This document shows, one piece after another, positions 1 through 44,012 of a stretch of 44,012 nucleotides of DNA (positions within the stretch are counted from its first letter, which is position 1; each line of letters starts with the position of its first letter). A program made the translations under genes and the position numbers. The notes under the pieces were generated by a model, which searched no databases, was not told the origin of the DNA, and worked only from the letters and a program-made list of their open reading frames with translations. The stretch spans positions 1 to 44,012 of the forward strand of contig SICS01000003.1 of assembly GCA_009691305.1 (NCBI GenBank). Direction: 5' to 3'. Source of the stretch: Candidatus Peribacteria bacterium (GTDB taxonomy: Bacteria; Patescibacteriota; Gracilibacteria; Peribacterales; Peribacteraceae).

Positions 1-1056
1 AATAAGATTTCTGCGATTGTTTTCGATAAGACGGGAACACTCACCAAAGGGAAGCCGGAAGTTACAGACATCCTCGCGTTCGGTAGTACTGAAGAGAAGG
101 TGCTGCGGATTGCCGCCAGTTTGGAGCAAGGCTCTGAGCATCCGCTTGCGGAGAGCATTGTGAATTATGCGAAGGCCAAGAATGTCACACTCACCCAGAC
201 GGAGAACTTCAAGGCCATTCCTGGTCGTGGAGTCGAAGGATCGATCGACGGCGCGATATATTTTCTTGGTAACAGGATATTCATAGAGCAGAGATGCCCC
301 TTACCTCCATCTGAGAATGAGAAGATGCGTCAGCTTGAAGAGCGCGGCAAGACCGTCATGCTTTTGAGCAATGGAATAGAAGTTCTTGGCATGATTGCGG
401 TTGCCGATACAGTAAAAGAAACATCGAAAGAAGCTGTGAACCGACTGCGGCAGATGGGTATTGAGGTCTACATGATCACAGGGGATAACATGCGGACGGC
501 CAACGCTATCGCAAAAAATCTTGGTATCACCAATGTACTTGCGGAAGTGCTGCCGGATCAGAAGGCAAAAGAAATTCAGAGACTTCAGAGCGGCCTTCCA
601 CGGCCGCGTCGTGTCGCGATGGTCGGCGATGGCATCAATGACAGTCCAGCGCTAGCACAAGCCGATCTCGGCATTGCTATGGGCAGCGGCACGGACATTG
701 CAATGGAAACGGGCGGCATTGTGCTCGTGAAAAATGATCTGCGAGACGTTGTGACGGCGATTAAACTCAGCCGTGCGACGGTCGGGAAGATCAAGCAAAA
801 TATGTTCTTCGCGTTATTCTTCAACGTCATCGGTATTCCAATTGCCGCACGGGCATTCATAGATTTCGGGGTTGTCCTCCGACCGGAGCTTGCTGGCTTT
901 GCGATGGCATTTAGTTCCGTTGCTGTCGTCACAAACTCACTTCTCCTCAAGGGTTTTCATCCAACGAAGCGCAACTGGTTCTCGGATTTCGCTCCAATTC
1001 TCATGGCCGTAGGCTTCACGGCCCTCTTTGTCCTCTTCGCGAAGATCAGTAATTGA
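1..1056 (+). CDS. copA: Heavy-metal (Cu+-type, P1B) P-type ATPase, 5' partial
   Basis: Frame is open from base 1 and reads NKISAIVFDKTGTLT (phosphorylation motif), followed by SEHPLA, TGDN, GDGIND and MAFSS motifs. Confidence 0.88.
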   Translation, partial: NKISAIVFDKTGTLTKGKPEVTDILAFGSTEEKVLRIAASLEQGSEHPLAESIVNYAKAKNVTLTQTENFKAIPGRGVEGSIDGAIYFLGNRIFIEQRCPLPPSENEKMRQLEERGKTVMLLSNGIEVLGMIAVADTVKETSKEAVNRLRQMGIEVYMITGDNMRTANAIAKNLGITNVLAEVLPDQKAKEIQRLQSGLPRPRRVAMVGDGINDSPALAQADLGIAMGSGTDIAMETGGIVLVKNDLRDVVTAIKLSRATVGKIKQNMFFALFFNVIGIPIAARAFIDFGVVLRPELAGFAMAFSSVAVVTNSLLLKGFHPTKRNWFSDFAPILMAVGFTALFVLFAKISN

Positions 1057-1060
1057 TTCT

Positions 1061-2011
1061 ATGAAATTTATACATTTCCCCAAAAGCGGCTGGAAGAAAA
1101 TTCTGCTTGTAGTATCGCTCATGACTCTGCTGCTTATTGTTTTGCCTGTGTTTGCAGTTACTGGTTTTGTCTTGGCCAAATGCCCTCATCGAGAGATCTC
1201 CATCCCTATCCAAACACACACAACTACTATCGAAGATCTGACGGTGTACTATAGAACTGCCGGTGACCCTACAAAAAAATCAGTTGTCTTTCTCCATGGT
1301 TGGGGTGGTCGATTGGATGGTCGCTGTGGGACCGATGCAGTGATTGCCGAGCTAGCGAAAGATTTTTTCGTGGTTGCGCCAGAACACCCTGGACTGATTC
1401 GTTCGGAAGCACCTACTAAACTGTGGAGCTATGAAGAATATGCCAACGCTCTGCATACATTGCTCATGCCTCTGAAACTGCAAAAGCCCATTGTGATGGG
1501 GCAATCATTTGGAGGAGGCATTGCGGCTGCATACGCAGTACAATATCCAGAAAATGTTGTTGGTGTCGTTCTTGTAGATGCCGTAATGACGAACCGACGA
1601 TACAACTGGTACATGCGCACAAAGCACACGTGGGATGCACTGTCCGTACCAATCATGGAATCAAAGCTCGTTCCTGCATTTTTGAAGAGAGTTGCGGCTA
1701 ATCTCTGGCTTGGTACGCCATTTAGTCTTCTTGATGGTCAGGGTCTCCAACGAACGGCAATCATGTGGAAAATCGACAAATACAAGGACGTCGAAAAGCC
1801 GTTGGATGTGGACTATACAAAACTGCCCGCTCCTTTGATTCTTGTTTGGGGGGAGAGCGATACCTTTACGACTCCACTTGCTCGCGCGAAAGAAATTCAT
1901 GCACAAGTGCCAACATCACACTTGATTATTGTTCCCGGATCACACACCGTTCTTTATCAGAAACCGGATAAAATCGTTCCTCTCATTACTTCCAAACTTC
2001 TTGCACTATGA
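1061..2011 (+). CDS. Alpha/beta hydrolase with N-terminal membrane anchor
   Basis: HGWGG oxyanion motif, GQSFGG nucleophile elbow, WGESD and GSH (Asp/His of the triad). ATG at 1061 is 4 nt after the ATPase stop. Confidence 0.85.
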   Translation: MKFIHFPKSGWKKILLVVSLMTLLLIVLPVFAVTGFVLAKCPHREISIPIQTHTTTIEDLTVYYRTAGDPTKKSVVFLHGWGGRLDGRCGTDAVIAELAKDFFVVAPEHPGLIRSEAPTKLWSYEEYANALHTLLMPLKLQKPIVMGQSFGGGIAAAYAVQYPENVVGVVLVDAVMTNRRYNWYMRTKHTWDALSVPIMESKLVPAFLKRVAANLWLGTPFSLLDGQGLQRTAIMWKIDKYKDVEKPLDVDYTKLPAPLILVWGESDTFTTPLARAKEIHAQVPTSHLIIVPGSHTVLYQKPDKIVPLITSKLLAL

Positions 2012-2961
2012 CTGCACGTACTTCTCCCGTCCGACTGATTACCGCTGCACTGTTCTCAGCAGTTCTCGCAGGAACCTGGGATGTCTGGTGGCACGGAGCG
2101 CTTGGCCGTGAATCGTTCTGGTCGCCGCCGCACCTCCTGCTCTACACATCAGTCATCGTTGCGATTGTCACGGGTTTCTATGGATGGTGGAAGACGAAGG
2201 AGCGAAGTTGGAAGTGGCTCGCTATCGCACTCATTCTCATTCCTGCATCTGCACCTTTCGATGAAATATGGCATCGGATTTTTGGCGTGGAGCCGGTCAA
2301 TAGTCCGCTGATTATTTGGAGTCCACCGCATGTAATCCTTGCTCTCGTATTGATTACGAGCTTCTTAATGCTCTTCGTTCGGATTGCACATGAGGAACGC
2401 GATGTGATTGCAAGGCATCTCCTCCAGAGCGCCACGCTCGCTTCTGTGCTGAGTTTATTGCTCTTCCTTGCAACGCCGCTCGAACCGACCGGTCCCTATC
2501 ACCTTCTCGGATTTGGCGGTGCAGCCGTAAGCAGCGGCATGATCGTGCTCGTGTTCCTCTTGGCACGGGAATGGATGCAGCGCTTTGGGAGCTCGCTCAC
2601 GGTCGCAGGCATCTTCATGCTCCTTGCCGCCATGAATTTCGGCGAGAAGTTGGCACCGAATGTCACTATCCAGCCGCACGATCACTCACCAGGCTGGCTC
2701 TTGATCTTCGCATGCCTCGTACCTGCGGAGGCTGTTGATCTTCTGCACGATAGACCCCTGTGGCTGCGCGGAGGCCTCATCGGACTTTTCCACGGCGGCT
2801 TGCTTTACGGTTTCTCCTCTCGCTTCTTCGATCCACAATTCCAGTACGGCACAACGGAGATGTGGACTGCGATCATTGCCAGCGTTGTTGTAGGTGTCTT
2901 GATCGGTTTCATTCTCACTTTTTCTTCACGTTTTACTTCTGTTTTCCGTAGCTCATTATGA
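2008..2961 (+). CDS. Integral membrane protein with duplicated His motif, putative metal binding
   Basis: Many hydrophobic segments; WDVWWH...WSPPH repeated as FDEIWH...WSPPH; ATGA overlap with the upstream gene. Confidence 0.75.
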   Translation: MTARTSPVRLITAALFSAVLAGTWDVWWHGALGRESFWSPPHLLLYTSVIVAIVTGFYGWWKTKERSWKWLAIALILIPASAPFDEIWHRIFGVEPVNSPLIIWSPPHVILALVLITSFLMLFVRIAHEERDVIARHLLQSATLASVLSLLLFLATPLEPTGPYHLLGFGGAAVSSGMIVLVFLLAREWMQRFGSSLTVAGIFMLLAAMNFGEKLAPNVTIQPHDHSPGWLLIFACLVPAEAVDLLHDRPLWLRGGLIGLFHGGLLYGFSSRFFDPQFQYGTTEMWTAIIASVVVGVLIGFILTFSSRFTSVFRSSL

Positions 2962-3740
2962 AAAACGTAGCACCTCTTCTTCTCATCGGCGTCCTCCTCC
3001 TCGGGGCATGCGCCCCCACTTCACTGCAACATTCGATGAATAGCGGTGGACATAGGAGTGGCAGCAATGCATCCATTGGTGAGGGGCACGTGATGGAGCA
3101 AGGGACTCGCAACCTCACGGTTCAGGAAGAAAAAGGCGCGTCGTCATCCGATCTTGCATTTTCCGTTCGTGAAAATGGCGATGTGTTCACCCACTATGGC
3201 GTGAGCCACACTAAGGAGATGCACTTCGTCATCATTCGTGACGATTTGCAGCATTTCAGTCACTTGCACCCGACACGCGATTCCCAAGGCATCTGGCACA
3301 TAGACTTCAAATCCGAAGCCGGTGGCACTCATTGGCTCTATGCAGATTTTGTGGATAGTGAAGGAGATTCCTACTACCCACGCTTCCAGAAAACATTCGC
3401 AGGCGATAAAGGACAGTATGGTCTCGTGAAGGATTTCTCAACCTCCAAGACAGTGGATGGCTATCACATAACAATGAAACCGAGCCTGAACGGGAACAGC
3501 GCGACATTCGCCTATGAAGTTACCGATGCCAAAGACAATCCCGTAAAGTTTGAAGACTATCTTGGTGCGAAAGGACACAGCATTCTACTCACGCCAAGCG
3601 GCAACATTATTCATGCACACGCTGAAGATGTTCCACCCGTCTTTGAAACAAACGTAATGACCGGCTCTTTCTACCGCATGTTCACGCAGTTTCAGATCAA
3701 TGGGAAGGTTGTTACTGTGCCTTTTGACTGGCAACTGTAA
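2958..3740 (+). CDS. His-rich lipoprotein, putative heavy-metal binding
   Basis: Lipobox LLGAC; motifs HTKEMHFVIIRDDLQHFSHLHP, YLGAKGH and HAH, as typical of proteins next to Cu-ATPases. Confidence 0.78.
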   Translation: MKNVAPLLLIGVLLLGACAPTSLQHSMNSGGHRSGSNASIGEGHVMEQGTRNLTVQEEKGASSSDLAFSVRENGDVFTHYGVSHTKEMHFVIIRDDLQHFSHLHPTRDSQGIWHIDFKSEAGGTHWLYADFVDSEGDSYYPRFQKTFAGDKGQYGLVKDFSTSKTVDGYHITMKPSLNGNSATFAYEVTDAKDNPVKFEDYLGAKGHSILLTPSGNIIHAHAEDVPPVFETNVMTGSFYRMFTQFQINGKVVTVPFDWQL

Positions 3741-3826
3741 TTCCTTCTCTCCTTTCGCATGCAAAAATCTGAATCCATCTTCTGGGGTCTGTCGAGAAAG
3801 ATGTTCTGGATCAGGTCGTTCCAATT

Positions 3827-3869
3827 TGGCTCCCCCGGCCCCTCTCCGCGCTTCGCGCTACGCCGGGGC
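3827..3869. repeat. Copy of tRNA-Asn 3' end (att-like) fused to a palindromic REP-like insert
   Basis: TGGCTCCCCCGG is identical to 22657-22668. It is followed by ccccggc...cgcgcttcgcgctac...gccgggg, a hairpin. Confidence 0.65.
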
Positions 3870-3920
3870 CTCGGAGGAAGTGAAAGAATCCTGGCGGCTT
3901 TTGTGAAAGTTAAAATATTC

Positions 3921-3950
3921 TGGCTCCCCTGACTGGCTGTTTTCCGAACT
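3921..3950. repeat. att-like junction type A (TGGCTCCCC-N15-CGAAC)
   Basis: TGGCTCCCCTGACTGGCTGTTTTCCGAACT; 28/30 identical to 20073-20102. Confidence 0.85.
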
Positions 3951-4017
3951 TCTCGGAATATACCATACACTCCGTCAGTACTGTCCTCCTATCATGACTT
4001 AATTCGGAATATCTTGG

Positions 4018-6000
4018 TTATTCTCTGGTCTTCAGATGAGCCATATGCCTCTGCAAGATCTGCTGGAACGCTGAGGGGAATTCCTCGACACTCGCCGGAA
4101 TAACACTCTCTTGACCGAAGTGGAATTTCACCATTCCGGCGATATCTGGTTCGGGGGTGATAGCCGTGCCTTCCATTGGGGTTTTCTGACGTGCTGCATC
4201 AGCAGCATCTCTTGTCTCCGAGGCTTGCGTGGTGCTATCGGTGATAAAGACCATCAGAGAACCGATGCGTTCGGCTTCGGTACGCATTTGCTGCTTCTTT
4301 TTCACGATGCGAGGCAGGGCCACATTGATCGCATTCGCATCTTCATTATCTCCTCCAAAATCATGCAGCATCGTCATGAGGCGCGATTTCACACGACCAT
4401 CGTACGCTTCGTCGAAACCCTTAATGAGATATTTCTCATCATCACCAATATTCTTGTTGTCACTCGCGAGAATTTCTATGGCCACGCTGTGATCCTTCGA
4501 GCCTTCGCAGGTCTCAATGCAGGATTTCACTGCATTTTCGATGCGTTGACGATCCTGATACATCGAGCCGCTGACATCGATGAGAACTTGCAGAATGAGA
4601 GCAACATTCTCGGGGATTTTCCTTTTACCGAGGGGTTTTTCCTTACCGGTGTTTTTTCGACGGATAAGGTTCATGACACTGAAGCGGATACCCTTTGTGC
4701 CATAGACGTATTGCGGTTCGATAATTTTGGGTACGAACCGTTGGAAAACACGCTTCATTTGGTTTGTACCGGGGATGACTTGTTTTCTATATTCCTCGTA
4801 TTCCTCACGGAGTTTCGGATCTTCAAAACCATCGCGGTTCTTTTTAAGGAGATGATCCGCATCATCGCGCTTCCCTTTTGCATCAGTGTTTTTCTCCGCC
4901 TGATCTTTCTTTCCCTTCGCTTCCTTCTCTAAACGTTTCTGATGCTTCTCAATCATCTTCTGGAGAATTTGCTTCAAATGATCAGGCCATGAGGAAGGGT
5001 CTCGCGGATTGAGAGGCGGATCGCCCTCGGGAATTTTCGGCTGGCCTGTACCTTCCTCCGGCTGGTCTGCATTTGGTTCACCTGTAGATCCCTCTTCCCC
5101 CTCGTCGCCTTCATCTTGGTTTTTCTTCTGGGAAGAAGGTGGAAACTCATCGAGCAATCGTTTCATTGCCGGCCAGAGATGATCGACAATCAGCTTTTCC
5201 ACCTCTGCATTGACCTTCATTGGTGGGAGCGACGCATCGCCGGTAATTTTTGCGATGATTGGTTCAATCTTCTTGTATTCCTCAAGTGCTCGCGGATGGA
5301 GGTCATCGAGACTCCACGGCTTCTCTGTCCCTTTGAGTTCCTTCGCATGCAGTGCCCAGAGTCGTTCAAGCTTCATCATGAATCCCAGCTGTTCTGCGGG
5401 AGACATTTTCCCTTTTGCAATTCCCTGGGCGATATTCGGGATGATCAACTGCCTGTTTTTCTCGAAAAGCTGCAAACGCTGGTTATCGCGCAGCGGCCCT
5501 CCTACCAAGCGTTCCATGCGCGGATCTTCCACAAGATTATCGAGCTGCAGGAGGTGCTTGGGATCGTGGCCATCCCTTTCCGCAAGGCTCCTAAATCGAT
5601 CGCAACGGCTGAAATCCGTCCATTCGGCATGGCCACGCTCATGGGCGATCTCGCCGCGAAGGAAGTCCTTGGATGCTCCGCCTGCCGCGAAGATGAAAGG
5701 AATGCCGATGAGATACGTTTTTTTGCTGGGATCATCAACAATTTCCCCCGCATTCGTTGTTTTCTTTCCCGGCACTTGAGCGCAACAGAACGTATCGAGT
5801 TTCGGATCGGTATAAATTTCGATGCTGCGGTCGGGCGCTTGGGCGGAGCGTTCAAGATCCAACAGGAGCTGATCAACTTGCTCGGCAGTCATGTTCTTCA
5901 TGTTGTCCTTCAATTTCTGCATGAATGCATCCGCGTCGCCGAGGATCGACTCAGGCGGATTGTCGTTGTCAGGCCCGTGTTGCGGTTGATGGATGGACAT
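4018..6000 (-). CDS. vWA-domain protein with N-terminal HExxH metallopeptidase-like domain (CobT/NorD-like MoxR partner)
   Basis: AHERGH then NLVEDPRME, an acidic linker, MIDAS LIDVSGSM, and a later FITDS. Confidence 0.85.
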   Translation of the reverse strand: MSIHQPQHGPDNDNPPESILGDADAFMQKLKDNMKNMTAEQVDQLLLDLERSAQAPDRSIEIYTDPKLDTFCCAQVPGKKTTNAGEIVDDPSKKTYLIGIPFIFAAGGASKDFLRGEIAHERGHAEWTDFSRCDRFRSLAERDGHDPKHLLQLDNLVEDPRMERLVGGPLRDNQRLQLFEKNRQLIIPNIAQGIAKGKMSPAEQLGFMMKLERLWALHAKELKGTEKPWSLDDLHPRALEEYKKIEPIIAKITGDASLPPMKVNAEVEKLIVDHLWPAMKRLLDEFPPSSQKKNQDEGDEGEEGSTGEPNADQPEEGTGQPKIPEGDPPLNPRDPSSWPDHLKQILQKMIEKHQKRLEKEAKGKKDQAEKNTDAKGKRDDADHLLKKNRDGFEDPKLREEYEEYRKQVIPGTNQMKRVFQRFVPKIIEPQYVYGTKGIRFSVMNLIRRKNTGKEKPLGKRKIPENVALILQVLIDVSGSMYQDRQRIENAVKSCIETCEGSKDHSVAIEILASDNKNIGDDEKYLIKGFDEAYDGRVKSRLMTMLHDFGGDNEDANAINVALPRIVKKKQQMRTEAERIGSLMVFITDSTTQASETRDAADAARQKTPMEGTAITPEPDIAGMVKFHFGQESVIPASVEEFPSAFQQILQRHMAHLKTRE

Positions 6001-6005
6001 GAGTA

Positions 6006-6803
6006 TTACGAAGGAATGTTTTTAGGCATGTGATTTTCACGGTATTTCTCGATTCGCGTCTGTACGGCCTCATCGCTCACGCTGTTCACACGATGGAGAA
6101 GCAAGAGCCCACGATGCCGAGCCAGTACGCTTGCGGACTTCACGGACACGAGTGACGGGAGACCGAGGGACAGCGCTCCCTGCACCTGACAAAGCTCCGA
6201 CAAAATATCCGGATCCTCCGTATCCACATTGTCCAAAATGAGGTCACCTTTATGCTGTTTCATGAGTGCAGCATGCGTCTTGGTCAGTCGTGTCACCTTC
6301 GGAAGACTCAACATTTCGCGGTGCCGGCCAAAGATCGACGCTGTTTCGTCAGTGATCTGTTCCAAGGAATCAAAGTTCAGAAATACATTCCTTGCAACTA
6401 GAATATTTGCCGCGCTGGGAGTGAGGCTTTTCAGCTTCGAAAAATTGAGCGAAGGGACATCTTTGTGGTTCACGATCAGAGAAGCAATGTCAGCGGGCAG
6501 AACCGTCAATCCGGAAAAATGTCTGATATTCCCCTGACGAATTTCTTCGAAAATCGAGACATTCTTCCGCATTTCATCCGTTTCCGTCACTGACGCGCAC
6601 GCTGTACGCGCCGCCACGCGCACATCATGCATTTGTTCATCGGTCACGGGCGCATCAGCTGCTACTTGTTTATGAATCACCCCGAGCGATGTAAGAACAT
6701 CCTTGGATGCTTCTGCAGACAACTCCATCCCCGGCGCTTGCGAGCTTCTTGGCTCTTGCGCGTCATCTTTCTCTTCCCGATAGGTGTTAGGGAATGCATT
6801 CAT
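6006..6803 (-). CDS. LRR-like repeat protein, paralog 5
   Basis: Start MNAFPNTYRE 4 nt after the previous stop; about 23-aa repeats such as LNFDSLEQITDETASIFGRHREM. Confidence 0.8.
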   Translation of the reverse strand: MNAFPNTYREEKDDAQEPRSSQAPGMELSAEASKDVLTSLGVIHKQVAADAPVTDEQMHDVRVAARTACASVTETDEMRKNVSIFEEIRQGNIRHFSGLTVLPADIASLIVNHKDVPSLNFSKLKSLTPSAANILVARNVFLNFDSLEQITDETASIFGRHREMLSLPKVTRLTKTHAALMKQHKGDLILDNVDTEDPDILSELCQVQGALSLGLPSLVSVKSASVLARHRGLLLLHRVNSVSDEAVQTRIEKYRENHMPKNIPS

Positions 6804-6807
6804 TGGA

Positions 6808-8040
6808 TTATGAAGAAAAATCAGGGGGAGGAAGGCCGTACTGTTCCATGACTCTGCGATGTTTTTCCCGCGCTGCCTCATCACGAGCTGCATCCGTATA
6901 CGACATATACGTATACTCACTGTCTGAGTGCAGTTCGGTCTGGTCAATCACGCCGTAGTACGGACTATCCACTTCTCTTTCAGCCAAAATTCGCAAGACC
7001 TCATCATCCTTTTCTCGTGTCAGGCGCAAATTACTCATTTCCAATTTTCCAGGCATTTTCGCCAATGCACTGGCGATGTCCGCATGCAGCTCTCGTAAGC
7101 CTTGCAGACTCACGCCATCCGAATGAGTTGCGATAATCTCTGCCTGTTCGATCGTGAGCGATTCGTAGCCAAGCACCAATCGTCCTTGTGTTTTCACCAG
7201 CTCCTGAAGAATTTCCGTTGGCATGTCTTTCCACGTTCCCACATGAAGCCCCCCAGCATGCTTGCTCAGTTCGCGTGCGGCTTCGAGTGACATGTGTTCT
7301 ACGCCAAAAATAACGAGATCCTCCTGATGCTCACCCAGAGCCTTGGCGGCACGAGTGGAATTCAGAGAAGAAATATTGAGCGAAAGAAAATATTTTAATT
7401 GTGCCAATTCTTCCAGCACATCATCCGGAGGATTTTCGAGATTGTAAAACATCAGTCCTCCAGCATGTCTTTTGAGCAATGCCGCCTGCTTTTGGGTCAG
7501 TGTCTTCACTCCCAAACTCAGGCTACTGCCCGTGTGCTGCGCAAATTCCTCCGCAAGGTCATCGGAGAGCTCTTCAAGACTGTAGAGGTCGACCCTGTCG
7601 ATATTGCGAAATTCTTTAGCCGCATCTACCGATAAAGATTTCAGCATAGGCAAATTACATGAGTCGGTATTTTTCTTCGCGATTATTTTTGCGATGTTGG
7701 TCGGGAGGTACGTCAACTGATAGATGCCGTACATATCCTCACCACTTGCGATCTGCTCCCACACTTTTTTGTTATTTTCCAAATCCGGCACATGGGGCAA
7801 TGTGCTGAGAGAAATCTGAGCAGGGCCGACATCCACAATCAGGCCATGTAATGCACCCCGCACTTTTTCCATGTCACTCGCCATTAAGGAGCCATCATGT
7901 GCAATGCCGTGTGCGACACTTTCCATCTTTTCTAGCAAAATCTGCCCTTCGGGTGTTTCGGAGACGGGCGTGCGATTTCCATCCGCGTTTTCGGATTCTT
8001 TTTCGTGTTCGTCCCGATGGATGTTCGGTGTAGGAGGCAT
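6808..8040 (-). CDS. LRR-like repeat protein, paralog 4
   Basis: MPPTPNIHRD start; repeats such as VDLYSLEELSDDLAEEFAQHTGS. Confidence 0.82.
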   Translation of the reverse strand: MPPTPNIHRDEHEKESENADGNRTPVSETPEGQILLEKMESVAHGIAHDGSLMASDMEKVRGALHGLIVDVGPAQISLSTLPHVPDLENNKKVWEQIASGEDMYGIYQLTYLPTNIAKIIAKKNTDSCNLPMLKSLSVDAAKEFRNIDRVDLYSLEELSDDLAEEFAQHTGSSLSLGVKTLTQKQAALLKRHAGGLMFYNLENPPDDVLEELAQLKYFLSLNISSLNSTRAAKALGEHQEDLVIFGVEHMSLEAARELSKHAGGLHVGTWKDMPTEILQELVKTQGRLVLGYESLTIEQAEIIATHSDGVSLQGLRELHADIASALAKMPGKLEMSNLRLTREKDDEVLRILAEREVDSPYYGVIDQTELHSDSEYTYMSYTDAARDEAAREKHRRVMEQYGLPPPDFSS

Positions 8041-8048
8041 GGTAGTGA

Positions 8049-9359
8049 TCAGATATAGGGATGTTTTTGTACTTCTTTTTCTATTGCAGGGGAAAGATAT
8101 GTCCCGAAAACGTGTTGCTTAAAAGCGTGAGCCGCACGGTCGGAAATGGAAGTCAAACCTCGCAGGCCGATGGAATAGTGATGATCCCTCAAGGCCTGAA
8201 TTGTTTCTTGAGAAAGCTCAGGCAGAGCCGGAAGCTTTTCCAGCATTAGGCTTTGTTTGTTCTTGAGGAGAGATCGGAATTGTTTGTCCGAAAGAGACGT
8301 TAGTCCATAAAGAGCGATATCACCGTTATGGTTGGCAATCCAACGAACAGTTTCTTCCGAAAATTCAGGTAAGGTCGTGATCTTACTCAAGGACAACGTA
8401 TCTTTGGGACTATGGAGAAGACTACGAAATTCCGAATCAGAAATAGTCTCCAAACCCATCGAAAGACAGCCCCATTCCCTGTTGGACAGAGCGTTCTCCG
8501 TCTCTTTCGATAGAGCTGGAAGTTTTTTGATGCCATCCAATCGAATAGTGTTGCGCCGCTTGGAAAGCAGCTGCCTGAACTGTTTATCAGAAAGCGAGGA
8601 AATACCATCAAGCGACAAGTGAGCTTCATGATTCTCTAAAGCTCTGAGGACATCGTCAGAAAGTTCGGGGAGAGAATGCAGGCCATCGAGCCCAAGATCC
8701 CCGGTAATACTGAGCAACATTTGCAATTCCTGGCTGGAGATTGAGTTCAGCCCAGTAAGTCTGAGAGAGTCGCGTCTTCCGGAAGACAGAGCTTGTATGT
8801 TTTGTTCCGATAATGGAGGTAAGGATGACAGACCATCCATCTGCAATCCTCTCTTGCCACTGCGAAGAGCGAAGAACTGCTTTGTAGAAATAGATTGGAA
8901 TCCGTTCAGTTCTATATACTTGTGGTTATCTCCCTGTAGAAGTCCTGCAATGGTTTCGTCGGACAATTTCGTAATGAGCGGAAATTTGAGAAAATAATCC
9001 TGATCTTTTGCGAGAGCGATCGCAATCGCCGGCGGAAGAATGGTCAGCTTGCTATGATTTGCGGATTTCCCATCCAAAATTTCCCTCCAAATTTTTCCAT
9101 TTTGTTTCAGCTCTCCGTCTTCGAGAGTAAATGTTCTTCCTTCCACCGTGACTGATGCGCCTGCAATGGCAGATTCCAAGCTCTGAATGTGGGCTTGGTT
9201 CATTGGCGCATCCTGAGAAATATTCCGTTGAACAGATTCCAGAGTAGAATCAACGATTTTCGATGTAGGTGACGTCGATAACTCAACGTGCGCGGACGCG
9301 TTGGGGTCTGGCGTTTCATCTTCTATATTTTCCCGATGGATATTGGAGGTGATAGACAT
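8049..9359 (-). CDS. LRR-like repeat protein, paralog 3
   Basis: MSITSNIHRE start; alternating repeats LxLDGLxSLPxLS and LxLxGLxSIS. Confidence 0.82.
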   Translation of the reverse strand: MSITSNIHRENIEDETPDPNASAHVELSTSPTSKIVDSTLESVQRNISQDAPMNQAHIQSLESAIAGASVTVEGRTFTLEDGELKQNGKIWREILDGKSANHSKLTILPPAIAIALAKDQDYFLKFPLITKLSDETIAGLLQGDNHKYIELNGFQSISTKQFFALRSGKRGLQMDGLSSLPPLSEQNIQALSSGRRDSLRLTGLNSISSQELQMLLSITGDLGLDGLHSLPELSDDVLRALENHEAHLSLDGISSLSDKQFRQLLSKRRNTIRLDGIKKLPALSKETENALSNREWGCLSMGLETISDSEFRSLLHSPKDTLSLSKITTLPEFSEETVRWIANHNGDIALYGLTSLSDKQFRSLLKNKQSLMLEKLPALPELSQETIQALRDHHYSIGLRGLTSISDRAAHAFKQHVFGTYLSPAIEKEVQKHPYI

Positions 9360-9388
9360 TGCAGAAATGCAAATGGTTTCAAATAATC

Positions 9389-10705
9389 TTAGTCTTTTAA
9401 GTCAGCTTCTTGCCGCATTTTTTTGATACGTATGTGTAGGTCAGAGCAACCGCCAATCCTCGCCTTTCCCTTTGCCAAAGCCTGTATTCCCAAATCTGAA
9501 ATAGTACGCAATTCTGAGAAATATACTTCTCCATCATGCCGGGATAGCGACTGAGCTTGTGCGTCGGTGAGAGAACTCACTTTCCCAAGATTCAGTTTTC
9601 CCTTGTGCTTCGAAAATGATTCCGCCTGTGCATCGTTCATACTTTCTAAATACCACAATGACAGATTATCAGAGACCTTGGACAGGGCTTCGGCAGAACG
9701 ATCAGTGAGTTGTGTTACCCCGAGCGTTACTGATTTATTCCCGGTTGCAAGAGAGACGATTCCCGTTTCAGAAATTGAACGTAGACGAATGAAGTCAAGC
9801 TCACCGCCGTAATTTTCCAGAAATTTTGCTTGAGTATTGGAGAGAACAGTAATTCCAAGTTTTAAATGTGTTCCCACATACTTACTCTTACTTTTGGTAT
9901 GTTTCGCCAGCGATGCTAACTGCGCATCTGTGATTTGTTCCAATTCGCCAAAATTGATGTACGACTCTCCATCCTCATACTTGCGGACGAACTCATCTAT
10001 ATCGACGTTGCCAAAGCGAGTGACGTTCGCAAGATTCATCTTCCCCTCATGCTTGAAAAGGTGAGCGAGTGCCCCGTCAGAAAGAGTCTTCAGACCTGCA
10101 ACATTAAGGTAACCTCGATGCTTGCTCAATTCTTTTGCAGCGTCCTCTGAAAGATCCTTCAGACGACAGAGCCAAAGTGCATCGCCAGCATGTCTTGCGA
10201 GTTCTTTTGCAACTTCAGGAGTGATGGACTGCAATTCATTTAAACGAAGTTGTTTTGGGGATCGCGCAAGAATCCGAGCTGTTTCGGGCGTTAGTTTCCG
10301 AAGACCAACTAAGTACACAAAGTGCCCCCTATTGAGGTGTACTATTTTCTCCGCAACAGGCTCTGTTATAAGAGTCATTTTTTCAATCTCCATCGTGTCT
10401 TCGTCAGACAAAACAGCCTTCCATATTCGAATGTTTTCTTTGTGTTCGGGATTAGTTTTCAATTCGGGAAGAGATACTTTTTCCCCTCCGACTACAACCA
10501 TAGTATTTTCAAGTTCTTCACGAAAATGATGAATGTCCTTCCCAAGCACCGGATGATTGTGTTGAATCTTCGCTTCGATGTCTTCAGGTGGCTTTAGAAG
10601 CGACTGAGCGCTCGTCGATGATTCAATCTCCAAAGGAATGCTAGGCGTACTGTTTTCGCCTTGCTGATCGTGTTCGTCCCGATGGATGTTGGGGGGTGTA
10701 CTCAT
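9389..10705 (-). CDS. LRR-like repeat protein, paralog 2
   Basis: MSTPPNIHRD start in ATGA overlap with the upstream gene; repeats such as LRLNELQSITPEVAKELARHAGD. Confidence 0.82.
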   Translation of the reverse strand: MSTPPNIHRDEHDQQGENSTPSIPLEIESSTSAQSLLKPPEDIEAKIQHNHPVLGKDIHHFREELENTMVVVGGEKVSLPELKTNPEHKENIRIWKAVLSDEDTMEIEKMTLITEPVAEKIVHLNRGHFVYLVGLRKLTPETARILARSPKQLRLNELQSITPEVAKELARHAGDALWLCRLKDLSEDAAKELSKHRGYLNVAGLKTLSDGALAHLFKHEGKMNLANVTRFGNVDIDEFVRKYEDGESYINFGELEQITDAQLASLAKHTKSKSKYVGTHLKLGITVLSNTQAKFLENYGGELDFIRLRSISETGIVSLATGNKSVTLGVTQLTDRSAEALSKVSDNLSLWYLESMNDAQAESFSKHKGKLNLGKVSSLTDAQAQSLSRHDGEVYFSELRTISDLGIQALAKGKARIGGCSDLHIRIKKMRQEADLKD

Positions 10706-11925
10706 GGTTTTTCCTGAATAGCGGGACAAAAAACTTTGCCATGGAACTGAATTTTTGCCTTATTCCTCAGAGGATCATTCAGCCACTCCTGCACTTCCGA
10801 CGGGAACGAGGAAAAATCCACATTCACAAAGTACAAATTTGCACCTTCACATTTACAGAGGGCCCTTGCTGCCTCTGGAGTCATTGCTTCCACTGCAGGA
10901 CAAAGTAGATAACCCTTAAATCTATGGAATGCTTTTGCAACTTCAACGTGCATCGCAGCCAAATTCGCTAGATAAAGCTCAACGTTTGGATCCAATGTTG
11001 CAAGATGTGCCGCCGCCTCCGGACTCAGACCGGTAACCTCTGCCAACGCCAAACGGCTTCCTTTGAAATGAGAAATACCACGCGCAGCTTCAGGCGTCAG
11101 AACAGTCAGATTCGATAAGGTCAATAACTTGATGTGTGATCGTCCTATACCTTCCGCTTCATCAGCCGTAAGAGCAGTCAGTCCCAGCATTACATGCCAG
11201 ATTTCGCAATCACTCAATGCTTGTGCTGCTTCCGTAGAGAGTGACTGCACACCGCGAAGATAGAGGTCTTCACCCCTGAATGTTGCCAATGCCTTTGCCG
11301 CAGTGGGACTGAGTTTTTTTAATCCATTGAGACTCAATATTTTTACATCACAGCCAGCCAGCTCCTCGGCTACGCTGTCTGAAATTGACCCGAGATGATC
11401 GAAAGAAATTACGCCTTTAATATTCTTGTTTTGGCGGATTGCTCTTGCGGTTTCGACAGGTAATACATTTACTTTGTCACAATTCAGATCAGGCCCCGGT
11501 AGTTTCGCTGCGACAGCGGGGGGAAGGAACGTAATGTCGCCATCTTCATACGGCCAAACTTTCCCTTCAATCATATATTGCCATTGATCGTTTTCATCGA
11601 AGTCTTGCAACGCAATAGAACCGAGCTGTGCCGTACGAGGCGTGATGATGGGCTCACCACCAGCTGCCCAAGGAACGCTCTTTGGTACTTCCACTCGTGT
11701 TCCCACTTGAACTGGCAAAACTCGCAACGAATCTGATAATTGCGTGAGATCATCATTCTTGATCGTCTTGTCATGCATAACCGCTTGATGCGCTGCGCTC
11801 AATGTTTGCAGGAGAGACGTAAGCTGCGTTCCCTCTGTTATAGGCAACCGGAGCGCATCAGAATTTTCTCCGCTTGCGGCGGGTGCATCTGAATCCCTGT
11901 GAATGAGGGGGCGATTCTGGTTCAT
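10702..11925 (-). CDS. LRR-like repeat protein, paralog 1
   Basis: MNQNRPLIHRD start; repeats such as LSLNGLKKLSPTAAKALATFRGE. Confidence 0.82.
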   Translation of the reverse strand: MNQNRPLIHRDSDAPAASGENSDALRLPITEGTQLTSLLQTLSAAHQAVMHDKTIKNDDLTQLSDSLRVLPVQVGTRVEVPKSVPWAAGGEPIITPRTAQLGSIALQDFDENDQWQYMIEGKVWPYEDGDITFLPPAVAAKLPGPDLNCDKVNVLPVETARAIRQNKNIKGVISFDHLGSISDSVAEELAGCDVKILSLNGLKKLSPTAAKALATFRGEDLYLRGVQSLSTEAAQALSDCEIWHVMLGLTALTADEAEGIGRSHIKLLTLSNLTVLTPEAARGISHFKGSRLALAEVTGLSPEAAAHLATLDPNVELYLANLAAMHVEVAKAFHRFKGYLLCPAVEAMTPEAARALCKCEGANLYFVNVDFSSFPSEVQEWLNDPLRNKAKIQFHGKVFCPAIQEKP

Positions 11926-11934
11926 GGGGAGTCA

Positions 11935-13872
11935 TCAGGCGGCACCGATCTTCTGATCGATCAGATTTTCCAAAGCGTTGTAGACGCTGTCGAGTCCGTC
12001 GATTGGGTTCTTCCGGAAATCATCGAAGACGCTGAGATAGGACTTCCGGACATCGCGCAGTTCTTTGTACCGCTGCACAATCGCAATCGTGTCGCGCATG
12101 CTCATGCCGAGCAGATCGAAGCCACCCTGCCGCTTTTCGTAGTGCTTCCTCCATTCGTCGGCAATTTCCAGAATGTCGCGCAGATCAACGAGAGTTTTTG
12201 TGATGTGTGCCGCAGAATTTCCTTCCATCAGCGGCTGCAACCTTGGATTCGCCTCCAACTCGGTGCGCTTCGCGCCTTGTGTTTTCTCGTTTACAACGCA
12301 GTCCCAGAGCAGCGCGAAGTCTTGATTGGTGAGTCCGCTGAACTCATTCATCGTCTCGTACAGAACGAGAACTTCATCGCATGCATAATCACGGAGCGCG
12401 TTGTCCTGTGTTTCTTTCTCTTGGAGGAGCGCGGGAGACCATCCCTCCTTGCGAGCTTGCAATTCACCTTTCCGAAGCCCGGGGTATTCCATCACCATCG
12501 ATTGTCCCCTCGTGCGGCTAAGGAGCGCCTGTCCGAGGGATCCTGCTGAGCCATACGTTGCGGGGTTACCGGCAATGATGATGAGCACATCCTCCGCAAC
12601 GGGGATGTAAATGCCGTCAAAATTGAGCGCGCGGTTACTGTCGCCAAGTCCGTGCAGGATCGCCTGCACTTCGGGCTTGAGGGCGTTGACTTCGTCGATC
12701 ATCACGACCGCACCCGGTGTCTGAATGCCTTCGGCAAGAGCAGTGAGGAAGCGTTGCGTTCCTTCTTTGGAATCGAATTCGTAGTGTGTAACCATCTCCG
12801 CCGCTTCCATGCCGCGTCCACAGGGGAACCAGAAGTATGGCCTTTCCGTCTTTGCGGCGACGTACTCTGCCGCTTCGTTTTTTCCTGTTCCTGCCTCTCC
12901 GATCATCAGCGTCAGTCCTTTCTTCAGATCACGCTGTGTGTCCAAGCACCGGGCCAACTCCCCGAGATTACGCTCGAAGGAAGGGATTTCTTTGATGCCC
13001 TCCTTCGCTTTTGGTACGCGCTCACGGCCATCGCCGCGCGTGCGGTTCAGTACCAGAATCTGGCTCAGCATCTCGGCGGCACGTTGCGTCAAGGCATCGG
13101 CATCGATGGATTCTTTCTTGAAACCTCGCGTTGTCTTAGCCACTTTCTCCAGTGCCGCGTTCAGGCGCTCGCGGAGAAGGTTGCTGCTGTTTTCTCCATT
13201 CTTTCTGCCGCTGCTCGCCTGAGGAAAACTTTTTCGGAAGAGGGAAAGACCAGACTCACGCAGGGCGTTCTCCCCCTGCAAGATTTCGAGCATCTGCTTA
13301 CGCGCCTCCTTCCGCACGTCCGGACTCCCCCGCATGCGCCGTTCCAGATCGGTATATTCGCTGAGGAGCACCTTTATCACTTTCCACTCGTTCACCGTGA
13401 ACGAATTATTGATCGGTTCCAGTGTGCGTTCCTGCTCGCCCACGCTTTTCCCGGGCTTCAGCCGCCGGTTCCGGCGGGCGTAGGCGAAGGTCACTTCATT
13501 CCCGTATTGTTTCTCTTCAACTTCCCAGAGAGGATTGTCCGTCGCTCCTTTCCAGATCAATTTCTCATGCCCTTTGAGCCAGATTGGAAGCGGCTCATCT
13601 TCCTTCTTTTCGGGCTCTTCTTGCTTGCGGATGATGGGCGGCTCGTACGTTTGCAGGGGCTGTATGAGCATGGCAAATACTGCATCGAGGGTCTTTCCCG
13701 AGAGATCAACATCTCCCATCTTTGCTCCCGCCGGGAACACGACATCGATCCCGAGATCATTCCGCAAATCCGTGCAATATTGTTTCCTCAGAGCCATCAG
13801 AGCGTCCTTCACTTCTTCTGGCGTGAGTTCACGGTCGGCAGACTCTGGAAGTACCTGTTTTTCTGTTGCCAT
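11935..13872 (-). CDS. MoxR/CbbQ-like AAA+ ATPase with long N-terminal extension
   Basis: Walker A GEAGTGKN, Walker B VMIDE, sensor-1 AGNP..Y and ALLSR arginine finger. Likely start is MATEKQ at 13872. Confidence 0.88.
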   Translation of the reverse strand: MATEKQVLPESADRELTPEEVKDALMALRKQYCTDLRNDLGIDVVFPAGAKMGDVDLSGKTLDAVFAMLIQPLQTYEPPIIRKQEEPEKKEDEPLPIWLKGHEKLIWKGATDNPLWEVEEKQYGNEVTFAYARRNRRLKPGKSVGEQERTLEPINNSFTVNEWKVIKVLLSEYTDLERRMRGSPDVRKEARKQMLEILQGENALRESGLSLFRKSFPQASSGRKNGENSSNLLRERLNAALEKVAKTTRGFKKESIDADALTQRAAEMLSQILVLNRTRGDGRERVPKAKEGIKEIPSFERNLGELARCLDTQRDLKKGLTLMIGEAGTGKNEAAEYVAAKTERPYFWFPCGRGMEAAEMVTHYEFDSKEGTQRFLTALAEGIQTPGAVVMIDEVNALKPEVQAILHGLGDSNRALNFDGIYIPVAEDVLIIIAGNPATYGSAGSLGQALLSRTRGQSMVMEYPGLRKGELQARKEGWSPALLQEKETQDNALRDYACDEVLVLYETMNEFSGLTNQDFALLWDCVVNEKTQGAKRTELEANPRLQPLMEGNSAAHITKTLVDLRDILEIADEWRKHYEKRQGGFDLLGMSMRDTIAIVQRYKELRDVRKSYLSVFDDFRKNPIDGLDSVYNALENLIDQKIGAA

Positions 13873-14002
13873 AGGCAAGGTTGGAAAATGATGGATGTGT
13901 GTTTTCTCTACATATTTTAGCAGAAATAGCAAGTTTGCGGAAGGGGAAGTATCGCAAGTTCTACTACATGATTGAGTGCTTTAATTTACCAAACGAACCC
14001 AA

Positions 14003-14902
14003 TTACTCCCGGTCCAAGGTTACATCCAAAGCAGCTGAAAGTGGTGCAGGTCTGCCTAGTCGAACAGCCTGAATTCGCTGAAGTTCATGGAGTGTTTGCA
14101 AGAGAATTCGCTGGAGGTGAGCATCGTAACGTTGCAGCTTTTCAAGTTGGTCTAAAGGGGGAACCATCTTCGAATACAAATCTGCACGCTGAACTTCTTT
14201 CTCATGAATTTCCTGAATTGCCCCAGCGGCTGTAAAGAATGTAAAAGCACCTTTGGCAGATTCCAGCGCCACATTCGTCAATACTTTCACATCTTCATCC
14301 GACAATGGCTTTGTGTCTCTATTTCTAAAAGCGTAATCAACAGCGCCAATGTGTTCGGTCTTTATAAATCCCTGTCTTGTTCCAACCTCATTTTCGAAAT
14401 TTTTCCTCAGAATTTCAGGCAGTGGCATTCCTTCGGTTTCGATGTGCTTAATCACGCATTCCATCGCTGCAGCCATAATTTCACATCCATGTCTGCTACG
14501 GAGACGCTGAAAGAACGTATGCTCATCATCTACTCGCGCCCTTCCAAGCGTCTCCATTTGATCGATACTGTATTGCAAGTAGTGTGGTTCGATTTGTTTA
14601 CTTACCATCCCCGTCTCGGCAACGTGACAACGTCGTAATCTCCAGAATGTCGCGAAGAGACGATCAACCAAAAGTGTCTCCATGATTCCTAATGGCTGCA
14701 TCTCCATGAAGAATAGATCTCGAAATTCCTCAAATGCTTTCCGATCGCCTATTTCCCCGCTCATGGAAATATAGAGATGTTTGCTCAGGATGCCATGCTT
14801 GAAAGCGTTCATTTTTGAGACTTCTTTGCCTTGGGTCGTTTTTGGACCCTGACTATTCTCCGCATTCTTCCGGTTTGCCTGAATTTGTTTCTCGGTAGCC
14901 AT
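14003..14902 (-). CDS. Mobile-element-associated hypothetical protein
   Basis: N-terminal ANRKNA..SQGPKT..GK..SKMNA.KHG motif that I recognise from prophage/island genes; C-terminal LQRYDAHL.R. Confidence 0.75.
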   Translation of the reverse strand: MATEKQIQANRKNAENSQGPKTTQGKEVSKMNAFKHGILSKHLYISMSGEIGDRKAFEEFRDLFFMEMQPLGIMETLLVDRLFATFWRLRRCHVAETGMVSKQIEPHYLQYSIDQMETLGRARVDDEHTFFQRLRSRHGCEIMAAAMECVIKHIETEGMPLPEILRKNFENEVGTRQGFIKTEHIGAVDYAFRNRDTKPLSDEDVKVLTNVALESAKGAFTFFTAAGAIQEIHEKEVQRADLYSKMVPPLDQLEKLQRYDAHLQRILLQTLHELQRIQAVRLGRPAPLSAALDVTLDRE

Positions 14903-15672
14903 TAGAAAGGAAGAGCGGAAGAAGATCCCTGCTTCAAAAGAGCGTCATTACCGTCAGTACAGTCATTTTTGGCTTCTAGCGGCCACTCATTTGCTAACGG
15001 TATTGATGACTGCATACCAAATACTTCTCTGGCAGTATCAACACTTAAGGCGTCATGCGAAGAGTTGCTCGCATCGATGGGAAGTGTAGGTGTGACGCTA
15101 GTGACGATACTTTGCGGGGTTTTCTCAACCTGGATCTTCGAGCCTTCACTATCGCGATAAAAGCGCAGAAGCATGCCTGTCTCTTCCAAGTCGCTTTTTA
15201 CTTCCTTGAGCCGCCTCGTGAGCACCTGTGGACCCTTCGGCCATTCTTTTGCTTTAAGATCGATCCGTTCCTCAGTAGCCACATCAACCAGCATACCGAG
15301 TAAAGTAGACATTTTCCCTTCCCACGTCCCCCGGCTGCTCATAAAAATCTGCAAGGCACTGGCGATTGGATGCTCTTGTAGTACGACTCGATGTTGTTCG
15401 CCAATGTTCTCGTAATAGGCCTCCAGAAAGGCTTCCTTGCCATACCCAAGCGCTTCAGCGATGGCGCAGCCCCACAGGGCGAAGTCGGCCATCCGGGGCA
15501 TCTCCTGAAGCTGTAGAGAAGGCAGGATCGCCATTGCCTTGGAGAGCGTATTGAAGACTCCGCCGAGAATAAACGGCAAGTCGCGATCGAACTCGTCCCA
15601 AACGGCCTGCTCTGTCCGTCGTTTGCTTTTCGGAATCTTCTCGAACTCCAGCAGAATACTGCGTTCCAGCGC
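14902..15672 (-). pseudogene. 5'-truncated primase/helicase-type replication ATPase remnant
   Basis: LERSILLEF...ILGG....L...PRMADFALW resembles the C-terminal half of mobile-element replication ATPases. No Walker A is present and the upstream part of the frame overlaps tyrA. Confidence 0.6.
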
Positions 15673-15721
15673 CCACAACCAACCGCCGATGTGAAGTGAT
15701 CGACGGTTGTGAGCGTGCGAA

Positions 15722-16900
15722 TTATTGTTGGATGTCTGTCTCTGCGAGGAGAACATCAATTGCATCAAGGTCTGATGCCAATCGTGAGATATCCACCAGT
15801 GCTTTATCCTTACGACCAAGCTCGAATTCCATACCATTTTTGCTCGGTAGAGAATCAATCGCATTCAGATCGATGCCATGGTGAGCGAGGATCGCGCAGA
15901 TGTTTTCGAGAAGGCCAATGTGGTCCTTGCGTGCTGTGAGGTGGAGAGATTTTTTGCGGATGTTCCCCAATCGAACGATTATGGTGTTCGTTTTTGCTCT
16001 CATCCGTGTGCGCCATATCTTCTGTGGATCCAGTCTATCGCGAGCATCTTCGATAAATGCGGGAAGTTTTCGTTCTTCTTTCGGCCGATCTTTATCGTGC
16101 TGTGCCAGCTCCAGTATGCGCTGCATGGATACGATAACTTGCTCAAGTTCGGATTTGCCTTCCTTCGAAGAAGCCATATTGGCTATGAGGCTTGCCTGCA
16201 AATGGGCGTCAAGTGTCATGCCTCGACCGACGGAGAGCATGAAGAGTTCGGAGTTTGGCGAGCACAATCGATCCAAGTCATCAACCGTGTGGCCATCGCT
16301 CAGGCCACTCCCTATGGCCACGCAGCCTGCGACTTGCAAAAAGTGAGGCATTCCTTGAATCGGTCTCATCAATCGGTCATGCACTTCAGCTTGCATCCAG
16401 TGAATTGTCATTTCTTGACTGCGGAAAAATGCTTCGCCGATCATGTCGGCTTCTTTTGATCTCTCACTGACCGGACAAATGATGCCGTTCTGTCCGCGCA
16501 GGGAAGGGGGATCCGGCGGCACACCTGTCATCGGATGAATGGACCCGAACAATGCCGTTCCATCGTTGCTATCTATTTCTTGCACTAGGTTGATAAAGCC
16601 TTCTTTCGATGATCCGATGTCGATCACAATTTGGTTTGGTCGTAGTTTCGCGCGCATCTCGAGGATGATTCCAGGGATGGCATCGAGCGGAGCGGAGAGA
16701 AATATGATGTCTGCACGCTCGGTAAGTTCATCGAGCGGCACATGAGGGAAATTCGGTTCGGTTTTTGCTCGGACGGGATCCGACTGCAGCATCGGATGAA
16801 GAGAATGAAGCGATACTGTTTGCACCAAATGCTTGCCCCACTTGCCGACGCCGACAACGCCAACGGTTCGCTTGCCGATAATGTTTGATAGTGATTCCAT
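15722..16900 (-). CDS. tyrA: Prephenate dehydrogenase with C-terminal ACT domain
   Basis: GVGKWG Rossmann motif, DIGSSK, HPMTG, HD..M..IQ..PH; ACT-like DHIGLLENIC...GIDLNAIDS. Confidence 0.85.
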   Translation of the reverse strand: MESLSNIIGKRTVGVVGVGKWGKHLVQTVSLHSLHPMLQSDPVRAKTEPNFPHVPLDELTERADIIFLSAPLDAIPGIILEMRAKLRPNQIVIDIGSSKEGFINLVQEIDSNDGTALFGSIHPMTGVPPDPPSLRGQNGIICPVSERSKEADMIGEAFFRSQEMTIHWMQAEVHDRLMRPIQGMPHFLQVAGCVAIGSGLSDGHTVDDLDRLCSPNSELFMLSVGRGMTLDAHLQASLIANMASSKEGKSELEQVIVSMQRILELAQHDKDRPKEERKLPAFIEDARDRLDPQKIWRTRMRAKTNTIIVRLGNIRKKSLHLTARKDHIGLLENICAILAHHGIDLNAIDSLPSKNGMEFELGRKDKALVDISRLASDLDAIDVLLAETDIQQ

Positions 16901-17027
16901 AATTGAGAAAAGAAAAAGAAATACAAGAAAGGAAAATTACGCATCGATAGCGGTACGCACTCGCATCGCAGATGAGCTCGTAGTAGGTGGAACGGCCGAT
17001 CATGAAGGGGAATATATGCATACGTAC

Positions 17028-17052
17028 AAAAAACCCCGCGGATGCGAGGGCT
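17028..17052 (-). terminator. Attenuator intrinsic terminator upstream of tyrA
   Basis: Minus strand reads AGCCCTCGC-ATCC-GCGGGG-TTTTTT. Confidence 0.75.
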
Positions 17053-17079
17053 GAAATAATCGTGGTCAGATACAGCAGC

Positions 17080-17139
17080 TCACATCCGTGTGGAGCGGGT
17101 GTAGTAAGAAGAGATAATGATACAACAGGACTTTTTCAT
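17080..17139 (-). promoter_or_regulatory. Leader peptide MKKSCCIIISSYYTRSTRM (putative Tyr attenuator)
   Basis: 19-codon ORF with tandem TAC TAC. CGGATGTGAG can pair with CTCGCATCCG of the terminator as an antiterminator. Confidence 0.72.
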
Positions 17140-17148
17140 GATAGGGTA

Positions 17149-17176
17149 ATTTTACATTTTATAAGCTTAATGTCAA
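17149..17176 (-). promoter_or_regulatory. Sigma70 promoter for leader-tyrA
   Basis: TTGACA-16 nt-TAAAAT, ending 9 nt before the leader ATG. Confidence 0.6.
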
Positions 17177-17315
17177 GGATGGCTCGACGTGGTTCAAGCT
17201 ATTCGAATTAGCTACGACTTCGTTTCGAATGCTATTCGAATGTAACAGCAGGGCACTATCAACAATACGAAAGGACGCCAGCACAGAGTGCTGACGTCCC
17301 CTGCTGCAGGTTTCC

Positions 17316-17747
17316 CTACAGCTCGTAGTTCTTCTTGACCGCAACGACGTTCTGCACCCAGGCGTCGGCCTCGTTCGGCGTGCCATTCAGATCGTTATAG
17401 CACACCATGGACGGCTCCTTGGCGGTGTATTCGATTTCGCCGTCAGCCGTCCTCAACTTCTTGACGTTGCCGGGCTGGAGGATGTTTTGGTCATCCACCC
17501 AGATCGGCAGCTTGTCGTAGAGGCCTGGCTTGGAGCCGGGCATCCAGCCGATGGGAGCCGTTTTGTCGGCGTTCGGCTGAACGAGGTGGCTGATCTCCGT
17601 ATCCGACGATGTCTTCAGAAAGGCCCCGTTGGGTGCCTGCTGGAGATTGTCAGCGGAGTTTCCCCACTCTGACCGCTTGTCGATCGTGACTGGGCTGGGG
17701 CAGAAGAAGAACCGAACGTCGCGCTGCTTGGACAAAAGCTTTCGCAT
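17316..17747 (-). CDS. Hypothetical protein
   Basis: 143-aa ORF with AGGAG Shine-Dalgarno, biased codon use and a consensus promoter upstream. Confidence 0.75.
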   Translation of the reverse strand: MRKLLSKQRDVRFFFCPSPVTIDKRSEWGNSADNLQQAPNGAFLKTSSDTEISHLVQPNADKTAPIGWMPGSKPGLYDKLPIWVDDQNILQPGNVKKLRTADGEIEYTAKEPSMVCYNDLNGTPNEADAWVQNVVAVKKNYEL

Positions 17748-17809
17748 GATTTATCTCCTATGCGAAAAGGGTGAAGGAACTACAAGGAGACAAAATGCCT
17801 CCTTGTATT

Positions 17810-17838
17810 ATTATACAATATCAATTTTAAAATGTCAA
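17810..17838 (-). promoter_or_regulatory. Consensus sigma70 promoter adjoining the att core
   Basis: TTGACA-17 nt-TATAAT starting 4 nt from the tRNA-end copy, followed by the inverted repeat TACAAGGAG/CTCCTTGTA (17781-17807). Confidence 0.8.
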
Positions 17839-17842
17839 ATTA

Positions 17843-17878
17843 TGGCTCCCCATCCTGCGCCTTCTGCGAACGGATTGG
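17843..17878. repeat. att-like junction type B
   Basis: TGGCTCCCCATCCTGCGCCTTCTGCGAACGGATTGG; one mismatch versus 21593-21628. Confidence 0.88.
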
Positions 17879-18085
17879 ATGCAGGAAATACGAGAGCTTG
17901 AACTCGCCCTCAAAGAGATTCGTTTCCTGCTTGTGACCGAGCAACCCACACTGACTACTTCTTTCAGTGCGAGGAACTAAACGCGACGTAGAAACTGAAC
18001 GAACCGACGATGCTACCAAACGTCCGTTAAAGCGCAGTTGAGTCCGCAGAGCAGTGGCCATTGATAGCGAGGGCATAGTTCTTGC

Positions 18086-19168
18086 TTATCCAGTAGGCAA
18101 CTCTGTTTCCGTATTGGCTGATGTTTCACCGAGCACTTTGAAGCTATTATAGAATTTCACGAACTGCGAGTCATCCACTGCGCCGTTGCTGATAGCGTAA
18201 ATGGAATCTGATGTTTCAATGTACACGACTTTGCTAATCCAATCCGCATACTGCTTTGTTGTCACTGTGACGAGCAATGCGTCGTGGCCATCCACCTGAA
18301 TGGTTTTTCGTGACTCGGCTCTGTCAGCAAATTGGTCGCCCATACCTTGTATGACAGTTTCAAGGTTGGTGCTGGATTTTTTATAGACACCGATACCCCA
18401 AATCAGACCACCTGCTTTGGACTCTTCTGTACCAAATCCAACGCCTGTACTGTCCCCATAGTCATCCTCACTTGTAATCCAATTGCTTGGATAGAGCACC
18501 GAAAAATGCAGAGAATTGCTTGTATACGTTTTCCATGTGTCGCTCTTTGCGGTAGCTAATTCCTGATATGTTGCAGAGGGTTTAGTTTCAATGTGAGCAC
18601 GTAGACGATAAATTATCTCTGCCATCTCGCCTCTGGTGATAAGTTGGTCAAACGAGTGAACGGATGTGGGAATAGCATGTCTCTCGCCCAGTTCAACAAT
18701 GAACGGCGCGTACCAAGGTGAATCTATTGCAGGCTGATCAAACCCAAACGACCTCATGATGATTTTTGAAGCCTCTGCGAAATTGATTGTATTGTTCGGC
18801 TTGAATGTGCCGTCGGGATAGCCGTCAATGAGGTGCGAGAAGTGCGCAGAAATGACGTATGGGAAGAACCAATCTCTATCAATGTTCACGTCAGGAAATG
18901 TCATAGTTACGCCCATCGGTGTGTCAGTGGGCAGTCCTTGTGCGCCGACAATGATTTTTACGAACTCTGCTCGGTTGATGGTGTTGTTCGGCTTATACGT
19001 TCCATCAGGATACCCAGACACAATTCTTTCCTGTTGGGCGTAGACGATAGCGTCGTAGTTCGCATGGTTTGAGACTACATCAGGGAAACTAGCAAAAACC
19101 GTTCCTTGTAGCGCAAAAAGACCGACAGCCAACAGACTTATATTAGTTACAGCTTTCATAGTAATCAT
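18086..19168 (-). CDS. S-layer homology (SLH) domain protein with C-terminal PsbP-like domain
   Basis: Signal peptide; GYPDGTYKPNNTINRAE twice and ITRGE; WKTY...FSVLYPSNW. Confidence 0.85.
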   Translation of the reverse strand: MITMKAVTNISLLAVGLFALQGTVFASFPDVVSNHANYDAIVYAQQERIVSGYPDGTYKPNNTINRAEFVKIIVGAQGLPTDTPMGVTMTFPDVNIDRDWFFPYVISAHFSHLIDGYPDGTFKPNNTINFAEASKIIMRSFGFDQPAIDSPWYAPFIVELGERHAIPTSVHSFDQLITRGEMAEIIYRLRAHIETKPSATYQELATAKSDTWKTYTSNSLHFSVLYPSNWITSEDDYGDSTGVGFGTEESKAGGLIWGIGVYKKSSTNLETVIQGMGDQFADRAESRKTIQVDGHDALLVTVTTKQYADWISKVVYIETSDSIYAISNGAVDDSQFVKFYNSFKVLGETSANTETELPTG

Positions 19169-19303
19169 AGGGGCGATGTAGAGAGTTTAGCACATTGAAT
19201 ACTTGAAGACCTTGTTTGTAAATAGACGCAATTTGCATGTCTTTACAGTGCTCAATATAGATTCGTACCTCGATGAGGGCGTAGCCAGTCAGTCTCGACA
19301 AGT

Positions 19304-19789
19304 ATGTATCCTAGGAATAATGTTGGGTGCATGAATAATGCATTTCCTTTGTTGCACTCATTTTTTGGAGTCGAGACTGCCTTCGCCAATCCAATTCCTT
19401 ATGGCAGTGTTAGTAGCCCAGCCCAACTAACGTCCGCTGCATTTCTACTTTCACTAGGTTTTACTGTTGCAATAGAGCTTGTTGTTGTTCTGATAATTTC
19501 TTCAATTTTCTTGCGACGGCAAAACATCAGCAAATCACGACTACTACTTTCTGCTATTGTTGCTTCAACGATCACACTACCTCTTCTCTGGTACGTCTTT
19601 TTGCCGCGGGGGGCTAATGTAATTCTTCTTGAAGTTGCTGTCGTTATGATAGAGGCTCTTCTTTATCGTTATATTTTGCCGACACGTTGGAATTACGCTC
19701 TCCTACTTGCGGTTATTGCCAACGTCGTTTCTTTTTTGGCTAGTCCAATACTCGCCACTTATATTGTCGGAACAAATCCATATCTCTAA
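19304..19789 (+). CDS. Small integral membrane protein
   Basis: About four TM segments, with TVAIE, ITLP, E.....E and AN..S motifs. The start may be 19331. Confidence 0.7.
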   Translation: MYPRNNVGCMNNAFPLLHSFFGVETAFANPIPYGSVSSPAQLTSAAFLLSLGFTVAIELVVVLIISSIFLRRQNISKSRLLLSAIVASTITLPLLWYVFLPRGANVILLEVAVVMIEALLYRYILPTRWNYALLLAVIANVVSFLASPILATYIVGTNPYL

Positions 19790-19834
19790 ATTGATTAACC
19801 TTCTTGTAATCAGAGCATTTTCGGCGGCTCATAG

Positions 19835-20081
19835 GGTAGCATTACCGCTGATAAGTACGACAATTTGATAGAGGAATATAAGGCGCATAGGCCGCGTTTT
19901 TGGAAGAATTACAAGGTCACGCGATGCCGAGCTTTCACGCGTTCGCAACCCGACCAAATGAACCAACTGCTGCGCTTCGTGCTTGCGAACGGCAAAGTGG
20001 AAGGCGAAAAGCTCATCTACGAGCTGAAAAGTCCGTACTCGGGTATCGCACAGTGTGTTAAAAACTAAAGTATGGCTCCCC
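19835..20081 (+). pseudogene. Large serine recombinase C-terminal remnant (internal deletion and frameshift)
   Basis: GSITADKYDNLI...NQLLRFVLANGKVEGEKLIYELKSPYSGIAQCVK, homologous to 22363-22671. An extra A lies just before the WLP core. Confidence 0.75.
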
Positions 20082-20102
20082 CGGCTGGCTGTTTTCCGAA
20101 CT
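20073..20102. repeat. att-like junction type A
   Basis: TGGCTCCCCCGGCTGGCTGTTTTCCGAACT. Confidence 0.88.
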
Positions 20103-20165
20103 GAGGACAATATTCGTTCATCTCCGACAATTGAATGTGGTTTCTCATTTGTCGAGACGAATAAA

Positions 20166-21557
20166 TTAGTGGAGCAAGGATTGTCGGTCGGGAAGTGACC
20201 GAATATTCTTGTTATAGCTGCTTTTCAATAGTTCTAGCGCCTTGTCTGCTGGATGAACGTCCGCCTTTTTGCATGCTTCTACAATGCCTAAAGCAGAGTT
20301 ATCGGATAGGGCAATATCTTTGAGCGCTCGATGTCCGCAGATCGAATACGCACTGTAAGGATTCTCCAAGTCAATACCTCCCTGAGAGCGTACTATCTCG
20401 CGATGTGCTTCCAAATGAGCGGCATGGTTGCAGAAAGCACGGAACGCGCGATCTTTCTCGTTTGCTCGAATAAGCTTCTCCATTTGCTGAATGGTTCCAC
20501 CGACCTGTCCGGATAATTCAGCAATGCCGATATACAGACTGGAAGATTTTATGCCATCCGTGCGGAATTGTTTCCACAAGATCAGAAGCTCCCTTGCCCC
20601 CGGAGCAAGTAGCGCTTCAACGCCGATATCCATTTCGTTTGCACTAGGATGATGTTTACTGAATTCATGAATGTAAGAGCGATCGTGAGCATGTTCGATT
20701 TCTTCAAAAAGAAGACGTTCGCCTTCCATGTTCGTTGCAAATTCTTCAGGGGTCATTGAACGGACGTACTGCTGCAGTTCAACGTCAAAAGGATTCTCAG
20801 GTTTTTCTGTTATGCGTTTATAGCTGTTTTTCGCATCGACATAGAGTTGTCTCGGATCAATGAAAATATACCTACCAACAGCATGACCTGGAGATCCGCC
20901 TTCTTTCCACTTAACGATGACTGCGAACGCTGATTCTCCAATGGGCGCAGGAAATTCTCGCCAGCTTGAATCTTCAACATCTCCTTCCCAAAACTCCGGC
21001 TTGATATTGCTTCCGAATTTTGCAGGAAAAAATACTGTTCCACTCGGCAAACAGAGATGAGCGTTAAATGCTATTGCCGCTCTATGAATGAGGACGAAGG
21101 GGTCATCTGTATTGAGATCAGGTTCAAACGATGGATTGAGAGCATGAGACTGACGCAAGAATTGTACTACGGTTTCATGCTTCAATTTTTGCAAAGACAA
21201 ATCATCCACAATTGTACGCAGAACTCCTTGAAGGGCTTGAACTTCTTCGCGGGGAATATTAACGTTCAGTTCCAACGGTTTCGATGCTTCTTCGGCAAGT
21301 AGTGTCGGTGGAATGAGGCAATCAAGAGGGACTAACGCAGCCTCATCTCGCCCTTTAGTCATAAGCAACTCTTTCAATTCAAATCGAGCGATGTCGTAAT
21401 GTGCTCGTAATCTCGATTTAATTTCCAATTGGCGCTGATGCTGATGTTCGGGCATTTTTTCTTTCCTTCGCTTCGCATTCTTTTCGCACGCATTAAGTTG
21501 CGATAGTTCACCCTCAAGCTTAGCCAATTCAGCATCAGGAAGTTTCGCTAGATCCAT
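20166..21557 (-). CDS. Hypothetical protein, sole cargo of a cassette
   Basis: 463-aa ORF filling the interval between two att-like sites; coiled-coil N-terminus. Confidence 0.75.
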   Translation of the reverse strand: MDLAKLPDAELAKLEGELSQLNACEKNAKRRKEKMPEHQHQRQLEIKSRLRAHYDIARFELKELLMTKGRDEAALVPLDCLIPPTLLAEEASKPLELNVNIPREEVQALQGVLRTIVDDLSLQKLKHETVVQFLRQSHALNPSFEPDLNTDDPFVLIHRAAIAFNAHLCLPSGTVFFPAKFGSNIKPEFWEGDVEDSSWREFPAPIGESAFAVIVKWKEGGSPGHAVGRYIFIDPRQLYVDAKNSYKRITEKPENPFDVELQQYVRSMTPEEFATNMEGERLLFEEIEHAHDRSYIHEFSKHHPSANEMDIGVEALLAPGARELLILWKQFRTDGIKSSSLYIGIAELSGQVGGTIQQMEKLIRANEKDRAFRAFCNHAAHLEAHREIVRSQGGIDLENPYSAYSICGHRALKDIALSDNSALGIVEACKKADVHPADKALELLKSSYNKNIRSLPDRQSLLH

Positions 21558-21563
21558 ATTTTT

Positions 21564-21591
21564 ATATTACAACAATTATTTTATTAGTCAA
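21564..21591 (-). promoter_or_regulatory. Sigma70-like promoter adjoining the att core
   Basis: TTGACT-16 nt-TAATAT, with the ATG 6 nt later (probably leaderless). Confidence 0.55.
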
Positions 21592-21592
21592 A

Positions 21593-21628
21593 TGGCTCCC
21601 CATTCTGCGCCTTCTGCGAACGGATTGG
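21593..21628. repeat. att-like junction type B
   Basis: TGGCTCCCCATTCTGCGCCTTCTGCGAACGGATTGG. Confidence 0.88.
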
Positions 21629-21696
21629 TATGGTGCTATGCGTGATCTTACCCCTGCGCTGGACTCACTTATTCGCCCGCTACTCCTTGCTTCGGC

Positions 21697-22206
21697 CTAG
21701 TTCCAGAGCGAATCCCAGTTATTCAGGTATGGAGCGATTAGAGTGCTATGTTTTTTATCATCAAGATGGCGTTTTTTATTTTTATCACTATGTTTGCGGC
21801 CATCTTTTCCTGGGGTTTTAAGCCATAATTCATGTTCACTGGTAAGCCATGAAGAGAGCATCTTTGTCGGTACGACGTAGAAATGGAGCTTCTGAATTTC
21901 TGCGGCAAGATTGACCAGAATTGTGAAGTCCCGCCCTTTATCTAGCAGCCGAAAGATCGAACCGTCCTTGTGGGCGTTCCATTGCCAAATATCGTAGTCC
22001 TCGGATTTTGTCTTCACACGCAATCTCACATCTTTTCCATTTTTTGTAGCAAGAATGTCGAAAGCTGTGGCATTGCGCGGTGTTAGCGCAGCAATCACTC
22101 CGCGTTTCAAAAGTTCGGCCATGACATAGTGCTCACCGGCATTGCCAACAAGTGTTCCCTCGCCAGCCTTGATACGACCCTTCATATCGACAGAATACCA
22201 CTTCAT
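21697..22206 (-). CDS. PD-(D/E)XK-fold nuclease-like protein
   Basis: GNAGEHYVMAELLKRG...FDILA...RVKTK matches the restriction-endonuclease-like G..GE / D / xxK pattern. Confidence 0.75.
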   Translation of the reverse strand: MKWYSVDMKGRIKAGEGTLVGNAGEHYVMAELLKRGVIAALTPRNATAFDILATKNGKDVRLRVKTKSEDYDIWQWNAHKDGSIFRLLDKGRDFTILVNLAAEIQKLHFYVVPTKMLSSWLTSEHELWLKTPGKDGRKHSDKNKKRHLDDKKHSTLIAPYLNNWDSLWN

Positions 22207-22362
22207 AATTGGTCAGTCATCCGATCCAGTAATAAGGCCGTCTGTTGATTGAATATCAGACTATAGTCTGTAGAACAATAAGATTCAACCAATGTAAGTT
22301 GGTATAACTATGGCTACTATTTCTAAGGATCAGAACATAAAGAATTTTCAGATAGCGTTTGG

Positions 22363-22671
22363 AGTATTACCCACGATGAGTACGACAAACTGATTGTGGA
22401 TACGAAGACACGGGAAGAACAACTACACGATGAAATGCGGTCACATAGCAAGGCCGACGAAACGTTCCTCATATCGTGTTCCTACTTGCTGGAACTGCTT
22501 CAAAGGGCATCCGACCTTTTTGAGCGTTCGCAACCTGCCCAAAAGAACCAACTTCTGCGTTTCGTACTTGCGAACGCAAAGGTAGAAGGCGAAAAGCTAG
22601 TCTGGGACTTGAAAAGTCCGTTTTCTGGTATTGCCCAGTGTGTCAAAACGAAAGAATGGCTCCCCCGGTAG
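22363..22671 (+). pseudogene. Large serine recombinase C-terminal remnant reading into the tRNA 3' end
   Basis: SITHDEYD...LLELLQRASDLFE...KNQLLRFVLAN...GEKL...LKSPF...WLP, where WLP is encoded by the antisense of the tRNA end. Confidence 0.8.
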
Positions 22672-22731
22672 GATTCGAACCTACGACCGTCTCGTTAACA
22701 GCGAGCTGCTCTACCACTGAGCTACAGGGGA
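22657..22731 (-). tRNA. tRNA-Asn(GTT)
   Basis: TCCCCTGTAGCTCAGTGGTAGAGC...CTGTTAA...GTAGGTTCGAATCCTACCGGGGGAGCCA; 75 nt with encoded CCA. Confidence 0.97.
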
Positions 22732-22773
22732 ATGAGAATGAAAAGATACCGATGATGGAAGAAAGAACAACAC

Positions 22774-22835
22774 CTGCTCTACCACTGCCTGCCCGCCGGA
22801 GCGCGAAGCGCGTAGGAGGGAGCTACAGGGGAATG
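22774..22835 (-). repeat. Duplicated tRNA-Asn 5' portion interrupted by a 33-bp palindromic insert
   Basis: ctgctctaccactg[22788-22820]agctacaggggaatg matches the tRNA 5' part exactly once the insert is removed. Confidence 0.85.
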
Positions 22836-22976
22836 GGGTGACCGATGAAAAAAGAGCGGACGAGGAAGTTACAACAAAACGGTACGGATCCCAAGTATAG
22901 ATTGCCGCTCCAGGCAGCGCTACATCAATACTATCGGTAAAGGAGCCGCAATCGCCTGTCCCTGTATAGTGCACGC

Positions 22977-23714
22977 ATGAAGATCCACCGATTAGATCAT
23001 GTGGGTGTCATTCTTGGGCTTCTCGTCATCTGCATCATATCTGCAGCGCCTCAATCTGCTGCGAATTCTCCTACCGGTTCTTCGTCGTTGGTTCAGCGCA
23101 TGTTGCTACGGAAAGCACAGCGACTATCCAGAAGAACATCCTCATCGGCCGCTGCAACCACTCTCCCGCGACCTTCACACTGGTCGTCGTCGTCCTATTC
23201 CTACACTGGAACACCCGTCCGCGGAGTCCTCCAGATCGATCAAGTGGCCATGGGAACACGGGAGCAGATTGTCGGAACCGTCCCCTATACGCTGCTCTCG
23301 TTCGACGCTACGGCAGCCAATGAGGATATTGTGTTCTCTGCAGTGAAGTTCCACGCGGAGCAGGGCAGCCTCTCATCCGGCACTCAATACACCCTGAGCG
23401 CAGTAATGAGTGGAGGTCTTGTATCCGTCGCATATTCGACATCATCCGCGGATATTCTCTCGTTCACGAATATCGATACGGTCATCCATCGTGACAAAAC
23501 GCACCGCTTCGTGATTCAGGCCAAACTCCTTGCTCCTGACGCCTCTCTGGCTGTCGGATTCCTCAAAACCGATCCACTCTTTATTGAAGCACAGGGGCTC
23601 CAACACGGTCGAGATCTCGCGCCGGGGATCCAGGTCGATGCCATTCCATGTAACAGTCAGTATGTGTGCCGTGTTCTTGTGCACACGCAACCGGCGTTAC
23701 TGCTCTATAAGTGA
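22977..23714 (+). CDS. Secreted hypothetical protein
   Basis: Signal-like N-terminus, Ser-rich linker, beta-rich C-terminal domain. Confidence 0.7.
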   Translation: MKIHRLDHVGVILGLLVICIISAAPQSAANSPTGSSSLVQRMLLRKAQRLSRRTSSSAAATTLPRPSHWSSSSYSYTGTPVRGVLQIDQVAMGTREQIVGTVPYTLLSFDATAANEDIVFSAVKFHAEQGSLSSGTQYTLSAVMSGGLVSVAYSTSSADILSFTNIDTVIHRDKTHRFVIQAKLLAPDASLAVGFLKTDPLFIEAQGLQHGRDLAPGIQVDAIPCNSQYVCRVLVHTQPALLLYK

Positions 23715-23755
23715 GAGTGTTTGTCATAGGTACGAATCGTCCCCGCAAGTATCGA

Positions 23756-24487
23756 TCACTTTTTCCTGCGAGCCGACGGCCGCTTTTTCTTCTTTTTTGC
23801 CGCGGACTTTCGGGCAGTGTGGGGCATGGTGCATGCCTGGCAGAAGCCCGGATGCCCGGGGTGCGGGTCGGTGTCGGTGATCAGGTAGCGACGGATCCGC
23901 GGCGTGCAGATGAGCACCATTGCCAGCATCACGACCAGGCAGGCGAAGAAGCCGATGCCCCATCCCGCCAACTGGGCGATGATCGGGTTGTCTGTGCCGA
24001 ATGTCGGTTCGGGGACCGGCACAATGACGAGTCCCCGCATCCCGGCCAGGAACGCGCTCATGGCGACCCAGAAGTAGTAGTCGACGGGGAACGCCCCGAA
24101 CCAGTGCGTGTACCAGGGGATCTTTCCTGGGAAAAATGATTGCCACCCGAAGTGCGGGTTGAAGACGAACCACAGAAAGTCCTCCAGCAGCATCGTTGTA
24201 CAGAGCACGAAGAGGATCGTCAGTTCCATCGGCCACGACCATCCGGCCAACAGGAGCGGCAGATGCAGTAGCACGATCATGTGGAGGTTGAAGTAGATGT
24301 GGTATCCCGTCACTTCCTTCCCATTCATCAGTTTGCGGAGCCACTTGGGCGAAAACCGCCACGATGGCAGGCAGCTCGCCCAGCCGTTGCCTCCTTCTAT
24401 CTGGATCTCCATCAGTGCCGTCACCGTCGAGAGCAGCAGGATGAACGGCCAGAGTATCAAAAAGAATTGCGGGGTCTCGTAGAACAT
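23756..24487 (-). CDS. Integral membrane protein
   Basis: Multiple TM segments with EIQIEG..GWA..LP, TGYH and EDFLWF..NP motifs. Confidence 0.8.
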   Translation of the reverse strand: MFYETPQFFLILWPFILLLSTVTALMEIQIEGGNGWASCLPSWRFSPKWLRKLMNGKEVTGYHIYFNLHMIVLLHLPLLLAGWSWPMELTILFVLCTTMLLEDFLWFVFNPHFGWQSFFPGKIPWYTHWFGAFPVDYYFWVAMSAFLAGMRGLVIVPVPEPTFGTDNPIIAQLAGWGIGFFACLVVMLAMVLICTPRIRRYLITDTDPHPGHPGFCQACTMPHTARKSAAKKKKKRPSARRKK

Positions 24488-24619
24488 AGATTACCGGGCA
24501 CGCTGACAGTTCTGGCGCGAAACAGCAATGGCGGACTGCTGCTGATCTAGTCTGTTCATAATTCTGAGGAGCGCGCTTTCTGCGCGCGTACGCAGGCAGA
24601 AAGCCTGCTCCACTTTTCT

Positions 24620-25021
24620 TCATGTTCCTTTTTCAAATTTCAGCGATACCGAATTCAGGCAGTACCGCTTGCCGGTGGGCGGCGGCCCGTCGTCAAACAC
24701 ATGTCCCAGGTGCGCATCGCAGCGTGCGCAGACGATCTCCGACCGTTGCATGAAGTGCGTGTTATCCATGTTCTCCTGCACATGCCCTTCAATGGGCTCG
24801 TAAAAACTCGGCCAGCCCGTGCCCGATTCGAACTTCGCTGCGGAATGGAAAATGGGCAGGTCACAGCAGACGCATGTGTAGATTCCCTTGTCCTTATTTT
24901 GCAAGAGCAAGCCACAGAATGGAGCCTCGGTGCCTTTCTTCCGCGTCACCTCATACTGCTCCTTTGTTAGTTGCGACTTCCACTCGGCGTCGGTCTTACG
25001 GATTTTCTCGATCTTTTGCAT
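24620..25021 (-). CDS. msrB: Peptide methionine-(R)-sulfoxide reductase
   Basis: [33 protein letters not shown] and RYCLNS. Confidence 0.95.
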
Positions 25022-25044
25022 GTGATGACAGTCTAGCATCACTG

Positions 25045-25107
25045 CGCTGTCACCCTGAGCTCGTCGAAGGGCGACAGCGTGTCATGGTGAGCGGAGAGAA
25101 CCATGAC
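25045..25107. repeat. Pair of REP-like palindromes
   Basis: cgctgtcaccctgagctcgtcgaagggcgacagcg and gtcatggtgagcggagagaaccatgac; same family as 33887-33948. Confidence 0.8.
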
Positions 25108-25180
25108 AAAAGTTTTCTCCCCATCTTCTTGCCCGTGGTGTTTTCCCCTTCTATTCTTTCCCCCCTTCACTTCATTCCGT

Positions 25181-25819
25181 ATGTCCGACTTCAACAAGAG
25201 CATGCAGTGGCGCTACGCGACAAAGCATTTCGATGCCGCAAAAAAACTGACCAAGGCCCAACTCGACGAACTCCTCGATGCCGCACGTTTATCGGCATCG
25301 TCCTACGGTTTGCAGCCGTACAAGCTCCTTGTGATCACCAATCCGGAACTGCGCGCGAAACTCTGCACGGAGGCAGCATACAACCAGCCACAGGTCGCCG
25401 ACGCATCGCATCTCGTCATCTTCTGCACACGGACCAGCGTCGATGAGGCGTACGTGGATTCATTCGTCGCGAATATCGCGAAGACGCGTGGCGTCACGGC
25501 CGAATCGCTCGCCGGGTACCGCGACATGATGGCGAAGTCGATGAGCCGCATGACGACCGAGCAGCAACAGATCTGGTCGCAGAAGCAGGCGTACATCGCG
25601 CTTGGCACGTTGCTGGCTGCCGCCGCGCACGCCGAGGTCGACGCATGCCCCATGGAGGGCTTCGACTCAACGAAGGTCGATGAGATCCTCGGACTGAAGG
25701 AGATGGGCCTCGCCTCGTCCGTCTTCTGCACGCTTGGGTTCCGCGCCGCCGATGACGCCACCGCCGAGCAGAAGAAAGTCCGCCTTCCCCGTCACGAGTT
25801 CATCATCGAACGCGTCTAA
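25181..25819 (+). CDS. NAD(P)H-dependent nitroreductase (NfsB-like)
   Basis: WRYATKHFD, LSASSYGLQP, YNQPQ, QAYIALG and DACPMEGFD. Confidence 0.93.
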   Translation: MSDFNKSMQWRYATKHFDAAKKLTKAQLDELLDAARLSASSYGLQPYKLLVITNPELRAKLCTEAAYNQPQVADASHLVIFCTRTSVDEAYVDSFVANIAKTRGVTAESLAGYRDMMAKSMSRMTTEQQQIWSQKQAYIALGTLLAAAAHAEVDACPMEGFDSTKVDEILGLKEMGLASSVFCTLGFRAADDATAEQKKVRLPRHEFIIERV

Positions 25820-25854
25820 CGTTGTGAAGACTATGGACATCTAGAATCCGCTCA

Positions 25855-27096
25855 TCATTTCTTCGCCTTAAAAATGACAACCTCCCGCCCCACGAATTGG
25901 TCGGGGCGGCGGTAGAGGAGGGACATGCGGCCATCCACGATCTCGATGGTGGGAGGCAACACAGCCTGGTAGCCGAGTTTCTCGGCTGCCTTCCAGACTT
26001 TCTCCAGCGCGACGGGCGCTTTGCTCGGGTACCAGACGGGCCAGATGCAGACGATCGGCACACCGGGGAGCGACGCAGCAGCCGACTCCAGGAAGCCGAT
26101 CTGCAGTGCCTCATTGTCCGACCGGAGCGTGTTCACCTCTTTCATCGTCGGCCGCTTGGTGAGCGCGGGTCCCAGGGTCGTCTCGGTTACGATCGCATCC
26201 ACACCCTTCGCCAGTTCCGGGTGCGCCTTGGCGTCGAACGGCTTGGTCGCGTCCTGCTTCCAGACCCGCGAGGGCGCTTTGGTCTTGCTGATCTCAAACT
26301 GCTTGCGAAGCCACTCCAGGTTCTTCGTGGTGCCCGTTATGGCTTTCTCCGACTTGTCGGACGCGAGCGCCGTGAACCCGCGCATCAGACATTCCATGGG
26401 GATGACGCCGGTGCCGCAGAAGGGATCAAGGATGACCATCGGTCCCGGGCTTTGGTTTTTTTTTGCCAACCACACACCAAAATTGACCAAGATCTGCGCG
26501 AGCTTCGGCGGGAGCAGGCCGACACTGGTATCGCGCACGGGCTTCTCCATATCGCGCTTCGTGTACGCGTCCACGTCCTGTGCACCCACAGTGATGCCGA
26601 TCCAGAGGAGCGGAGACGTCGACGCCTCCGCTGCATGTTGGATTACGCACAGTTCGCATCCGTGTGAGCGGTCCAGGAGCCCGTTGTCCCGCAGCACGAT
26701 CGATGGTGCGGCCACGCGTTCGTTGCCCACGTAGCGCGAGGGCTTCCCTTTCTTCTTCAGGTGCAGTTTGGATTTGCGGTAAAAGTCTCGCACCGTGCCG
26801 GGCGCGAACCCCAGCGTGCGCAGGCTGAACGTTACCTTCCCTTTGATGGGCATCAGCAGTTTTCCGAGGATCTCGGGGATGTCTTCTGTCCTGGCTTTGG
26901 CGTCCTCCAGCTTTTCCGCCAGCACGATCGTGCCGCCCAGCGTATCCATAAACTTGGCATCCAACGGCACCCCGCTATCAAACAACACCACGCTGTGGTT
27001 GATCTTCTCGTGCAGCAGAAAACCCGGGACCGTCGCGGCTAATTCGGCGAGGCTCAGGTGCGGTTGATGTCCGATGAAGGCGGCGTAGGACGGCAT
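25855..27096 (-). CDS. Trm11/Trm14-like SAM-dependent RNA methyltransferase
   Basis: RD..KP.RD..VGLLPPKLAQIL, LDPFCGTG, DAT and IVTE..LG motifs. Confidence 0.8.
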   Translation of the reverse strand: MPSYAAFIGHQPHLSLAELAATVPGFLLHEKINHSVVLFDSGVPLDAKFMDTLGGTIVLAEKLEDAKARTEDIPEILGKLLMPIKGKVTFSLRTLGFAPGTVRDFYRKSKLHLKKKGKPSRYVGNERVAAPSIVLRDNGLLDRSHGCELCVIQHAAEASTSPLLWIGITVGAQDVDAYTKRDMEKPVRDTSVGLLPPKLAQILVNFGVWLAKKNQSPGPMVILDPFCGTGVIPMECLMRGFTALASDKSEKAITGTTKNLEWLRKQFEISKTKAPSRVWKQDATKPFDAKAHPELAKGVDAIVTETTLGPALTKRPTMKEVNTLRSDNEALQIGFLESAAASLPGVPIVCIWPVWYPSKAPVALEKVWKAAEKLGYQAVLPPTIEIVDGRMSLLYRRPDQFVGREVVIFKAKK

Positions 27097-28481
27097 GTGA
27101 CAAGATCATACATGAGGAGCGTCGTGATCGTAACAATCACTGGCATTAAATGGATGAGCCCTCGCGCATACCCCGTCTGCAGCAGTGCCTCCGTCGAAAG
27201 ACCTGTAAAGAGGTACGCAAACATCTGGACGAGGTAGGGGATCAGGAAGAACGTCGTCAGAGTCACCACAGAGGTACGGAAGGCAGTTTTCCACCGCAGA
27301 GCAAGTAGCCCGAAGAAGAGCGGGAACAAGAGCCCCCAATTTCCCTCAAAGAACGTGTTCACGGTCACAGAGAGCAACACGTTCTTCTGCCACCGGAAGT
27401 TCAGGTCGATCCCCTTGGCGTTCCCGAACGGCAGCCCGTTCGTCAGCTTGAACGCAATCCAGGGGACGACAATCGCGAGGATCACCCCTCCTGCAATCAA
27501 TGCCGTGATGATGAGCGCGCGGGGCGACACCGCCTTTTTCCGCCACAACCAGAGGGCTGTGATGGCGAACAGCAACGCGAGGACGGGGAAGTATAATGCC
27601 CACCCCTCGTTCTTCGTGAACGTCACAAGTGCGATCATCAGGCCGGAGATCCGCAGAAAAGACATCGCGCGCCCGGCGTCCTCCGACCGCAACGCATGCA
27701 CCAGCAGTGCGACCGACGCAAAGAGGTGCACCGAGAGGAACACGTCCGCGTACGCGCTCGTTCCATGAATCAGCTCGAGCGGCAGGGATGCCAATATTAT
27801 GGCTCCCAGAAGCGCAAAACTCATCGGCAGCATCCGGCGCAGCGTCCAGTACACCAGGAGCAGCAGCGCGATGAACCAGATGAAGTGGATGCTGTTCACA
27901 ATGCCCTCCTGCCACGACCCCGCGAGCGTCGCGAGCCACGTCTTCGCAAGCGGCACCGTGGGTGGGTACGAACTGACGCCCGGGATGTTCGGGCTCCAAG
28001 GGAACTGCAGCGTAAACGATTTCTGGAGGTAGAAAATCTTTCCGCGCAGGTTCCAGTTGTCGGTCGTGTCGTCAAAGAACGACGGTACCAGCAAGAGAGT
28101 CAAACAGAAGAGCAGCACACGCACTGCAACCCACGCGCCCAGGGCCATCACTGCGATGCGCACCCCCCGTGGCATGGTTTCCGCAGGAAGAAGGGGAGCG
28201 AAGTACGGCGGCACGGATTTCCTCCGCAGCACCCACGGGATTCCGAGCGCGATCAGAAGCGCCGCGAACACCATCAGGAACCCCGACGCTGTGAACGGAA
28301 CACCCAGCAGAACATTCGCGAAGAACGCGACGAACATCGAGAGGGTCATGCCGACCACAAACCCGAGTGCCCACTTCTCCTCCCGCTCGAGCACGTGCAC
28401 CTTCCACTCCACTAGGTCGAGCAGCAGCCACCCGACACACGCGGGGAGGAGAAAGCCGATGGTCAGCGGGAGGATCATCAT
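27054..28481 (-). CDS. Polytopic membrane protein, GT-C glycosyltransferase-like
   Basis: DD...NW..RGK, YPP, YAD and KNEG motifs with many TM segments. Confidence 0.7.
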   Translation of the reverse strand: MMILPLTIGFLLPACVGWLLLDLVEWKVHVLEREEKWALGFVVGMTLSMFVAFFANVLLGVPFTASGFLMVFAALLIALGIPWVLRRKSVPPYFAPLLPAETMPRGVRIAVMALGAWVAVRVLLFCLTLLLVPSFFDDTTDNWNLRGKIFYLQKSFTLQFPWSPNIPGVSSYPPTVPLAKTWLATLAGSWQEGIVNSIHFIWFIALLLLVYWTLRRMLPMSFALLGAIILASLPLELIHGTSAYADVFLSVHLFASVALLVHALRSEDAGRAMSFLRISGLMIALVTFTKNEGWALYFPVLALLFAITALWLWRKKAVSPRALIITALIAGGVILAIVVPWIAFKLTNGLPFGNAKGIDLNFRWQKNVLLSVTVNTFFEGNWGLLFPLFFGLLALRWKTAFRTSVVTLTTFFLIPYLVQMFAYLFTGLSTEALLQTGYARGLIHLMPVIVTITTLLMYDLVTCRPTPPSSDINRT

Positions 28482-29647
28482 GGCGTCACTTCAAAGAGGA
28501 ACGAGTTCGGGTCGAACTGCGTCACGATGCGCCCCGGCGGGCTCCATGGCACGCCGCCCACACTCAGTCGGTTTTCGGCATCCACCGTCACGTCGTTGCG
28601 CCGGAACATCAGCCAGTAGCGCAAATCATTATTCGGTTCGGTCGGCAGTTCCATGATCGCCGGTAGCGCGAAGTACCGGACCATCGAGTCCACGGGCGCG
28701 TCTCGAGCCATCAGCAGCCCAAAATGGACGCCGTCCTTCAGGTATGGTGCGCTCTGCTCCATGATGTCGTTGAAGTTCTGGTAGTTGCGGAAAATTTTCC
28801 TGCCCTGCGGTTGCGAGATGTACAAATCATAATCGTTCTTCGCGTAACTGAGCAGCTCCAGCCCCATGCGAATGTCGTACAAGACCCAGAGCCCGCCGAA
28901 CGCGAGCAAGAAGAGTACAAGCGGATGCCCAAATTGCTTCATCCCCATGCGCGGCACAGCCACGTAACGGTAGAGCGTGATCACGACGGCGATCGCCAGC
29001 AGCGCGAAGAAGAAAATCCAGTTGCCCGATCGCCCCCGCGGCGGGAGCTCTGTGAACAGTTTCACCGTCCCAAGCGGGTTGTACTCGACCACCGGACCCC
29101 AGACGAAGTTGATGCTGATGGGCGACATCGTGTCGAACTTCCAGAAGCTCCTCCACACCTCCGCGATTTTCTCGAGGGCGTTCCAGTGCACGAAGCGGAT
29201 CTCCTGCAACAGGAGGTCGGTGCCCTGGGGGAAGGCGAGGCCGATGCTGTCGGTGTGGCGGTCCCACTCCGCATACGCGTCCACGTTCAGGTCCAGGGTC
29301 GATTCACCATTGGGGATCGTGATGTTGAGTTCCGTGTACTGGTCTTCGCTGCGGACGTGCTCATGCCAGAAGAGCCGCGCGTCGATCTGTCCGTTGCTCA
29401 CAAAATGGATGCTGATCACTTCGGTCGCGTGCGGGAGGCTCAATTGCGTCAGCATGCTGCCGGGCTTGTCCTTCGCCGTCACATGCAGCCCGTCCGACGT
29501 CATCGTCGGTAAATCCAGGTTCGAGACCCGCCACTCGCCAGGCAGGCTTTCCTGGCGGAAGTCCCAGATTGCCTCCGTCATCGCGAACGCCGCCGCGGGG
29601 ACGGTCAGGAACAGTGCCGAAAGGATGATCCGGGGCAGCAGACGCAC
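28478..29647 (-). CDS. Membrane-anchored hypothetical protein
   Basis: Signal peptide, extracellular domain and two TM segments; ATGA-coupled to the downstream gene. Confidence 0.75.
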   Translation of the reverse strand: MRLLPRIILSALFLTVPAAAFAMTEAIWDFRQESLPGEWRVSNLDLPTMTSDGLHVTAKDKPGSMLTQLSLPHATEVISIHFVSNGQIDARLFWHEHVRSEDQYTELNITIPNGESTLDLNVDAYAEWDRHTDSIGLAFPQGTDLLLQEIRFVHWNALEKIAEVWRSFWKFDTMSPISINFVWGPVVEYNPLGTVKLFTELPPRGRSGNWIFFFALLAIAVVITLYRYVAVPRMGMKQFGHPLVLFLLAFGGLWVLYDIRMGLELLSYAKNDYDLYISQPQGRKIFRNYQNFNDIMEQSAPYLKDGVHFGLLMARDAPVDSMVRYFALPAIMELPTEPNNDLRYWLMFRRNDVTVDAENRLSVGGVPWSPPGRIVTQFDPNSFLFEVTP

Positions 29648-29680
29648 GGGAGGGAGTGTACAGAACCGACTTTCGCGTGC

Positions 29681-31471
29681 CTATGCCTCCCCCGCAACAT
29701 CGATCTCCTTTGGGCCGCCACTCACGACTGCCTTGATGCGCCTCACGCCTGCGGACGAACTCTCTTCCTTCTGGATCTTGAACGAGCCGAGCATGCCGGT
29801 ACGCGCCACGTGCGGGCCGCCGCAGATTTCCTTGCTGAAGGAACCATCTCCTACGACGTAGACCTTCACTTGCGATTCGTAGCGGTCATCAAAGACGCCG
29901 ATCGCACCTTCCTTCTTCGCACCGTCGACCGTCGCCAAGTGGTACGCCATGGGGAGGTCTTTCTTGATCTCTTCATTCACGAGGTCTTCCACCTTTTTGA
30001 TCTGCTCTGGTGTCATTTTATCCGGATGCGTAAAGTCGAACCGCAACCGGTCGGCCGTCACGTTGCTGCCTTTCTGCCACACATGATCGCCGAGGACTTT
30101 CCGGAGCCCGGCGTTCAGCAAGTGCGTCGCCGTGTGCAGCTTCGTCGTCTCGGCGGAATGATCGGCGAGACCGCCGGCGAATTTTTGCGCCGCGCCGGCG
30201 CGCGAAAGTTTCTGGTGTTCTTCGAATGCTTTCTCAAAACCTTTTTCATCCACGGTGAGTCCGCGTTCTGCAGCCAGCTCTTTCGTCAGTTCCAACGGGA
30301 AGCCGTAGGTGTCGTAGAGATGGAAGGCAGAGACGCCGTCGATGATCTTTCCGGTGAGGGTTTCCGCGACCGAGGTGAAACGTTTTAGCCCTTCGTGGAG
30401 CGTTTTTCCGAACTGTGCCTCCTCCTGTTTCAGCGTCTCCAGGATCGCCGAAGATTTCTTTGCCAAGAGGGGATACGCCGCGCTGTTTTGGTCGATCACG
30501 ACTTGCGCGATGCCCGGAGTGAATGCCGTCTCAATCCCCAGCTGCTTTCCCGACCGGATCGCCCTGCGGATGATGCGTCGCAAGACGTATCCCTGATCTA
30601 CATTCGACGGCGCAACACCGTCCATGATCATGAAGGTTGCAGCTTTCAGGTGATCGCAGATGATCCGTCGGTGGCGCATATCGCCAGCATGGATCACGTC
30701 CATGATCGACTTCATCCGATCCGTCTCATACACGCTCTCCACTCCCTGCAACACTTTCGCCACGCGCTCGAGGCCCATCCCTGTGTCCACGCATTGCTGC
30801 TTTAACGTCTCGAACGTTCCATCCTCCTTTTTGTTGTACTGCAGGAAGACGTCGTTCCAAATTTCGAGCCAGTTTGGATCATCATTCGCAGGGTTGGAAC
30901 CTTTCGGCGGCAGCTCAGACGTTCCCACCCAGTAGAACATCTCCGTGTCCGGTCCGCACGGGCCGGTTTTGCCGGCAGGACCCCACCAGTTTTTGGCTTT
31001 GGGAAGGAATCCGATGCGTTCCTCGGGGATGCCGCATTTTATCCAATATCCCGCGGATTCGGTGTCCTTTAGTGCATCCTTGTCGCCTTCAAAGCAGGTG
31101 ACCGCGAGCTTGTTCAGAGGAATCTCGAGCACTTTCGTCAGGAACTCAAAACTCATCGTGATCGCTTCCTCTTTAAAGTAATCACCCAGACTCCAGTTGC
31201 CGAGCATTTCGAACATCGTCAGGTGGCTCGAGTCGCCCACTTCGTCGATGTCCCCCGTGCGTACACAGCGCTGGACGTCGACGAGTCGCTTTCCGGCAGG
31301 ATGTTTCTCGCCCATCAGGTACGGCACCAGCGGATGCATGCCCGCAGTGGTGAAGAGCACGGTCGGGTCGTTCTCCGGGATCAGCGATGCACCGGGGATC
31401 ACGGCGTGCCCCTTCTTCTGAAAGAAGTCGAGATAGGCTTGCCGGATCTGGTCGGTGGAGAGAGGCCGCAT
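29681..31471 (-). CDS. alaS: Alanine--tRNA ligase (short form lacking C-Ala)
   Basis: LFTTAGMHPL, FEMLGNWSLGDYFK, GPCGPDTE, DTGMGLER, HTATHLL, EICGGPHV and GVRRI. Confidence 0.97.
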   Translation of the reverse strand: MRPLSTDQIRQAYLDFFQKKGHAVIPGASLIPENDPTVLFTTAGMHPLVPYLMGEKHPAGKRLVDVQRCVRTGDIDEVGDSSHLTMFEMLGNWSLGDYFKEEAITMSFEFLTKVLEIPLNKLAVTCFEGDKDALKDTESAGYWIKCGIPEERIGFLPKAKNWWGPAGKTGPCGPDTEMFYWVGTSELPPKGSNPANDDPNWLEIWNDVFLQYNKKEDGTFETLKQQCVDTGMGLERVAKVLQGVESVYETDRMKSIMDVIHAGDMRHRRIICDHLKAATFMIMDGVAPSNVDQGYVLRRIIRRAIRSGKQLGIETAFTPGIAQVVIDQNSAAYPLLAKKSSAILETLKQEEAQFGKTLHEGLKRFTSVAETLTGKIIDGVSAFHLYDTYGFPLELTKELAAERGLTVDEKGFEKAFEEHQKLSRAGAAQKFAGGLADHSAETTKLHTATHLLNAGLRKVLGDHVWQKGSNVTADRLRFDFTHPDKMTPEQIKKVEDLVNEEIKKDLPMAYHLATVDGAKKEGAIGVFDDRYESQVKVYVVGDGSFSKEICGGPHVARTGMLGSFKIQKEESSSAGVRRIKAVVSGGPKEIDVAGEA

Positions 31472-31563
31472 GGAAAAGCGAGTGTAGCAGCCAATTGAAT
31501 GAGATCGGGGAGATCGGGAGTAATTGACAAAAATGCCTTATATTGAGAGTATACCAGGTGACC

Positions 31564-32370
31564 ATGAATGTGCTTCTGCCAAAGGAAGGCGATGACTGGA
31601 CGCATGTTTCTGCGCTTGGCTGGAATGAGGACCAATACCTGACAGTCCCTGTGGATATCCGGAACCATATTCTGGCATGTCAGGGTGTCCGTGAATGTGA
31701 AAGGGTCGCGACGACGACGAAATCACGGATTCACTACCGTGACGCACGGGAAATCCTGGAGACCCATTTTGCCTTACCTTCGGAAATTGAAAATCCTGTG
31801 AAGAGTGCCAGGGAAATACTACTGTCCCTTGTGGATCGTCACATTACTCAAGTGTGCTTGCCGGTGGATTTCGTCAAAGAGGTGTTGCAGCAGGACAATG
31901 ATTTGCGGAATCTCAGTACCGATGCTCGGTACTGTGAGGGGGTCCAGATGTACGCACTGGAAAAAGTGCAGTTCTCTGTGCGAATGGCGCTTGATGAGGC
32001 ATTCGCCAACCACCTAAAACACGGAGTGCAAGGTGACCCGCGGGGGATAATTGAGGGTAAAGGAAGGATAGCCAATGGCGTTGCGGAATTTGTGACGAAA
32101 GATTCGGGCAAAGGCTTCATTCCGGAGCATGTTCAGGACTCTCATGATAATCTGGAGAAACCTTCAGGCAGGGGAATTTTCCTCATGAAATATTATATGG
32201 ATTTCGTGGGCATTCTTGATAACGGATCCAAATACCATATGACGAAACAAATGAAAGATGGCATCCAGCTCACCATCAAGAAACAGGTCGTTTTCCAGTC
32301 GTGGAAGGAATTGGTGTTGTATGCCGGAAAGAAGTTTCAGCCGGAAGAAAAAGAGGAGAAAACCGAGTAA
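31564..32370 (+). CDS. RsbW-like anti-sigma factor Ser/Thr kinase (HATPase) domain protein
   Basis: ALDEAFAN..KHG, DSGKGF and GRGIFLM...MD. Start is uncertain (31543 or 31564). Confidence 0.8.
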   Translation: MNVLLPKEGDDWTHVSALGWNEDQYLTVPVDIRNHILACQGVRECERVATTTKSRIHYRDAREILETHFALPSEIENPVKSAREILLSLVDRHITQVCLPVDFVKEVLQQDNDLRNLSTDARYCEGVQMYALEKVQFSVRMALDEAFANHLKHGVQGDPRGIIEGKGRIANGVAEFVTKDSGKGFIPEHVQDSHDNLEKPSGRGIFLMKYYMDFVGILDNGSKYHMTKQMKDGIQLTIKKQVVFQSWKELVLYAGKKFQPEEKEEKTE

Positions 32371-32402
32371 TGCAGGCCGTTTGACCGGCTGATGACGTGT
32401 AC

Positions 32403-32431
32403 TTGAAATAAATCCTGTTTTCTGTTATAAT
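32403..32431 (+). promoter_or_regulatory. Sigma70 promoter
   Basis: TTGAAA-17 nt-TATAAT with TGn extension. Confidence 0.7.
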
Positions 32432-32449
32432 ACACAAGTAAACATACAC

Positions 32450-33877
32450 ATGCCCTTGGTCTCCATCCTGTCACTTCCTCAGGCCCTGAAGCGCAATTGG
32501 CAGATTGTCGGTATCTCAATGTTCGTCCTTGGAGTGGTCGGATCACTCGGAGTGTTCTTCTTCATGCAGGGGCGCACCATCATGGACCAGGAATTGCGGG
32601 AGCGGTTAAAGACGATGGCGGCGATTTCGGCGTTGCAGTTCCATGCGGAAGACCTCGACGAGTTCCACACGCTCACGGACATCGATAAGCCGATCTACGC
32701 GACAGTGATCAGGCAGATGCGCGCGATCCGCAAGCAGAGCTCCGACATCATCTTCATCTACATCCTGCGTCCTCTTGACGAGGACTCGTACGAATTCGTC
32801 GCCGATGCCGATTCGCTGTACGCCGTGGCGCAGGAAGATCTCAATAACGACGGCATGATCGATGACAGTGACCAACCCGCGCCTCCGGGCACGCCGTACG
32901 ATGTGAGCAACTTCCCCAGTATCAAACGTGCGCTCTTTGGGCCCACAACGATCGACGAGCCATTCACCGACCAGTGGGGCACGCATATGTCGGGCTTCGC
33001 GCCGATCCTCAACAGCAAGGGCAAGGCCGTCGCAATCATCGGCATCGATATGGATGCCCAACGGTATGTGAACCTGTCGCACCGCATCCTCTCGCCGCTC
33101 ATCGTCCTGCTCGTCCTCGTGGCAGCGCTCCTGCTCTCCAGCCTCGTCGCCTACTACATGTGGCGTCGCCGCATGGAATCGCTCCAGCGTTTGGACCACG
33201 ACCGTACGGGATTGCTCCTGCTCGCGCTCCACCAGCTGGGGACGCCGCTGGCGATCATCCAGTGGTCGCTGGAAGAGCTGCAGGAAACCTCCGGAAAAGT
33301 CACGCCCCAGGAAGCGATTGCCGTGCACGCGCGGCAGACGGGCGAAGCCGTTAACCAGCTTGATACCATCCTCGATGAAATGAAGGAGGCGAGTGAAGTC
33401 GAAGCCGGCACCGTCGATTACCACCGCGAGTGGACCGCGTTGCACAACGTGATCCAATCCGTCGCGACCAAACTTGATCCGCTGGTGAAGAAGCGCAAGC
33501 AGACCCTGCAGCTGAACCTCGATTCCTCGCTCCGATTGCCGATCGACCGCAAGCTGATCGGAGGTGTGCTACGGGAACTCCTCCTCAATGCCATCACCTT
33601 CTCGCCGGATGGCGGCACCGTCACCGTCACGGCGCGCAAGGACGTCAAATCCGCGCTCGTCGAGATCAGCGACCACGGATGCGGCATCTCCGCCAATGAT
33701 CGCGAGCACCTCTTTGAGAAGTTCACCCGTGGCGAAAACGCCCATGTGCACCAGCCCAACGGCAACGGTCTTGGCCTCTTCATTTCCAAGGGCATTATCG
33801 AGCGCGCAGGGGGCAAATTATGGGTCAAAAGCATCGAAGGGAAGGGAACGACGGTCTTCTTCACCCTGCCGGCGTAA
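32450..33877 (+). CDS. Membrane sensor histidine kinase
   Basis: Two TM segments flanking a Cache-like domain; HQLGTPL H-box, NAITFS, DHGCGI, LFEKF, GNGLGL and GKGT. Confidence 0.93.
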   Translation: MPLVSILSLPQALKRNWQIVGISMFVLGVVGSLGVFFFMQGRTIMDQELRERLKTMAAISALQFHAEDLDEFHTLTDIDKPIYATVIRQMRAIRKQSSDIIFIYILRPLDEDSYEFVADADSLYAVAQEDLNNDGMIDDSDQPAPPGTPYDVSNFPSIKRALFGPTTIDEPFTDQWGTHMSGFAPILNSKGKAVAIIGIDMDAQRYVNLSHRILSPLIVLLVLVAALLLSSLVAYYMWRRRMESLQRLDHDRTGLLLLALHQLGTPLAIIQWSLEELQETSGKVTPQEAIAVHARQTGEAVNQLDTILDEMKEASEVEAGTVDYHREWTALHNVIQSVATKLDPLVKKRKQTLQLNLDSSLRLPIDRKLIGGVLRELLLNAITFSPDGGTVTVTARKDVKSALVEISDHGCGISANDREHLFEKFTRGENAHVHQPNGNGLGLFISKGIIERAGGKLWVKSIEGKGTTVFFTLPA

Positions 33878-33886
33878 GCGACGCTC

Positions 33887-33948
33887 TCATGGTGAGACTG
33901 TCGAACCATGACACCTGATGTCACCCTTCGACGAGCTCAGGATGACAT
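33887..33948. repeat. Pair of REP-like palindromes
   Basis: tcatggtgagactgtcgaaccatgac and atgtcacccttcgacgagctcaggatgacat. Confidence 0.8.
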
Positions 33949-34035
33949 TCTCGACGTATTTGTCAGATCCTTGCGGTTTTTTTCGTCATGCAGTGATGCA
34001 TGATCACCTATCCACAATTATTATTACAAAATAAT

Positions 34036-34064
34036 TTGATAATTTGGCAAAAATGTAGTATAAT
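34036..34064 (+). promoter_or_regulatory. Sigma70 promoter
   Basis: TTGATA-17 nt-TATAAT, 19 nt before ATG 34084. Confidence 0.7.
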
Positions 34065-34083
34065 ACAACACGAAAACACACAC

Positions 34084-35397
34084 ATGCCACACTTCTTTTT
34101 CCAGCACCGACGCCTCATTCTCCTCGCCTGCGGGGCCGGCGTCAGCCTGATGGGGTTGTTTGCGGTGGTGCACTACACATCGCAGGAAAAACAGCAGTTT
34201 GTGCTCCTGTCATACGAGATGCCCGGTGGCCTGCACCCCTCGGCCCCGGCCGCAGCGGTTGTGGAGCCCGAAATGCTGCCCCTCGCCGAGCGTAGCGTCA
34301 CGGTGACGCTCACCTCGGACCAAAAAGACCCCGTCACGGCGACGATGAGCATGATGGACCACCCGGAGTGGGTGATTATGGAGAACGGCATCCTGGGGAG
34401 CGACGAGCGCGTCTCCGCCGTCGCCGTCCAGGCATTCCTGGAACAGGAGAAGGGGAGCCCCTTCCCGGTAATGCGCATCGCCCAGATCCTTGCGAGCGGT
34501 ATCGATGCGAAAAAGGTCCTGCGCGCCACCACCAGCGGCGTTGCAAAACCCGGATACGTCTACGACACCGCCGCCATCGCGCAGCAGATTGCGCAGGCAC
34601 TGATGTACGAGCAGTCCGATCTCCACTTCACCGCCACGTATAGCCTGCCGTTTATTACGGCCATCTCTGCCGACGGCCAGGCCAAGCAGTACGAGCTCCT
34701 CGGCACCGGCATGTCCGACTTCGCGGATTCCGACGCGGGCCGCGAGTCCAACGTCCACAAAGCGATTGAAGAGCGCGTGAACAACGTCATCGTTCCCGCA
34801 GGAGCCACATTCTCGCTCATCGATGCACTTGATGCGCCGATCACCGAGAAGAAGGGGTGGAAGATGGCACTGGGTCTCTTTGGCGGGGGCGCAGCGTTGA
34901 CCGTGGGCGGCGGCATCTGCCAGTCGGCCACCACCGTCTACCGTGCCGCCCTCCTCTCCGGCCTGCCGATCGTGGAGAAGCGAAACCACAGCCTGTTCGT
35001 CGACCACTACGAATTTTATGGTGTCGGCCTGGACGCCACCGTCTTCCCCGGCTTCCACGACGTCCGCTACAAGAATGACACGGGCGACGACCTTTTGATG
35101 CAGGCCTACACCGAAGGCGTCACCGTCTATGTGCACTTTTACGGCCGCAACGATGGGCGCACCGCGTATCTGGACGGGCCGTACTTCGCGCGTAGCAAGA
35201 ACCGGCCCAAGGAACTCCGCGCACTCAGCACCTACGAGATCGGCTGGGTCCGCACCGTCACCGCGGCTGATGGCACCACCAAAGTCCAGCCGCTGATCGC
35301 CACCTACTCCAAGCCCGTCTGGTACTCGATCTTCAAGAAGTACGATGGTGCCGACGGTATGGCGCTGATGACGAGCCTGAAGGTAGTGGTGAAGTGA
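34084..35397 (+). CDS. VanW-family protein
   Basis: N-terminal TM segment; GGGICQSATTVYRAAL, RNHS, GLDATV and YKNDT. Confidence 0.9.
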   Translation: MPHFFFQHRRLILLACGAGVSLMGLFAVVHYTSQEKQQFVLLSYEMPGGLHPSAPAAAVVEPEMLPLAERSVTVTLTSDQKDPVTATMSMMDHPEWVIMENGILGSDERVSAVAVQAFLEQEKGSPFPVMRIAQILASGIDAKKVLRATTSGVAKPGYVYDTAAIAQQIAQALMYEQSDLHFTATYSLPFITAISADGQAKQYELLGTGMSDFADSDAGRESNVHKAIEERVNNVIVPAGATFSLIDALDAPITEKKGWKMALGLFGGGAALTVGGGICQSATTVYRAALLSGLPIVEKRNHSLFVDHYEFYGVGLDATVFPGFHDVRYKNDTGDDLLMQAYTEGVTVYVHFYGRNDGRTAYLDGPYFARSKNRPKELRALSTYEIGWVRTVTAADGTTKVQPLIATYSKPVWYSIFKKYDGADGMALMTSLKVVVK

Positions 35398-35447
35398 GGG
35401 GAACCTTATCAAGAAATCTCCTGTTTTTGGAGTATTGTCGAGTATTA

Positions 35448-35510
35448 TGTTTACAATTAAATAACTCTGTTTACAATTGTATTTACAATTACATACACTT
35501 CCTTTACAAT
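35448..35510 (+). promoter_or_regulatory. Four TTTACAAT direct repeats (putative operator)
   Basis: Copies at 35450, 35470, 35482 and 35503, directly upstream of an HTH gene. Confidence 0.55.
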
Positions 35511-35516
35511 AAAGAT

Positions 35517-36536
35517 ATGGATATCAAGGGTCAAATCCTCTCCATGGCTCTCAAAAAAGGCACACTCCACTCAAGGGATGTCGCCGAAAGTCTTGGAATT
35601 AGTAGGCAATACTCACAGAGAATTTTGAAGGAATTGGTGGAAAAGGAATTATTGGTGAAAGTCGGTTCAACGAAGGCGGCCTCGTATGTACTGCCGAAAC
35701 TTGCAGATCAGGTGAAATGGAAATTCGATAAGCGACTTCAGAATAAAAATTTGGCGGAACATGCGGTTTTGGAGGATATCGAGAGTCGATCCCAATTTCG
35801 ACAGTTACTGACCGAGAATTTGAAAAGTATATTTGAATACGCTTTTTCTGAAATGCTGAACAATGCCATTGACCATTCGTTGTCAAAGAATGTTCACGTG
35901 CAGGTTGAGAAGCGTTCGGGCAATCTCCTATTTCTCGTGAATGATTTCGGCATAGGAGTATTCAAAAACATTATGCAAAAGCGGAAATTGAAATCGGACT
36001 TGGAGGCAATACAGGATTTGCTTAAAGGGAAAACGACAACACAGCCCCAGGCCCACTCGGGTGAAGGCATTTTCTTCACGTCGAAAGTTGCAGATATTTT
36101 CATCTTGGAAAGCTTCGGAAAAAAACTGACGATCAATAATACCCTCAATGATATTTTTATTGAGGATGTGAAGCCTTCCAAAAAAGGAACAAAAGTTTTC
36201 TTTCAAATTTCCTGTGCCTCGAAGAAGCACCTCAGTGATATTTTCAAGGAATACCAGACTGATCCAACAGAGTTTGCTTTTGATAAAACTGAAATCCAGA
36301 TAAAGCTCTATACGCTGGGAACAGTGCATGTATCACGATCGCAGGCACGTCGAGTGCTATCAGGACTCGAAAAATTTAAATCTATTGTCCTGGATTTCGA
36401 TAAGGTCCCCACTATAGGCCAGGCATTCGCGGATGAAATTTTCAGGGTTTTCAGAAACAGCCATCCAGACATTCAATTGCAGCCCATTCACATGAATGAA
36501 ACCGTGAGATTCTGGGTAGAGAGGGTCGGAAAGTAA
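35517..36536 (+). CDS. wHTH-HATPase-STAS-like (DUF4325-type) protein
   Basis: VAESLGISRQ HTH; EMLNNAIDHS, DFGIG and HSGEGIFF; SRSQARR...LDF...GQAFADEIFRVF. Confidence 0.85.
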   Translation: MDIKGQILSMALKKGTLHSRDVAESLGISRQYSQRILKELVEKELLVKVGSTKAASYVLPKLADQVKWKFDKRLQNKNLAEHAVLEDIESRSQFRQLLTENLKSIFEYAFSEMLNNAIDHSLSKNVHVQVEKRSGNLLFLVNDFGIGVFKNIMQKRKLKSDLEAIQDLLKGKTTTQPQAHSGEGIFFTSKVADIFILESFGKKLTINNTLNDIFIEDVKPSKKGTKVFFQISCASKKHLSDIFKEYQTDPTEFAFDKTEIQIKLYTLGTVHVSRSQARRVLSGLEKFKSIVLDFDKVPTIGQAFADEIFRVFRNSHPDIQLQPIHMNETVRFWVERVGK

Positions 36537-36589
36537 GAAATCGGTTTGGGGATCAGGGGTGCAGAAGCAGTGTAAATTTGGCTAATGCA

Positions 36590-36598
36590 TGCTATAAT
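36590..36598 (+). promoter_or_regulatory. Extended -10 promoter of ssrA
   Basis: TGcTATAAT 24 nt upstream of the mature 5' end. Confidence 0.65.
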
Positions 36599-36622
36599 AC
36601 GATGCTTGCTCTCTGAAATCAT

Positions 36623-37041
36623 GGGGATGACAGGTTTCGACAGCGTGATTCATGGTGTGTGTTAGCCTCGATCCGGGATCGCACTCTTTCCCGTTACCCA
36701 ATGGTGCAACCAATATCTGCCAATTTGTCAGATCGAGCCGCTGGCTTGGTGAACAAGGCTGCACGCTTTGCAAAAGGCGTTGTTGCCCCTCAGTTCGCTT
36801 TCGTCACGGCCTAAGTTCGCCTCGCGCGGACACGTCGCTCTTCTGACTCCTGCTACGGAGAATCCGACGTCACCAGCAGGGCTTTCCGTTATCGGACGTT
36901 GTAACGTGATCGTATCCAGACGTCGTCACTCGCTCCACATCTCTGATTCTCTCCTAGTGGATGCGAGTACGAGAGGATCATGACCGTACAGGCACATGCG
37001 CTACACGTTGGACCCGGGTTCAACTCCCGGCATCTCCACCA
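36623..37041 (+). ncRNA. ssrA: tmRNA
   Basis: 5' GGGGATGACAGGTTTCGAC and 3' CCGGGTTCAACTCCCGGCATCTCCACCA give an acceptor stem with G3.U; internal tag frame 36719-36814. Confidence 0.93.
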
Positions 37042-37098
37042 TTCGACTCAGCGCTTCGCGCTTCGCGCTTCGCTCATGGTAAACCAAACTTCGCTCGC
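37035..37098. repeat. 64-bp direct repeat, copy 1 (tmRNA end plus palindrome)
   Basis: Identical to 40697-40760. Confidence 0.92.
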
Positions 37099-37244
37099 TG
37101 AGTCATTACTTTTTCGATCGTTTACCGAGTACCCATTTTTGCGAAGAGCTCAATGGCTTATCTTTTCGGTGAACACAGCCAATCCAACAACATGATTATT
37201 TGGCGGGAAATAACCAATAGAATTGGATTGTGTAAGCGGCTACG

Positions 37245-38000
37245 ATGGTCCCCATGCCCACTCGCACCCGCAACCTCTTCGATCCCAAATCCAAAGAGCC
37301 CTACAAGCTCAGTCGCTCTCGACTGGACCGGTTTCTAAAGTGTCCCTGCTGCTTCTATTTGGACCGCAGACTGGGAGTGGATCAGGTGTCGGGTCCATCG
37401 TTCACGCTCAATACAGCAACGGATACGCTTCTGAAGAAAGAATTTGATGTTTGTAGAGCAAAGGGCGTACCGCACCCCCTGATGAAGAAGCATAAAGTAA
37501 ATGCTATCCCCTTTAAGCACCCTGATATCGACGTATGGAGAGAGAACTTCGTAGGAGTACAGCATCTTCACAAACCCACCAATCTACTCATTACAGGGGC
37601 AGTGGATGACATTTGGGTTGATCCAAAGGGCAATCTCATCATCGTGGATTACAAATCCACCAGCACCACCAAAGAAATAGACCTGAATGACGGAACTCCA
37701 TGGAAAGACCAGTACAAACGTCAGATGGAAATCTACCAGTGGTTGCTACGCCAGAATGGATTCAAGGTAAGTAATACGGGGTATTTCGTTTATGTGAATG
37801 CAGATACAAGTCAGGATGCTTTTGACGGAAAACTCGTCTTCAAAGAAGAGATCATAGCTCACAAAGGCGATGATAGCTGGGTAGAGCAGGCCATCATCGA
37901 TGCTCACAAGTGTCTTTTGAAGAAGAAGGCTCCAAAGGCCTCTGAGGGTTGCGATTGGTGCGCGTATCGTTCTGATGCTTCAAAAGTTCTCGACGCTTGA
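37245..38000 (+). CDS. PD-(D/E)XK RecB/Cas4-like nuclease
   Basis: LSRS.L..F..CP.CFY, GAVDD, IVDYKS, QMEIY and C-terminal CDWC (Fe-S-type cysteines). Confidence 0.87.
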   Translation: MVPMPTRTRNLFDPKSKEPYKLSRSRLDRFLKCPCCFYLDRRLGVDQVSGPSFTLNTATDTLLKKEFDVCRAKGVPHPLMKKHKVNAIPFKHPDIDVWRENFVGVQHLHKPTNLLITGAVDDIWVDPKGNLIIVDYKSTSTTKEIDLNDGTPWKDQYKRQMEIYQWLLRQNGFKVSNTGYFVYVNADTSQDAFDGKLVFKEEIIAHKGDDSWVEQAIIDAHKCLLKKKAPKASEGCDWCAYRSDASKVLDA

Positions 38001-38116
38001 TATTCCCGAGAATAGTAAAGAATTCGACGTAGTCATCGATCTGGGATTGGGTGAATTTCATGGATTTGGAGCTAAATAAGCGAAGTATATGATGCCCCTC
38101 AGTATGTGCACGCGAT

Positions 38117-38536
38117 CTAGCCTGGAGAGGTGGACTTCTCAAGGAAGAGAAACCGAGGCCCTTTTTCGTCACAAAAAAGGATGGCATGCTGTTCAAACTG
38201 TTTTCCGAGATTCACAGCATCGGTCTGCGAGATATTCTCAATGGTGAAACTCTCTTCTGCATGGTTCTTGCACGTACCCAACGAGGGATAGTAACAACGC
38301 TGTTGCTCTTTTAGTATGTCTTCAAGTTCTCTGTTCCTGCTTACATTCTCTTTGAGGTCTAGTTCCCTATTCATGGGATTCCACGCAGTAACAATTGCGA
38401 ACTGCTTATTCGTAACGACGTTCGGGAGTTTCTTGTCCCCCATCGTGAAGTACACTGGCACGTCGCTTTCGTCCCTTACCATGAACTGCGTACGGTTATA
38501 GATTTCAAGAATTGCCTGATCGGATTCATGAGACAT
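38117..38536 (-). CDS. DUF3293-like protein
   Basis: FAIVTAWNP...N..RN..L...EESF...LG..FEQ.AI. Confidence 0.75.
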   Translation of the reverse strand: MSHESDQAILEIYNRTQFMVRDESDVPVYFTMGDKKLPNVVTNKQFAIVTAWNPMNRELDLKENVSRNRELEDILKEQQRCYYPSLGTCKNHAEESFTIENISQTDAVNLGKQFEQHAILFCDEKGPRFLFLEKSTSPG

Positions 38537-38564
38537 ACAGCTGTAGTGTACTGCATCAGTATGT

Positions 38565-39338
38565 ATGCTCTGCACCATGCTGCTCCACATACCTCATTCC
38601 TCGATAAAGATTCCTGATGACATGCGCTCGACGTTGTTGCTTTCTGATGATGAGCTGCACAAAGAACTGCTTCGAATGACCGACTGGTTCACTGATCTGA
38701 TCTTCGATGTAGATGGTACAAAGCGATTGGTCTTTCCAGTGAGCCGACTCGTGTGCGACCCCGAGCGTTTCTCGGACGACGCTCTGGAATCAATGGCCTC
38801 CAAGGGAATGGGTGCGATCTATACACAGACATCAGAAGGCTCGCTGCTGCGAAAGAAGCTATCTCCACAGGAACGGAAGCAGCTGCTTGAGCGTTTCTAT
38901 GCTCCTCACCATGCCGCCTTGGAGGCTATGGTTCAAACAGAGATCAATGCACATGGGTCCTGTCTCATCATTGACGCTCACAGCTTCTCCTCCAAGCCCC
39001 TTTCACATGAACCAGATCAGAATCCCAACCGGCCAGACATCTGCATCGGCACCGATGCATTCCACACGCCACAGGAGCTGGTAAAGGTTGCAGTAGGAGC
39101 ATTCGAGGAGTGCGGCCTCTCCGTTGCCATCAACCGGCCATTCCAAGGAACGTTGGTGCCCATGAAGTACTATCAGAAGGACAAGCGTGTTCTGTCTGTA
39201 ATGATTGAAGTGCGCAGGGGTTTGTACATGGATGAGGAATCGGGCGAGAAGAACGAACGTTTCCCCGCTGTCCGCTCGCAGATTGAGTCAGCTTTGTCCT
39301 CCATTCTGAAAAAAGAGCAGTTTGAAGGGATTCGATAG
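38565..39338 (+). CDS. N-formylglutamate amidohydrolase family protein
   Basis: HIPHSS, TDW, SRLVCDPER, IDAHSF, RPDICIGT and IEVRR. Start may be 38577. Confidence 0.9.
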   Translation: MLCTMLLHIPHSSIKIPDDMRSTLLLSDDELHKELLRMTDWFTDLIFDVDGTKRLVFPVSRLVCDPERFSDDALESMASKGMGAIYTQTSEGSLLRKKLSPQERKQLLERFYAPHHAALEAMVQTEINAHGSCLIIDAHSFSSKPLSHEPDQNPNRPDICIGTDAFHTPQELVKVAVGAFEECGLSVAINRPFQGTLVPMKYYQKDKRVLSVMIEVRRGLYMDEESGEKNERFPAVRSQIESALSSILKKEQFEGIR

Positions 39339-39379
39339 TTAATGACAGCAGTGGCGATACTGACGATCTATACTGACGG

Positions 39380-39556
39380 TACCGACACTGATCATTCTTT
39401 CCTGCCATCGCTCAACGAGCCGTGTCTTCACAACATCGAGGATTTTTCATTGGGCTGATACACAGAAAGCATCGTCTCAAACTCTTCGTGCATCTTATCG
39501 GCTCGTATCATCTTGTTCTTGAATTGGCAGTCCGCACCACGGTACCAATAATATGA
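39380..39556 (-). pseudogene. Serine recombinase zinc-ribbon/coiled-coil remnant
   Basis: Manual translation YYWYRGADCQFKNKMIRADKMHEEFETMLSVYQPNEK, then a frameshift, then ILDVVKTRLVERWQEK. Confidence 0.6.
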
Positions 39557-39613
39557 AACTTCTGTGCATACTATTGTTCTACATACTATGATTAGCGCTA
39601 TACTATAAATAGC

Positions 39614-40342
39614 ATGATCAACACTGCCATTTATCCATCCGTTTCAGCTGGACCGGCCAAGGTTGAAATTGAGATTGAGAGGAAATCTGTGAAGATTGAA
39701 TACTCCGAAAAAGATGGCCTCTGCGTTATCGAGGGTAATAAGAAAATTTTCGAAGTGCAGGCAAAACCTCGATCCTTTCGGCTCACAACTTTTCAAGATG
39801 ACGAAACTCGATTCATGCAGGAGATAACGGTACATGGACACAAGTTACGCTTTCGTTTTCAGGACTCATCCTCGGTACCTCTTGTTGGAATGTTTTTTCT
39901 TTGGCTTGCGGGACTACAGGTGTGGGTGGACGACAGGCCGGTTCAGGGAACCTGTGGCGATCCCGATACACAGATCACAATCGCATCCTACGGCCTATAC
40001 ACACTTTCGGGGTCGCTCATCCTTAGATTGCTATCTGCGATTGCAACGCAGGATCCTACACCTTCAGATGGAGCAATGGTGATAGCTCTGGCAGTTGCCG
40101 GTGGGTTGGCGTTCTTGGGATCGCAAACAAAGAAGCGGCCAATCCTCGCCACAAGTCTTGGACTAATCTATGGTTTCATCGCTACGTCATCAGTAGTGAT
40201 GCAAATTATTGGTAGAGTACTTACTGAGAATGCACAGGCATCGTCCGTATTTCCTTTACTTATCTGGGGGTGCATACCGGCAGGAGCAACGTTGGCTTTA
40301 TTTCGTGGTTTTTTGGGTGTCCTCAAACTTCGGAAAACGTGA
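39614..40342 (+). CDS. Membrane protein
   Basis: Beta-rich N-terminal half followed by four TM segments. Confidence 0.7.
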   Translation: MINTAIYPSVSAGPAKVEIEIERKSVKIEYSEKDGLCVIEGNKKIFEVQAKPRSFRLTTFQDDETRFMQEITVHGHKLRFRFQDSSSVPLVGMFFLWLAGLQVWVDDRPVQGTCGDPDTQITIASYGLYTLSGSLILRLLSAIATQDPTPSDGAMVIALAVAGGLAFLGSQTKKRPILATSLGLIYGFIATSSVVMQIIGRVLTENAQASSVFPLLIWGCIPAGATLALFRGFLGVLKLRKT

Positions 40343-40696
40343 AAATTTTCTTGGAAATTTTGAAAAATCGACCTTCACGCTCCTGTCGATGTATCAGAAT
40401 ATCTTCTATTTGATACCTCAAACACAAAATGGGAGGACGAATGGCAATGTACCTGTGAGAAAGGCTATAAATGGAGTGAGGATGTAAATCACAAGCAATG
40501 TGTAAAAATATAACTCCATGGACACAAGCTCCTAGAGGCACTGACCGTTCGGATAAGCGTCAGGATGCCCAGCCAACTGACGATACTGACGATCTTTTTG
40601 GCTATTTACTTCAATGCCTGAGTAGAAAGGCTCGATATTTGCTCCGCCCAGCCAAGAATCGACTGCTCCAAGCGGTGTAAACTTTTTCGCAGGATG

Positions 40697-40760
40697 TCCA
40701 CCATTCGACTCAGCGCTTCGCGCTTCGCGCTTCGCTCATGGTAAACCAAACTTCGCTCGC
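40697..40760. repeat. 64-bp direct repeat, copy 2
   Basis: Identical to 37035-37098. Confidence 0.92.
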
Positions 40761-40891
40761 AGCGGCGAGCTTCGCGAGGAAAGCCCGAATCCGAAAAATG
40801 CCTCGGCTTCAAGACCCCGCACGAAGTGCCATCCTCCCACTGCTCCCGCCTGGATGTTCAACTTCCAGCTTGAATTCGGGTGGCCCACTAT

Positions 40892-40920
40892 TTGATAAAA
40901 TGACATAAAAGTGCTATAAT
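40892..40920 (+). promoter_or_regulatory. Sigma70 promoter of a leaderless gene
   Basis: TTGATA-17 nt-TATAAT with TGn; ATG is 7 nt downstream. Confidence 0.72.
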
Positions 40921-40927
40921 ATACTTA

Positions 40928-41614
40928 ATGGAACTCTTTCACGGATCGAGCTCGGCAAGCTTGCCCGGTGTCCTTGATGTCAAGAATCCGGGGTTGAAGG
41001 CGGCGGGAGAATTGCTCGGGCAAGGCGCCGTTCCGTTTTGCGGGGAACTCCATCGGGGAATTGCTGAGGGGGGAGTGAACCTCAAGTTTATTTCCGTTGT
41101 CCCCAAAAACGGATTGGACTCCGCAGCAGTGTATGCGCAGCAATATGCCGAAGAGCCGTGGACTCCCGCCATTGCCGTCTCCGAAACGGATTGGCTGAAA
41201 GACGGGTTACAGAAAATCGAGGGAACGACGAGGTGTTTTAGCGGCATGACCCGGCAGAGAGTTCTGCAGCTCATCGACCTGCATCAAAAACGAACGCAAC
41301 AGTGGCAGCAGCTCACCCCCGAAGAACAAGACTTTGTTCAGCATCCATTCCCCATCATCTACGGCATTGCCGAGCACAAAGAGGCAGTAGCCGTCGACTC
41401 CGATTTTCGGGCGGAGAAGGGCGTCCGCGATGTTCCGCCGGAAGCGACAACGATGTACGTCCCCTCAGATAAAGTTTCCTTGATGGAGGCGACCGTCGCC
41501 GCACGCGGTTTACAGTTCGCAGTGCGACCGCTATCTGTGTTGGCGAAAAACCAACAACTCGCCGATGGCATTCGTTCACGCTTGATCTCAATACTGAAAA
41601 AATCAATTGAATGA
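40928..41614 (+). CDS. Hypothetical protein, possible ADP-ribosyltransferase-like fold
   Basis: 228-aa ORF starting LFHGS.....VL...GL, with later IS.. and A..YA. Fold call is tentative. Confidence 0.65.
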   Translation: MELFHGSSSASLPGVLDVKNPGLKAAGELLGQGAVPFCGELHRGIAEGGVNLKFISVVPKNGLDSAAVYAQQYAEEPWTPAIAVSETDWLKDGLQKIEGTTRCFSGMTRQRVLQLIDLHQKRTQQWQQLTPEEQDFVQHPFPIIYGIAEHKEAVAVDSDFRAEKGVRDVPPEATTMYVPSDKVSLMEATVAARGLQFAVRPLSVLAKNQQLADGIRSRLISILKKSIE

Positions 41615-41735
41615 ACACAGTGCCCACTGCCCGAATAATATCCTGAAGGTTTTGAGGATATGCGGCGACAGTTTTCTCACCGATGTTCTCGAGCGCGCGA
41701 TCTCTCTTTCTTGAGTCCGCGTTGTAGCTCAGCCG

Positions 41736-41844
41736 CAGGCACATGCGCTACACGTTGGACCCGGGTTCGATTCCGGGCATCTCCACCATTCGACTCGGCC
41801 TTCGACAGGCTCAGGCCTCGCTCATGGTAAACCACACTTCGCTC
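41736..41844 (+). repeat. Displaced tmRNA 3' fragment plus nested palindrome
   Basis: 41736-41788 matches 36989-37041 at 50/53 positions; followed by ttcgactc[ggccttcgacaggctcaggcc]tcgctcatggtaaacc. Confidence 0.92.
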
Positions 41845-41909
41845 TTTTTACTCCAGCAAAAAGGAGCAAAAAAATCGACGAACGCAGTCACACTTTCGGC
41901 AACTCATAG

Positions 41910-41990
41910 AGCGAAGAAAAAGCTCGTGCCTTTGAAAAATACCTTAAAAGTTCCTCAGGCTTTGCATTGAGGAACTAGAGACTCAGCTGA
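41910..41990 (+). pseudogene. GIY-YIG nuclease C-terminal remnant
   Basis: Manual translation SEEKARAFEKYLKSSSGFALRN*RLS*, matching the A..FE.YLKS.SG tail of small GIY-YIG proteins. Confidence 0.65.
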
Positions 41991-42009
41991 TTGCTGCTAC
42001 CATTCAGCT

Positions 42010-42645
42010 ATGGATCTAACGAACATAGATATCAATGCTCTCGCAAAACAACTGCGTAAGCCTGACGGTGAGATCGGCAACGAAGTCGGTGCAGCGATGG
42101 TGCAGTTCAACATGAGTGCGATTGCATTCACCATCGAGTGTTTGCAGATACAGCCCGGAGATCACATCTTGGAAATCGGCTTCGGGCCTGGAGAAGCGAT
42201 CGCCGAGGCGGCACGTTTAACGCCGGACGGGTACGTCGCGGGTATCGATCACTCATCGGAAATGCTCAAGATGGCCGAGAAACGAAATCATCAAGCGGTC
42301 ATGCAGGAGCATGTAGAACTGACGCTCGGCGATGCACAAGAACTCCCGTACGCAGATAACAGTTTTGATACGGTATTTGCGGTGAATGTCTTTCACTTCT
42401 GGTCGGACCCGACCCGTGAACTCGCGGAATGCCGCAGAGTGCTGAAGTCAGGCGGTCGAATCGCCTTCTACCTCACACATCCATCATCGTGGTTGCCAGG
42501 CATACGTGAAACAGGTGTCTTTATCGCGCGAGAAGTTGAGGATGTAGAAAAAATCCTTGTGTCTACCGGATTTAAAAATATGGAGAGTCGCACAACGAAA
42601 ACGGAACCGGATGGCATAGGGTTTTTAGTGATGGGGCAAAAGTAA
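42010..42645 (+). CDS. Class I SAM-dependent methyltransferase
   Basis: ILEIGFGPG, GIDHS, GDAQELPY...FD and RVLKSGG. Confidence 0.92.
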   Translation: MDLTNIDINALAKQLRKPDGEIGNEVGAAMVQFNMSAIAFTIECLQIQPGDHILEIGFGPGEAIAEAARLTPDGYVAGIDHSSEMLKMAEKRNHQAVMQEHVELTLGDAQELPYADNSFDTVFAVNVFHFWSDPTRELAECRRVLKSGGRIAFYLTHPSSWLPGIRETGVFIAREVEDVEKILVSTGFKNMESRTTKTEPDGIGFLVMGQK

Positions 42646-42943
42646 TACTGAATCTTTCAGCCACACCCATCGCCATATATAAAAATCGGGTATGGGATCG
42701 TCACCACGCCTCACTCTTTTTCACTTCGGAACAAAAGAGCTACGCGTGGCAAGCCACTTTTTCCAAGCGAAGTGTGCTCCGCGAATCAAACCAACTTCCG
42801 ATATTTTGCCAGAATCAACGTCTGAAAATACACCGAAAAACTCTTCCAATCTTAACTCCATCTCTTAAGAGACTTCGTCCTGCTGATGATCAGTGCGTGG
42901 TTCCGGAATCCGGAATGGGAAGAAGCATTCATTCTACCACATC

Positions 42944-42975
42944 AAAAAAGCCCCGTGTTCTCGTATGGGGCTTTT
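42944..42975. terminator. Bidirectional intrinsic terminator
   Basis: AAAAAAGCCCCGT...ATGGGGCTTTT between convergent genes. Confidence 0.75.
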
Positions 42976-43015
42976 CGATTGTGTCAGGCGGCCTGTCCTT
43001 CGTCAGGCTGAGGAG

Positions 43016-43080
43016 GCCGCGCTGGATTTCTGCGGCGAGAAACGCCGCGCTGGATTTCTGCGGCGAGAAACGCCGCGCTG
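43016..43080. repeat. 28-bp tandem repeat, 2.3 copies
   Basis: gccgcgctggatttctgcggcgagaaac twice, then gccgcgctg. Confidence 0.9.
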
Positions 43081-43107
43081 ACCGCGCCCACGAAGGGGCG
43101 CTGCTAA

Positions 43108-44012
43108 TTATTTCATCGCTGGCTCCACCATGGGGCGGACGTCACCGCCACCGAGTCCGCCGCCGTAACCGCTCAACTGCTGGTCGAACATGGCTTTCTC
43201 CAGCGGGATGACGACTGCGGTGCGGTAGTAGTAGCCCTGCTGCGCGCTTTGCACTTCTTTAACCGGGAAGATGAGAGAGGGGATCACGAGTTCCTCCCGC
43301 TTGTTCGCCTGGTAGCTGTAGTAGACGGAGAGCCCGACTGTGGGTTCACCCAGGAGGATCTTCTGCGTCTGGACTTTGGTGCCCTTGGGCAAGGAGTCCA
43401 TCGGCATCGGGCCGTAGTTATCGACCCTCGAGAGGAAGGTCTTGACTGCGGCTGCATCGGTGACGGCCGGATAGTCGGACTTCGCGTACGTGCGGTCCAT
43501 GAGGCCGAACACACTCATCACTTTCTTCTGCTTTGTGTGGACGGAAATATTGATGCCGGTCGGGCTGCCCTGCTGGTCCATGACTGCTTTGCCGTCGATC
43601 ATGAGCGGGAAGACGACCTGCAGCGAATCGGGGATGTAGGCGTTCGCCTTGTCGGTCGTGCGGTCGTATTCGGTCTTCCATGCCTTGTTCACCTCGGGCT
43701 CGCCGTAGTGGCTCAGGTCAATGCCGTGGACGTCTGCGAATTCTTTGGCGATCGACATCAGCACGTCATCGGTCGGAATGTCACCCAGCTTCACACGTTC
43801 CGCTTGCCAGCAGGCGTCGGTGGTGCACTTGCTCTGCGGCCACTGCTCCCACTGCGCGTCGATGTTCACCGAGGAGTCGCGTAGGTTGATGTACAGCTGG
43901 TAGCCCATCGGCGTGTTCTGGGCGAAGCTGAGGGAATCGATGTTCATGCCGCCGAAGGAGTTCAGGTTGAGTGTGCCGAGGTTGAGGCGCGAGGAGATCG
44001 CCGAGAGTGGCA
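43108..44012 (-). CDS. Hypothetical (probably exported) protein, 5' partial
   Basis: Frame stays open past 43947 to the window end; core-genome-like codon bias. Confidence 0.75.
   Translation of the reverse strand, partial: PLSAISSRLNLGTLNLNSFGGMNIDSLSFAQNTPMGYQLYINLRDSSVNIDAQWEQWPQSKCTTDACWQAERVKLGDIPTDDVLMSIAKEFADVHGIDLSHYGEPEVNKAWKTEYDRTTDKANAYIPDSLQVVFPLMIDGKAVMDQQGSPTGINISVHTKQKKVMSVFGLMDRTYAKSDYPAVTDAAAVKTFLSRVDNYGPMPMDSLPKGTKVQTQKILLGEPTVGLSVYYSYQANKREELVIPSLIFPVKEVQSAQQGYYYRTAVVIPLEKAMFDQQLSGYGGGLGGGDVRPMVEPAMK

Follow-up and report, generated by a model that had tools for sequence, protein, structure and literature searches.

How do very small-genome bacteria come by new genes? To our knowledge, very little is known of gene acquisition by uncultured organisms of this kind. 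The DNA analyzed here (the window, 44,012 nucleotides in full) belongs to a small freshwater bacterium and holds a 19-kb stack of units behind a tRNA-Asn gene, at positions 3827-22731, which raises the question of what assembled the stack and whether its units still move. We propose that it is probably a composite genomic island, built by the repeated site-specific insertion of large serine recombinase (LSR) elements at the 3' end of tRNA-Asn. The LSR family that would be responsible is common in this order of bacteria.

The repeat that delimits the units is a 9-mer, TGGCTCCCC, present on the + strand at 3827, 3921, 17843, 20073, 21593, and 22657, i.e., six times in the whole window against 0.28 expected (0 of 100 shuffles gave six). 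The copy at 22657 is the 3' end of tRNA-Asn(GTT) (22657-22731, - strand), and the five other copies all lie between long ORFs. Four of these five have the form TGGCTCCCC-N15-CGAAC (expected count 0.00), versus N10 in the tRNA; the copy at 3827 has neither form. The bare 9-mer occurs 20 times genome-wide on both strands, with 6 of the 20 in the window, and the N15-CGAAC form 4 times in the 1,068,182 bases of the genome, every time at the tRNA-Asn array (0 for the reversed-pattern control). By sequence, the N15 copies are of two types that alternate along the array, A (3921, 20073) and B (17843, 21593). Core-to-core intervals measure 94, 13,922, 2,230, 1,520, and 1,064 bp, and the GC content of the array is 44-55% in 1-kb windows, versus 57% for the genome. 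These measurements bear out what a first-pass annotation had noticed in the letters: a tRNA end recurring in one orientation between cargo genes, N15 arms in four copies where the tRNA has N10, unrelated cargo in intervals of about 1.1, 1.5, 2.2, and 13.9 kb, and no intact recombinase in the window. It had named a similar density of the motif across the genome as grounds for abandoning its reading, and the N15 form turned out to be confined to this locus. The features are as follows.

3827..3835, + strand: core c0, the outermost, with CGG and then a GC-rich hairpin next to it and no N15 or N10 arm
3836..3920, + strand: E0, a 94-bp mini-unit (c0 to c1) without ORF, whose GC-rich stretch (3839-3867) is an inverted repeat of 22792-22820; similar units occur in G118, G017, and G033
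3921..3949, + strand: core c1 with a putative element-side arm of type A, TGGCTCCCC TGACTGGCTGTTTTC CGAAC
3950..17842, ORFs on the - strand: E1, a 13.9-kb cargo unit without recombinase, encoding a VWA-like protein (660 aa), five paralogous repeat proteins (6006-11925), an AAA_5 ATPase (665 aa), and further ORFs of 299 aa, 320 aa, 392 aa (prephenate-dehydrogenase-like), and 143 aa
17843..17878, + strand: core c2 with a putative element-side arm of type B (ending in ATCCTGCGCCTTCTGCGAACGGATTGG), the same as the far-end arm of full-length LSR elements in relatives
17879..20072, genes on both strands: E2, a 2.2-kb unit
18086-19168, - strand: SLH/PsbP_2 protein of E2
19304-19789, + strand: 161-aa membrane ORF of E2
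19820-20080, + strand: decayed LSR C-terminal remnant of E2, with stops and gaps
20073..20101, + strand: core c3 with a type-A arm, bordered on the left by the decayed LSR 3' end
20102..21592: E3, a 1.5-kb unit with a single ORF
20166-21557, - strand: 463-aa ORF of E3, of no known family
21593..21628, + strand: core c4 with a type-B arm
21629..22656: E4, a 1,064-bp unit (c4 to c5) with a 169-aa ORF (21697-22206, - strand) whose PD-(D/E)XK-like character is a lead only
22366..22668, + strand: open LSR gene remnant, at the end of E4 and reading into the antisense tRNA
22657..22731, - strand: tRNA-Asn(GTT), whose 3' end contains core c5 and a putative host-side arm (N10-CGAAC, the T arm)
22776..22830, - strand: second, partial copy of the 5' part of tRNA-Asn, broken by a 33-nt GC-rich insert

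The evidence for serine recombinases comes from the flanks of the cores and from relatives, and agrees with the earlier suggestion of an LSR system at a tRNA end. To the left of both 20073 and 22657 lies what is left of a serine recombinase gene, the two stretches being homologous; LSR C-terminal remnants of about 100 codons end two units, E2 and E4. The open remnant holds the last 100 codons (ITHDEYD...KEWLP), followed by R and a stop, and begins at the tip of the coiled coil. The 109-aa reading left of the tRNA is 62-97% identical to the C termini of proteins of 496-541 aa with Resolvase and Recombinase domains (PF00239 and PF07508 are present in P0001, P0002, and P0005-P0007); a close homologue carries the label Candidatus Peregrinibacteria. 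For P0001, an AlphaFold model (pLDDT 81.9) matches the SPbeta integrase and has a long helical hairpin (336-383/389-412); model and match fit an LSR architecture. Of 151 genomes sampled from the order, 68 gave a match to the element family. The full-length LSR genes of relatives run into the antisense tRNA, and their elements bear at the far end the same N15 arm, TGGCTCC[CT]C-N15-CGAAC-NGA[TC]TGG, as in c2 and c4. We searched with ARAGORN for adjacent tRNAs at eight loci with full-length LSR relatives (46-54% identity): the LSR gene 3' end abuts tRNA-Asn in five, tRNA-Arg in one, and a tRNA-like sequence in the two loci without a call. A search of 200 genomes from the order gave 30 sites with the exact N15 pattern, spread over 27 genomes (20 of type B, 6 of type A, and 4 others; reversed control 0).

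Comparison of empty and occupied sites indicates how the arms may have arisen. The empty site of G152, from the same genus, reads GAGTGAGTGGTTCA, then TGGCTCCCC, then the tRNA, and its left arm recurs at the far ends of the elements of G146 and G059, which argues that exchange occurs within the 9-mer. Between this empty site and the occupied ones of G059, G146, G041, and G068, the sequence switches at the edges of TGGCTCC[CT]C. On this comparison, attL and attR are attP-attB hybrids with only a short core in common. The 9-mer would then be the stretch shared by the element and host sites, with strand exchange inside it; N15-CGAAC to the right of the non-tRNA cores would be the element-side half-site (P'), and the tRNA T arm, with N10-CGAAC, the host-side half-site (B'). 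In published LSR sites the zinc-ribbon-domain motif lies 5 bp nearer the center in attB than in attP (PMC3783163). Here CGAAC follows N10 in the tRNA and N15 in 4 of 4 local element arms, an offset that would fit such a 5-bp half-site shift on the right arm only; no consistent mirrored motif was found in the left arms. Each new arrival would land beside the tRNA and push older units outward, which would make c0 the oldest of the scars and E4 the most recent unit.

The units themselves are not autonomous. No recombinase domain was found within the window. Whereas an LSR element encodes a recombinase with Resolvase catalytic domain, Recombinase domain, zinc ribbon, and coiled coil, the window keeps only the C-terminal codons of such a gene, in two copies, and E1, E3, and the 94-bp E0 hold no recombinase sequence whatsoever. 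E1 to E4 all lie between cores without a recombinase domain, a feature that they share with CIMEs (cis-mobilizable elements). No conjugation genes were recognized in the cargo by Pfam, PHROGs, and PADLOC scans. E2 and E4 derive from once-autonomous LSR elements of which only about the last 100 recombinase codons were kept. With no recombinase gene in any of them, the units could move only if an LSR acted in trans, for which a likely source would be a full-length element in tandem or passing through. A precedent is found in G069, where a full-length and a truncated element stand in tandem with a P-P' junction between them. Recombinase-less units with the same arms also occur at tRNA-Asn in other genomes, of type A in G146 and G028 and as truncated type-B units in G059, G017, G069, and others.

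Does the locus still change? We used public metagenome contigs (Logan) rather than reads, and contigs show neither frequencies nor circular forms. In a contig of 2,089 bp from run X5, 21590 connects to 22655 and the 1,064 bp of E4 are missing; 11 bases are common at the joint, and flanks of 267 and 346 bases are identical to the window (more than 255 per side, no mismatch). The identity of these flanks implies that the difference is recent. Contig depth is 5.85, versus 2.14 over E4. Runs X1 and X4 also contain the E4-minus joint, more weakly supported because one side is covered by only 19 bases, and one X4 contig links 17841 to 22656 (c2 to c5), where one side is covered by 28 bases. The left neighbor of c3 differs in X2 and X4, and the contigs of three runs stop at 21601 (c4), a branch point in the population. 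E4 is thus gained or lost exactly at the cores in the wild population, and an LSR may be the agent that makes the joints. The first-pass annotation would have been refuted by strain differences that do not break at the cores; the E4-minus variant, which breaks exactly there, speaks in its favor. Its proposal that non-autonomous cassettes were moved in trans is upheld for the most part: the recombinase-less units and their unrelated cargo stand, and the action in trans is our inference.

Could the stack instead be dead scar tissue, i.e., successive autonomous LSR elements decayed in place without later movement? The absence of a cognate full-length LSR from this 98.8% complete genome, for which the earlier annotation had suggested scanning, would agree with this and also counts against our own explanation. 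So would the E2 remnant, which is full of stops, and the CIME model, in which accretion follows decay and which is established for other elements (PMC5704250). The E4-minus variant would then reflect an older lineage or a spontaneous deletion between the 11-bp repeats, which could remove E4 without any recombinase. We nevertheless regard this history as unlikely, given that the X5 contig matches the window on both sides of a unit that was already recombinase-less, that type-A units (E1 and E3 here, and those of G146 and G028) lack any recombinase remnant yet sit between proper arms, and that truncated fragments in different genera are 82-94% identical in DNA, with unrelated sequence up to the break. 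A classical island of direct tRNA repeats left by phage-type tyrosine integrases is the least probable explanation that we considered. The 3' ends of tRNAs are the usual target of these enzymes, and tycheposons form tandem arrays with partial tRNAs (bioRxiv 10.1101/2020.12.28.424599). Against this, the sole Phage_integrase ORF of the genome is on another contig (C31), the tRNA and the repeat have just 9-12 bases in common, and the gene abutting the site in relatives encodes a serine recombinase. A platform that is "integron-like" (the annotation's term) in the sense of having a resident dedicated integrase and a promoter expressing the cassettes is very improbable too. Repeats of one orientation between cargo and units without recombinase do recall integrons. 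However, no IntI-type tyrosine integrase with attI and promoter lies beside the array, unit lengths span 94 bp to 13.9 kb, E2 has genes on both strands, and the repeats read as LSR half-site hybrids rather than as folded attC-type sites. Nor are all units promoterless cassettes, at least E2 and E4 being derivatives of LSR elements.

Repeated LSR insertion at tRNA-Asn remains our preferred reading, and some further observations count against it. The sole Resolvase/Recombinase ORF of the genome, on contig C40, is its only intact LSR; it adjoins tRNA-Gln and did not reach an E value of 1e-20 against P0001. No mirrored motif was found in the left arms. Core c0 and E0 break the N15 rule, and to the left of c0 the host arm conserved in G152, G146, and G059 is missing. 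In genus relatives, tRNA-Asn was not placed beside the flank genes of this locus. LSRs recombine attP with attB only (PMC3783163), a rule that leaves insertion beside an occupied site (P-B') without explanation. Such insertion does happen, in G069 and in the present array.

The remnants raise an additional question: why do they begin at the same place? Each of the 13 truncated LSR copies (28 places, 200 genomes) has its start at, or a few bases from, a break directly before ATTAC, at the coiled-coil tip. An AGA or AGG arginine codon precedes this point in 8 of the 13, and CGT does so in 8 of 10 full-length genes. Among short homologues in a library of 1.84 billion proteins, homology begins at profile positions 380-399 in 74 of 136, and in the deletions of G069b, G017, and G190 the left end varies and the right one is fixed. 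Truncated and full-length forms are interleaved in the tree, with at least five switches; the truncated genes arose repeatedly. Twelve of the 13 copies are open, and dN/dS is 0.11 and 0.26 for truncated sister pairs and 0.07-0.38 for full-length pairs: the truncated genes retain a coding-like substitution pattern. The motif WLP.....RT, previously taken for the end of the missing recombinase, follows many truncated ORFs and none of the full-length ones examined; it is a reading of the element-side half-site (P' arm). One tentative possibility, which we hold to be rather doubtful, is a widespread class of hitch-hiking cassettes that keep exactly the last 100 LSR codons and the attachment site, as a working mini-protein or as the product of a site-specific break. 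A mini-protein might dock onto, steer, or block the full-length recombinase of another element. We know of no description of such a satellite strategy for serine-recombinase elements. If functional, truncation at the coiled-coil tip would bear on directionality and hijacking in serine integrase systems.

These results have several implications. The locus would represent a concrete route of gene acquisition, with one tRNA gene as the landing pad for a family of serine-recombinase elements, where recombinase-less cargo packets build up and still differ from cell to cell in the wild. The arms conserved across the order could provide ready-made attP/attB pairs for new serine integrases, and the array offers a natural case of occupied-site insertion, forbidden by the textbook rule.

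The array comes closest to the composite islands of the staphylococcal cassette chromosome (SCC), to the accretion of CIMEs, and to arrays of tycheposons. As in the att sites of phage serine integrases (Listeria A118-type, Bxb1, phiC31; PMC3783163), a short core is common to attP and attB, whose arms differ from each other, and the recognition motif may lie 5 bp farther from the center in attP; the shifted motif is seen here on the right arm only, and occupied-site insertion departs from strict attP x attB. Tycheposons of Prochlorococcus share the small streamlined genomes, fragmented integrases, partial tRNAs, and cultures heterogeneous for excised elements, but 910 of 937 elements have tyrosine recombinases, versus the serine family here (bioRxiv 10.1101/2020.12.28.424599), and their partial tRNAs are long, whereas the scars here are probable half-site hybrids. 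The accretion of CIMEs with ICEs and IMEs in streptococci is known chiefly from elements that have tyrosine integrases and conjugation modules. The Ccr enzymes of SCC are large serine recombinases, their kinship with the present ones being known to the family level only. In SCC composite islands, too, the 3' end of one conserved gene is targeted, tandem units are separated by short direct repeats, and psiSCC units without a ccr gene lie between repeats (PMC9430635). Membership in SCC is defined by a ccr-type recombinase that acts at orfX (rlmH); here the target is tRNA-Asn, and the recombinase gene runs into it in antisense. The bacterium is uncultured and has a very small genome, and many of its units and those of relatives keep a 3' piece of the recombinase gene whose start is fixed. 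The resemblance to SCC is hence one of how the system works, rather than of membership.

The region contains a single tRNA gene, tRNA-Asn(GTT), at 22657-22731 on the minus strand (ARAGORN and Rfam). Its 3' end reads, as reverse complement, TGGCTCCCC, and this sequence is found on the plus strand at 3827, 3921, 17843, 20073, 21593 and 22657. The first-pass annotation had read this as a tRNA end recurring on one strand between cargo genes, and the counts agree: six copies were observed against 0.28 expected, and 0 of 100 shuffles gave six. In four copies the core is followed, after 15 bases, by CGAAC (N15 form), as compared with 10 bases (N10) in the tRNA; the copy at 3827 has neither form. The bare 9-mer is found 20 times in the genome (1,068,182 bases, 44 contigs, 57.1% GC, 98.8% complete), six of them at the tRNA-Asn array. 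The N15 form occurs four times, always at the array, which confirms that this motif is not spread at similar density genome-wide. Two kinds of N15 arm alternate along the array: those at 3921 and 20073 are type A, those at 17843 and 21593 type B. We make no claim from the A-B-A-B order, since four sites would give it by chance in one case out of three. The left flanks (about 300 bases) of 20073 and 22657 are homologous to each other and include a 125-nt repeat with 82% identity. The cores are situated between long ORFs, with spacings of 94, 13,922, 2,230, 1,520 and 1,064 bp, and delimit five units, E0 to E4, numbered from the outermost to the one next to the tRNA.

Units between successive cores of the tRNA-Asn array
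E0, from the core at 3827 to that at 3921: 94 bp, GC-rich hairpin
E1, from 3921 to 17843: thirteen kb of minus-strand genes (VWA-like, AAA_5, five paralogous repeat proteins, prephenate-dehydrogenase-like, others)
E2, from 17843 to 20073: SLH/PsbP_2 protein, small membrane ORF and decayed recombinase remnant
E3, from 20073 to 21593: one 463-residue ORF of no family
E4, 21593-22657: 169-residue ORF and open recombinase remnant

The cargo of these units is varied. Pfam identified VWA (below its cut-off), AAA_5, PDH_N, SLH and PsbP_2, PHROGs gave only generic ATPase or unknown-function matches, and PADLOC assigned none of the ten cargo proteins to a family, and none of these three resources revealed a defence system or a conjugation module. 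For the 169-residue ORF of E4, an Atlas hit points, as a lead only, to a PD-(D/E)XK nuclease-like protein. The five paralogous ORFs of E1 (313-446 aa) are adjacent on the minus strand at 6006-11925 and have in common an N-terminal “NIHRD(E)” start and leucine-rich repeats; they match no Pfam family. The GC content of the island is 44-55%, against 57% for the genome. No recombinase was found in E0 to E4, and the earlier statement that the window lacks an intact one stands: the only intact large serine recombinase (LSR) of the genome is on contig C40, adjoining tRNA-Gln(TTG) and not reaching E 1e-20 against P0001, a full-length LSR of a relative, and the only tyrosine recombinase is on contig C31. 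The C40 gene (24011-25649) is a 494-aa open frame that ends in “...LLLKDGTITLEKNGKNKGK” and does not read into the tRNA-Gln.

Units without LSR between the same arms at tRNA-Asn were also found in other genomes of the order Peribacterales, one of 3.8 kb with a type-A-like arm in the same genus (G146) and one of 2.6 kb in G028. The latter (L095:2717-5359, 2.64 kb, type A) has three ORFs that, by eye, look like a metal-responsive regulator, a ZIP-type metal transporter and a multi-pass membrane protein. In addition, units of about 100 bp without ORFs and with the pattern “TGGCTCCCCCG[GA]CCC ... GGGCCTCG..” are present at 3827-3920 in the window and at L030:4248-4455, L033:10782-10990 and L031:16940-17010. 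They lie at the outer array end in G017 and in G118, which has two copies at a distance of 104 bp, and follow a recombinase remnant in G033. Such units may represent miniature hitch-hikers, or tRNA ends that have decayed. Upstream of the tRNA-Asn, at 22776-22830, some of the 5' part of the tRNA is present a second time, interrupted by a GC-rich insert of 33 nt. This insert is an inverted repeat (83% complementary) of the GC-rich 3839-3867 beside the outermost core, 18.9 kb away, and G156 has a similar arrangement upstream of its tRNA-Asn.

Which enzyme made these sites? In the frame that has TGG CTC CCC at the tRNA, the upstream sequence stays open over about 110 codons, and its translation matches, with 62-97% identity, the C-termini of 496-541-residue proteins bearing Resolvase and Recombinase domains, i.e., LSRs; NCBI lists one of the short homologues under Candidatus Peregrinibacteria. 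The C-termini of the LSR proteins read, e.g., WLPRLDSNQQP or WLGRRDSNPR. We take these tails to be the translated antisense strand of the tRNA T arm (compare WLPR* at 22657), and therefore the recombinase gene runs into its target tRNA. Matches to P0001 at E 1e-20 or better were found in 68 of 151 genomes of the order. Among eight full-length loci (46-54% identity), ARAGORN placed a tRNA-Asn at the gene end in five and a tRNA-Arg in one; the two others have no call and still show tRNA-like sequence. At more distant LSR loci (28-31% identity), a tRNA-Gln adjoins the gene in seven of eight. The far ends of the tRNA-Asn elements, seen in 20-kb stretches, carry TGGCTCC[CT]C followed, 15 bases further on, by CGAAC-NGA[TC]TGG, which is the type-B arm seen in the window. 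In G041, G068, G069 and G067 this arm and the tRNA are 7 to 14 kb apart. An empty site in the same-genus genome G152 reads GAGTGAGTGGTTCA|TGGCTCCCC|tRNA, and elements in G146 and G059 have its left arm, GAGTGAGTGGTTCA, at their far ends; host and element sequence thus switch at the edges of the 9-mer, as a short-core exchange leaves them. The exact N15 pattern has 30 sites in 27 of 200 genomes of the order (20 type B, six type A, four neither), compared with 0 for the reversed control, and only the genome studied here has more than one. G069 has a full-length and a truncated element in tandem. The repeats are real, and they are attachment scars of LSRs.

The arms differ from the tRNA by five bases: the distance between the core and CGAAC, part of the tRNA T-loop sequence, is 10 bases in the tRNA and 15 in every element arm. 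In PMC3783163, the zinc-ribbon-domain motif is placed 5 bp closer to the centre in attB than in attP, with ranges of 16-24 for attP and 11-19 for attB. The positions of CGAAC would fall within these ranges if the centre lies inside the core, a placement that we infer. We found no mirrored motif in the left arms, where the spacing judged by eye was inconsistent, and we claim neither a mirror symmetry of these arms nor an attL-like nature of the type-A sites.

Do the units vary in nature? Five public freshwater metagenome runs (three studies) contain 76-96% of the sampled words of 17000-23400, and one of them may be the source sample. We placed the Logan contigs of four runs on 3500-23000, parts of which were without cover in run X2; these data are contigs, and as such cannot show circles. 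A 2,089-bp contig of run X5 joins 21590 to 22655, skipping exactly the 1,064 bp of E4, with 11 bases common at the joint and no mismatch over 267 and 346 flanking bases. The depth of this contig is 5.85, versus 2.14 over E4. The first-pass annotation had expected strain differences to break at the cores, and this precise joint shows that they do for E4. The data for the other units agree weakly: one contig of run X4, with 28 bases on one side of the joint, connects 17841 to 22656 (from the core at 17843 to that of the tRNA), and in X2 and X4 a different left neighbour also precedes the type-A arm at 20073. Contigs of three runs end at 21601, at the end of the core at 21593. The joint lacking E4 was also found in X1 and X4, with only 19 bases on one side. 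The 11 common bases make a second origin conceivable, in that E4 could have been lost by a recombinase-free deletion between these 11-bp repeats. A joint of 20088 to 22691 with 18 inserted letters was rejected as a variant of the locus, being the tRNA-Asn of other organisms. Relatives of the genus have 64-82% DNA identity, and their tRNA-Asn is not beside the left-flank genes.

The window has a second island without visible recombinase, at 36623-40760. Here, 3.66 kb of DNA with 47-48% GC and four ORFs (251, 157, 257 and 242 aa) are bracketed by a perfect 64-nt direct repeat (37035-37098 and 40697-40760) that begins in the last 7 bases of a tmRNA gene (36623-37041, ARAGORN). The 31-residue tag of this tmRNA is unusually long compared with the 18-19 residues in G035 and G028, and its resume codon may be miscalled. 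At the other end, positions 1-149 are identical to 4876-5024 of contig C36; the two contigs overlap and probably join.

The remnants of the recombinase gene are not cut at random. Our survey found 28 places in 24 of 200 genomes: 10 full-length, one longer piece (G033), four at contig edges and 13 truncated. All 13 truncated copies start within a few bases of a single position, which is the codon of the I in ITHDEYD (...GACGGGCGT|ATTAC...) and precedes the core by 291 bases. Upstream of the break the copies are unrelated, even where they are 94% identical downstream, and the preceding arginine codon is AGA or AGG in 8 of the 13, as compared with CGT in 8 of the 10 full-length genes. In the AlphaFold model of P0001 the break falls in a loop (384-388) between long helices (336-383 and 389-412), the predicted tip of a coiled coil. 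A search of 1.84 billion representative proteins returned 1,172 matches; of the 155 proteins then in hand, 19 were full-length and 136 short, and homology starts at positions 380-399 of the full-length profile in 74 of the short ones, often after 10-68 unrelated residues. A full-length recombinase ending in WLP.....RT had been anticipated and did not turn up: the tail “WLP-x5-RT”, which is element-side, follows about thirty short ORFs (counted by eye) and no full-length one, and all full-length proteins with a readable tail end in antisense-tRNA readings. This distribution fits truncated units being the older, displaced ones.

We offer two readings of the fixed truncation, a selected mini-protein and a site-specific break at a fixed right end. 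The open reading is kept in 12 of the 13 truncated copies, the remnants differ mostly at third codon positions, and dN/dS is 0.07-0.16 in a close group and 0.11 and 0.26 in two truncated-sister pairs (0.07-0.38 in full-length pairs). These low values are not proof of function, because the terminal branches are short and part or much of the divergence may come from full-length parents. The window remnant has no canonical start codon between the upstream stop and the break, the first in frame being GTG at 22396. A conserved N-terminal addition was rejected, as upstream contexts are unrelated apart from a small “MRLKVSPK” ORF common to G017, G069b and G190 and in frame only in the last. Compared with a G118-like element, G069b has lost 4.4 kb in its truncation. 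For G017 and G190 the left end-points fall elsewhere in the same family of upstream genes, and the right end-point is identical. Truncated and full-length forms are intermixed in the tree of the 100-residue region, where well-supported branches force at least five switches and 200 of 500 label shuffles gave a clustering at least as tight. We rejected a split gene, given that close-lineage matches to P0001 in 151 genomes are full-length or C-terminal pieces and no N-terminal-only piece was seen among them. We also rejected a second insertion within the gene: upstream of the break there are no recombinase 3' ends or N15 arms.

These observations suggest how the array was most likely built. An LSR element with P-core-P' would recombine with the tRNA-Asn site, leaving the tRNA intact because its body is right of the core. 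Later arrivals would enter beside the tRNA and displace the earlier ones, and older units would lose their recombinase; type-A units never show one. Moving the recombinase-less units would then need an LSR from another element. Serine integrases are reported to recombine only attP with attB (PMC3783163); in contrast, newcomers to the array, and in G069, have entered a site whose left half was already element-derived.

The initial likening to an integron does not hold, as no integrase adjoins the array and its units are not single genes without promoters. What stands at the tRNA-Asn is a composite island whose units lack a recombinase, and at least one of these units is polymorphic in nature. 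We found no literature description of tRNA-targeted LSR tandems of non-autonomous units, and “Peregrinibacteria” was absent among the matches listed, two negatives to which we give little weight. As a kind, such an array is known. It matches the decay and accretion of the CIME model (PMC5704250), the psiSCC units without ccr of staphylococcal SCC composite islands (PMC9430635) in its recombinase-less units, and the tycheposons (bioRxiv 10.1101/2020.12.28.424599) in having older elements pushed into islands. Three things are new relative to these systems: the group of the host, a serine recombinase that reads into the tRNA and, most of all, the truncation of the recombinase gene at a fixed point.

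Follow-up and report, generated by a model that had tools for sequence, protein, structure and literature searches.

Five units lie in tandem between positions 3827 and 22665 of the window, the 44,012-nucleotide stretch of contig SICS01000003.1 analysed here, and site-specific recombination at the extreme 3' end of a tRNA-Asn gene has probably stacked them. Two cassette designs, A and B, are present, each with matched left and right ends and with free cargo, and their strict alternation, A-B-A-B, seems to be a historical accident. The host is a freshwater bacterium with a genome of 1.07 Mb; the names of its protein matches in databases assign it to Candidatus Peribacteraceae/Peregrinibacteria. 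The array is foreign DNA; its G+C content is 0.435-0.552, compared with 0.56-0.61 to its right, and among all 44 contigs the one with the array is the poorest in G+C.

The units are separated by a 9-base core, TGGCTCCCC, which is the 3' end of the tRNA-Asn gene. A scan of the window yielded six copies, exclusively on the plus strand (3827, 3921, 17843, 20073, 21593 and 22657), against 0.28 expected by chance, and none of 100 shuffled sequences contained six. These cores, J0 to J5, divide the region into five units. The sequence-only reading had listed five of them, all of which are real, but had overlooked the sixth, at 3827, where 12 bases are identical with the tRNA (TGGCTCCCCCGG). The copy at 22657 belongs to tRNA-Asn(GTT) itself, where it forms the 3' end (CCA, discriminator and acceptor stem), and this gene is the right half (B') of attB. 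In three related genomes (G132, G188 and G195) core positions 8-9 are not the same on the arm side as on the tRNA side, leaving a common core of at most 7 bases and therefore placing the crossover inside TGGCTCC. The B units thus have the short crossover in a small shared core and the flanking direct repeats that characterize elements of large serine recombinases (LSRs). The array contains the following features:

3827..3835, plus strand: core copy J0, the outermost junction, between chromosomal flank and core
3827-3929, plus strand: mini unit of 94 bp, bounded by the core copies at 3827 and 3921
3836..3920, plus strand: mini unit between the two cores, with a GC-rich hairpin arm (type C)
3921..17851, plus strand: cassette A1, 13.9 kb, with core J1 and arm A at 3930-3950
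17810..17838, minus strand: inward promoter at the A1 right end, TTGACA-17-TATAAT, 12/12 consensus positions, 4 nt from core J2
17843..20081, plus strand: cassette B1, 2.2 kb, with core J2, arm B, cargo and a decayed LSR tail
17843..17980, plus strand: arm B of B1 in the LSR frame, a 45-codon open extension (WLPILRLLRTDW...), then a stop
19835..20068, plus strand: C-terminal LSR remnant of B1 (48% identity with P0001 residues 385-481 by tblastn)
20073..21601, plus strand: cassette A2, 1.5 kb, with core J3 and arm A at 20082-20102
20166-21557, minus strand: A2 cargo, a single 463-aa ORF without a family match
21564..21591, minus strand: inward promoter at the A2 right end, TTGACT-16-TAATAT, 9/12, 1 nt from core J4
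21593..22665, plus strand: cassette B2, 1.06 kb, with core J4, arm B, cargo and an intact LSR tail
21593-21700, plus strand: arm B of B2 in the LSR frame, a 35-codon extension
22363..22671, plus strand: LSR C-terminal remnant of B2 (tblastn with P0001 residues 387-496, 92.7%)
22657..22731, minus strand: tRNA-Asn(GTT) (ARAGORN; Rfam RF00005, 68.6 bits)

The right ends of the B units had been described as recombinase remnants, and this was confirmed. Both are homologous to each other (82% over 125 nt) and match the C-terminus of proteins of 496-521 aa with the domains PF00239 and PF07508, which were found in the full-length relatives P0001, P0002 and P0005 and in genes of G136, G132 and G127. 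The B2 tail is 96% identical to full-length P0001 (496 aa; PF00239 and PF07508); its frame crosses core J5 and terminates within the tRNA gene (..KEWLPR, then the stop). The alignment revealed that the B1 remnant has decayed through an internal deletion. B units retain only the final 80-110 LSR codons, in a frame that spans the core, and on the arm B side an open extension of 33-50 codons was present in 21 of 21 copies examined. Within the window, arm B (CTGCGCCTTCTGCGAACGGATTGG) occurs only at 17855 and 21605, and arm A (CTGGCTGTTTTCCGAACT) only at 3933 and 20085, with up to three mismatches allowed and a chance expectation of at most 0.05 for each. The cargo of B1 consists of an SLH/PsbP_2 protein gene (18086-19168, minus strand) and a 161-aa ORF, that of B2 of a 169-aa ORF (21697-22206, minus strand). 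A full LSR gene, with catalytic and recombinase domains, zinc ribbon and coiled coil, is present in neither. Because the window contains only C-terminal LSR codons, and neither an N-terminal part nor a homologous full-length LSR was found anywhere in the host's genome, the B units are derivatives and not functional members. Elsewhere in the genome, contig C40 encodes one unrelated LSR, within a prophage-like region, and contig C31 one tyrosine recombinase, the only PF00589 match of the genome; the window has none.

Intact islands with the arrangement arm B, LSR, core and tRNA-Asn occur in six related genomes (G136, G132, G163, G164, G127 and G166). Their backbone encodes an HTH protein, an unknown protein of 300 aa, a SpoVG-like protein, an unknown protein of 400 aa and the LSR, and includes no phage structural genes. 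In two or more independent lineages the retained LSR tail has an identical first codon ('ITHDEYDKL'). The same NYN-domain cargo with the same arm B is accompanied by a shortened LSR remnant in G007 and by none in the metagenome locus L143.

The A units are built differently. Cassette A1 contains eleven minus-strand ORFs and no recombinase; Pfam matches were obtained for an AAA_5 ATPase, weakly for a VWA domain, and for a prephenate-dehydrogenase-like protein, and the remaining ORFs had no match. Core and arm scans found no inner core or arm inside A1. Close homologues of the dehydrogenase-like gene are present in just 6 of 199 related genomes, and homologues of the A2 cargo occur in five other genomes, none of them within arm-flanked cassettes. 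Cargo proteins are unrelated from cassette to cassette. The proposed inward promoter at the A right ends is real and of the sigma-70 type (12/12 and 9/12 consensus positions), and the start of the A2 ORF (ATG 21557) lies 7 nt downstream of the second promoter hexamer. The motif GTCAA is found 1-5 nt from the core in A right ends; as this distance varies, the motif is a promoter box and not a proven half-site. A fixed-distance motif was not detected at the left ends of A cassettes. Recombinase domains were absent from the ORFs of the window's own cassettes, from all 35 cargo proteins of the relatives' A-, C- and other non-LSR cassettes, and from all 26 proteins flanking five A-only arrays. A units thus share the att core and lack a recombinase of their own, as recombinase-less SCC-like cassettes and CIMEs do.

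Arm A is a conserved DNA block of 30 nt that is shaped like an LSR attP half-site. RNAalifold did not reveal a conserved RNA fold in 15 arm A regions (4 invariant pairs, -0.88 kcal/mol, no covariation). Neither arm A nor arm B is present in the viral contig collection. The tetranucleotide GAAC occupies bases 26-29 from the core start in every arm of the types A, A2 and B and bases 21-24 in the tRNA, whereby the first arms were found without regard to GAAC and the later detection patterns required it at set positions. According to the excerpted text of Rutherford et al. 2013 (PMC3783163), the motif for the LSR zinc-ribbon domain lies 5 bp further out in attP than in attB, and the GAAC offset between arms and tRNA is this shift. 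A distal motif shared by the two sites and displaced by 5 bp, a further characteristic of LSR elements, is thus present. Arm A is closer to the tRNA-Asn of other genera (CGGCTGG...) than to that of the window (CGGTAGG).

Next, the two designs were compared among 200 related genomes. Arm A was found in 27 of them (0 control hits) and arm B in 19 (1 control hit). An LSR or LSR-remnant right end accompanied arm B in 15 of 18 complete cassettes, and an LSR-type right end accompanied arm A (or A2) in 1 of 20, 11 of which had a GTCAA/promoter right end. The p value for the association between arm type and right-end type (Fisher, ~1e-6) is too strong, as the genomes are related to one another and these same features had served to select the loci. 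The left arm thus predicts the right end in relatives as well, which was the proposed check on the claim of two families with matched ends and free cargo, and the two cassette families are therefore real. Eleven of the 20 A cassettes contain a single ORF on the strand of the tRNA. One arm A cassette, in G113, terminates in an LSR remnant, showing that arm A can serve an LSR element. A full-length LSR of the tRNA-Asn type is present in only 1 of the 27 arm A genomes (G163), and an LSR remnant in only 3 (G000, G113 and G197). Type C-like arms or units of 98-109 bp also occur in G197, G168, G163 and L143.

Natural variants of the array were characterized using assembled contigs, not reads. A single contig of 6039 nt from an independent run (X2, 15563-21601) leads from A1 through B1 into A2 and covers J2 and J3. 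In addition, J2 is spanned by contigs of X1 (13070-18311) and X5 (17388-18541), and J3 by contigs of X1 (18812-20121) and X4 (19380-20307). Contigs from three runs stop at the J4 core. In contigs of X2 and X4, A2 lies behind a different, promoter-like end (loose ends at 20068). In a 2089-nt contig of X5 (record 31), position 21590 is followed directly by 22655, with 11 bases common to both sides; B2 is absent, with the cut exactly at the core, and A2 lies directly at the tRNA. This variant could represent the state before insertion rather than an excision. A circle junction was not seen in the assembled contigs. A joint from 20088 to 22691, considered as a skip of A2 and B2, was rejected; one of its sides is only 21 nt long, with 18 foreign letters in addition, and the sequence is the tRNA of another organism.

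The following scheme would account for the array. The B units probably descend from integrative islands of 7-14 kb with an LSR gene at the tRNA-proximal end, the frame of which crosses the att core. In the integrated state the LSR protein ends in tRNA-encoded residues, and in the joined (attP) state it would run 33-50 conserved codons further into arm B. B units lack LSR codons 1 to ~385 and all backbone genes and are therefore incapable of self-movement. In the A units, the far end bears arm A as an attP-type right half-site, and each unit has a strong promoter of its own directly at the tRNA-proximal core. New units would enter at the tRNA-proximal site and displace older ones outward, and an LSR specific for tRNA-Asn would act in trans on the A cassettes, in the way that Ccr mobilises SCC-like cassettes devoid of a recombinase. 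The alternating arrangement would then reflect when each unit arrived, and no rule. As the host's genome lacks a matching full-length LSR, an enzyme from outside would probably be needed to move the array in this cell line. Tandem insertion requires recombination between attP and a hybrid site, a non-canonical chemistry, which canonical phage serine integrases do not perform according to the excerpted text of PMC3783163. A more far-reaching proposal, which we make only tentatively, is that Peribacteraceae have an integron-like gene capture based on a serine recombinase, in which promoter-led, mostly single-gene cassettes, each with one attP-type half-site, are stacked singly at the tRNA-Asn 3' end and the retained LSR tail is functional and not debris. 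If this is true, the tail would serve in cis as a handle for mobilisation or would inhibit incoming LSRs in trans.

Alternatively, the A units might be leftovers of former LSR islands, or host genes captured between relic att scars, that no longer move. This would agree with the lack of a recombinase in or beside A arrays, with the 26 of 27 arm A genomes that have no matching full-length LSR, with the A2-cargo homologues outside arm-flanked cassettes, with the LSR remnant in the G113 arm A cassette and with the progressive loss of the LSR end in the NYN-cargo cassettes of G007 and L143. However, random decay explains neither a consensus promoter abutting the core (11 of 20 A cassettes) nor a length of exactly one gene (also 11 of 20). 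Furthermore, the four arms of G195 are identical over 30 nt despite unrelated cargo, arm A resembles the tRNA-Asn of other genera more than that of the window, and A2 exists behind two different neighbours in nature (X2 and X4). We thus regard this explanation as unlikely.

Besides two cargo-swapping minimal vectors, the sequence-only reading had offered a forced alternation and a composite unit as explanations. If arm compatibility enforced alternation, the right end of an A unit would be an attB-type left half-site; the attL-like site of an A circle would enter only the attR of a resident LSR element, and the inserted A unit would recreate an attB-like site beside the tRNA for the next B element. 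All junctions of the window fit this scheme: J1 and J3 combine an LSR-type end with arm A, J2 and J4 a promoter end with arm B, and J5 an LSR end with the tRNA. GTCAA lies 10 nt from the core in P0001-type LSR ends and 1-5 nt in A right ends, a difference near the 5-bp attP/attB shift, and chromosomal flanks have a similar motif at a distance of 2-5 nt. Nevertheless, such a rule is improbable, since alternation is not found in relatives. The arrays A-A-A-A-tRNA (G195), A2-A-A2-tRNA (G050; arm types), A-A (G191 and G014) and B-B (G164, G166 and metagenome locus L147) exist, 9 of 12 typed A/B neighbour pairs are of the same type, and the 3 mixed pairs are all inside the window, where two A and two B units would alternate by chance in 2 of 6 orders. 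In addition, arm A follows an LSR-type end at only one junction outside the window (G197), and GTCAA lies at a variable distance from the core in A ends and is missing where the LSR belongs to other subfamilies (AACAAAAC..., AATAAAAG...). In G197 arm A is preceded by a type C end that is short and resembles an LSR tail; at the remaining junctions in relatives, other kinds of ends precede arm A.

Even less probable is a mobile A+B composite, reaching from arm A to the LSR tail and inserted twice. Its circle junction (LSR end, core and arm A, as at J3) would resemble a canonical attP, because a P-type left half would be joined to arm A mimicking the tRNA half-site with the 5-bp shift. However, the independent X5 contig, with at least 255 nt on either side, lacks B2 alone, cut at the core, which argues against a composite, and no contig skips A2 and B2 jointly. 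The intact autonomous elements of six genomes have arm B, not arm A, opposite the LSR; A-only arrays are common and, together with B-only elements, are the norm in relatives. The two supposed copies have no common cargo, and circular or transferred A+B units with an intact internal junction were not seen. Lastly, it is hardly conceivable that the array arose artificially during assembly, by the threading together of strain variants through short repeats, as, although the contig breaks of several runs at the J4 core mark an assembly-graph branch, the longest identical repeat run is ~26 nt, independent assemblies (X1, X2, X4 and X5) bridge J2 and J3, and similar arrays are found on long contigs of other genomes.

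The preferred reading, a tandem pile-up of separately inserted units, has parallels in several known systems. In outline, the array resembles integrons, with ordered, mostly single-gene cassettes and free cargo at one site. Integrons are defined by IntI, attI and Pc and by the imperfect hairpins of attC; no tyrosine integrase was found in the window or flanking five A-only arrays, and no attC-like fold in 15 arm A regions. Also unlike integrons, each cassette supplies its own promoter, and the site is a tRNA end with LSR-type half-sites. Streptococcal CIMEs arise by accretion beside integrative elements that use tyrosine integrases. They share with the units described here the att-flanked organization without recombination genes, stacked beside an autonomous same-site element (for the concept, see PMC3146451), but no autonomous partner is left in this genome. 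The excerpted text on Prochlorococcus tycheposons (bioRxiv 10.1101/2020.12.28.424599) describes tRNA-targeted elements in which repeated insertions push older ones inward, leaving partial tRNAs and degraded integrases; their cargo is variable, 910 of 937 have tyrosine recombinases, replication modules are present, and some are phage satellites. Promoter-led single-gene cassettes are not described in that text. The window units have no tyrosine integrase or recognisable replication genes, and their likeness to tycheposons is one of behaviour only.

In SCC/SCCmec arrays, which occupy staphylococcal rlmH and use the LSRs CcrAB or CcrC, some cassettes lack a recombinase and depend on a neighbour's LSR for excision and circularisation, and tandem cassettes are delimited, as here, by short direct repeats that correspond to a conserved gene's 3' end (PMC11470126, in excerpts). 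P0001 gave weak matches, far under the cut-offs, to the NCBIfam models of CcrB, CcrA and CcrC. The present array differs from SCC in its tRNA-gene target, in a single LSR instead of a CcrA/CcrB pair, in an LSR frame that crosses the att site and in recombinase-less cassettes that are mostly single genes under their own promoter and are known from sequence alone. The ssrA-specific islands of Dehalococcoides, with the serine recombinase DsiB (McMurdie et al. 2011, PMC3146451, in excerpts), likewise form tandem series behind a tRNA-like gene, whose 3' end is repeated at their boundaries. Their LSR gene always overlaps the att repeat with its 3' end and has its stop codon outside the island, just as the LSR 3' end overlaps the core here with the stop beyond. 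Islands without an integration module are read there as cis-mobilisable and gained by accretion, and the recombinase is considered to be, perhaps, fully functional only from the circularised element. Differences, within the same excerpts, include another phylum, another target (tmRNA, at the T-loop position), a repeat of 20 bp instead of a core of 7-9 bp, an integration module of six genes, among them a second, small recombinase (DsiA), in Dehalococcoides only, and a divergent region beyond the repeat instead of the conserved extension seen here (open in 21 of 21). In summary, SCC composite arrays and the Dehalococcoides ssrA islands are the closest analogues, and stacked, separately inserted cassettes of two main designs are an arrangement of a known kind.

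The array (3827-22665) occupies 19 kb at one tRNA gene, about 1.8% of a genome of 1.07 Mb (44 contigs, 98.8% complete), and represents foreign DNA in separable units. The names of matching database proteins point to Candidatus Peribacteraceae/Peregrinibacteria. The core sequence, TGGCTCCCC, is the reverse complement of the last nine bases of tRNA-Asn. It is present in six copies, all of them on the plus strand, compared with 0.28 expected by chance, and six copies were reached in 0 of 100 shuffles. The five copies recognized in the sequence-only reading are real, but a sixth, at 3827, had been overlooked; it forms the edge of a 94-bp mini unit that bears a GC-rich hairpin arm.

Features of the array (window positions)
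3827, plus strand: core J0, start of the mini unit
3921, plus strand: core J1, arm A on its right; cassette A1, 3921-17851
17843, plus strand: core J2, arm B on its right; cassette B1, 17843-20081
20073, plus strand: core J3, arm A on its right; cassette A2, 20073-21601
21593, plus strand: core J4, arm B on its right; cassette B2, 21593-22665
22657, plus strand: core J5, tRNA on its right
22657-22731, minus strand: tRNA-Asn(GTT)
17843-17980 and 21593-21700: arm B extensions
19835-20068 and 22363-22671: recombinase remnants with the common start
3827-3929: short hairpin-arm unit

The G+C content of the array (0.435-0.552) is lower than that of the DNA on its right (0.56-0.61), and the contig (C22), which the window covers in full, has the lowest value of all 44. 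The nine congeners, at about 70-80% DNA identity and with the two array flanks unlinked, were too distant to serve for an empty-site comparison. Short units of 94-109 bp, consisting of a core, a GC-rich hairpin arm and a short A-rich end, are found singly or in tandem at array edges, also in three fetched loci (L057, 2749-2957; L041, 3282-3391; L143, 355-1430), and in L143 they also lie directly beside the tRNA. Elsewhere in the window, the tag peptide predicted for a tmRNA gene (36623-37041) is, at 31 residues, unusually long.

The right ends of B1 and B2 are homologous (82% over 125 nt); each represents the 3'-terminal part of a gene for a large serine recombinase (LSR). The tail in B2 shares 96% identity with P0001, a full-length relative of 496 aa with the domains PF00239 and PF07508, and corresponds to its residues 387-496; the B1 tail is decayed, with 48% identity over residues 385-481 and an internal deletion. 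The LSR frame crosses the core, such that B2 ends with KEWLPR* within the tRNA, and full-length relatives read on to WLPRLDSNQRP, which is translated tRNA. No further copy of the B-type LSR gene was found in the genome, which also contains one tyrosine recombinase (contig C31) and one unrelated LSR (contig C40). The latter, of 488 aa, adjoins an apparent terminase large-subunit gene (about 24.3-27.1 kb, L007; read from the ORF translation), which suggests a prophage.

Intact elements of 7-14 kb, with the order arm B, LSR, core and tRNA-Asn, were found in six relatives (G136, G132, G163, G164, G127 and G166). The three that were annotated share a backbone of a Cro/C1-type HTH protein, an unmatched protein of about 300 aa, a SpoVG-like protein, an unmatched protein of about 400 aa, and the LSR. 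Their variable cargo comprises SLH proteins, a nuclease, a type I restriction system and a SocA-like antitoxin, and phage structural genes were not found in them. In G163 (L057, 10685) and G166 (L054, reverse complement, 10020), the full-length LSR is followed by a "tRNA" that consists of just a 3' fragment of 40-odd bases, broken after CGGTTA, which suggests that tRNA-Asn also received an insertion at another position. Related LSRs of the order likewise border the 3' ends of tRNA-Arg(tct), tRNA-Gln, tRNA-Ala and tRNA-Val, with reading frames that run on into them (loci L009-L038). Serine recombinases of the LSR family target the 3' ends of tRNAs for Asn, Arg, Gln, Ala and Val; targeting of tRNA 3' ends is usually credited to tyrosine integrases.

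On the arm side, all 21 copies of arm B (two in the window and 19 in relatives) contain an open, conserved extension of 33-50 codons in the LSR frame, of two sequence types. For a closely related cassette pair, J4 of the window and G002, similarity stops exactly at the stop codon of the extension. Because the extension is open and conserved, the C-terminus of the LSR on the attP form should differ from the tRNA-encoded one after integration. As judged from these reading frames, integration is predicted to replace the LSR's own C-terminus by tRNA-encoded residues. The same overlap of gene and att site, and the same idea about the C-terminus, have been put forward for DsiB of Dehalococcoides (McMurdie et al., PMC3146451).

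The geometry of the arms was compared with that of the tRNA. Differences between the arm side and the tRNA side (G132, G188 and G195) fall at core positions 8-9, which places the crossover within TGGCTCC. All arms (A, the variant arm subtype A2, and B) have GAAC at bases 26-29 from the core start, and the GAAC of the tRNA (TTCGAAC of the T-loop) is at bases 21-24; the later arm-detection patterns demanded GAAC at those positions, but the first arms had been found without that demand. For serine integrases, a distal motif 5 bp further out in attP than in attB has been proposed as a rule (PMC3783163). Arm A is a conserved block of 30 nt that resembles the tRNA-Asn end of other genera (CGGCTGG-ATTCGAAC) plus five inserted bases; neither a tRNA-like nor another conserved fold was found on its transcribed strand. 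Owing to the GAAC shift and the likeness of arm A to tRNA-Asn, both arms can be read as putative attP-type right half-sites of tRNA-Asn-specific LSRs. GTCAA was rejected as a general motif of the left half-site, because other LSR subfamilies lack it.

A survey of 200 genomes from the order examined how arms and right ends are paired. Arm A (at most two mismatches) was found in 27 of them, with no match for the reversed control, and arm B (at most one mismatch) in 19, with one control match. The loci analysed came from all 19 arm B genomes, from 8 metagenome stretches and from 22 arm A genomes, with G065, G072, G126, G156 and G160 left out of the 27. A cassette was counted as complete when both junctions lay within one locus; six of 21 arm B sites hit a contig end ahead of the second junction.

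Right ends of complete cassettes by left arm
Left arm B: 18 complete; LSR or remnant end, 15; GTCAA/GTCTA promoter-type end, 0; other, 3 (G098, a degenerate one in G166, and metagenome locus L143)
Left arm A or variant A2: 20 complete; LSR or remnant end, 1 (G113); GTCAA/GTCTA promoter-type end, 11; other, 8

The two families with matched ends that had been proposed from the window are supported in relatives: the right end is LSR-type in 15/18 B and 1/20 A cassettes. Fisher's test (15/3 versus 1/19) gave p of about 1e-6, which is overstated, as the genomes are related and these same features served to select the loci. The G098 cassette without an LSR tail (L130, reverse complement, 1109-3585) has the same 18 bases left of the core at both junctions, and its SLH protein gene is flanked by two ORFs of 64 aa that are 70% identical. 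The 8.9-kb arm B cassette of G002 contains a tRNA with the anticodon CTA (L040, 2918-2992), labelled tRNA-Pyl by ARAGORN, which would be an amber-reading tRNA as island cargo. A viral contig collection contained no match for either arm pattern, which does not speak against a phage origin beyond this collection.

The alternation of the two families did not prove to be a rule. Among 12 typed neighbour pairs, seven were A-A (a run of four A units ahead of the tRNA in G195, A2-A-A2 in G050, and A-A in G191 and G014), two were B-B (G164 and G166), and all three mixed pairs were those of the window. In metagenome locus L147, another LSR-type end is followed by arm B. Two of the six possible orders of two A and two B units alternate, so that the order in the window is not statistically notable. 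With same-type neighbours in 9/12 pairs, forced alternation is not supported.

The region is present in five freshwater metagenome runs from three studies, and Logan contigs of four were compared. An X2 contig (15563-21601) spans the end of A1, B1 and cassette A2; J2 or J3 is spanned by contigs of X1, X4 and X5, and the core at J4 is the stop point of contigs from X1, X2 and X4. One X5 contig (record 31; 2089 nt at a depth of 5.85) connects 21590 with 22655, with 11 shared bases at the joint, so that the promoter end of cassette A2 lies directly on the tRNA and B2 is missing. This joint identifies B2 as a discrete unit that was gained or lost, and the absence of B2 alone also argues against the suggestion that A+B was inserted twice as a composite. 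In one contig each of X2 and X4, cassette A2 follows a different promoter-like end (TTAGTC), and thus occurs in more than one context. This unit polymorphism was derived from assemblies and not from reads; it gives no frequencies and cannot reveal circles. Two further joints were rejected: 17841 to 22656 was too weak, being supported by a single X4 contig at a depth of 2.2 with 28 nt to one side, and 20088 to 22691 contained the tRNA of another organism.

Most LSR remnants are truncated at a common point. In 13 of 18 genome remnants and 10 of 16 short database proteins (window remnants, loci L040-L053 and proteins P0006-P0022), similarity to the LSR begins at one codon, (R)ITHDEYDKL, at about residue 385, and the sequences upstream are unrelated among remnants. 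Full-length genes encode LDGR/IT at this point, with the codons GGGCGT; most remnants have GAGA or GAGG ahead of ATTAC. In a tree of the tail region, remnants and full-length genes are intermixed in two clades (support 98/95 and 99/99, the bootstrap being not fully converged), which indicates that the same truncation arose at least twice. A pseudo-att site within the LSR gene was considered as the cause, and the TGG / TG.G.AC spacing near the truncation resembles arm B. However, the junction letters vary (GGAGA, TGAGA, GGAGT, GGAGC and others), and precise site-specific recombination therefore does not explain the truncation. Most remnants are open across about 110 codons, and they have no conserved start codon. 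The tail may possibly be a functional module, acting as a cis handle or a trans inhibitor. There are also shorter remnants: one and the same NYN-domain cargo and arm are found in G007 with a tail from residue 421, and in L143 without a tail.

The A cassettes end with inward-reading promoters in the window: in A1, TTGACA-17-TATAAT matches the consensus at 12 of 12 positions and lies 4 nt from the core, and in cassette A2, TTGACT-16-TAATAT matches it at 9 of 12 and lies 1 nt from the core. In 11 of 20 A cassettes, a single ORF on the strand of the tRNA fills the unit from promoter to arm. Cargo proteins of different cassettes are unrelated to each other, as had been noted for the window. A recombinase domain was absent from 35 cargo proteins of relatives' cassettes, and PADLOC matched none of 15 cargo proteins. 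The sole protein named by an NCBIfam search is prephenate-dehydrogenase-like and is encoded in A1. A1 (13.9 kb) contains neither an extra arm nor a plus strand core at one mismatch. Of 199 genomes, 6 have close homologues of its dehydrogenase-like gene, the 9 congeners have none, and a 56% homologue lies just outside the G195 array. Owing to this patchy distribution, the gene reads as cargo, and the right part of A1 was rejected as native chromosomal flank. A1 also encodes five tandem paralogous proteins (6006-13932; 313-446 aa, 22-30% identical) without a family or PADLOC match, flanked by an AAA_5 ATPase and a protein with a weak VWA domain match.

As has been suggested for tycheposons, new units would be added at the site nearest the tRNA. 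On this assumption B2 would be the youngest unit, and its polymorphism and intact tail fit this position. A units may be moved in trans by an LSR, as Ccr moves SCC-like cassettes (PMC11470126), and the enzyme would have to tolerate hybrid sites. For this trans-mobilisation, we regard the case as about evenly balanced. Against it, a full-length enzyme is present in only one of the 27 arm A genomes, no recombinase was found among 26 flanking proteins of five A-only arrays (G195, G050, G191, G011 and G096), and the homologues of the A2 cargo in other genomes lack flanking arms. The overall reading of the array seems to us rather likely.

Candidate phyla radiation bacteria have tiny genomes, and their gene gain is little understood. 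If mobility of A cassettes were demonstrated, these single-gene units, which lack a recombinase and start with a promoter, would be an equivalent of integron cassettes based on serine recombinases. The short, well-defined attP/attB pairs could also interest collectors of serine integrases for genome engineering. Literature searches, supplements of the cited papers aside, gave no account of tRNA-associated LSR cassette arrays in these bacteria. The system can be grouped with LSR-driven tandem islands, namely SCC arrays, ssrA islands and cis-mobilisable elements. It differs from these in that the target is a tRNA 3' end, that the LSR C-terminus is conserved and would be switchable, and that promoter-led, mostly single-gene cassettes lacking a recombinase are widespread.

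Follow-up and report, generated by a model that had tools for sequence, protein, structure and literature searches.

A MoxR-class ATPase, a HExxH/vWA protein and linked repeat proteins with a common N-terminal module form a recurrent gene set in Patescibacteria

Introduction

A three-part gene set encoding a MoxR-class AAA+ ATPase, a vWA protein with a HExxH domain and an array of repeat proteins with a common N-terminal module was found in the genome of a freshwater bacterium, Candidatus Peribacteria (assembly GCA_009691305.1; 1.07 Mb, 98.8% complete). Related bacteria contain the set as well, and no function has been described for it; in the literature, we found no paper describing a three-part AAA/vWA-zincin/N-module system. 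As a tentative explanation, to which we give slightly less than even chances, we propose a three-component module in which an invariant core of the phage CobS/CobT type would act on interchangeable binders via a common handle. The core would consist of the MoxR-class ATPase as the first component and an adaptor combining a zincin and a MIDAS vWA domain as the second. The third component would be variable soluble cytoplasmic proteins, in which a common N-terminal handle (acidic disordered leader, two helices and hairpin) precedes a variable protein-binding scaffold, LRR in this operon and WD40 or helical repeats elsewhere.

As far as we are aware, MoxR/vWA machines are widespread and few of them have a known client, and the host and phage interactions of Patescibacteria are largely unknown. 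Since the likely partners adjoin the machine, have a common handle and carry obvious binding domains, the client question is directly testable in this case.

Results

Organisation of the operon

The window, i.e. the whole stretch of 44,012 nt that was analysed (contig SICS01000003.1), carries seven co-oriented minus-strand ORFs at 4018-13872 according to its ORF listing (Table 1). The intergenic gaps computed from the ORF coordinates are, in operon order, 9, -4, 29, 8, 4 and 5 nt, with an overlap of 4 nt between the start of P2 and the end of P1; the arrangement given in the original prediction agrees exactly with these coordinates.

Table 1 Features of the operon and its flanks in the window.
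Feature	Position	Strand	Description
AAA+ ATPase	11935..13872	-	645 aa from ATG
Paralog P1	10702..11925	-	407 aa; N-module with insertion of ~20 aa, then LRR-like repeats
Paralog P2	9389..10705	-	438 aa; N-module and LRR-like repeats
Paralog P3	8049..9359	-	436 aa; N-module and repeats as double units of ~50 aa
Paralog P4	6808..8040	-	410 aa; member chosen for AF2 modelling
Paralog P5	6006..6803	-	265 aa, shortest paralog; N-module and few repeats
HExxH/vWA protein	4018..6000	-	660 aa
29-nt motif GTTCG-N15-GGGGAGCCA, tRNA 3' end-like	3921..3949	-	69 nt past the stop codon of the HExxH/vWA gene
Second copy of the 29-nt motif	17843..17871	-	from repeat search

The ATPase comprises an N-terminal extension of about 300 aa, an AAA_5 core and a C-terminal region of about 190 aa. 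The core, residues 322-453, matches Pfam AAA_5 with an E-value of 5.8e-17 and 62.4 bits (curated cut-off 22), and a profile of 21 orthologs identified CbbQ (5c3c, 4e-12) and NorQ (9qh4, 1.7e-11) in the PDB as the closest solved relatives, which upholds the predicted MoxR type. In addition, the protein matches the CobS-like family phrog_249 ('porphyrin biosynthesis'; 6.9e-10) and, with 26-34% identity across the core, phage genes annotated as 'porphyrin biosynthesis' or AAA. Judged by these sequence matches, it belongs to the CbbQ/NorQ/CobS branch of MoxR-class ATPases; its N-terminal extension is specific to the family. In its Walker A motif, GEAGTGKN, residues G325, E326, G328, G330 and K331 are invariant among the 21 orthologs, nearly all of which have N332 at the canonical S/T position of GxxxxGK[ST]. 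Since the motif ends in GKN rather than GK[ST], ATPase competence is not assured. Among the defence models of PADLOC-DB 2.0, only BrxF (0.023) and IetA (0.032) matched the ATPase, both at the P-loop region, and the six other operon proteins gave zero matches.

The last gene of the operon was predicted to encode a vWA partner with a HExxH domain, and fold and conservation both bear this out. In the AF2 model (pLDDT 84.2), a zincin-like domain (residues ~20-290) is followed by a disordered linker (290-323), a long helix (340-390) and the vWA domain (466-656). A Foldseek search of the PDB with this model returned the vWA domain of NorD (9qhd_G, 1.1e-7) and the MIDAS domain of Rea1 (1.4e-7). Pfam VWA scores 22.2 bits for the protein of the window, below the gathering cut-off of 23.8; across 27 family members at E<=1, VWA_2 matches 22 and VWA 15, and there are weak matches to CobT_C in 10. 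Invariant in the 27 relatives are the MIDAS DxSxS residues D475, S477 and S479, the HExxH residues H120, E121 and H124, as well as E158, D159 and E163. The HExxH motif is modelled on a helix (111-127) downstream of strands 58-101, and E158, on helix 147-166, is a candidate third metal ligand. We regard the HExxH domain as an apparently intact putative zincin peptidase domain joined to a MIDAS-bearing vWA domain. No curated Pfam peptidase family matched this domain in the window protein or the 27 members; an M48 cluster could be aligned with a TM of only 0.41-0.48. The structural look-alikes of the HExxH domain are mostly phage proteins, which we take as a lead only, and the full-length protein matches phage CobT-like/VWFA proteins in the BFVD from 8.9e-13.

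The five proteins encoded in between are true paralogs: P2-P5 are 21-25% identical to P1, and the N..IW..G..LT.LP..IA block is common to all five. An N-terminal module of about 120 aa lies ahead of the LRR solenoid, and its profile matches P1, P2, P3 and P5 with E-values of 9.4e-25, 5.0e-36, 3.4e-35 and 2.9e-25, respectively. The acidic leader noted in the original prediction together with this common block is found as well, the first 30 residues containing 4-7 D/E versus 1-3 K/R. Within the 1.07 Mb genome, P4 has matches only at the operon locus. The AF2 model of P4 (pLDDT 84.8, pTM 0.77; repeat units mostly with pLDDT >90) consists of a disordered acidic leader (4-22), two helices and a hairpin (30-77), cap helices and about ten strand-helix units (~124-353). 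The PDB matches listed by Foldseek are LRR proteins throughout, with FBXL2 (6o60_C, 4.7e-5) as the best and FBXL17 also among the best. None of the Pfam and NCBIfam LRR models matched the five paralogs at E<=0.1. Based on the model of P4, we can confidently describe the paralogs as predicted LRR solenoids behind a common N-module, as originally proposed, with a CC-type repeat of 23-24 aa that forms double units of 50 aa in P3. The 24-aa repeat is widespread elsewhere (5256 representatives at E<=1e-3), mostly in long proteins matching the repeat part alone.

Neither a secretion signal nor a membrane segment was found, so that acting at the host surface would presuppose an unknown route of export. 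With regard to sources of variation, RVT_1 of diversity-generating retroelements was not matched anywhere in the genome, which is 98.8% complete, and a search of the operon for long, nearly identical pairs of repeats was negative.

Linkage of the three parts across genomes

In order to assess the linkage, loci with a full-length ATPase ortholog were inspected. At 24 of the 29 loci, at least one N-module ORF (E<=1e-3) lies in the same block as the ATPase. The five exceptions comprise three contigs of 2.7-3.6 kb, one locus with gene fragments only and one with genes for N-module plus WD40 proteins, which are detected at a laxer threshold. The vWA gene is in the block of the ATPase at 16 of the 29 loci, and also in the window. 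The partner arrays, with 1 to 8 or more copies per locus, lie before, between or after the ATPase/vWA pair, and the adjacency of the parts is kept among loci whose flanks have no other genes in common.

In a census of the class (401 genomes), profile searches were done for the ATPase, the vWA protein and the N-module. The six genomes with the ATPase are also the six with the vWA protein, and five of them have strong N-module matches. The sole match outside these six (genome G026; E 1.5e-6) covers only the last 40 profile positions and belongs to a repeat protein matched across its repeats. In the sixth genome (G117), four tandem paralogs of a type of its own surround the ATPase/vWA pair; their N-terminal module is not significantly similar to the handle (probability 1.2%). 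Taken together, ATPase, vWA protein and N-module proteins travel together. The original prediction had named AAA/vWA orthologs mostly without intervening LRR genes, and independently scattered LRR genes, as the observation that would count against it; since linkage is conserved and copy number is variable, this is not what we found. The bracketing of the array by ATPase and vWA gene, which was part of the same prediction, holds in the window but is not a conserved feature, given the varied positions of the arrays and their dispersal in two genomes.

These two genomes, G522 and G561, belong to one genus and have the ATPase/vWA pair in conserved chromosomal synteny. Their N-module copies are mostly dispersed in small arrays between housekeeping genes, far from the pair, and adjacency is therefore not obligatory. 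Genomes of 1.3 Mb and 1.2 Mb have 29 and 19 N-module matches, respectively, and one ATPase match each, indicating that one core probably serves many partners. The N-module family, for which a single genome of 1.3 Mb can hold as many as 29 matches, is a strong candidate for a central interaction or immunity repertoire of Patescibacteria, and its profile is a search key for cataloguing proteins with handle and variable head in uncultured lineages.

The dispersed copies could also be taken to mean that the LRR family consists of independent, fast-evolving adhesion or host-interaction proteins of epibionts, whereas the pair has another client and is merely co-inherited. Oral Saccharibacteria of clade T1 have 12-24 LRR proteins per genome, which have been read as adhesins (PMC7739484, in the part consulted), and the wide occurrence of the 24-aa repeat outside the operon context would fit as well. 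Such a loose association nevertheless seems improbable to us, because strong N-module matches are confined to pair-bearing genomes (5/5 among the 401 of the class), adjacency persists between otherwise unrelated flanks, the handle is retained though the head changes its fold, and neither a signal peptide nor a membrane anchor was found.

Exchange of heads and rates of divergence

The N-module could be aligned by HHalign with the N-termini of the partners at loci L039, L040 and L041 (probability 90.8%, E 1.2e-6, 65 columns). The heads of these partners are 7 WD40 repeats (Pfam 5.1e-72), helical repeats or globular domains without family. At L040, the N-modules are 68-86% identical and the C-terminal parts differ. 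Thus, LRRs are the variable part in the window, as predicted, but not elsewhere, where WD40, helical-repeat or unassigned globular domains follow the N-module.

The partners also diverge much faster than the core. Between two congeneric genomes, identity is 80% for the ATPase, 81% for the vWA protein and 72-91% for the housekeeping flanks, compared to 45-54% for the best partner pairs; between L014 and L015, the core proteins are 80% and 80% identical and the partners 57% and 43%. In a tree of 40 N-modules, the partners cluster by genome with 17 label changes, the minimum possible, compared to a mean of 31.6 on shuffling, with 0/200 shuffles as low as 17. The fast divergence, the turnover in copy number and the swapping of heads point to a putative arms-race role of the binders against phage or host proteins and away from housekeeping.

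Discussion

Comparison with known MoxR/vWA systems and proposed mechanism

NorQ/NorD and CbbQ/CbbO resemble the pair in that the AAA_5 core is closest to them by sequence, the vWA domain is closest to NorD by fold, the genes are adjacent and the DxSxS motif is present. In contrast to these systems, the ATPase described here is longer by ~300 N-terminal and ~190 C-terminal residues, the adaptor bears a HExxH domain, and the neighbours are a variable protein family instead of a metalloenzyme like NOR or Rubisco. Structural work describes a finger of the NorD vWA domain entering the pore of NorQ (PMC13036017, in the part consulted). By analogy with NorQ/NorD, CbbQ/CbbO and Rea1-MIDAS, we infer physical docking, leader cleavage and a biological target as follows: the common acidic handle would be captured at the MIDAS site of the vWA domain or in the cleft of the peptidase, the hexamer would hydrolyse ATP to remodel the bound protein, and the peptidase would clip the leader. 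In this way, a binder specific for a target of its own would be matured or released.

The two-gene architecture is shared with a phage pair of MoxR ATPase and vWA co-chaperone with N-terminal metallopeptidase domain, for which a chaperone function with proteolytic processing was proposed in the portion of Iyer et al. 2021 consulted (PMC7824862), and the full-length structural matches of the vWA protein and the phrog_249 match of the ATPase likewise connect the two. Unlike the phage pair, the genes studied here are chromosomal in Patescibacteria, the vWA protein lacks a sequence match in phage records, and the pair is linked to arrays of N-module binders, which are absent from the account in that portion.

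The MoxR-vWA ternary conflict systems of Kaur et al. 2020 (PMC7159879), among them VMAP, iSTAND and FtsH types, also combine the pair with a rapidly diversifying third component, protein-binding repeats and peptidases; in the sections consulted, the vWA domain was proposed to capture a peptide that MoxR releases remodelled. As far as these sections go, our set differs from theirs in that the third component belongs to a separate family that has an N-handle of its own, the vWA domain lies at the C-terminal end, the vWA protein carries the peptidase, and the hosts are ultra-small unicellular instead of multicellular bacteria. Because the vWA domain reaches the C-terminus, it is not followed by fused effector domains, and Pfam searches of the seven operon proteins found no FtsH, STAND, trypsin or caspase families. 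Aerobic cobaltochelatase CobNST, which likewise pairs a CobS-like ATPase with a vWA partner of CobT type, was rejected: a search of the 98.8%-complete genome for CobN (PF02514) gave 0 matches (control: 5/14 known genomes), and the NCBIfam models of CobS and CobT did not match the operon proteins.

F-box proteins (FBXL/FBXW) and CC-type or GALA-like LRR proteins similarly place a constant N-terminal module before LRR or WD40 heads, and the top folds FBXL2 and FBXL17 and the 23-24-aa strand plus helix repeat fit with them. This resemblance is a design analogy and not homology; the operon proteins have neither an F-box domain nor ubiquitin machinery nor a Pfam LRR match. It nevertheless raises the possibility that the N-module proteins, in an F-box- or NLR-like manner, are not cargo but stay docked via the handle as interchangeable substrate receptors, whose heads would recruit specific targets such as phage or host proteins for ATP-driven remodelling or proteolysis. 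The heads (LRR, WD40, helical repeats) are the same set as in F-box and STAND/NLR receptors, the best structural matches of P4 are F-box LRR proteins, a single core occurs alongside up to 29 partners, and the invariant peptidase domain could be the effector. We consider this receptor function rather unlikely. Neither an F-box nor another known docking domain was found in the operon proteins with Pfam, the characterised MoxR/vWA pairs act on a defined client without exchangeable receptors, as far as the consulted parts of PMC13036017 and PMC9976466 go, and the conserved disordered acidic N-terminus would resemble a leader that is processed more than a surface for stable docking. Doubtful to the same degree is the wider notion that Patescibacteria run a modular recognition system as a bacterial F-box/NLR counterpart, with one AAA+/vWA/metalloprotease engine programmed by rapidly evolving, recombining LRR/WD40/helical-repeat receptors, all attached via one N-terminal handle, against phage or host proteins; we know of no such system from prokaryotes.

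Mobility and boundaries of the segment

The matches of both core proteins to phage CobS/CobT-like genes, and tRNA-end-like repeats flanking the segment, would also be compatible with a remnant of a phage or mobile element, in which the pair would assist virion assembly as a chaperone, a function proposed in the case of jumbo phages, with the repeat proteins as structural clients. We regard such an origin as highly improbable, since searches of viral contigs found no relatives, none of 50,697 phage records was matched by the vWA protein in tblastn, P4 matches no PHROG family, the window contains no integrase (the single Phage_integrase match of the genome is on another contig), and the pair is syntenic in the chromosomes of G522 and G561. 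The same absence of an integrase and of viral relatives, along with the synteny, weakens the originally suggested mobile cassette; its patchy distribution and the presence of a repeat element at either end of the segment speak in its favour. This element, the 29-nt motif, has four copies genome-wide, all of them on the minus strand of the window. The copies at 3921 and 17843 flank a 13.9-kb segment that contains the operon and the ORFs at 14003-17747, and the former may mark a segment boundary.

The ATPase/vWA core is linked to partners of variable number

The seven minus-strand genes of the operon (13872-4018), coding for an AAA+ ATPase, five paralogous partners (P1-P5) and a HExxH/vWA protein, are separated by 9, -4, 29, 8, 4 and 5 nt, as had been read from the sequence originally. 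Using purpose-built HMMs, we mapped 29 loci (7 from genomes and 22 from metagenomes) that contain an ATPase ortholog of full length. At least one ORF with the N-module, i.e. the N-terminal part (handle) common to the partners, was present in the block at 24 of the 29 loci, and the number of partner copies ranged from 1 to at least 8 per locus, in line with the variable neighbourhood expected by the original prediction. As to the five loci lacking an N-module ORF, three lie on contigs of 2.7-3.6 kb, one yields partners at a laxer threshold and one has gene fragments only. The ATPase and vWA genes were both visible at 16 loci. The partners are bracketed by these two genes at nine of the 16 and in the window. 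At five others, they precede the ATPase gene or follow the vWA gene, and at one they are found on both arms of a convergent ATPase/vWA pair. No flanking genes were common to the genome-derived loci, or to these loci and the window.

Of 401 class genomes, the same six contain both the ATPase and the vWA protein, and five of these gave strong N-module matches. The only match beyond the six (genome G026, last 40 profile positions only, E 1.5e-6) comes from a repeat protein aligned over its repeats. The sixth genome (G117) codes for four paralogs in tandem, whose LRR type differs and whose N-terminal module is peculiar to them; the similarity of this module to the handle was not significant in HHalign. 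In the phylum, four of 401 genomes contained the ATPase.

Coordinates of the core genes, of the neighbouring ORFs and of the tRNA-3'-end-like motif in the window
Feature	Coordinates	Strand	Remark
HExxH/vWA protein, 660 aa	6000-4018	-	slightly under Pfam VWA cut-off
AAA+ ATPase, 645 aa	13872-11935	-	Pfam AAA_5 at residues 322-453, E 5.8e-17
ORF, 299 aa	14003-14902	-	directly 5' of operon; no Pfam or PHROG family
ORF, 320 aa	14902-15864	-	no Pfam or PHROG family
Motif GTTCG-N15-GGGGAGCCA	3921-3949	-	one of the genome's only four copies
Motif GTTCG-N15-GGGGAGCCA	17843-17871	-	as above
Motif GTTCG-N15-GGGGAGCCA	20073-20101	-	as above
Motif GTTCG-N15-GGGGAGCCA	21593-21621	-	as above

The core belongs to a known type of machine

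The AAA+ core of the ATPase is flanked by approximately 300 N-terminal and 190 C-terminal residues, and its Walker A motif, GEAGTGKN, carries an N at the usual S/T position. About 60 full-length relatives share 40-59% identity with it. With a profile of 21 orthologs, the nearest solved proteins were CbbQ (4e-12) and NorQ (1.7e-11), and no CobS or CobT chain was among the PDB sequence matches of the ATPase. The match in PHROGs was the CobS-like phrog_249 (6.9e-10), and an Atlas search with the N-terminal extension returned CobS_N clusters alone, at 0.75-0.77, under the lead level.

The AF2 model of the vWA protein (pLDDT 84.2) starts with a three-stranded sheet followed by the HExxH-bearing helix and a second helix with the invariant residues E158, D159 and E163; between this part and the vWA domain come a linker predicted to be disordered and a helix of 50 residues. 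H120, E121, H124, D475, S477 and S479 are invariant across 27 relatives. Structurally, the vWA domain matched best to the vWA of NorD in the NorQD complex (1.1e-7) and to the MIDAS domain of Rea1. Among predicted viral structures, phage proteins annotated as 'CobT subunit/VWFA' align with the whole protein, from E 8.9e-13. Neither the protein nor its profile retrieved a relevant sequence from the PDB, no PHROG family was assigned, and all 48 relatives are unnamed and devoid of Pfam domains. At two loci, L013 (11911-13854, corresponding to G561:C4) and L041 (7915-9884), two ORFs take the place of a single vWA gene, which may be due to a frameshift or an assembly error.

Machines like this core are already known. 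For NorQD, a vWA finger is described to enter the pore of the ATPase, the adaptor being remodelled by ATP hydrolysis (PMC13036017), and for a MoxR pair of phages, in which the vWA co-chaperone has an N-terminal metallopeptidase, Iyer et al. proposed chaperoning together with proteolytic processing (PMC7824862). By extension, the MIDAS site or the peptidase cleft would recognise the common acidic handle, and the core would remodel the binder proteins and probably clip their leader. Alternatively, in analogy to F-box proteins or NLRs, the binders might stay docked on the core as exchangeable receptors. A role as cobaltochelatase was excluded because no CobN was found in the 98.8%-complete genome. 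We class the triad as a variation on the MoxR-vWA ternary theme; no description of it was found in the literature on MoxR/vWA conflict systems and metallopeptidases, on MoxR in Patescibacteria and on LRR proteins of Peregrinibacteria and CPR, although the supplement to Kaur et al. 2020 may contain related architectures.

The N-module is the family-specific feature of the partners

P2-P5 share 21-25% identity with P1. Each of the five proteins begins with an acidic, disordered leader, the first residues of which are conserved within the genome, followed by a common block that ends in LT.LP..IA and is built from two helices, a hairpin and further cap helices, and by repeats that recur every 23-24 aa. 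At the C-terminus, many family members have a basic helix with a [IV]xxQIxK[FY]K-like motif. Hydrophobic segments and signal-like N-termini are absent from all seven operon proteins. No Pfam or NCBIfam model reached its cut-off on P1-P5 and no LRR model matched them; searches against PADLOC and NCBIfam gave weak matches below cut-off at most, none of them to a defence model. P4, which has no PHROG family and whose matches within the genome are confined to the operon locus, was modelled from 35 sequences (pLDDT 84.8, pTM 0.77) as about 10 strand-helix units; the Foldseek matches listed were LRR proteins throughout, led by FBXL2 and FBXL17. The 5' ends of the P4 and P2 genes (7987-8043 and 10652-10708), comprising the first codons and 3 nt upstream, show 77% DNA identity across 57 nt, whereas the proteins are only about 27% identical overall; it follows that these 5' ends are either kept or homogenised.

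With the N-module and two repeats combined in one profile, 5256 representatives were matched at E<=1e-3. Among the top matches, the majority are long proteins aligned over the repeat part alone, and Pfam LRR was not detected in any of the eight top-match proteins tested. Hence the 24-aa repeat represents an LRR variant that is widespread but missed by Pfam, and it is the N-module, not this repeat, that is specific to the family. Proteins of the repeat family are named either 'hypothetical protein' or 'serine/threonine protein kinase' in their sources. Two very long proteins with this variant, P0067 and P0069, likewise missed by the Pfam LRR models, are fused to a Ser/Thr kinase domain in one case and to a ribosomal L9 C-terminal domain in the other.

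LRRs are not the only heads that follow the handle. At loci L039, L040 and L041, the partner N-termini align with the handle (HHalign probability 90.8%, E 1.2e-6), and the heads behind them consist of seven WD40 repeats (Pfam 5.1e-72), helical repeats or globular domains without family; at L040, the handles are 68-86% identical and the heads differ.

Partners diverge fast and can be dispersed

The best partner pairs are 45-54% identical where the ATPase and vWA proteins are 80-81% and the housekeeping flanks 72-91% identical; the partners thus evolve fast. In a tree of 40 handles, copies cluster by genome. Two congeneric genomes of another class have 29 and 19 N-module matches with one ATPase match each, the copies forming small arrays amid housekeeping genes. 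At syntenic sites of these two genomes, copy numbers are 2 versus 5 beside the ATPase and 2 versus 3 beside hrcA-grpE-dnaK. Since the genome lacks a reverse transcriptase, diversification by a DGR was rejected in favour of duplication, divergence and head exchange.

Evidence for and against a mobile cassette

The operon had been proposed to be carried on a mobile cassette. In favour of this, the distribution is patchy, the ATPase was not found in 9 genomes of the same genus and 15 further ones of the same family, and its identity to same-family copies, 57-58%, is equalled by that to copies of another class. In addition, the motif listed in the table resembles the T-arm and acceptor end of a tRNA. 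All four copies sit within 18.7 kb between the end of the operon and a tRNA-Asn gene (22657-22731), each 45-215 nt past the 3' end of a minus-strand gene, and two of them flank a 13.9-kb segment. The sequence by the copy at 20073 (19939-20063) and that adjacent to the tRNA (22524-22648) are 82% identical over 125 nt. This pattern looks like a cassette series or serial integrations. On the other hand, there is no integrase in the window and no recombinase near the four copies, and one genus keeps the ATPase/vWA pair in conserved synteny. Viral relatives were not found either, and the reading as a prophage was rejected. The flanking genes 15722-16900 and 1028-2011 had no match at E<=1e-10 in the 9 same-genus genomes, so that no empty insertion site is identifiable by synteny.

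Genomic and DNA context

The genome carrying the window has a size of 1.07 Mb and a completeness of 98.8%; the names of homologs put it within Peribacteria/Patescibacteria. Contigs from four DNA runs (three freshwater studies, one possibly the source) were nearly all at least 99% alike and had no joints; X3 contained one minor variant contig end at 10981-11059, and X5 had no cover across 7411-9014. Scans gave 6 promoter-like sites (9.3 expected) and 17 terminator-like sites (10.9 expected), none of the former 5' of the first operon gene and none of the latter 3' of the last. The ORFs of 299 and 320 aa both belong to the stretch directly 5' of the operon, and the start of the 320-aa ORF overlaps the end of a prephenate-dehydrogenase-like gene. 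The G+C content is 45-54% across 1-22000, which includes the operon, compared to 54-60% at 24-36 kb, where alanyl-tRNA synthetase and other housekeeping genes are located. A protein encoded at 18086-19168 on the minus strand combines two S-layer-homology domains with PsbP_2, which is odd for an ultra-small bacterium. Finally, a tmRNA gene (36623-37041, plus strand; Rfam 79.1 bits) is predicted by ARAGORN to encode a tag peptide that, at 31 residues, is unusually long.
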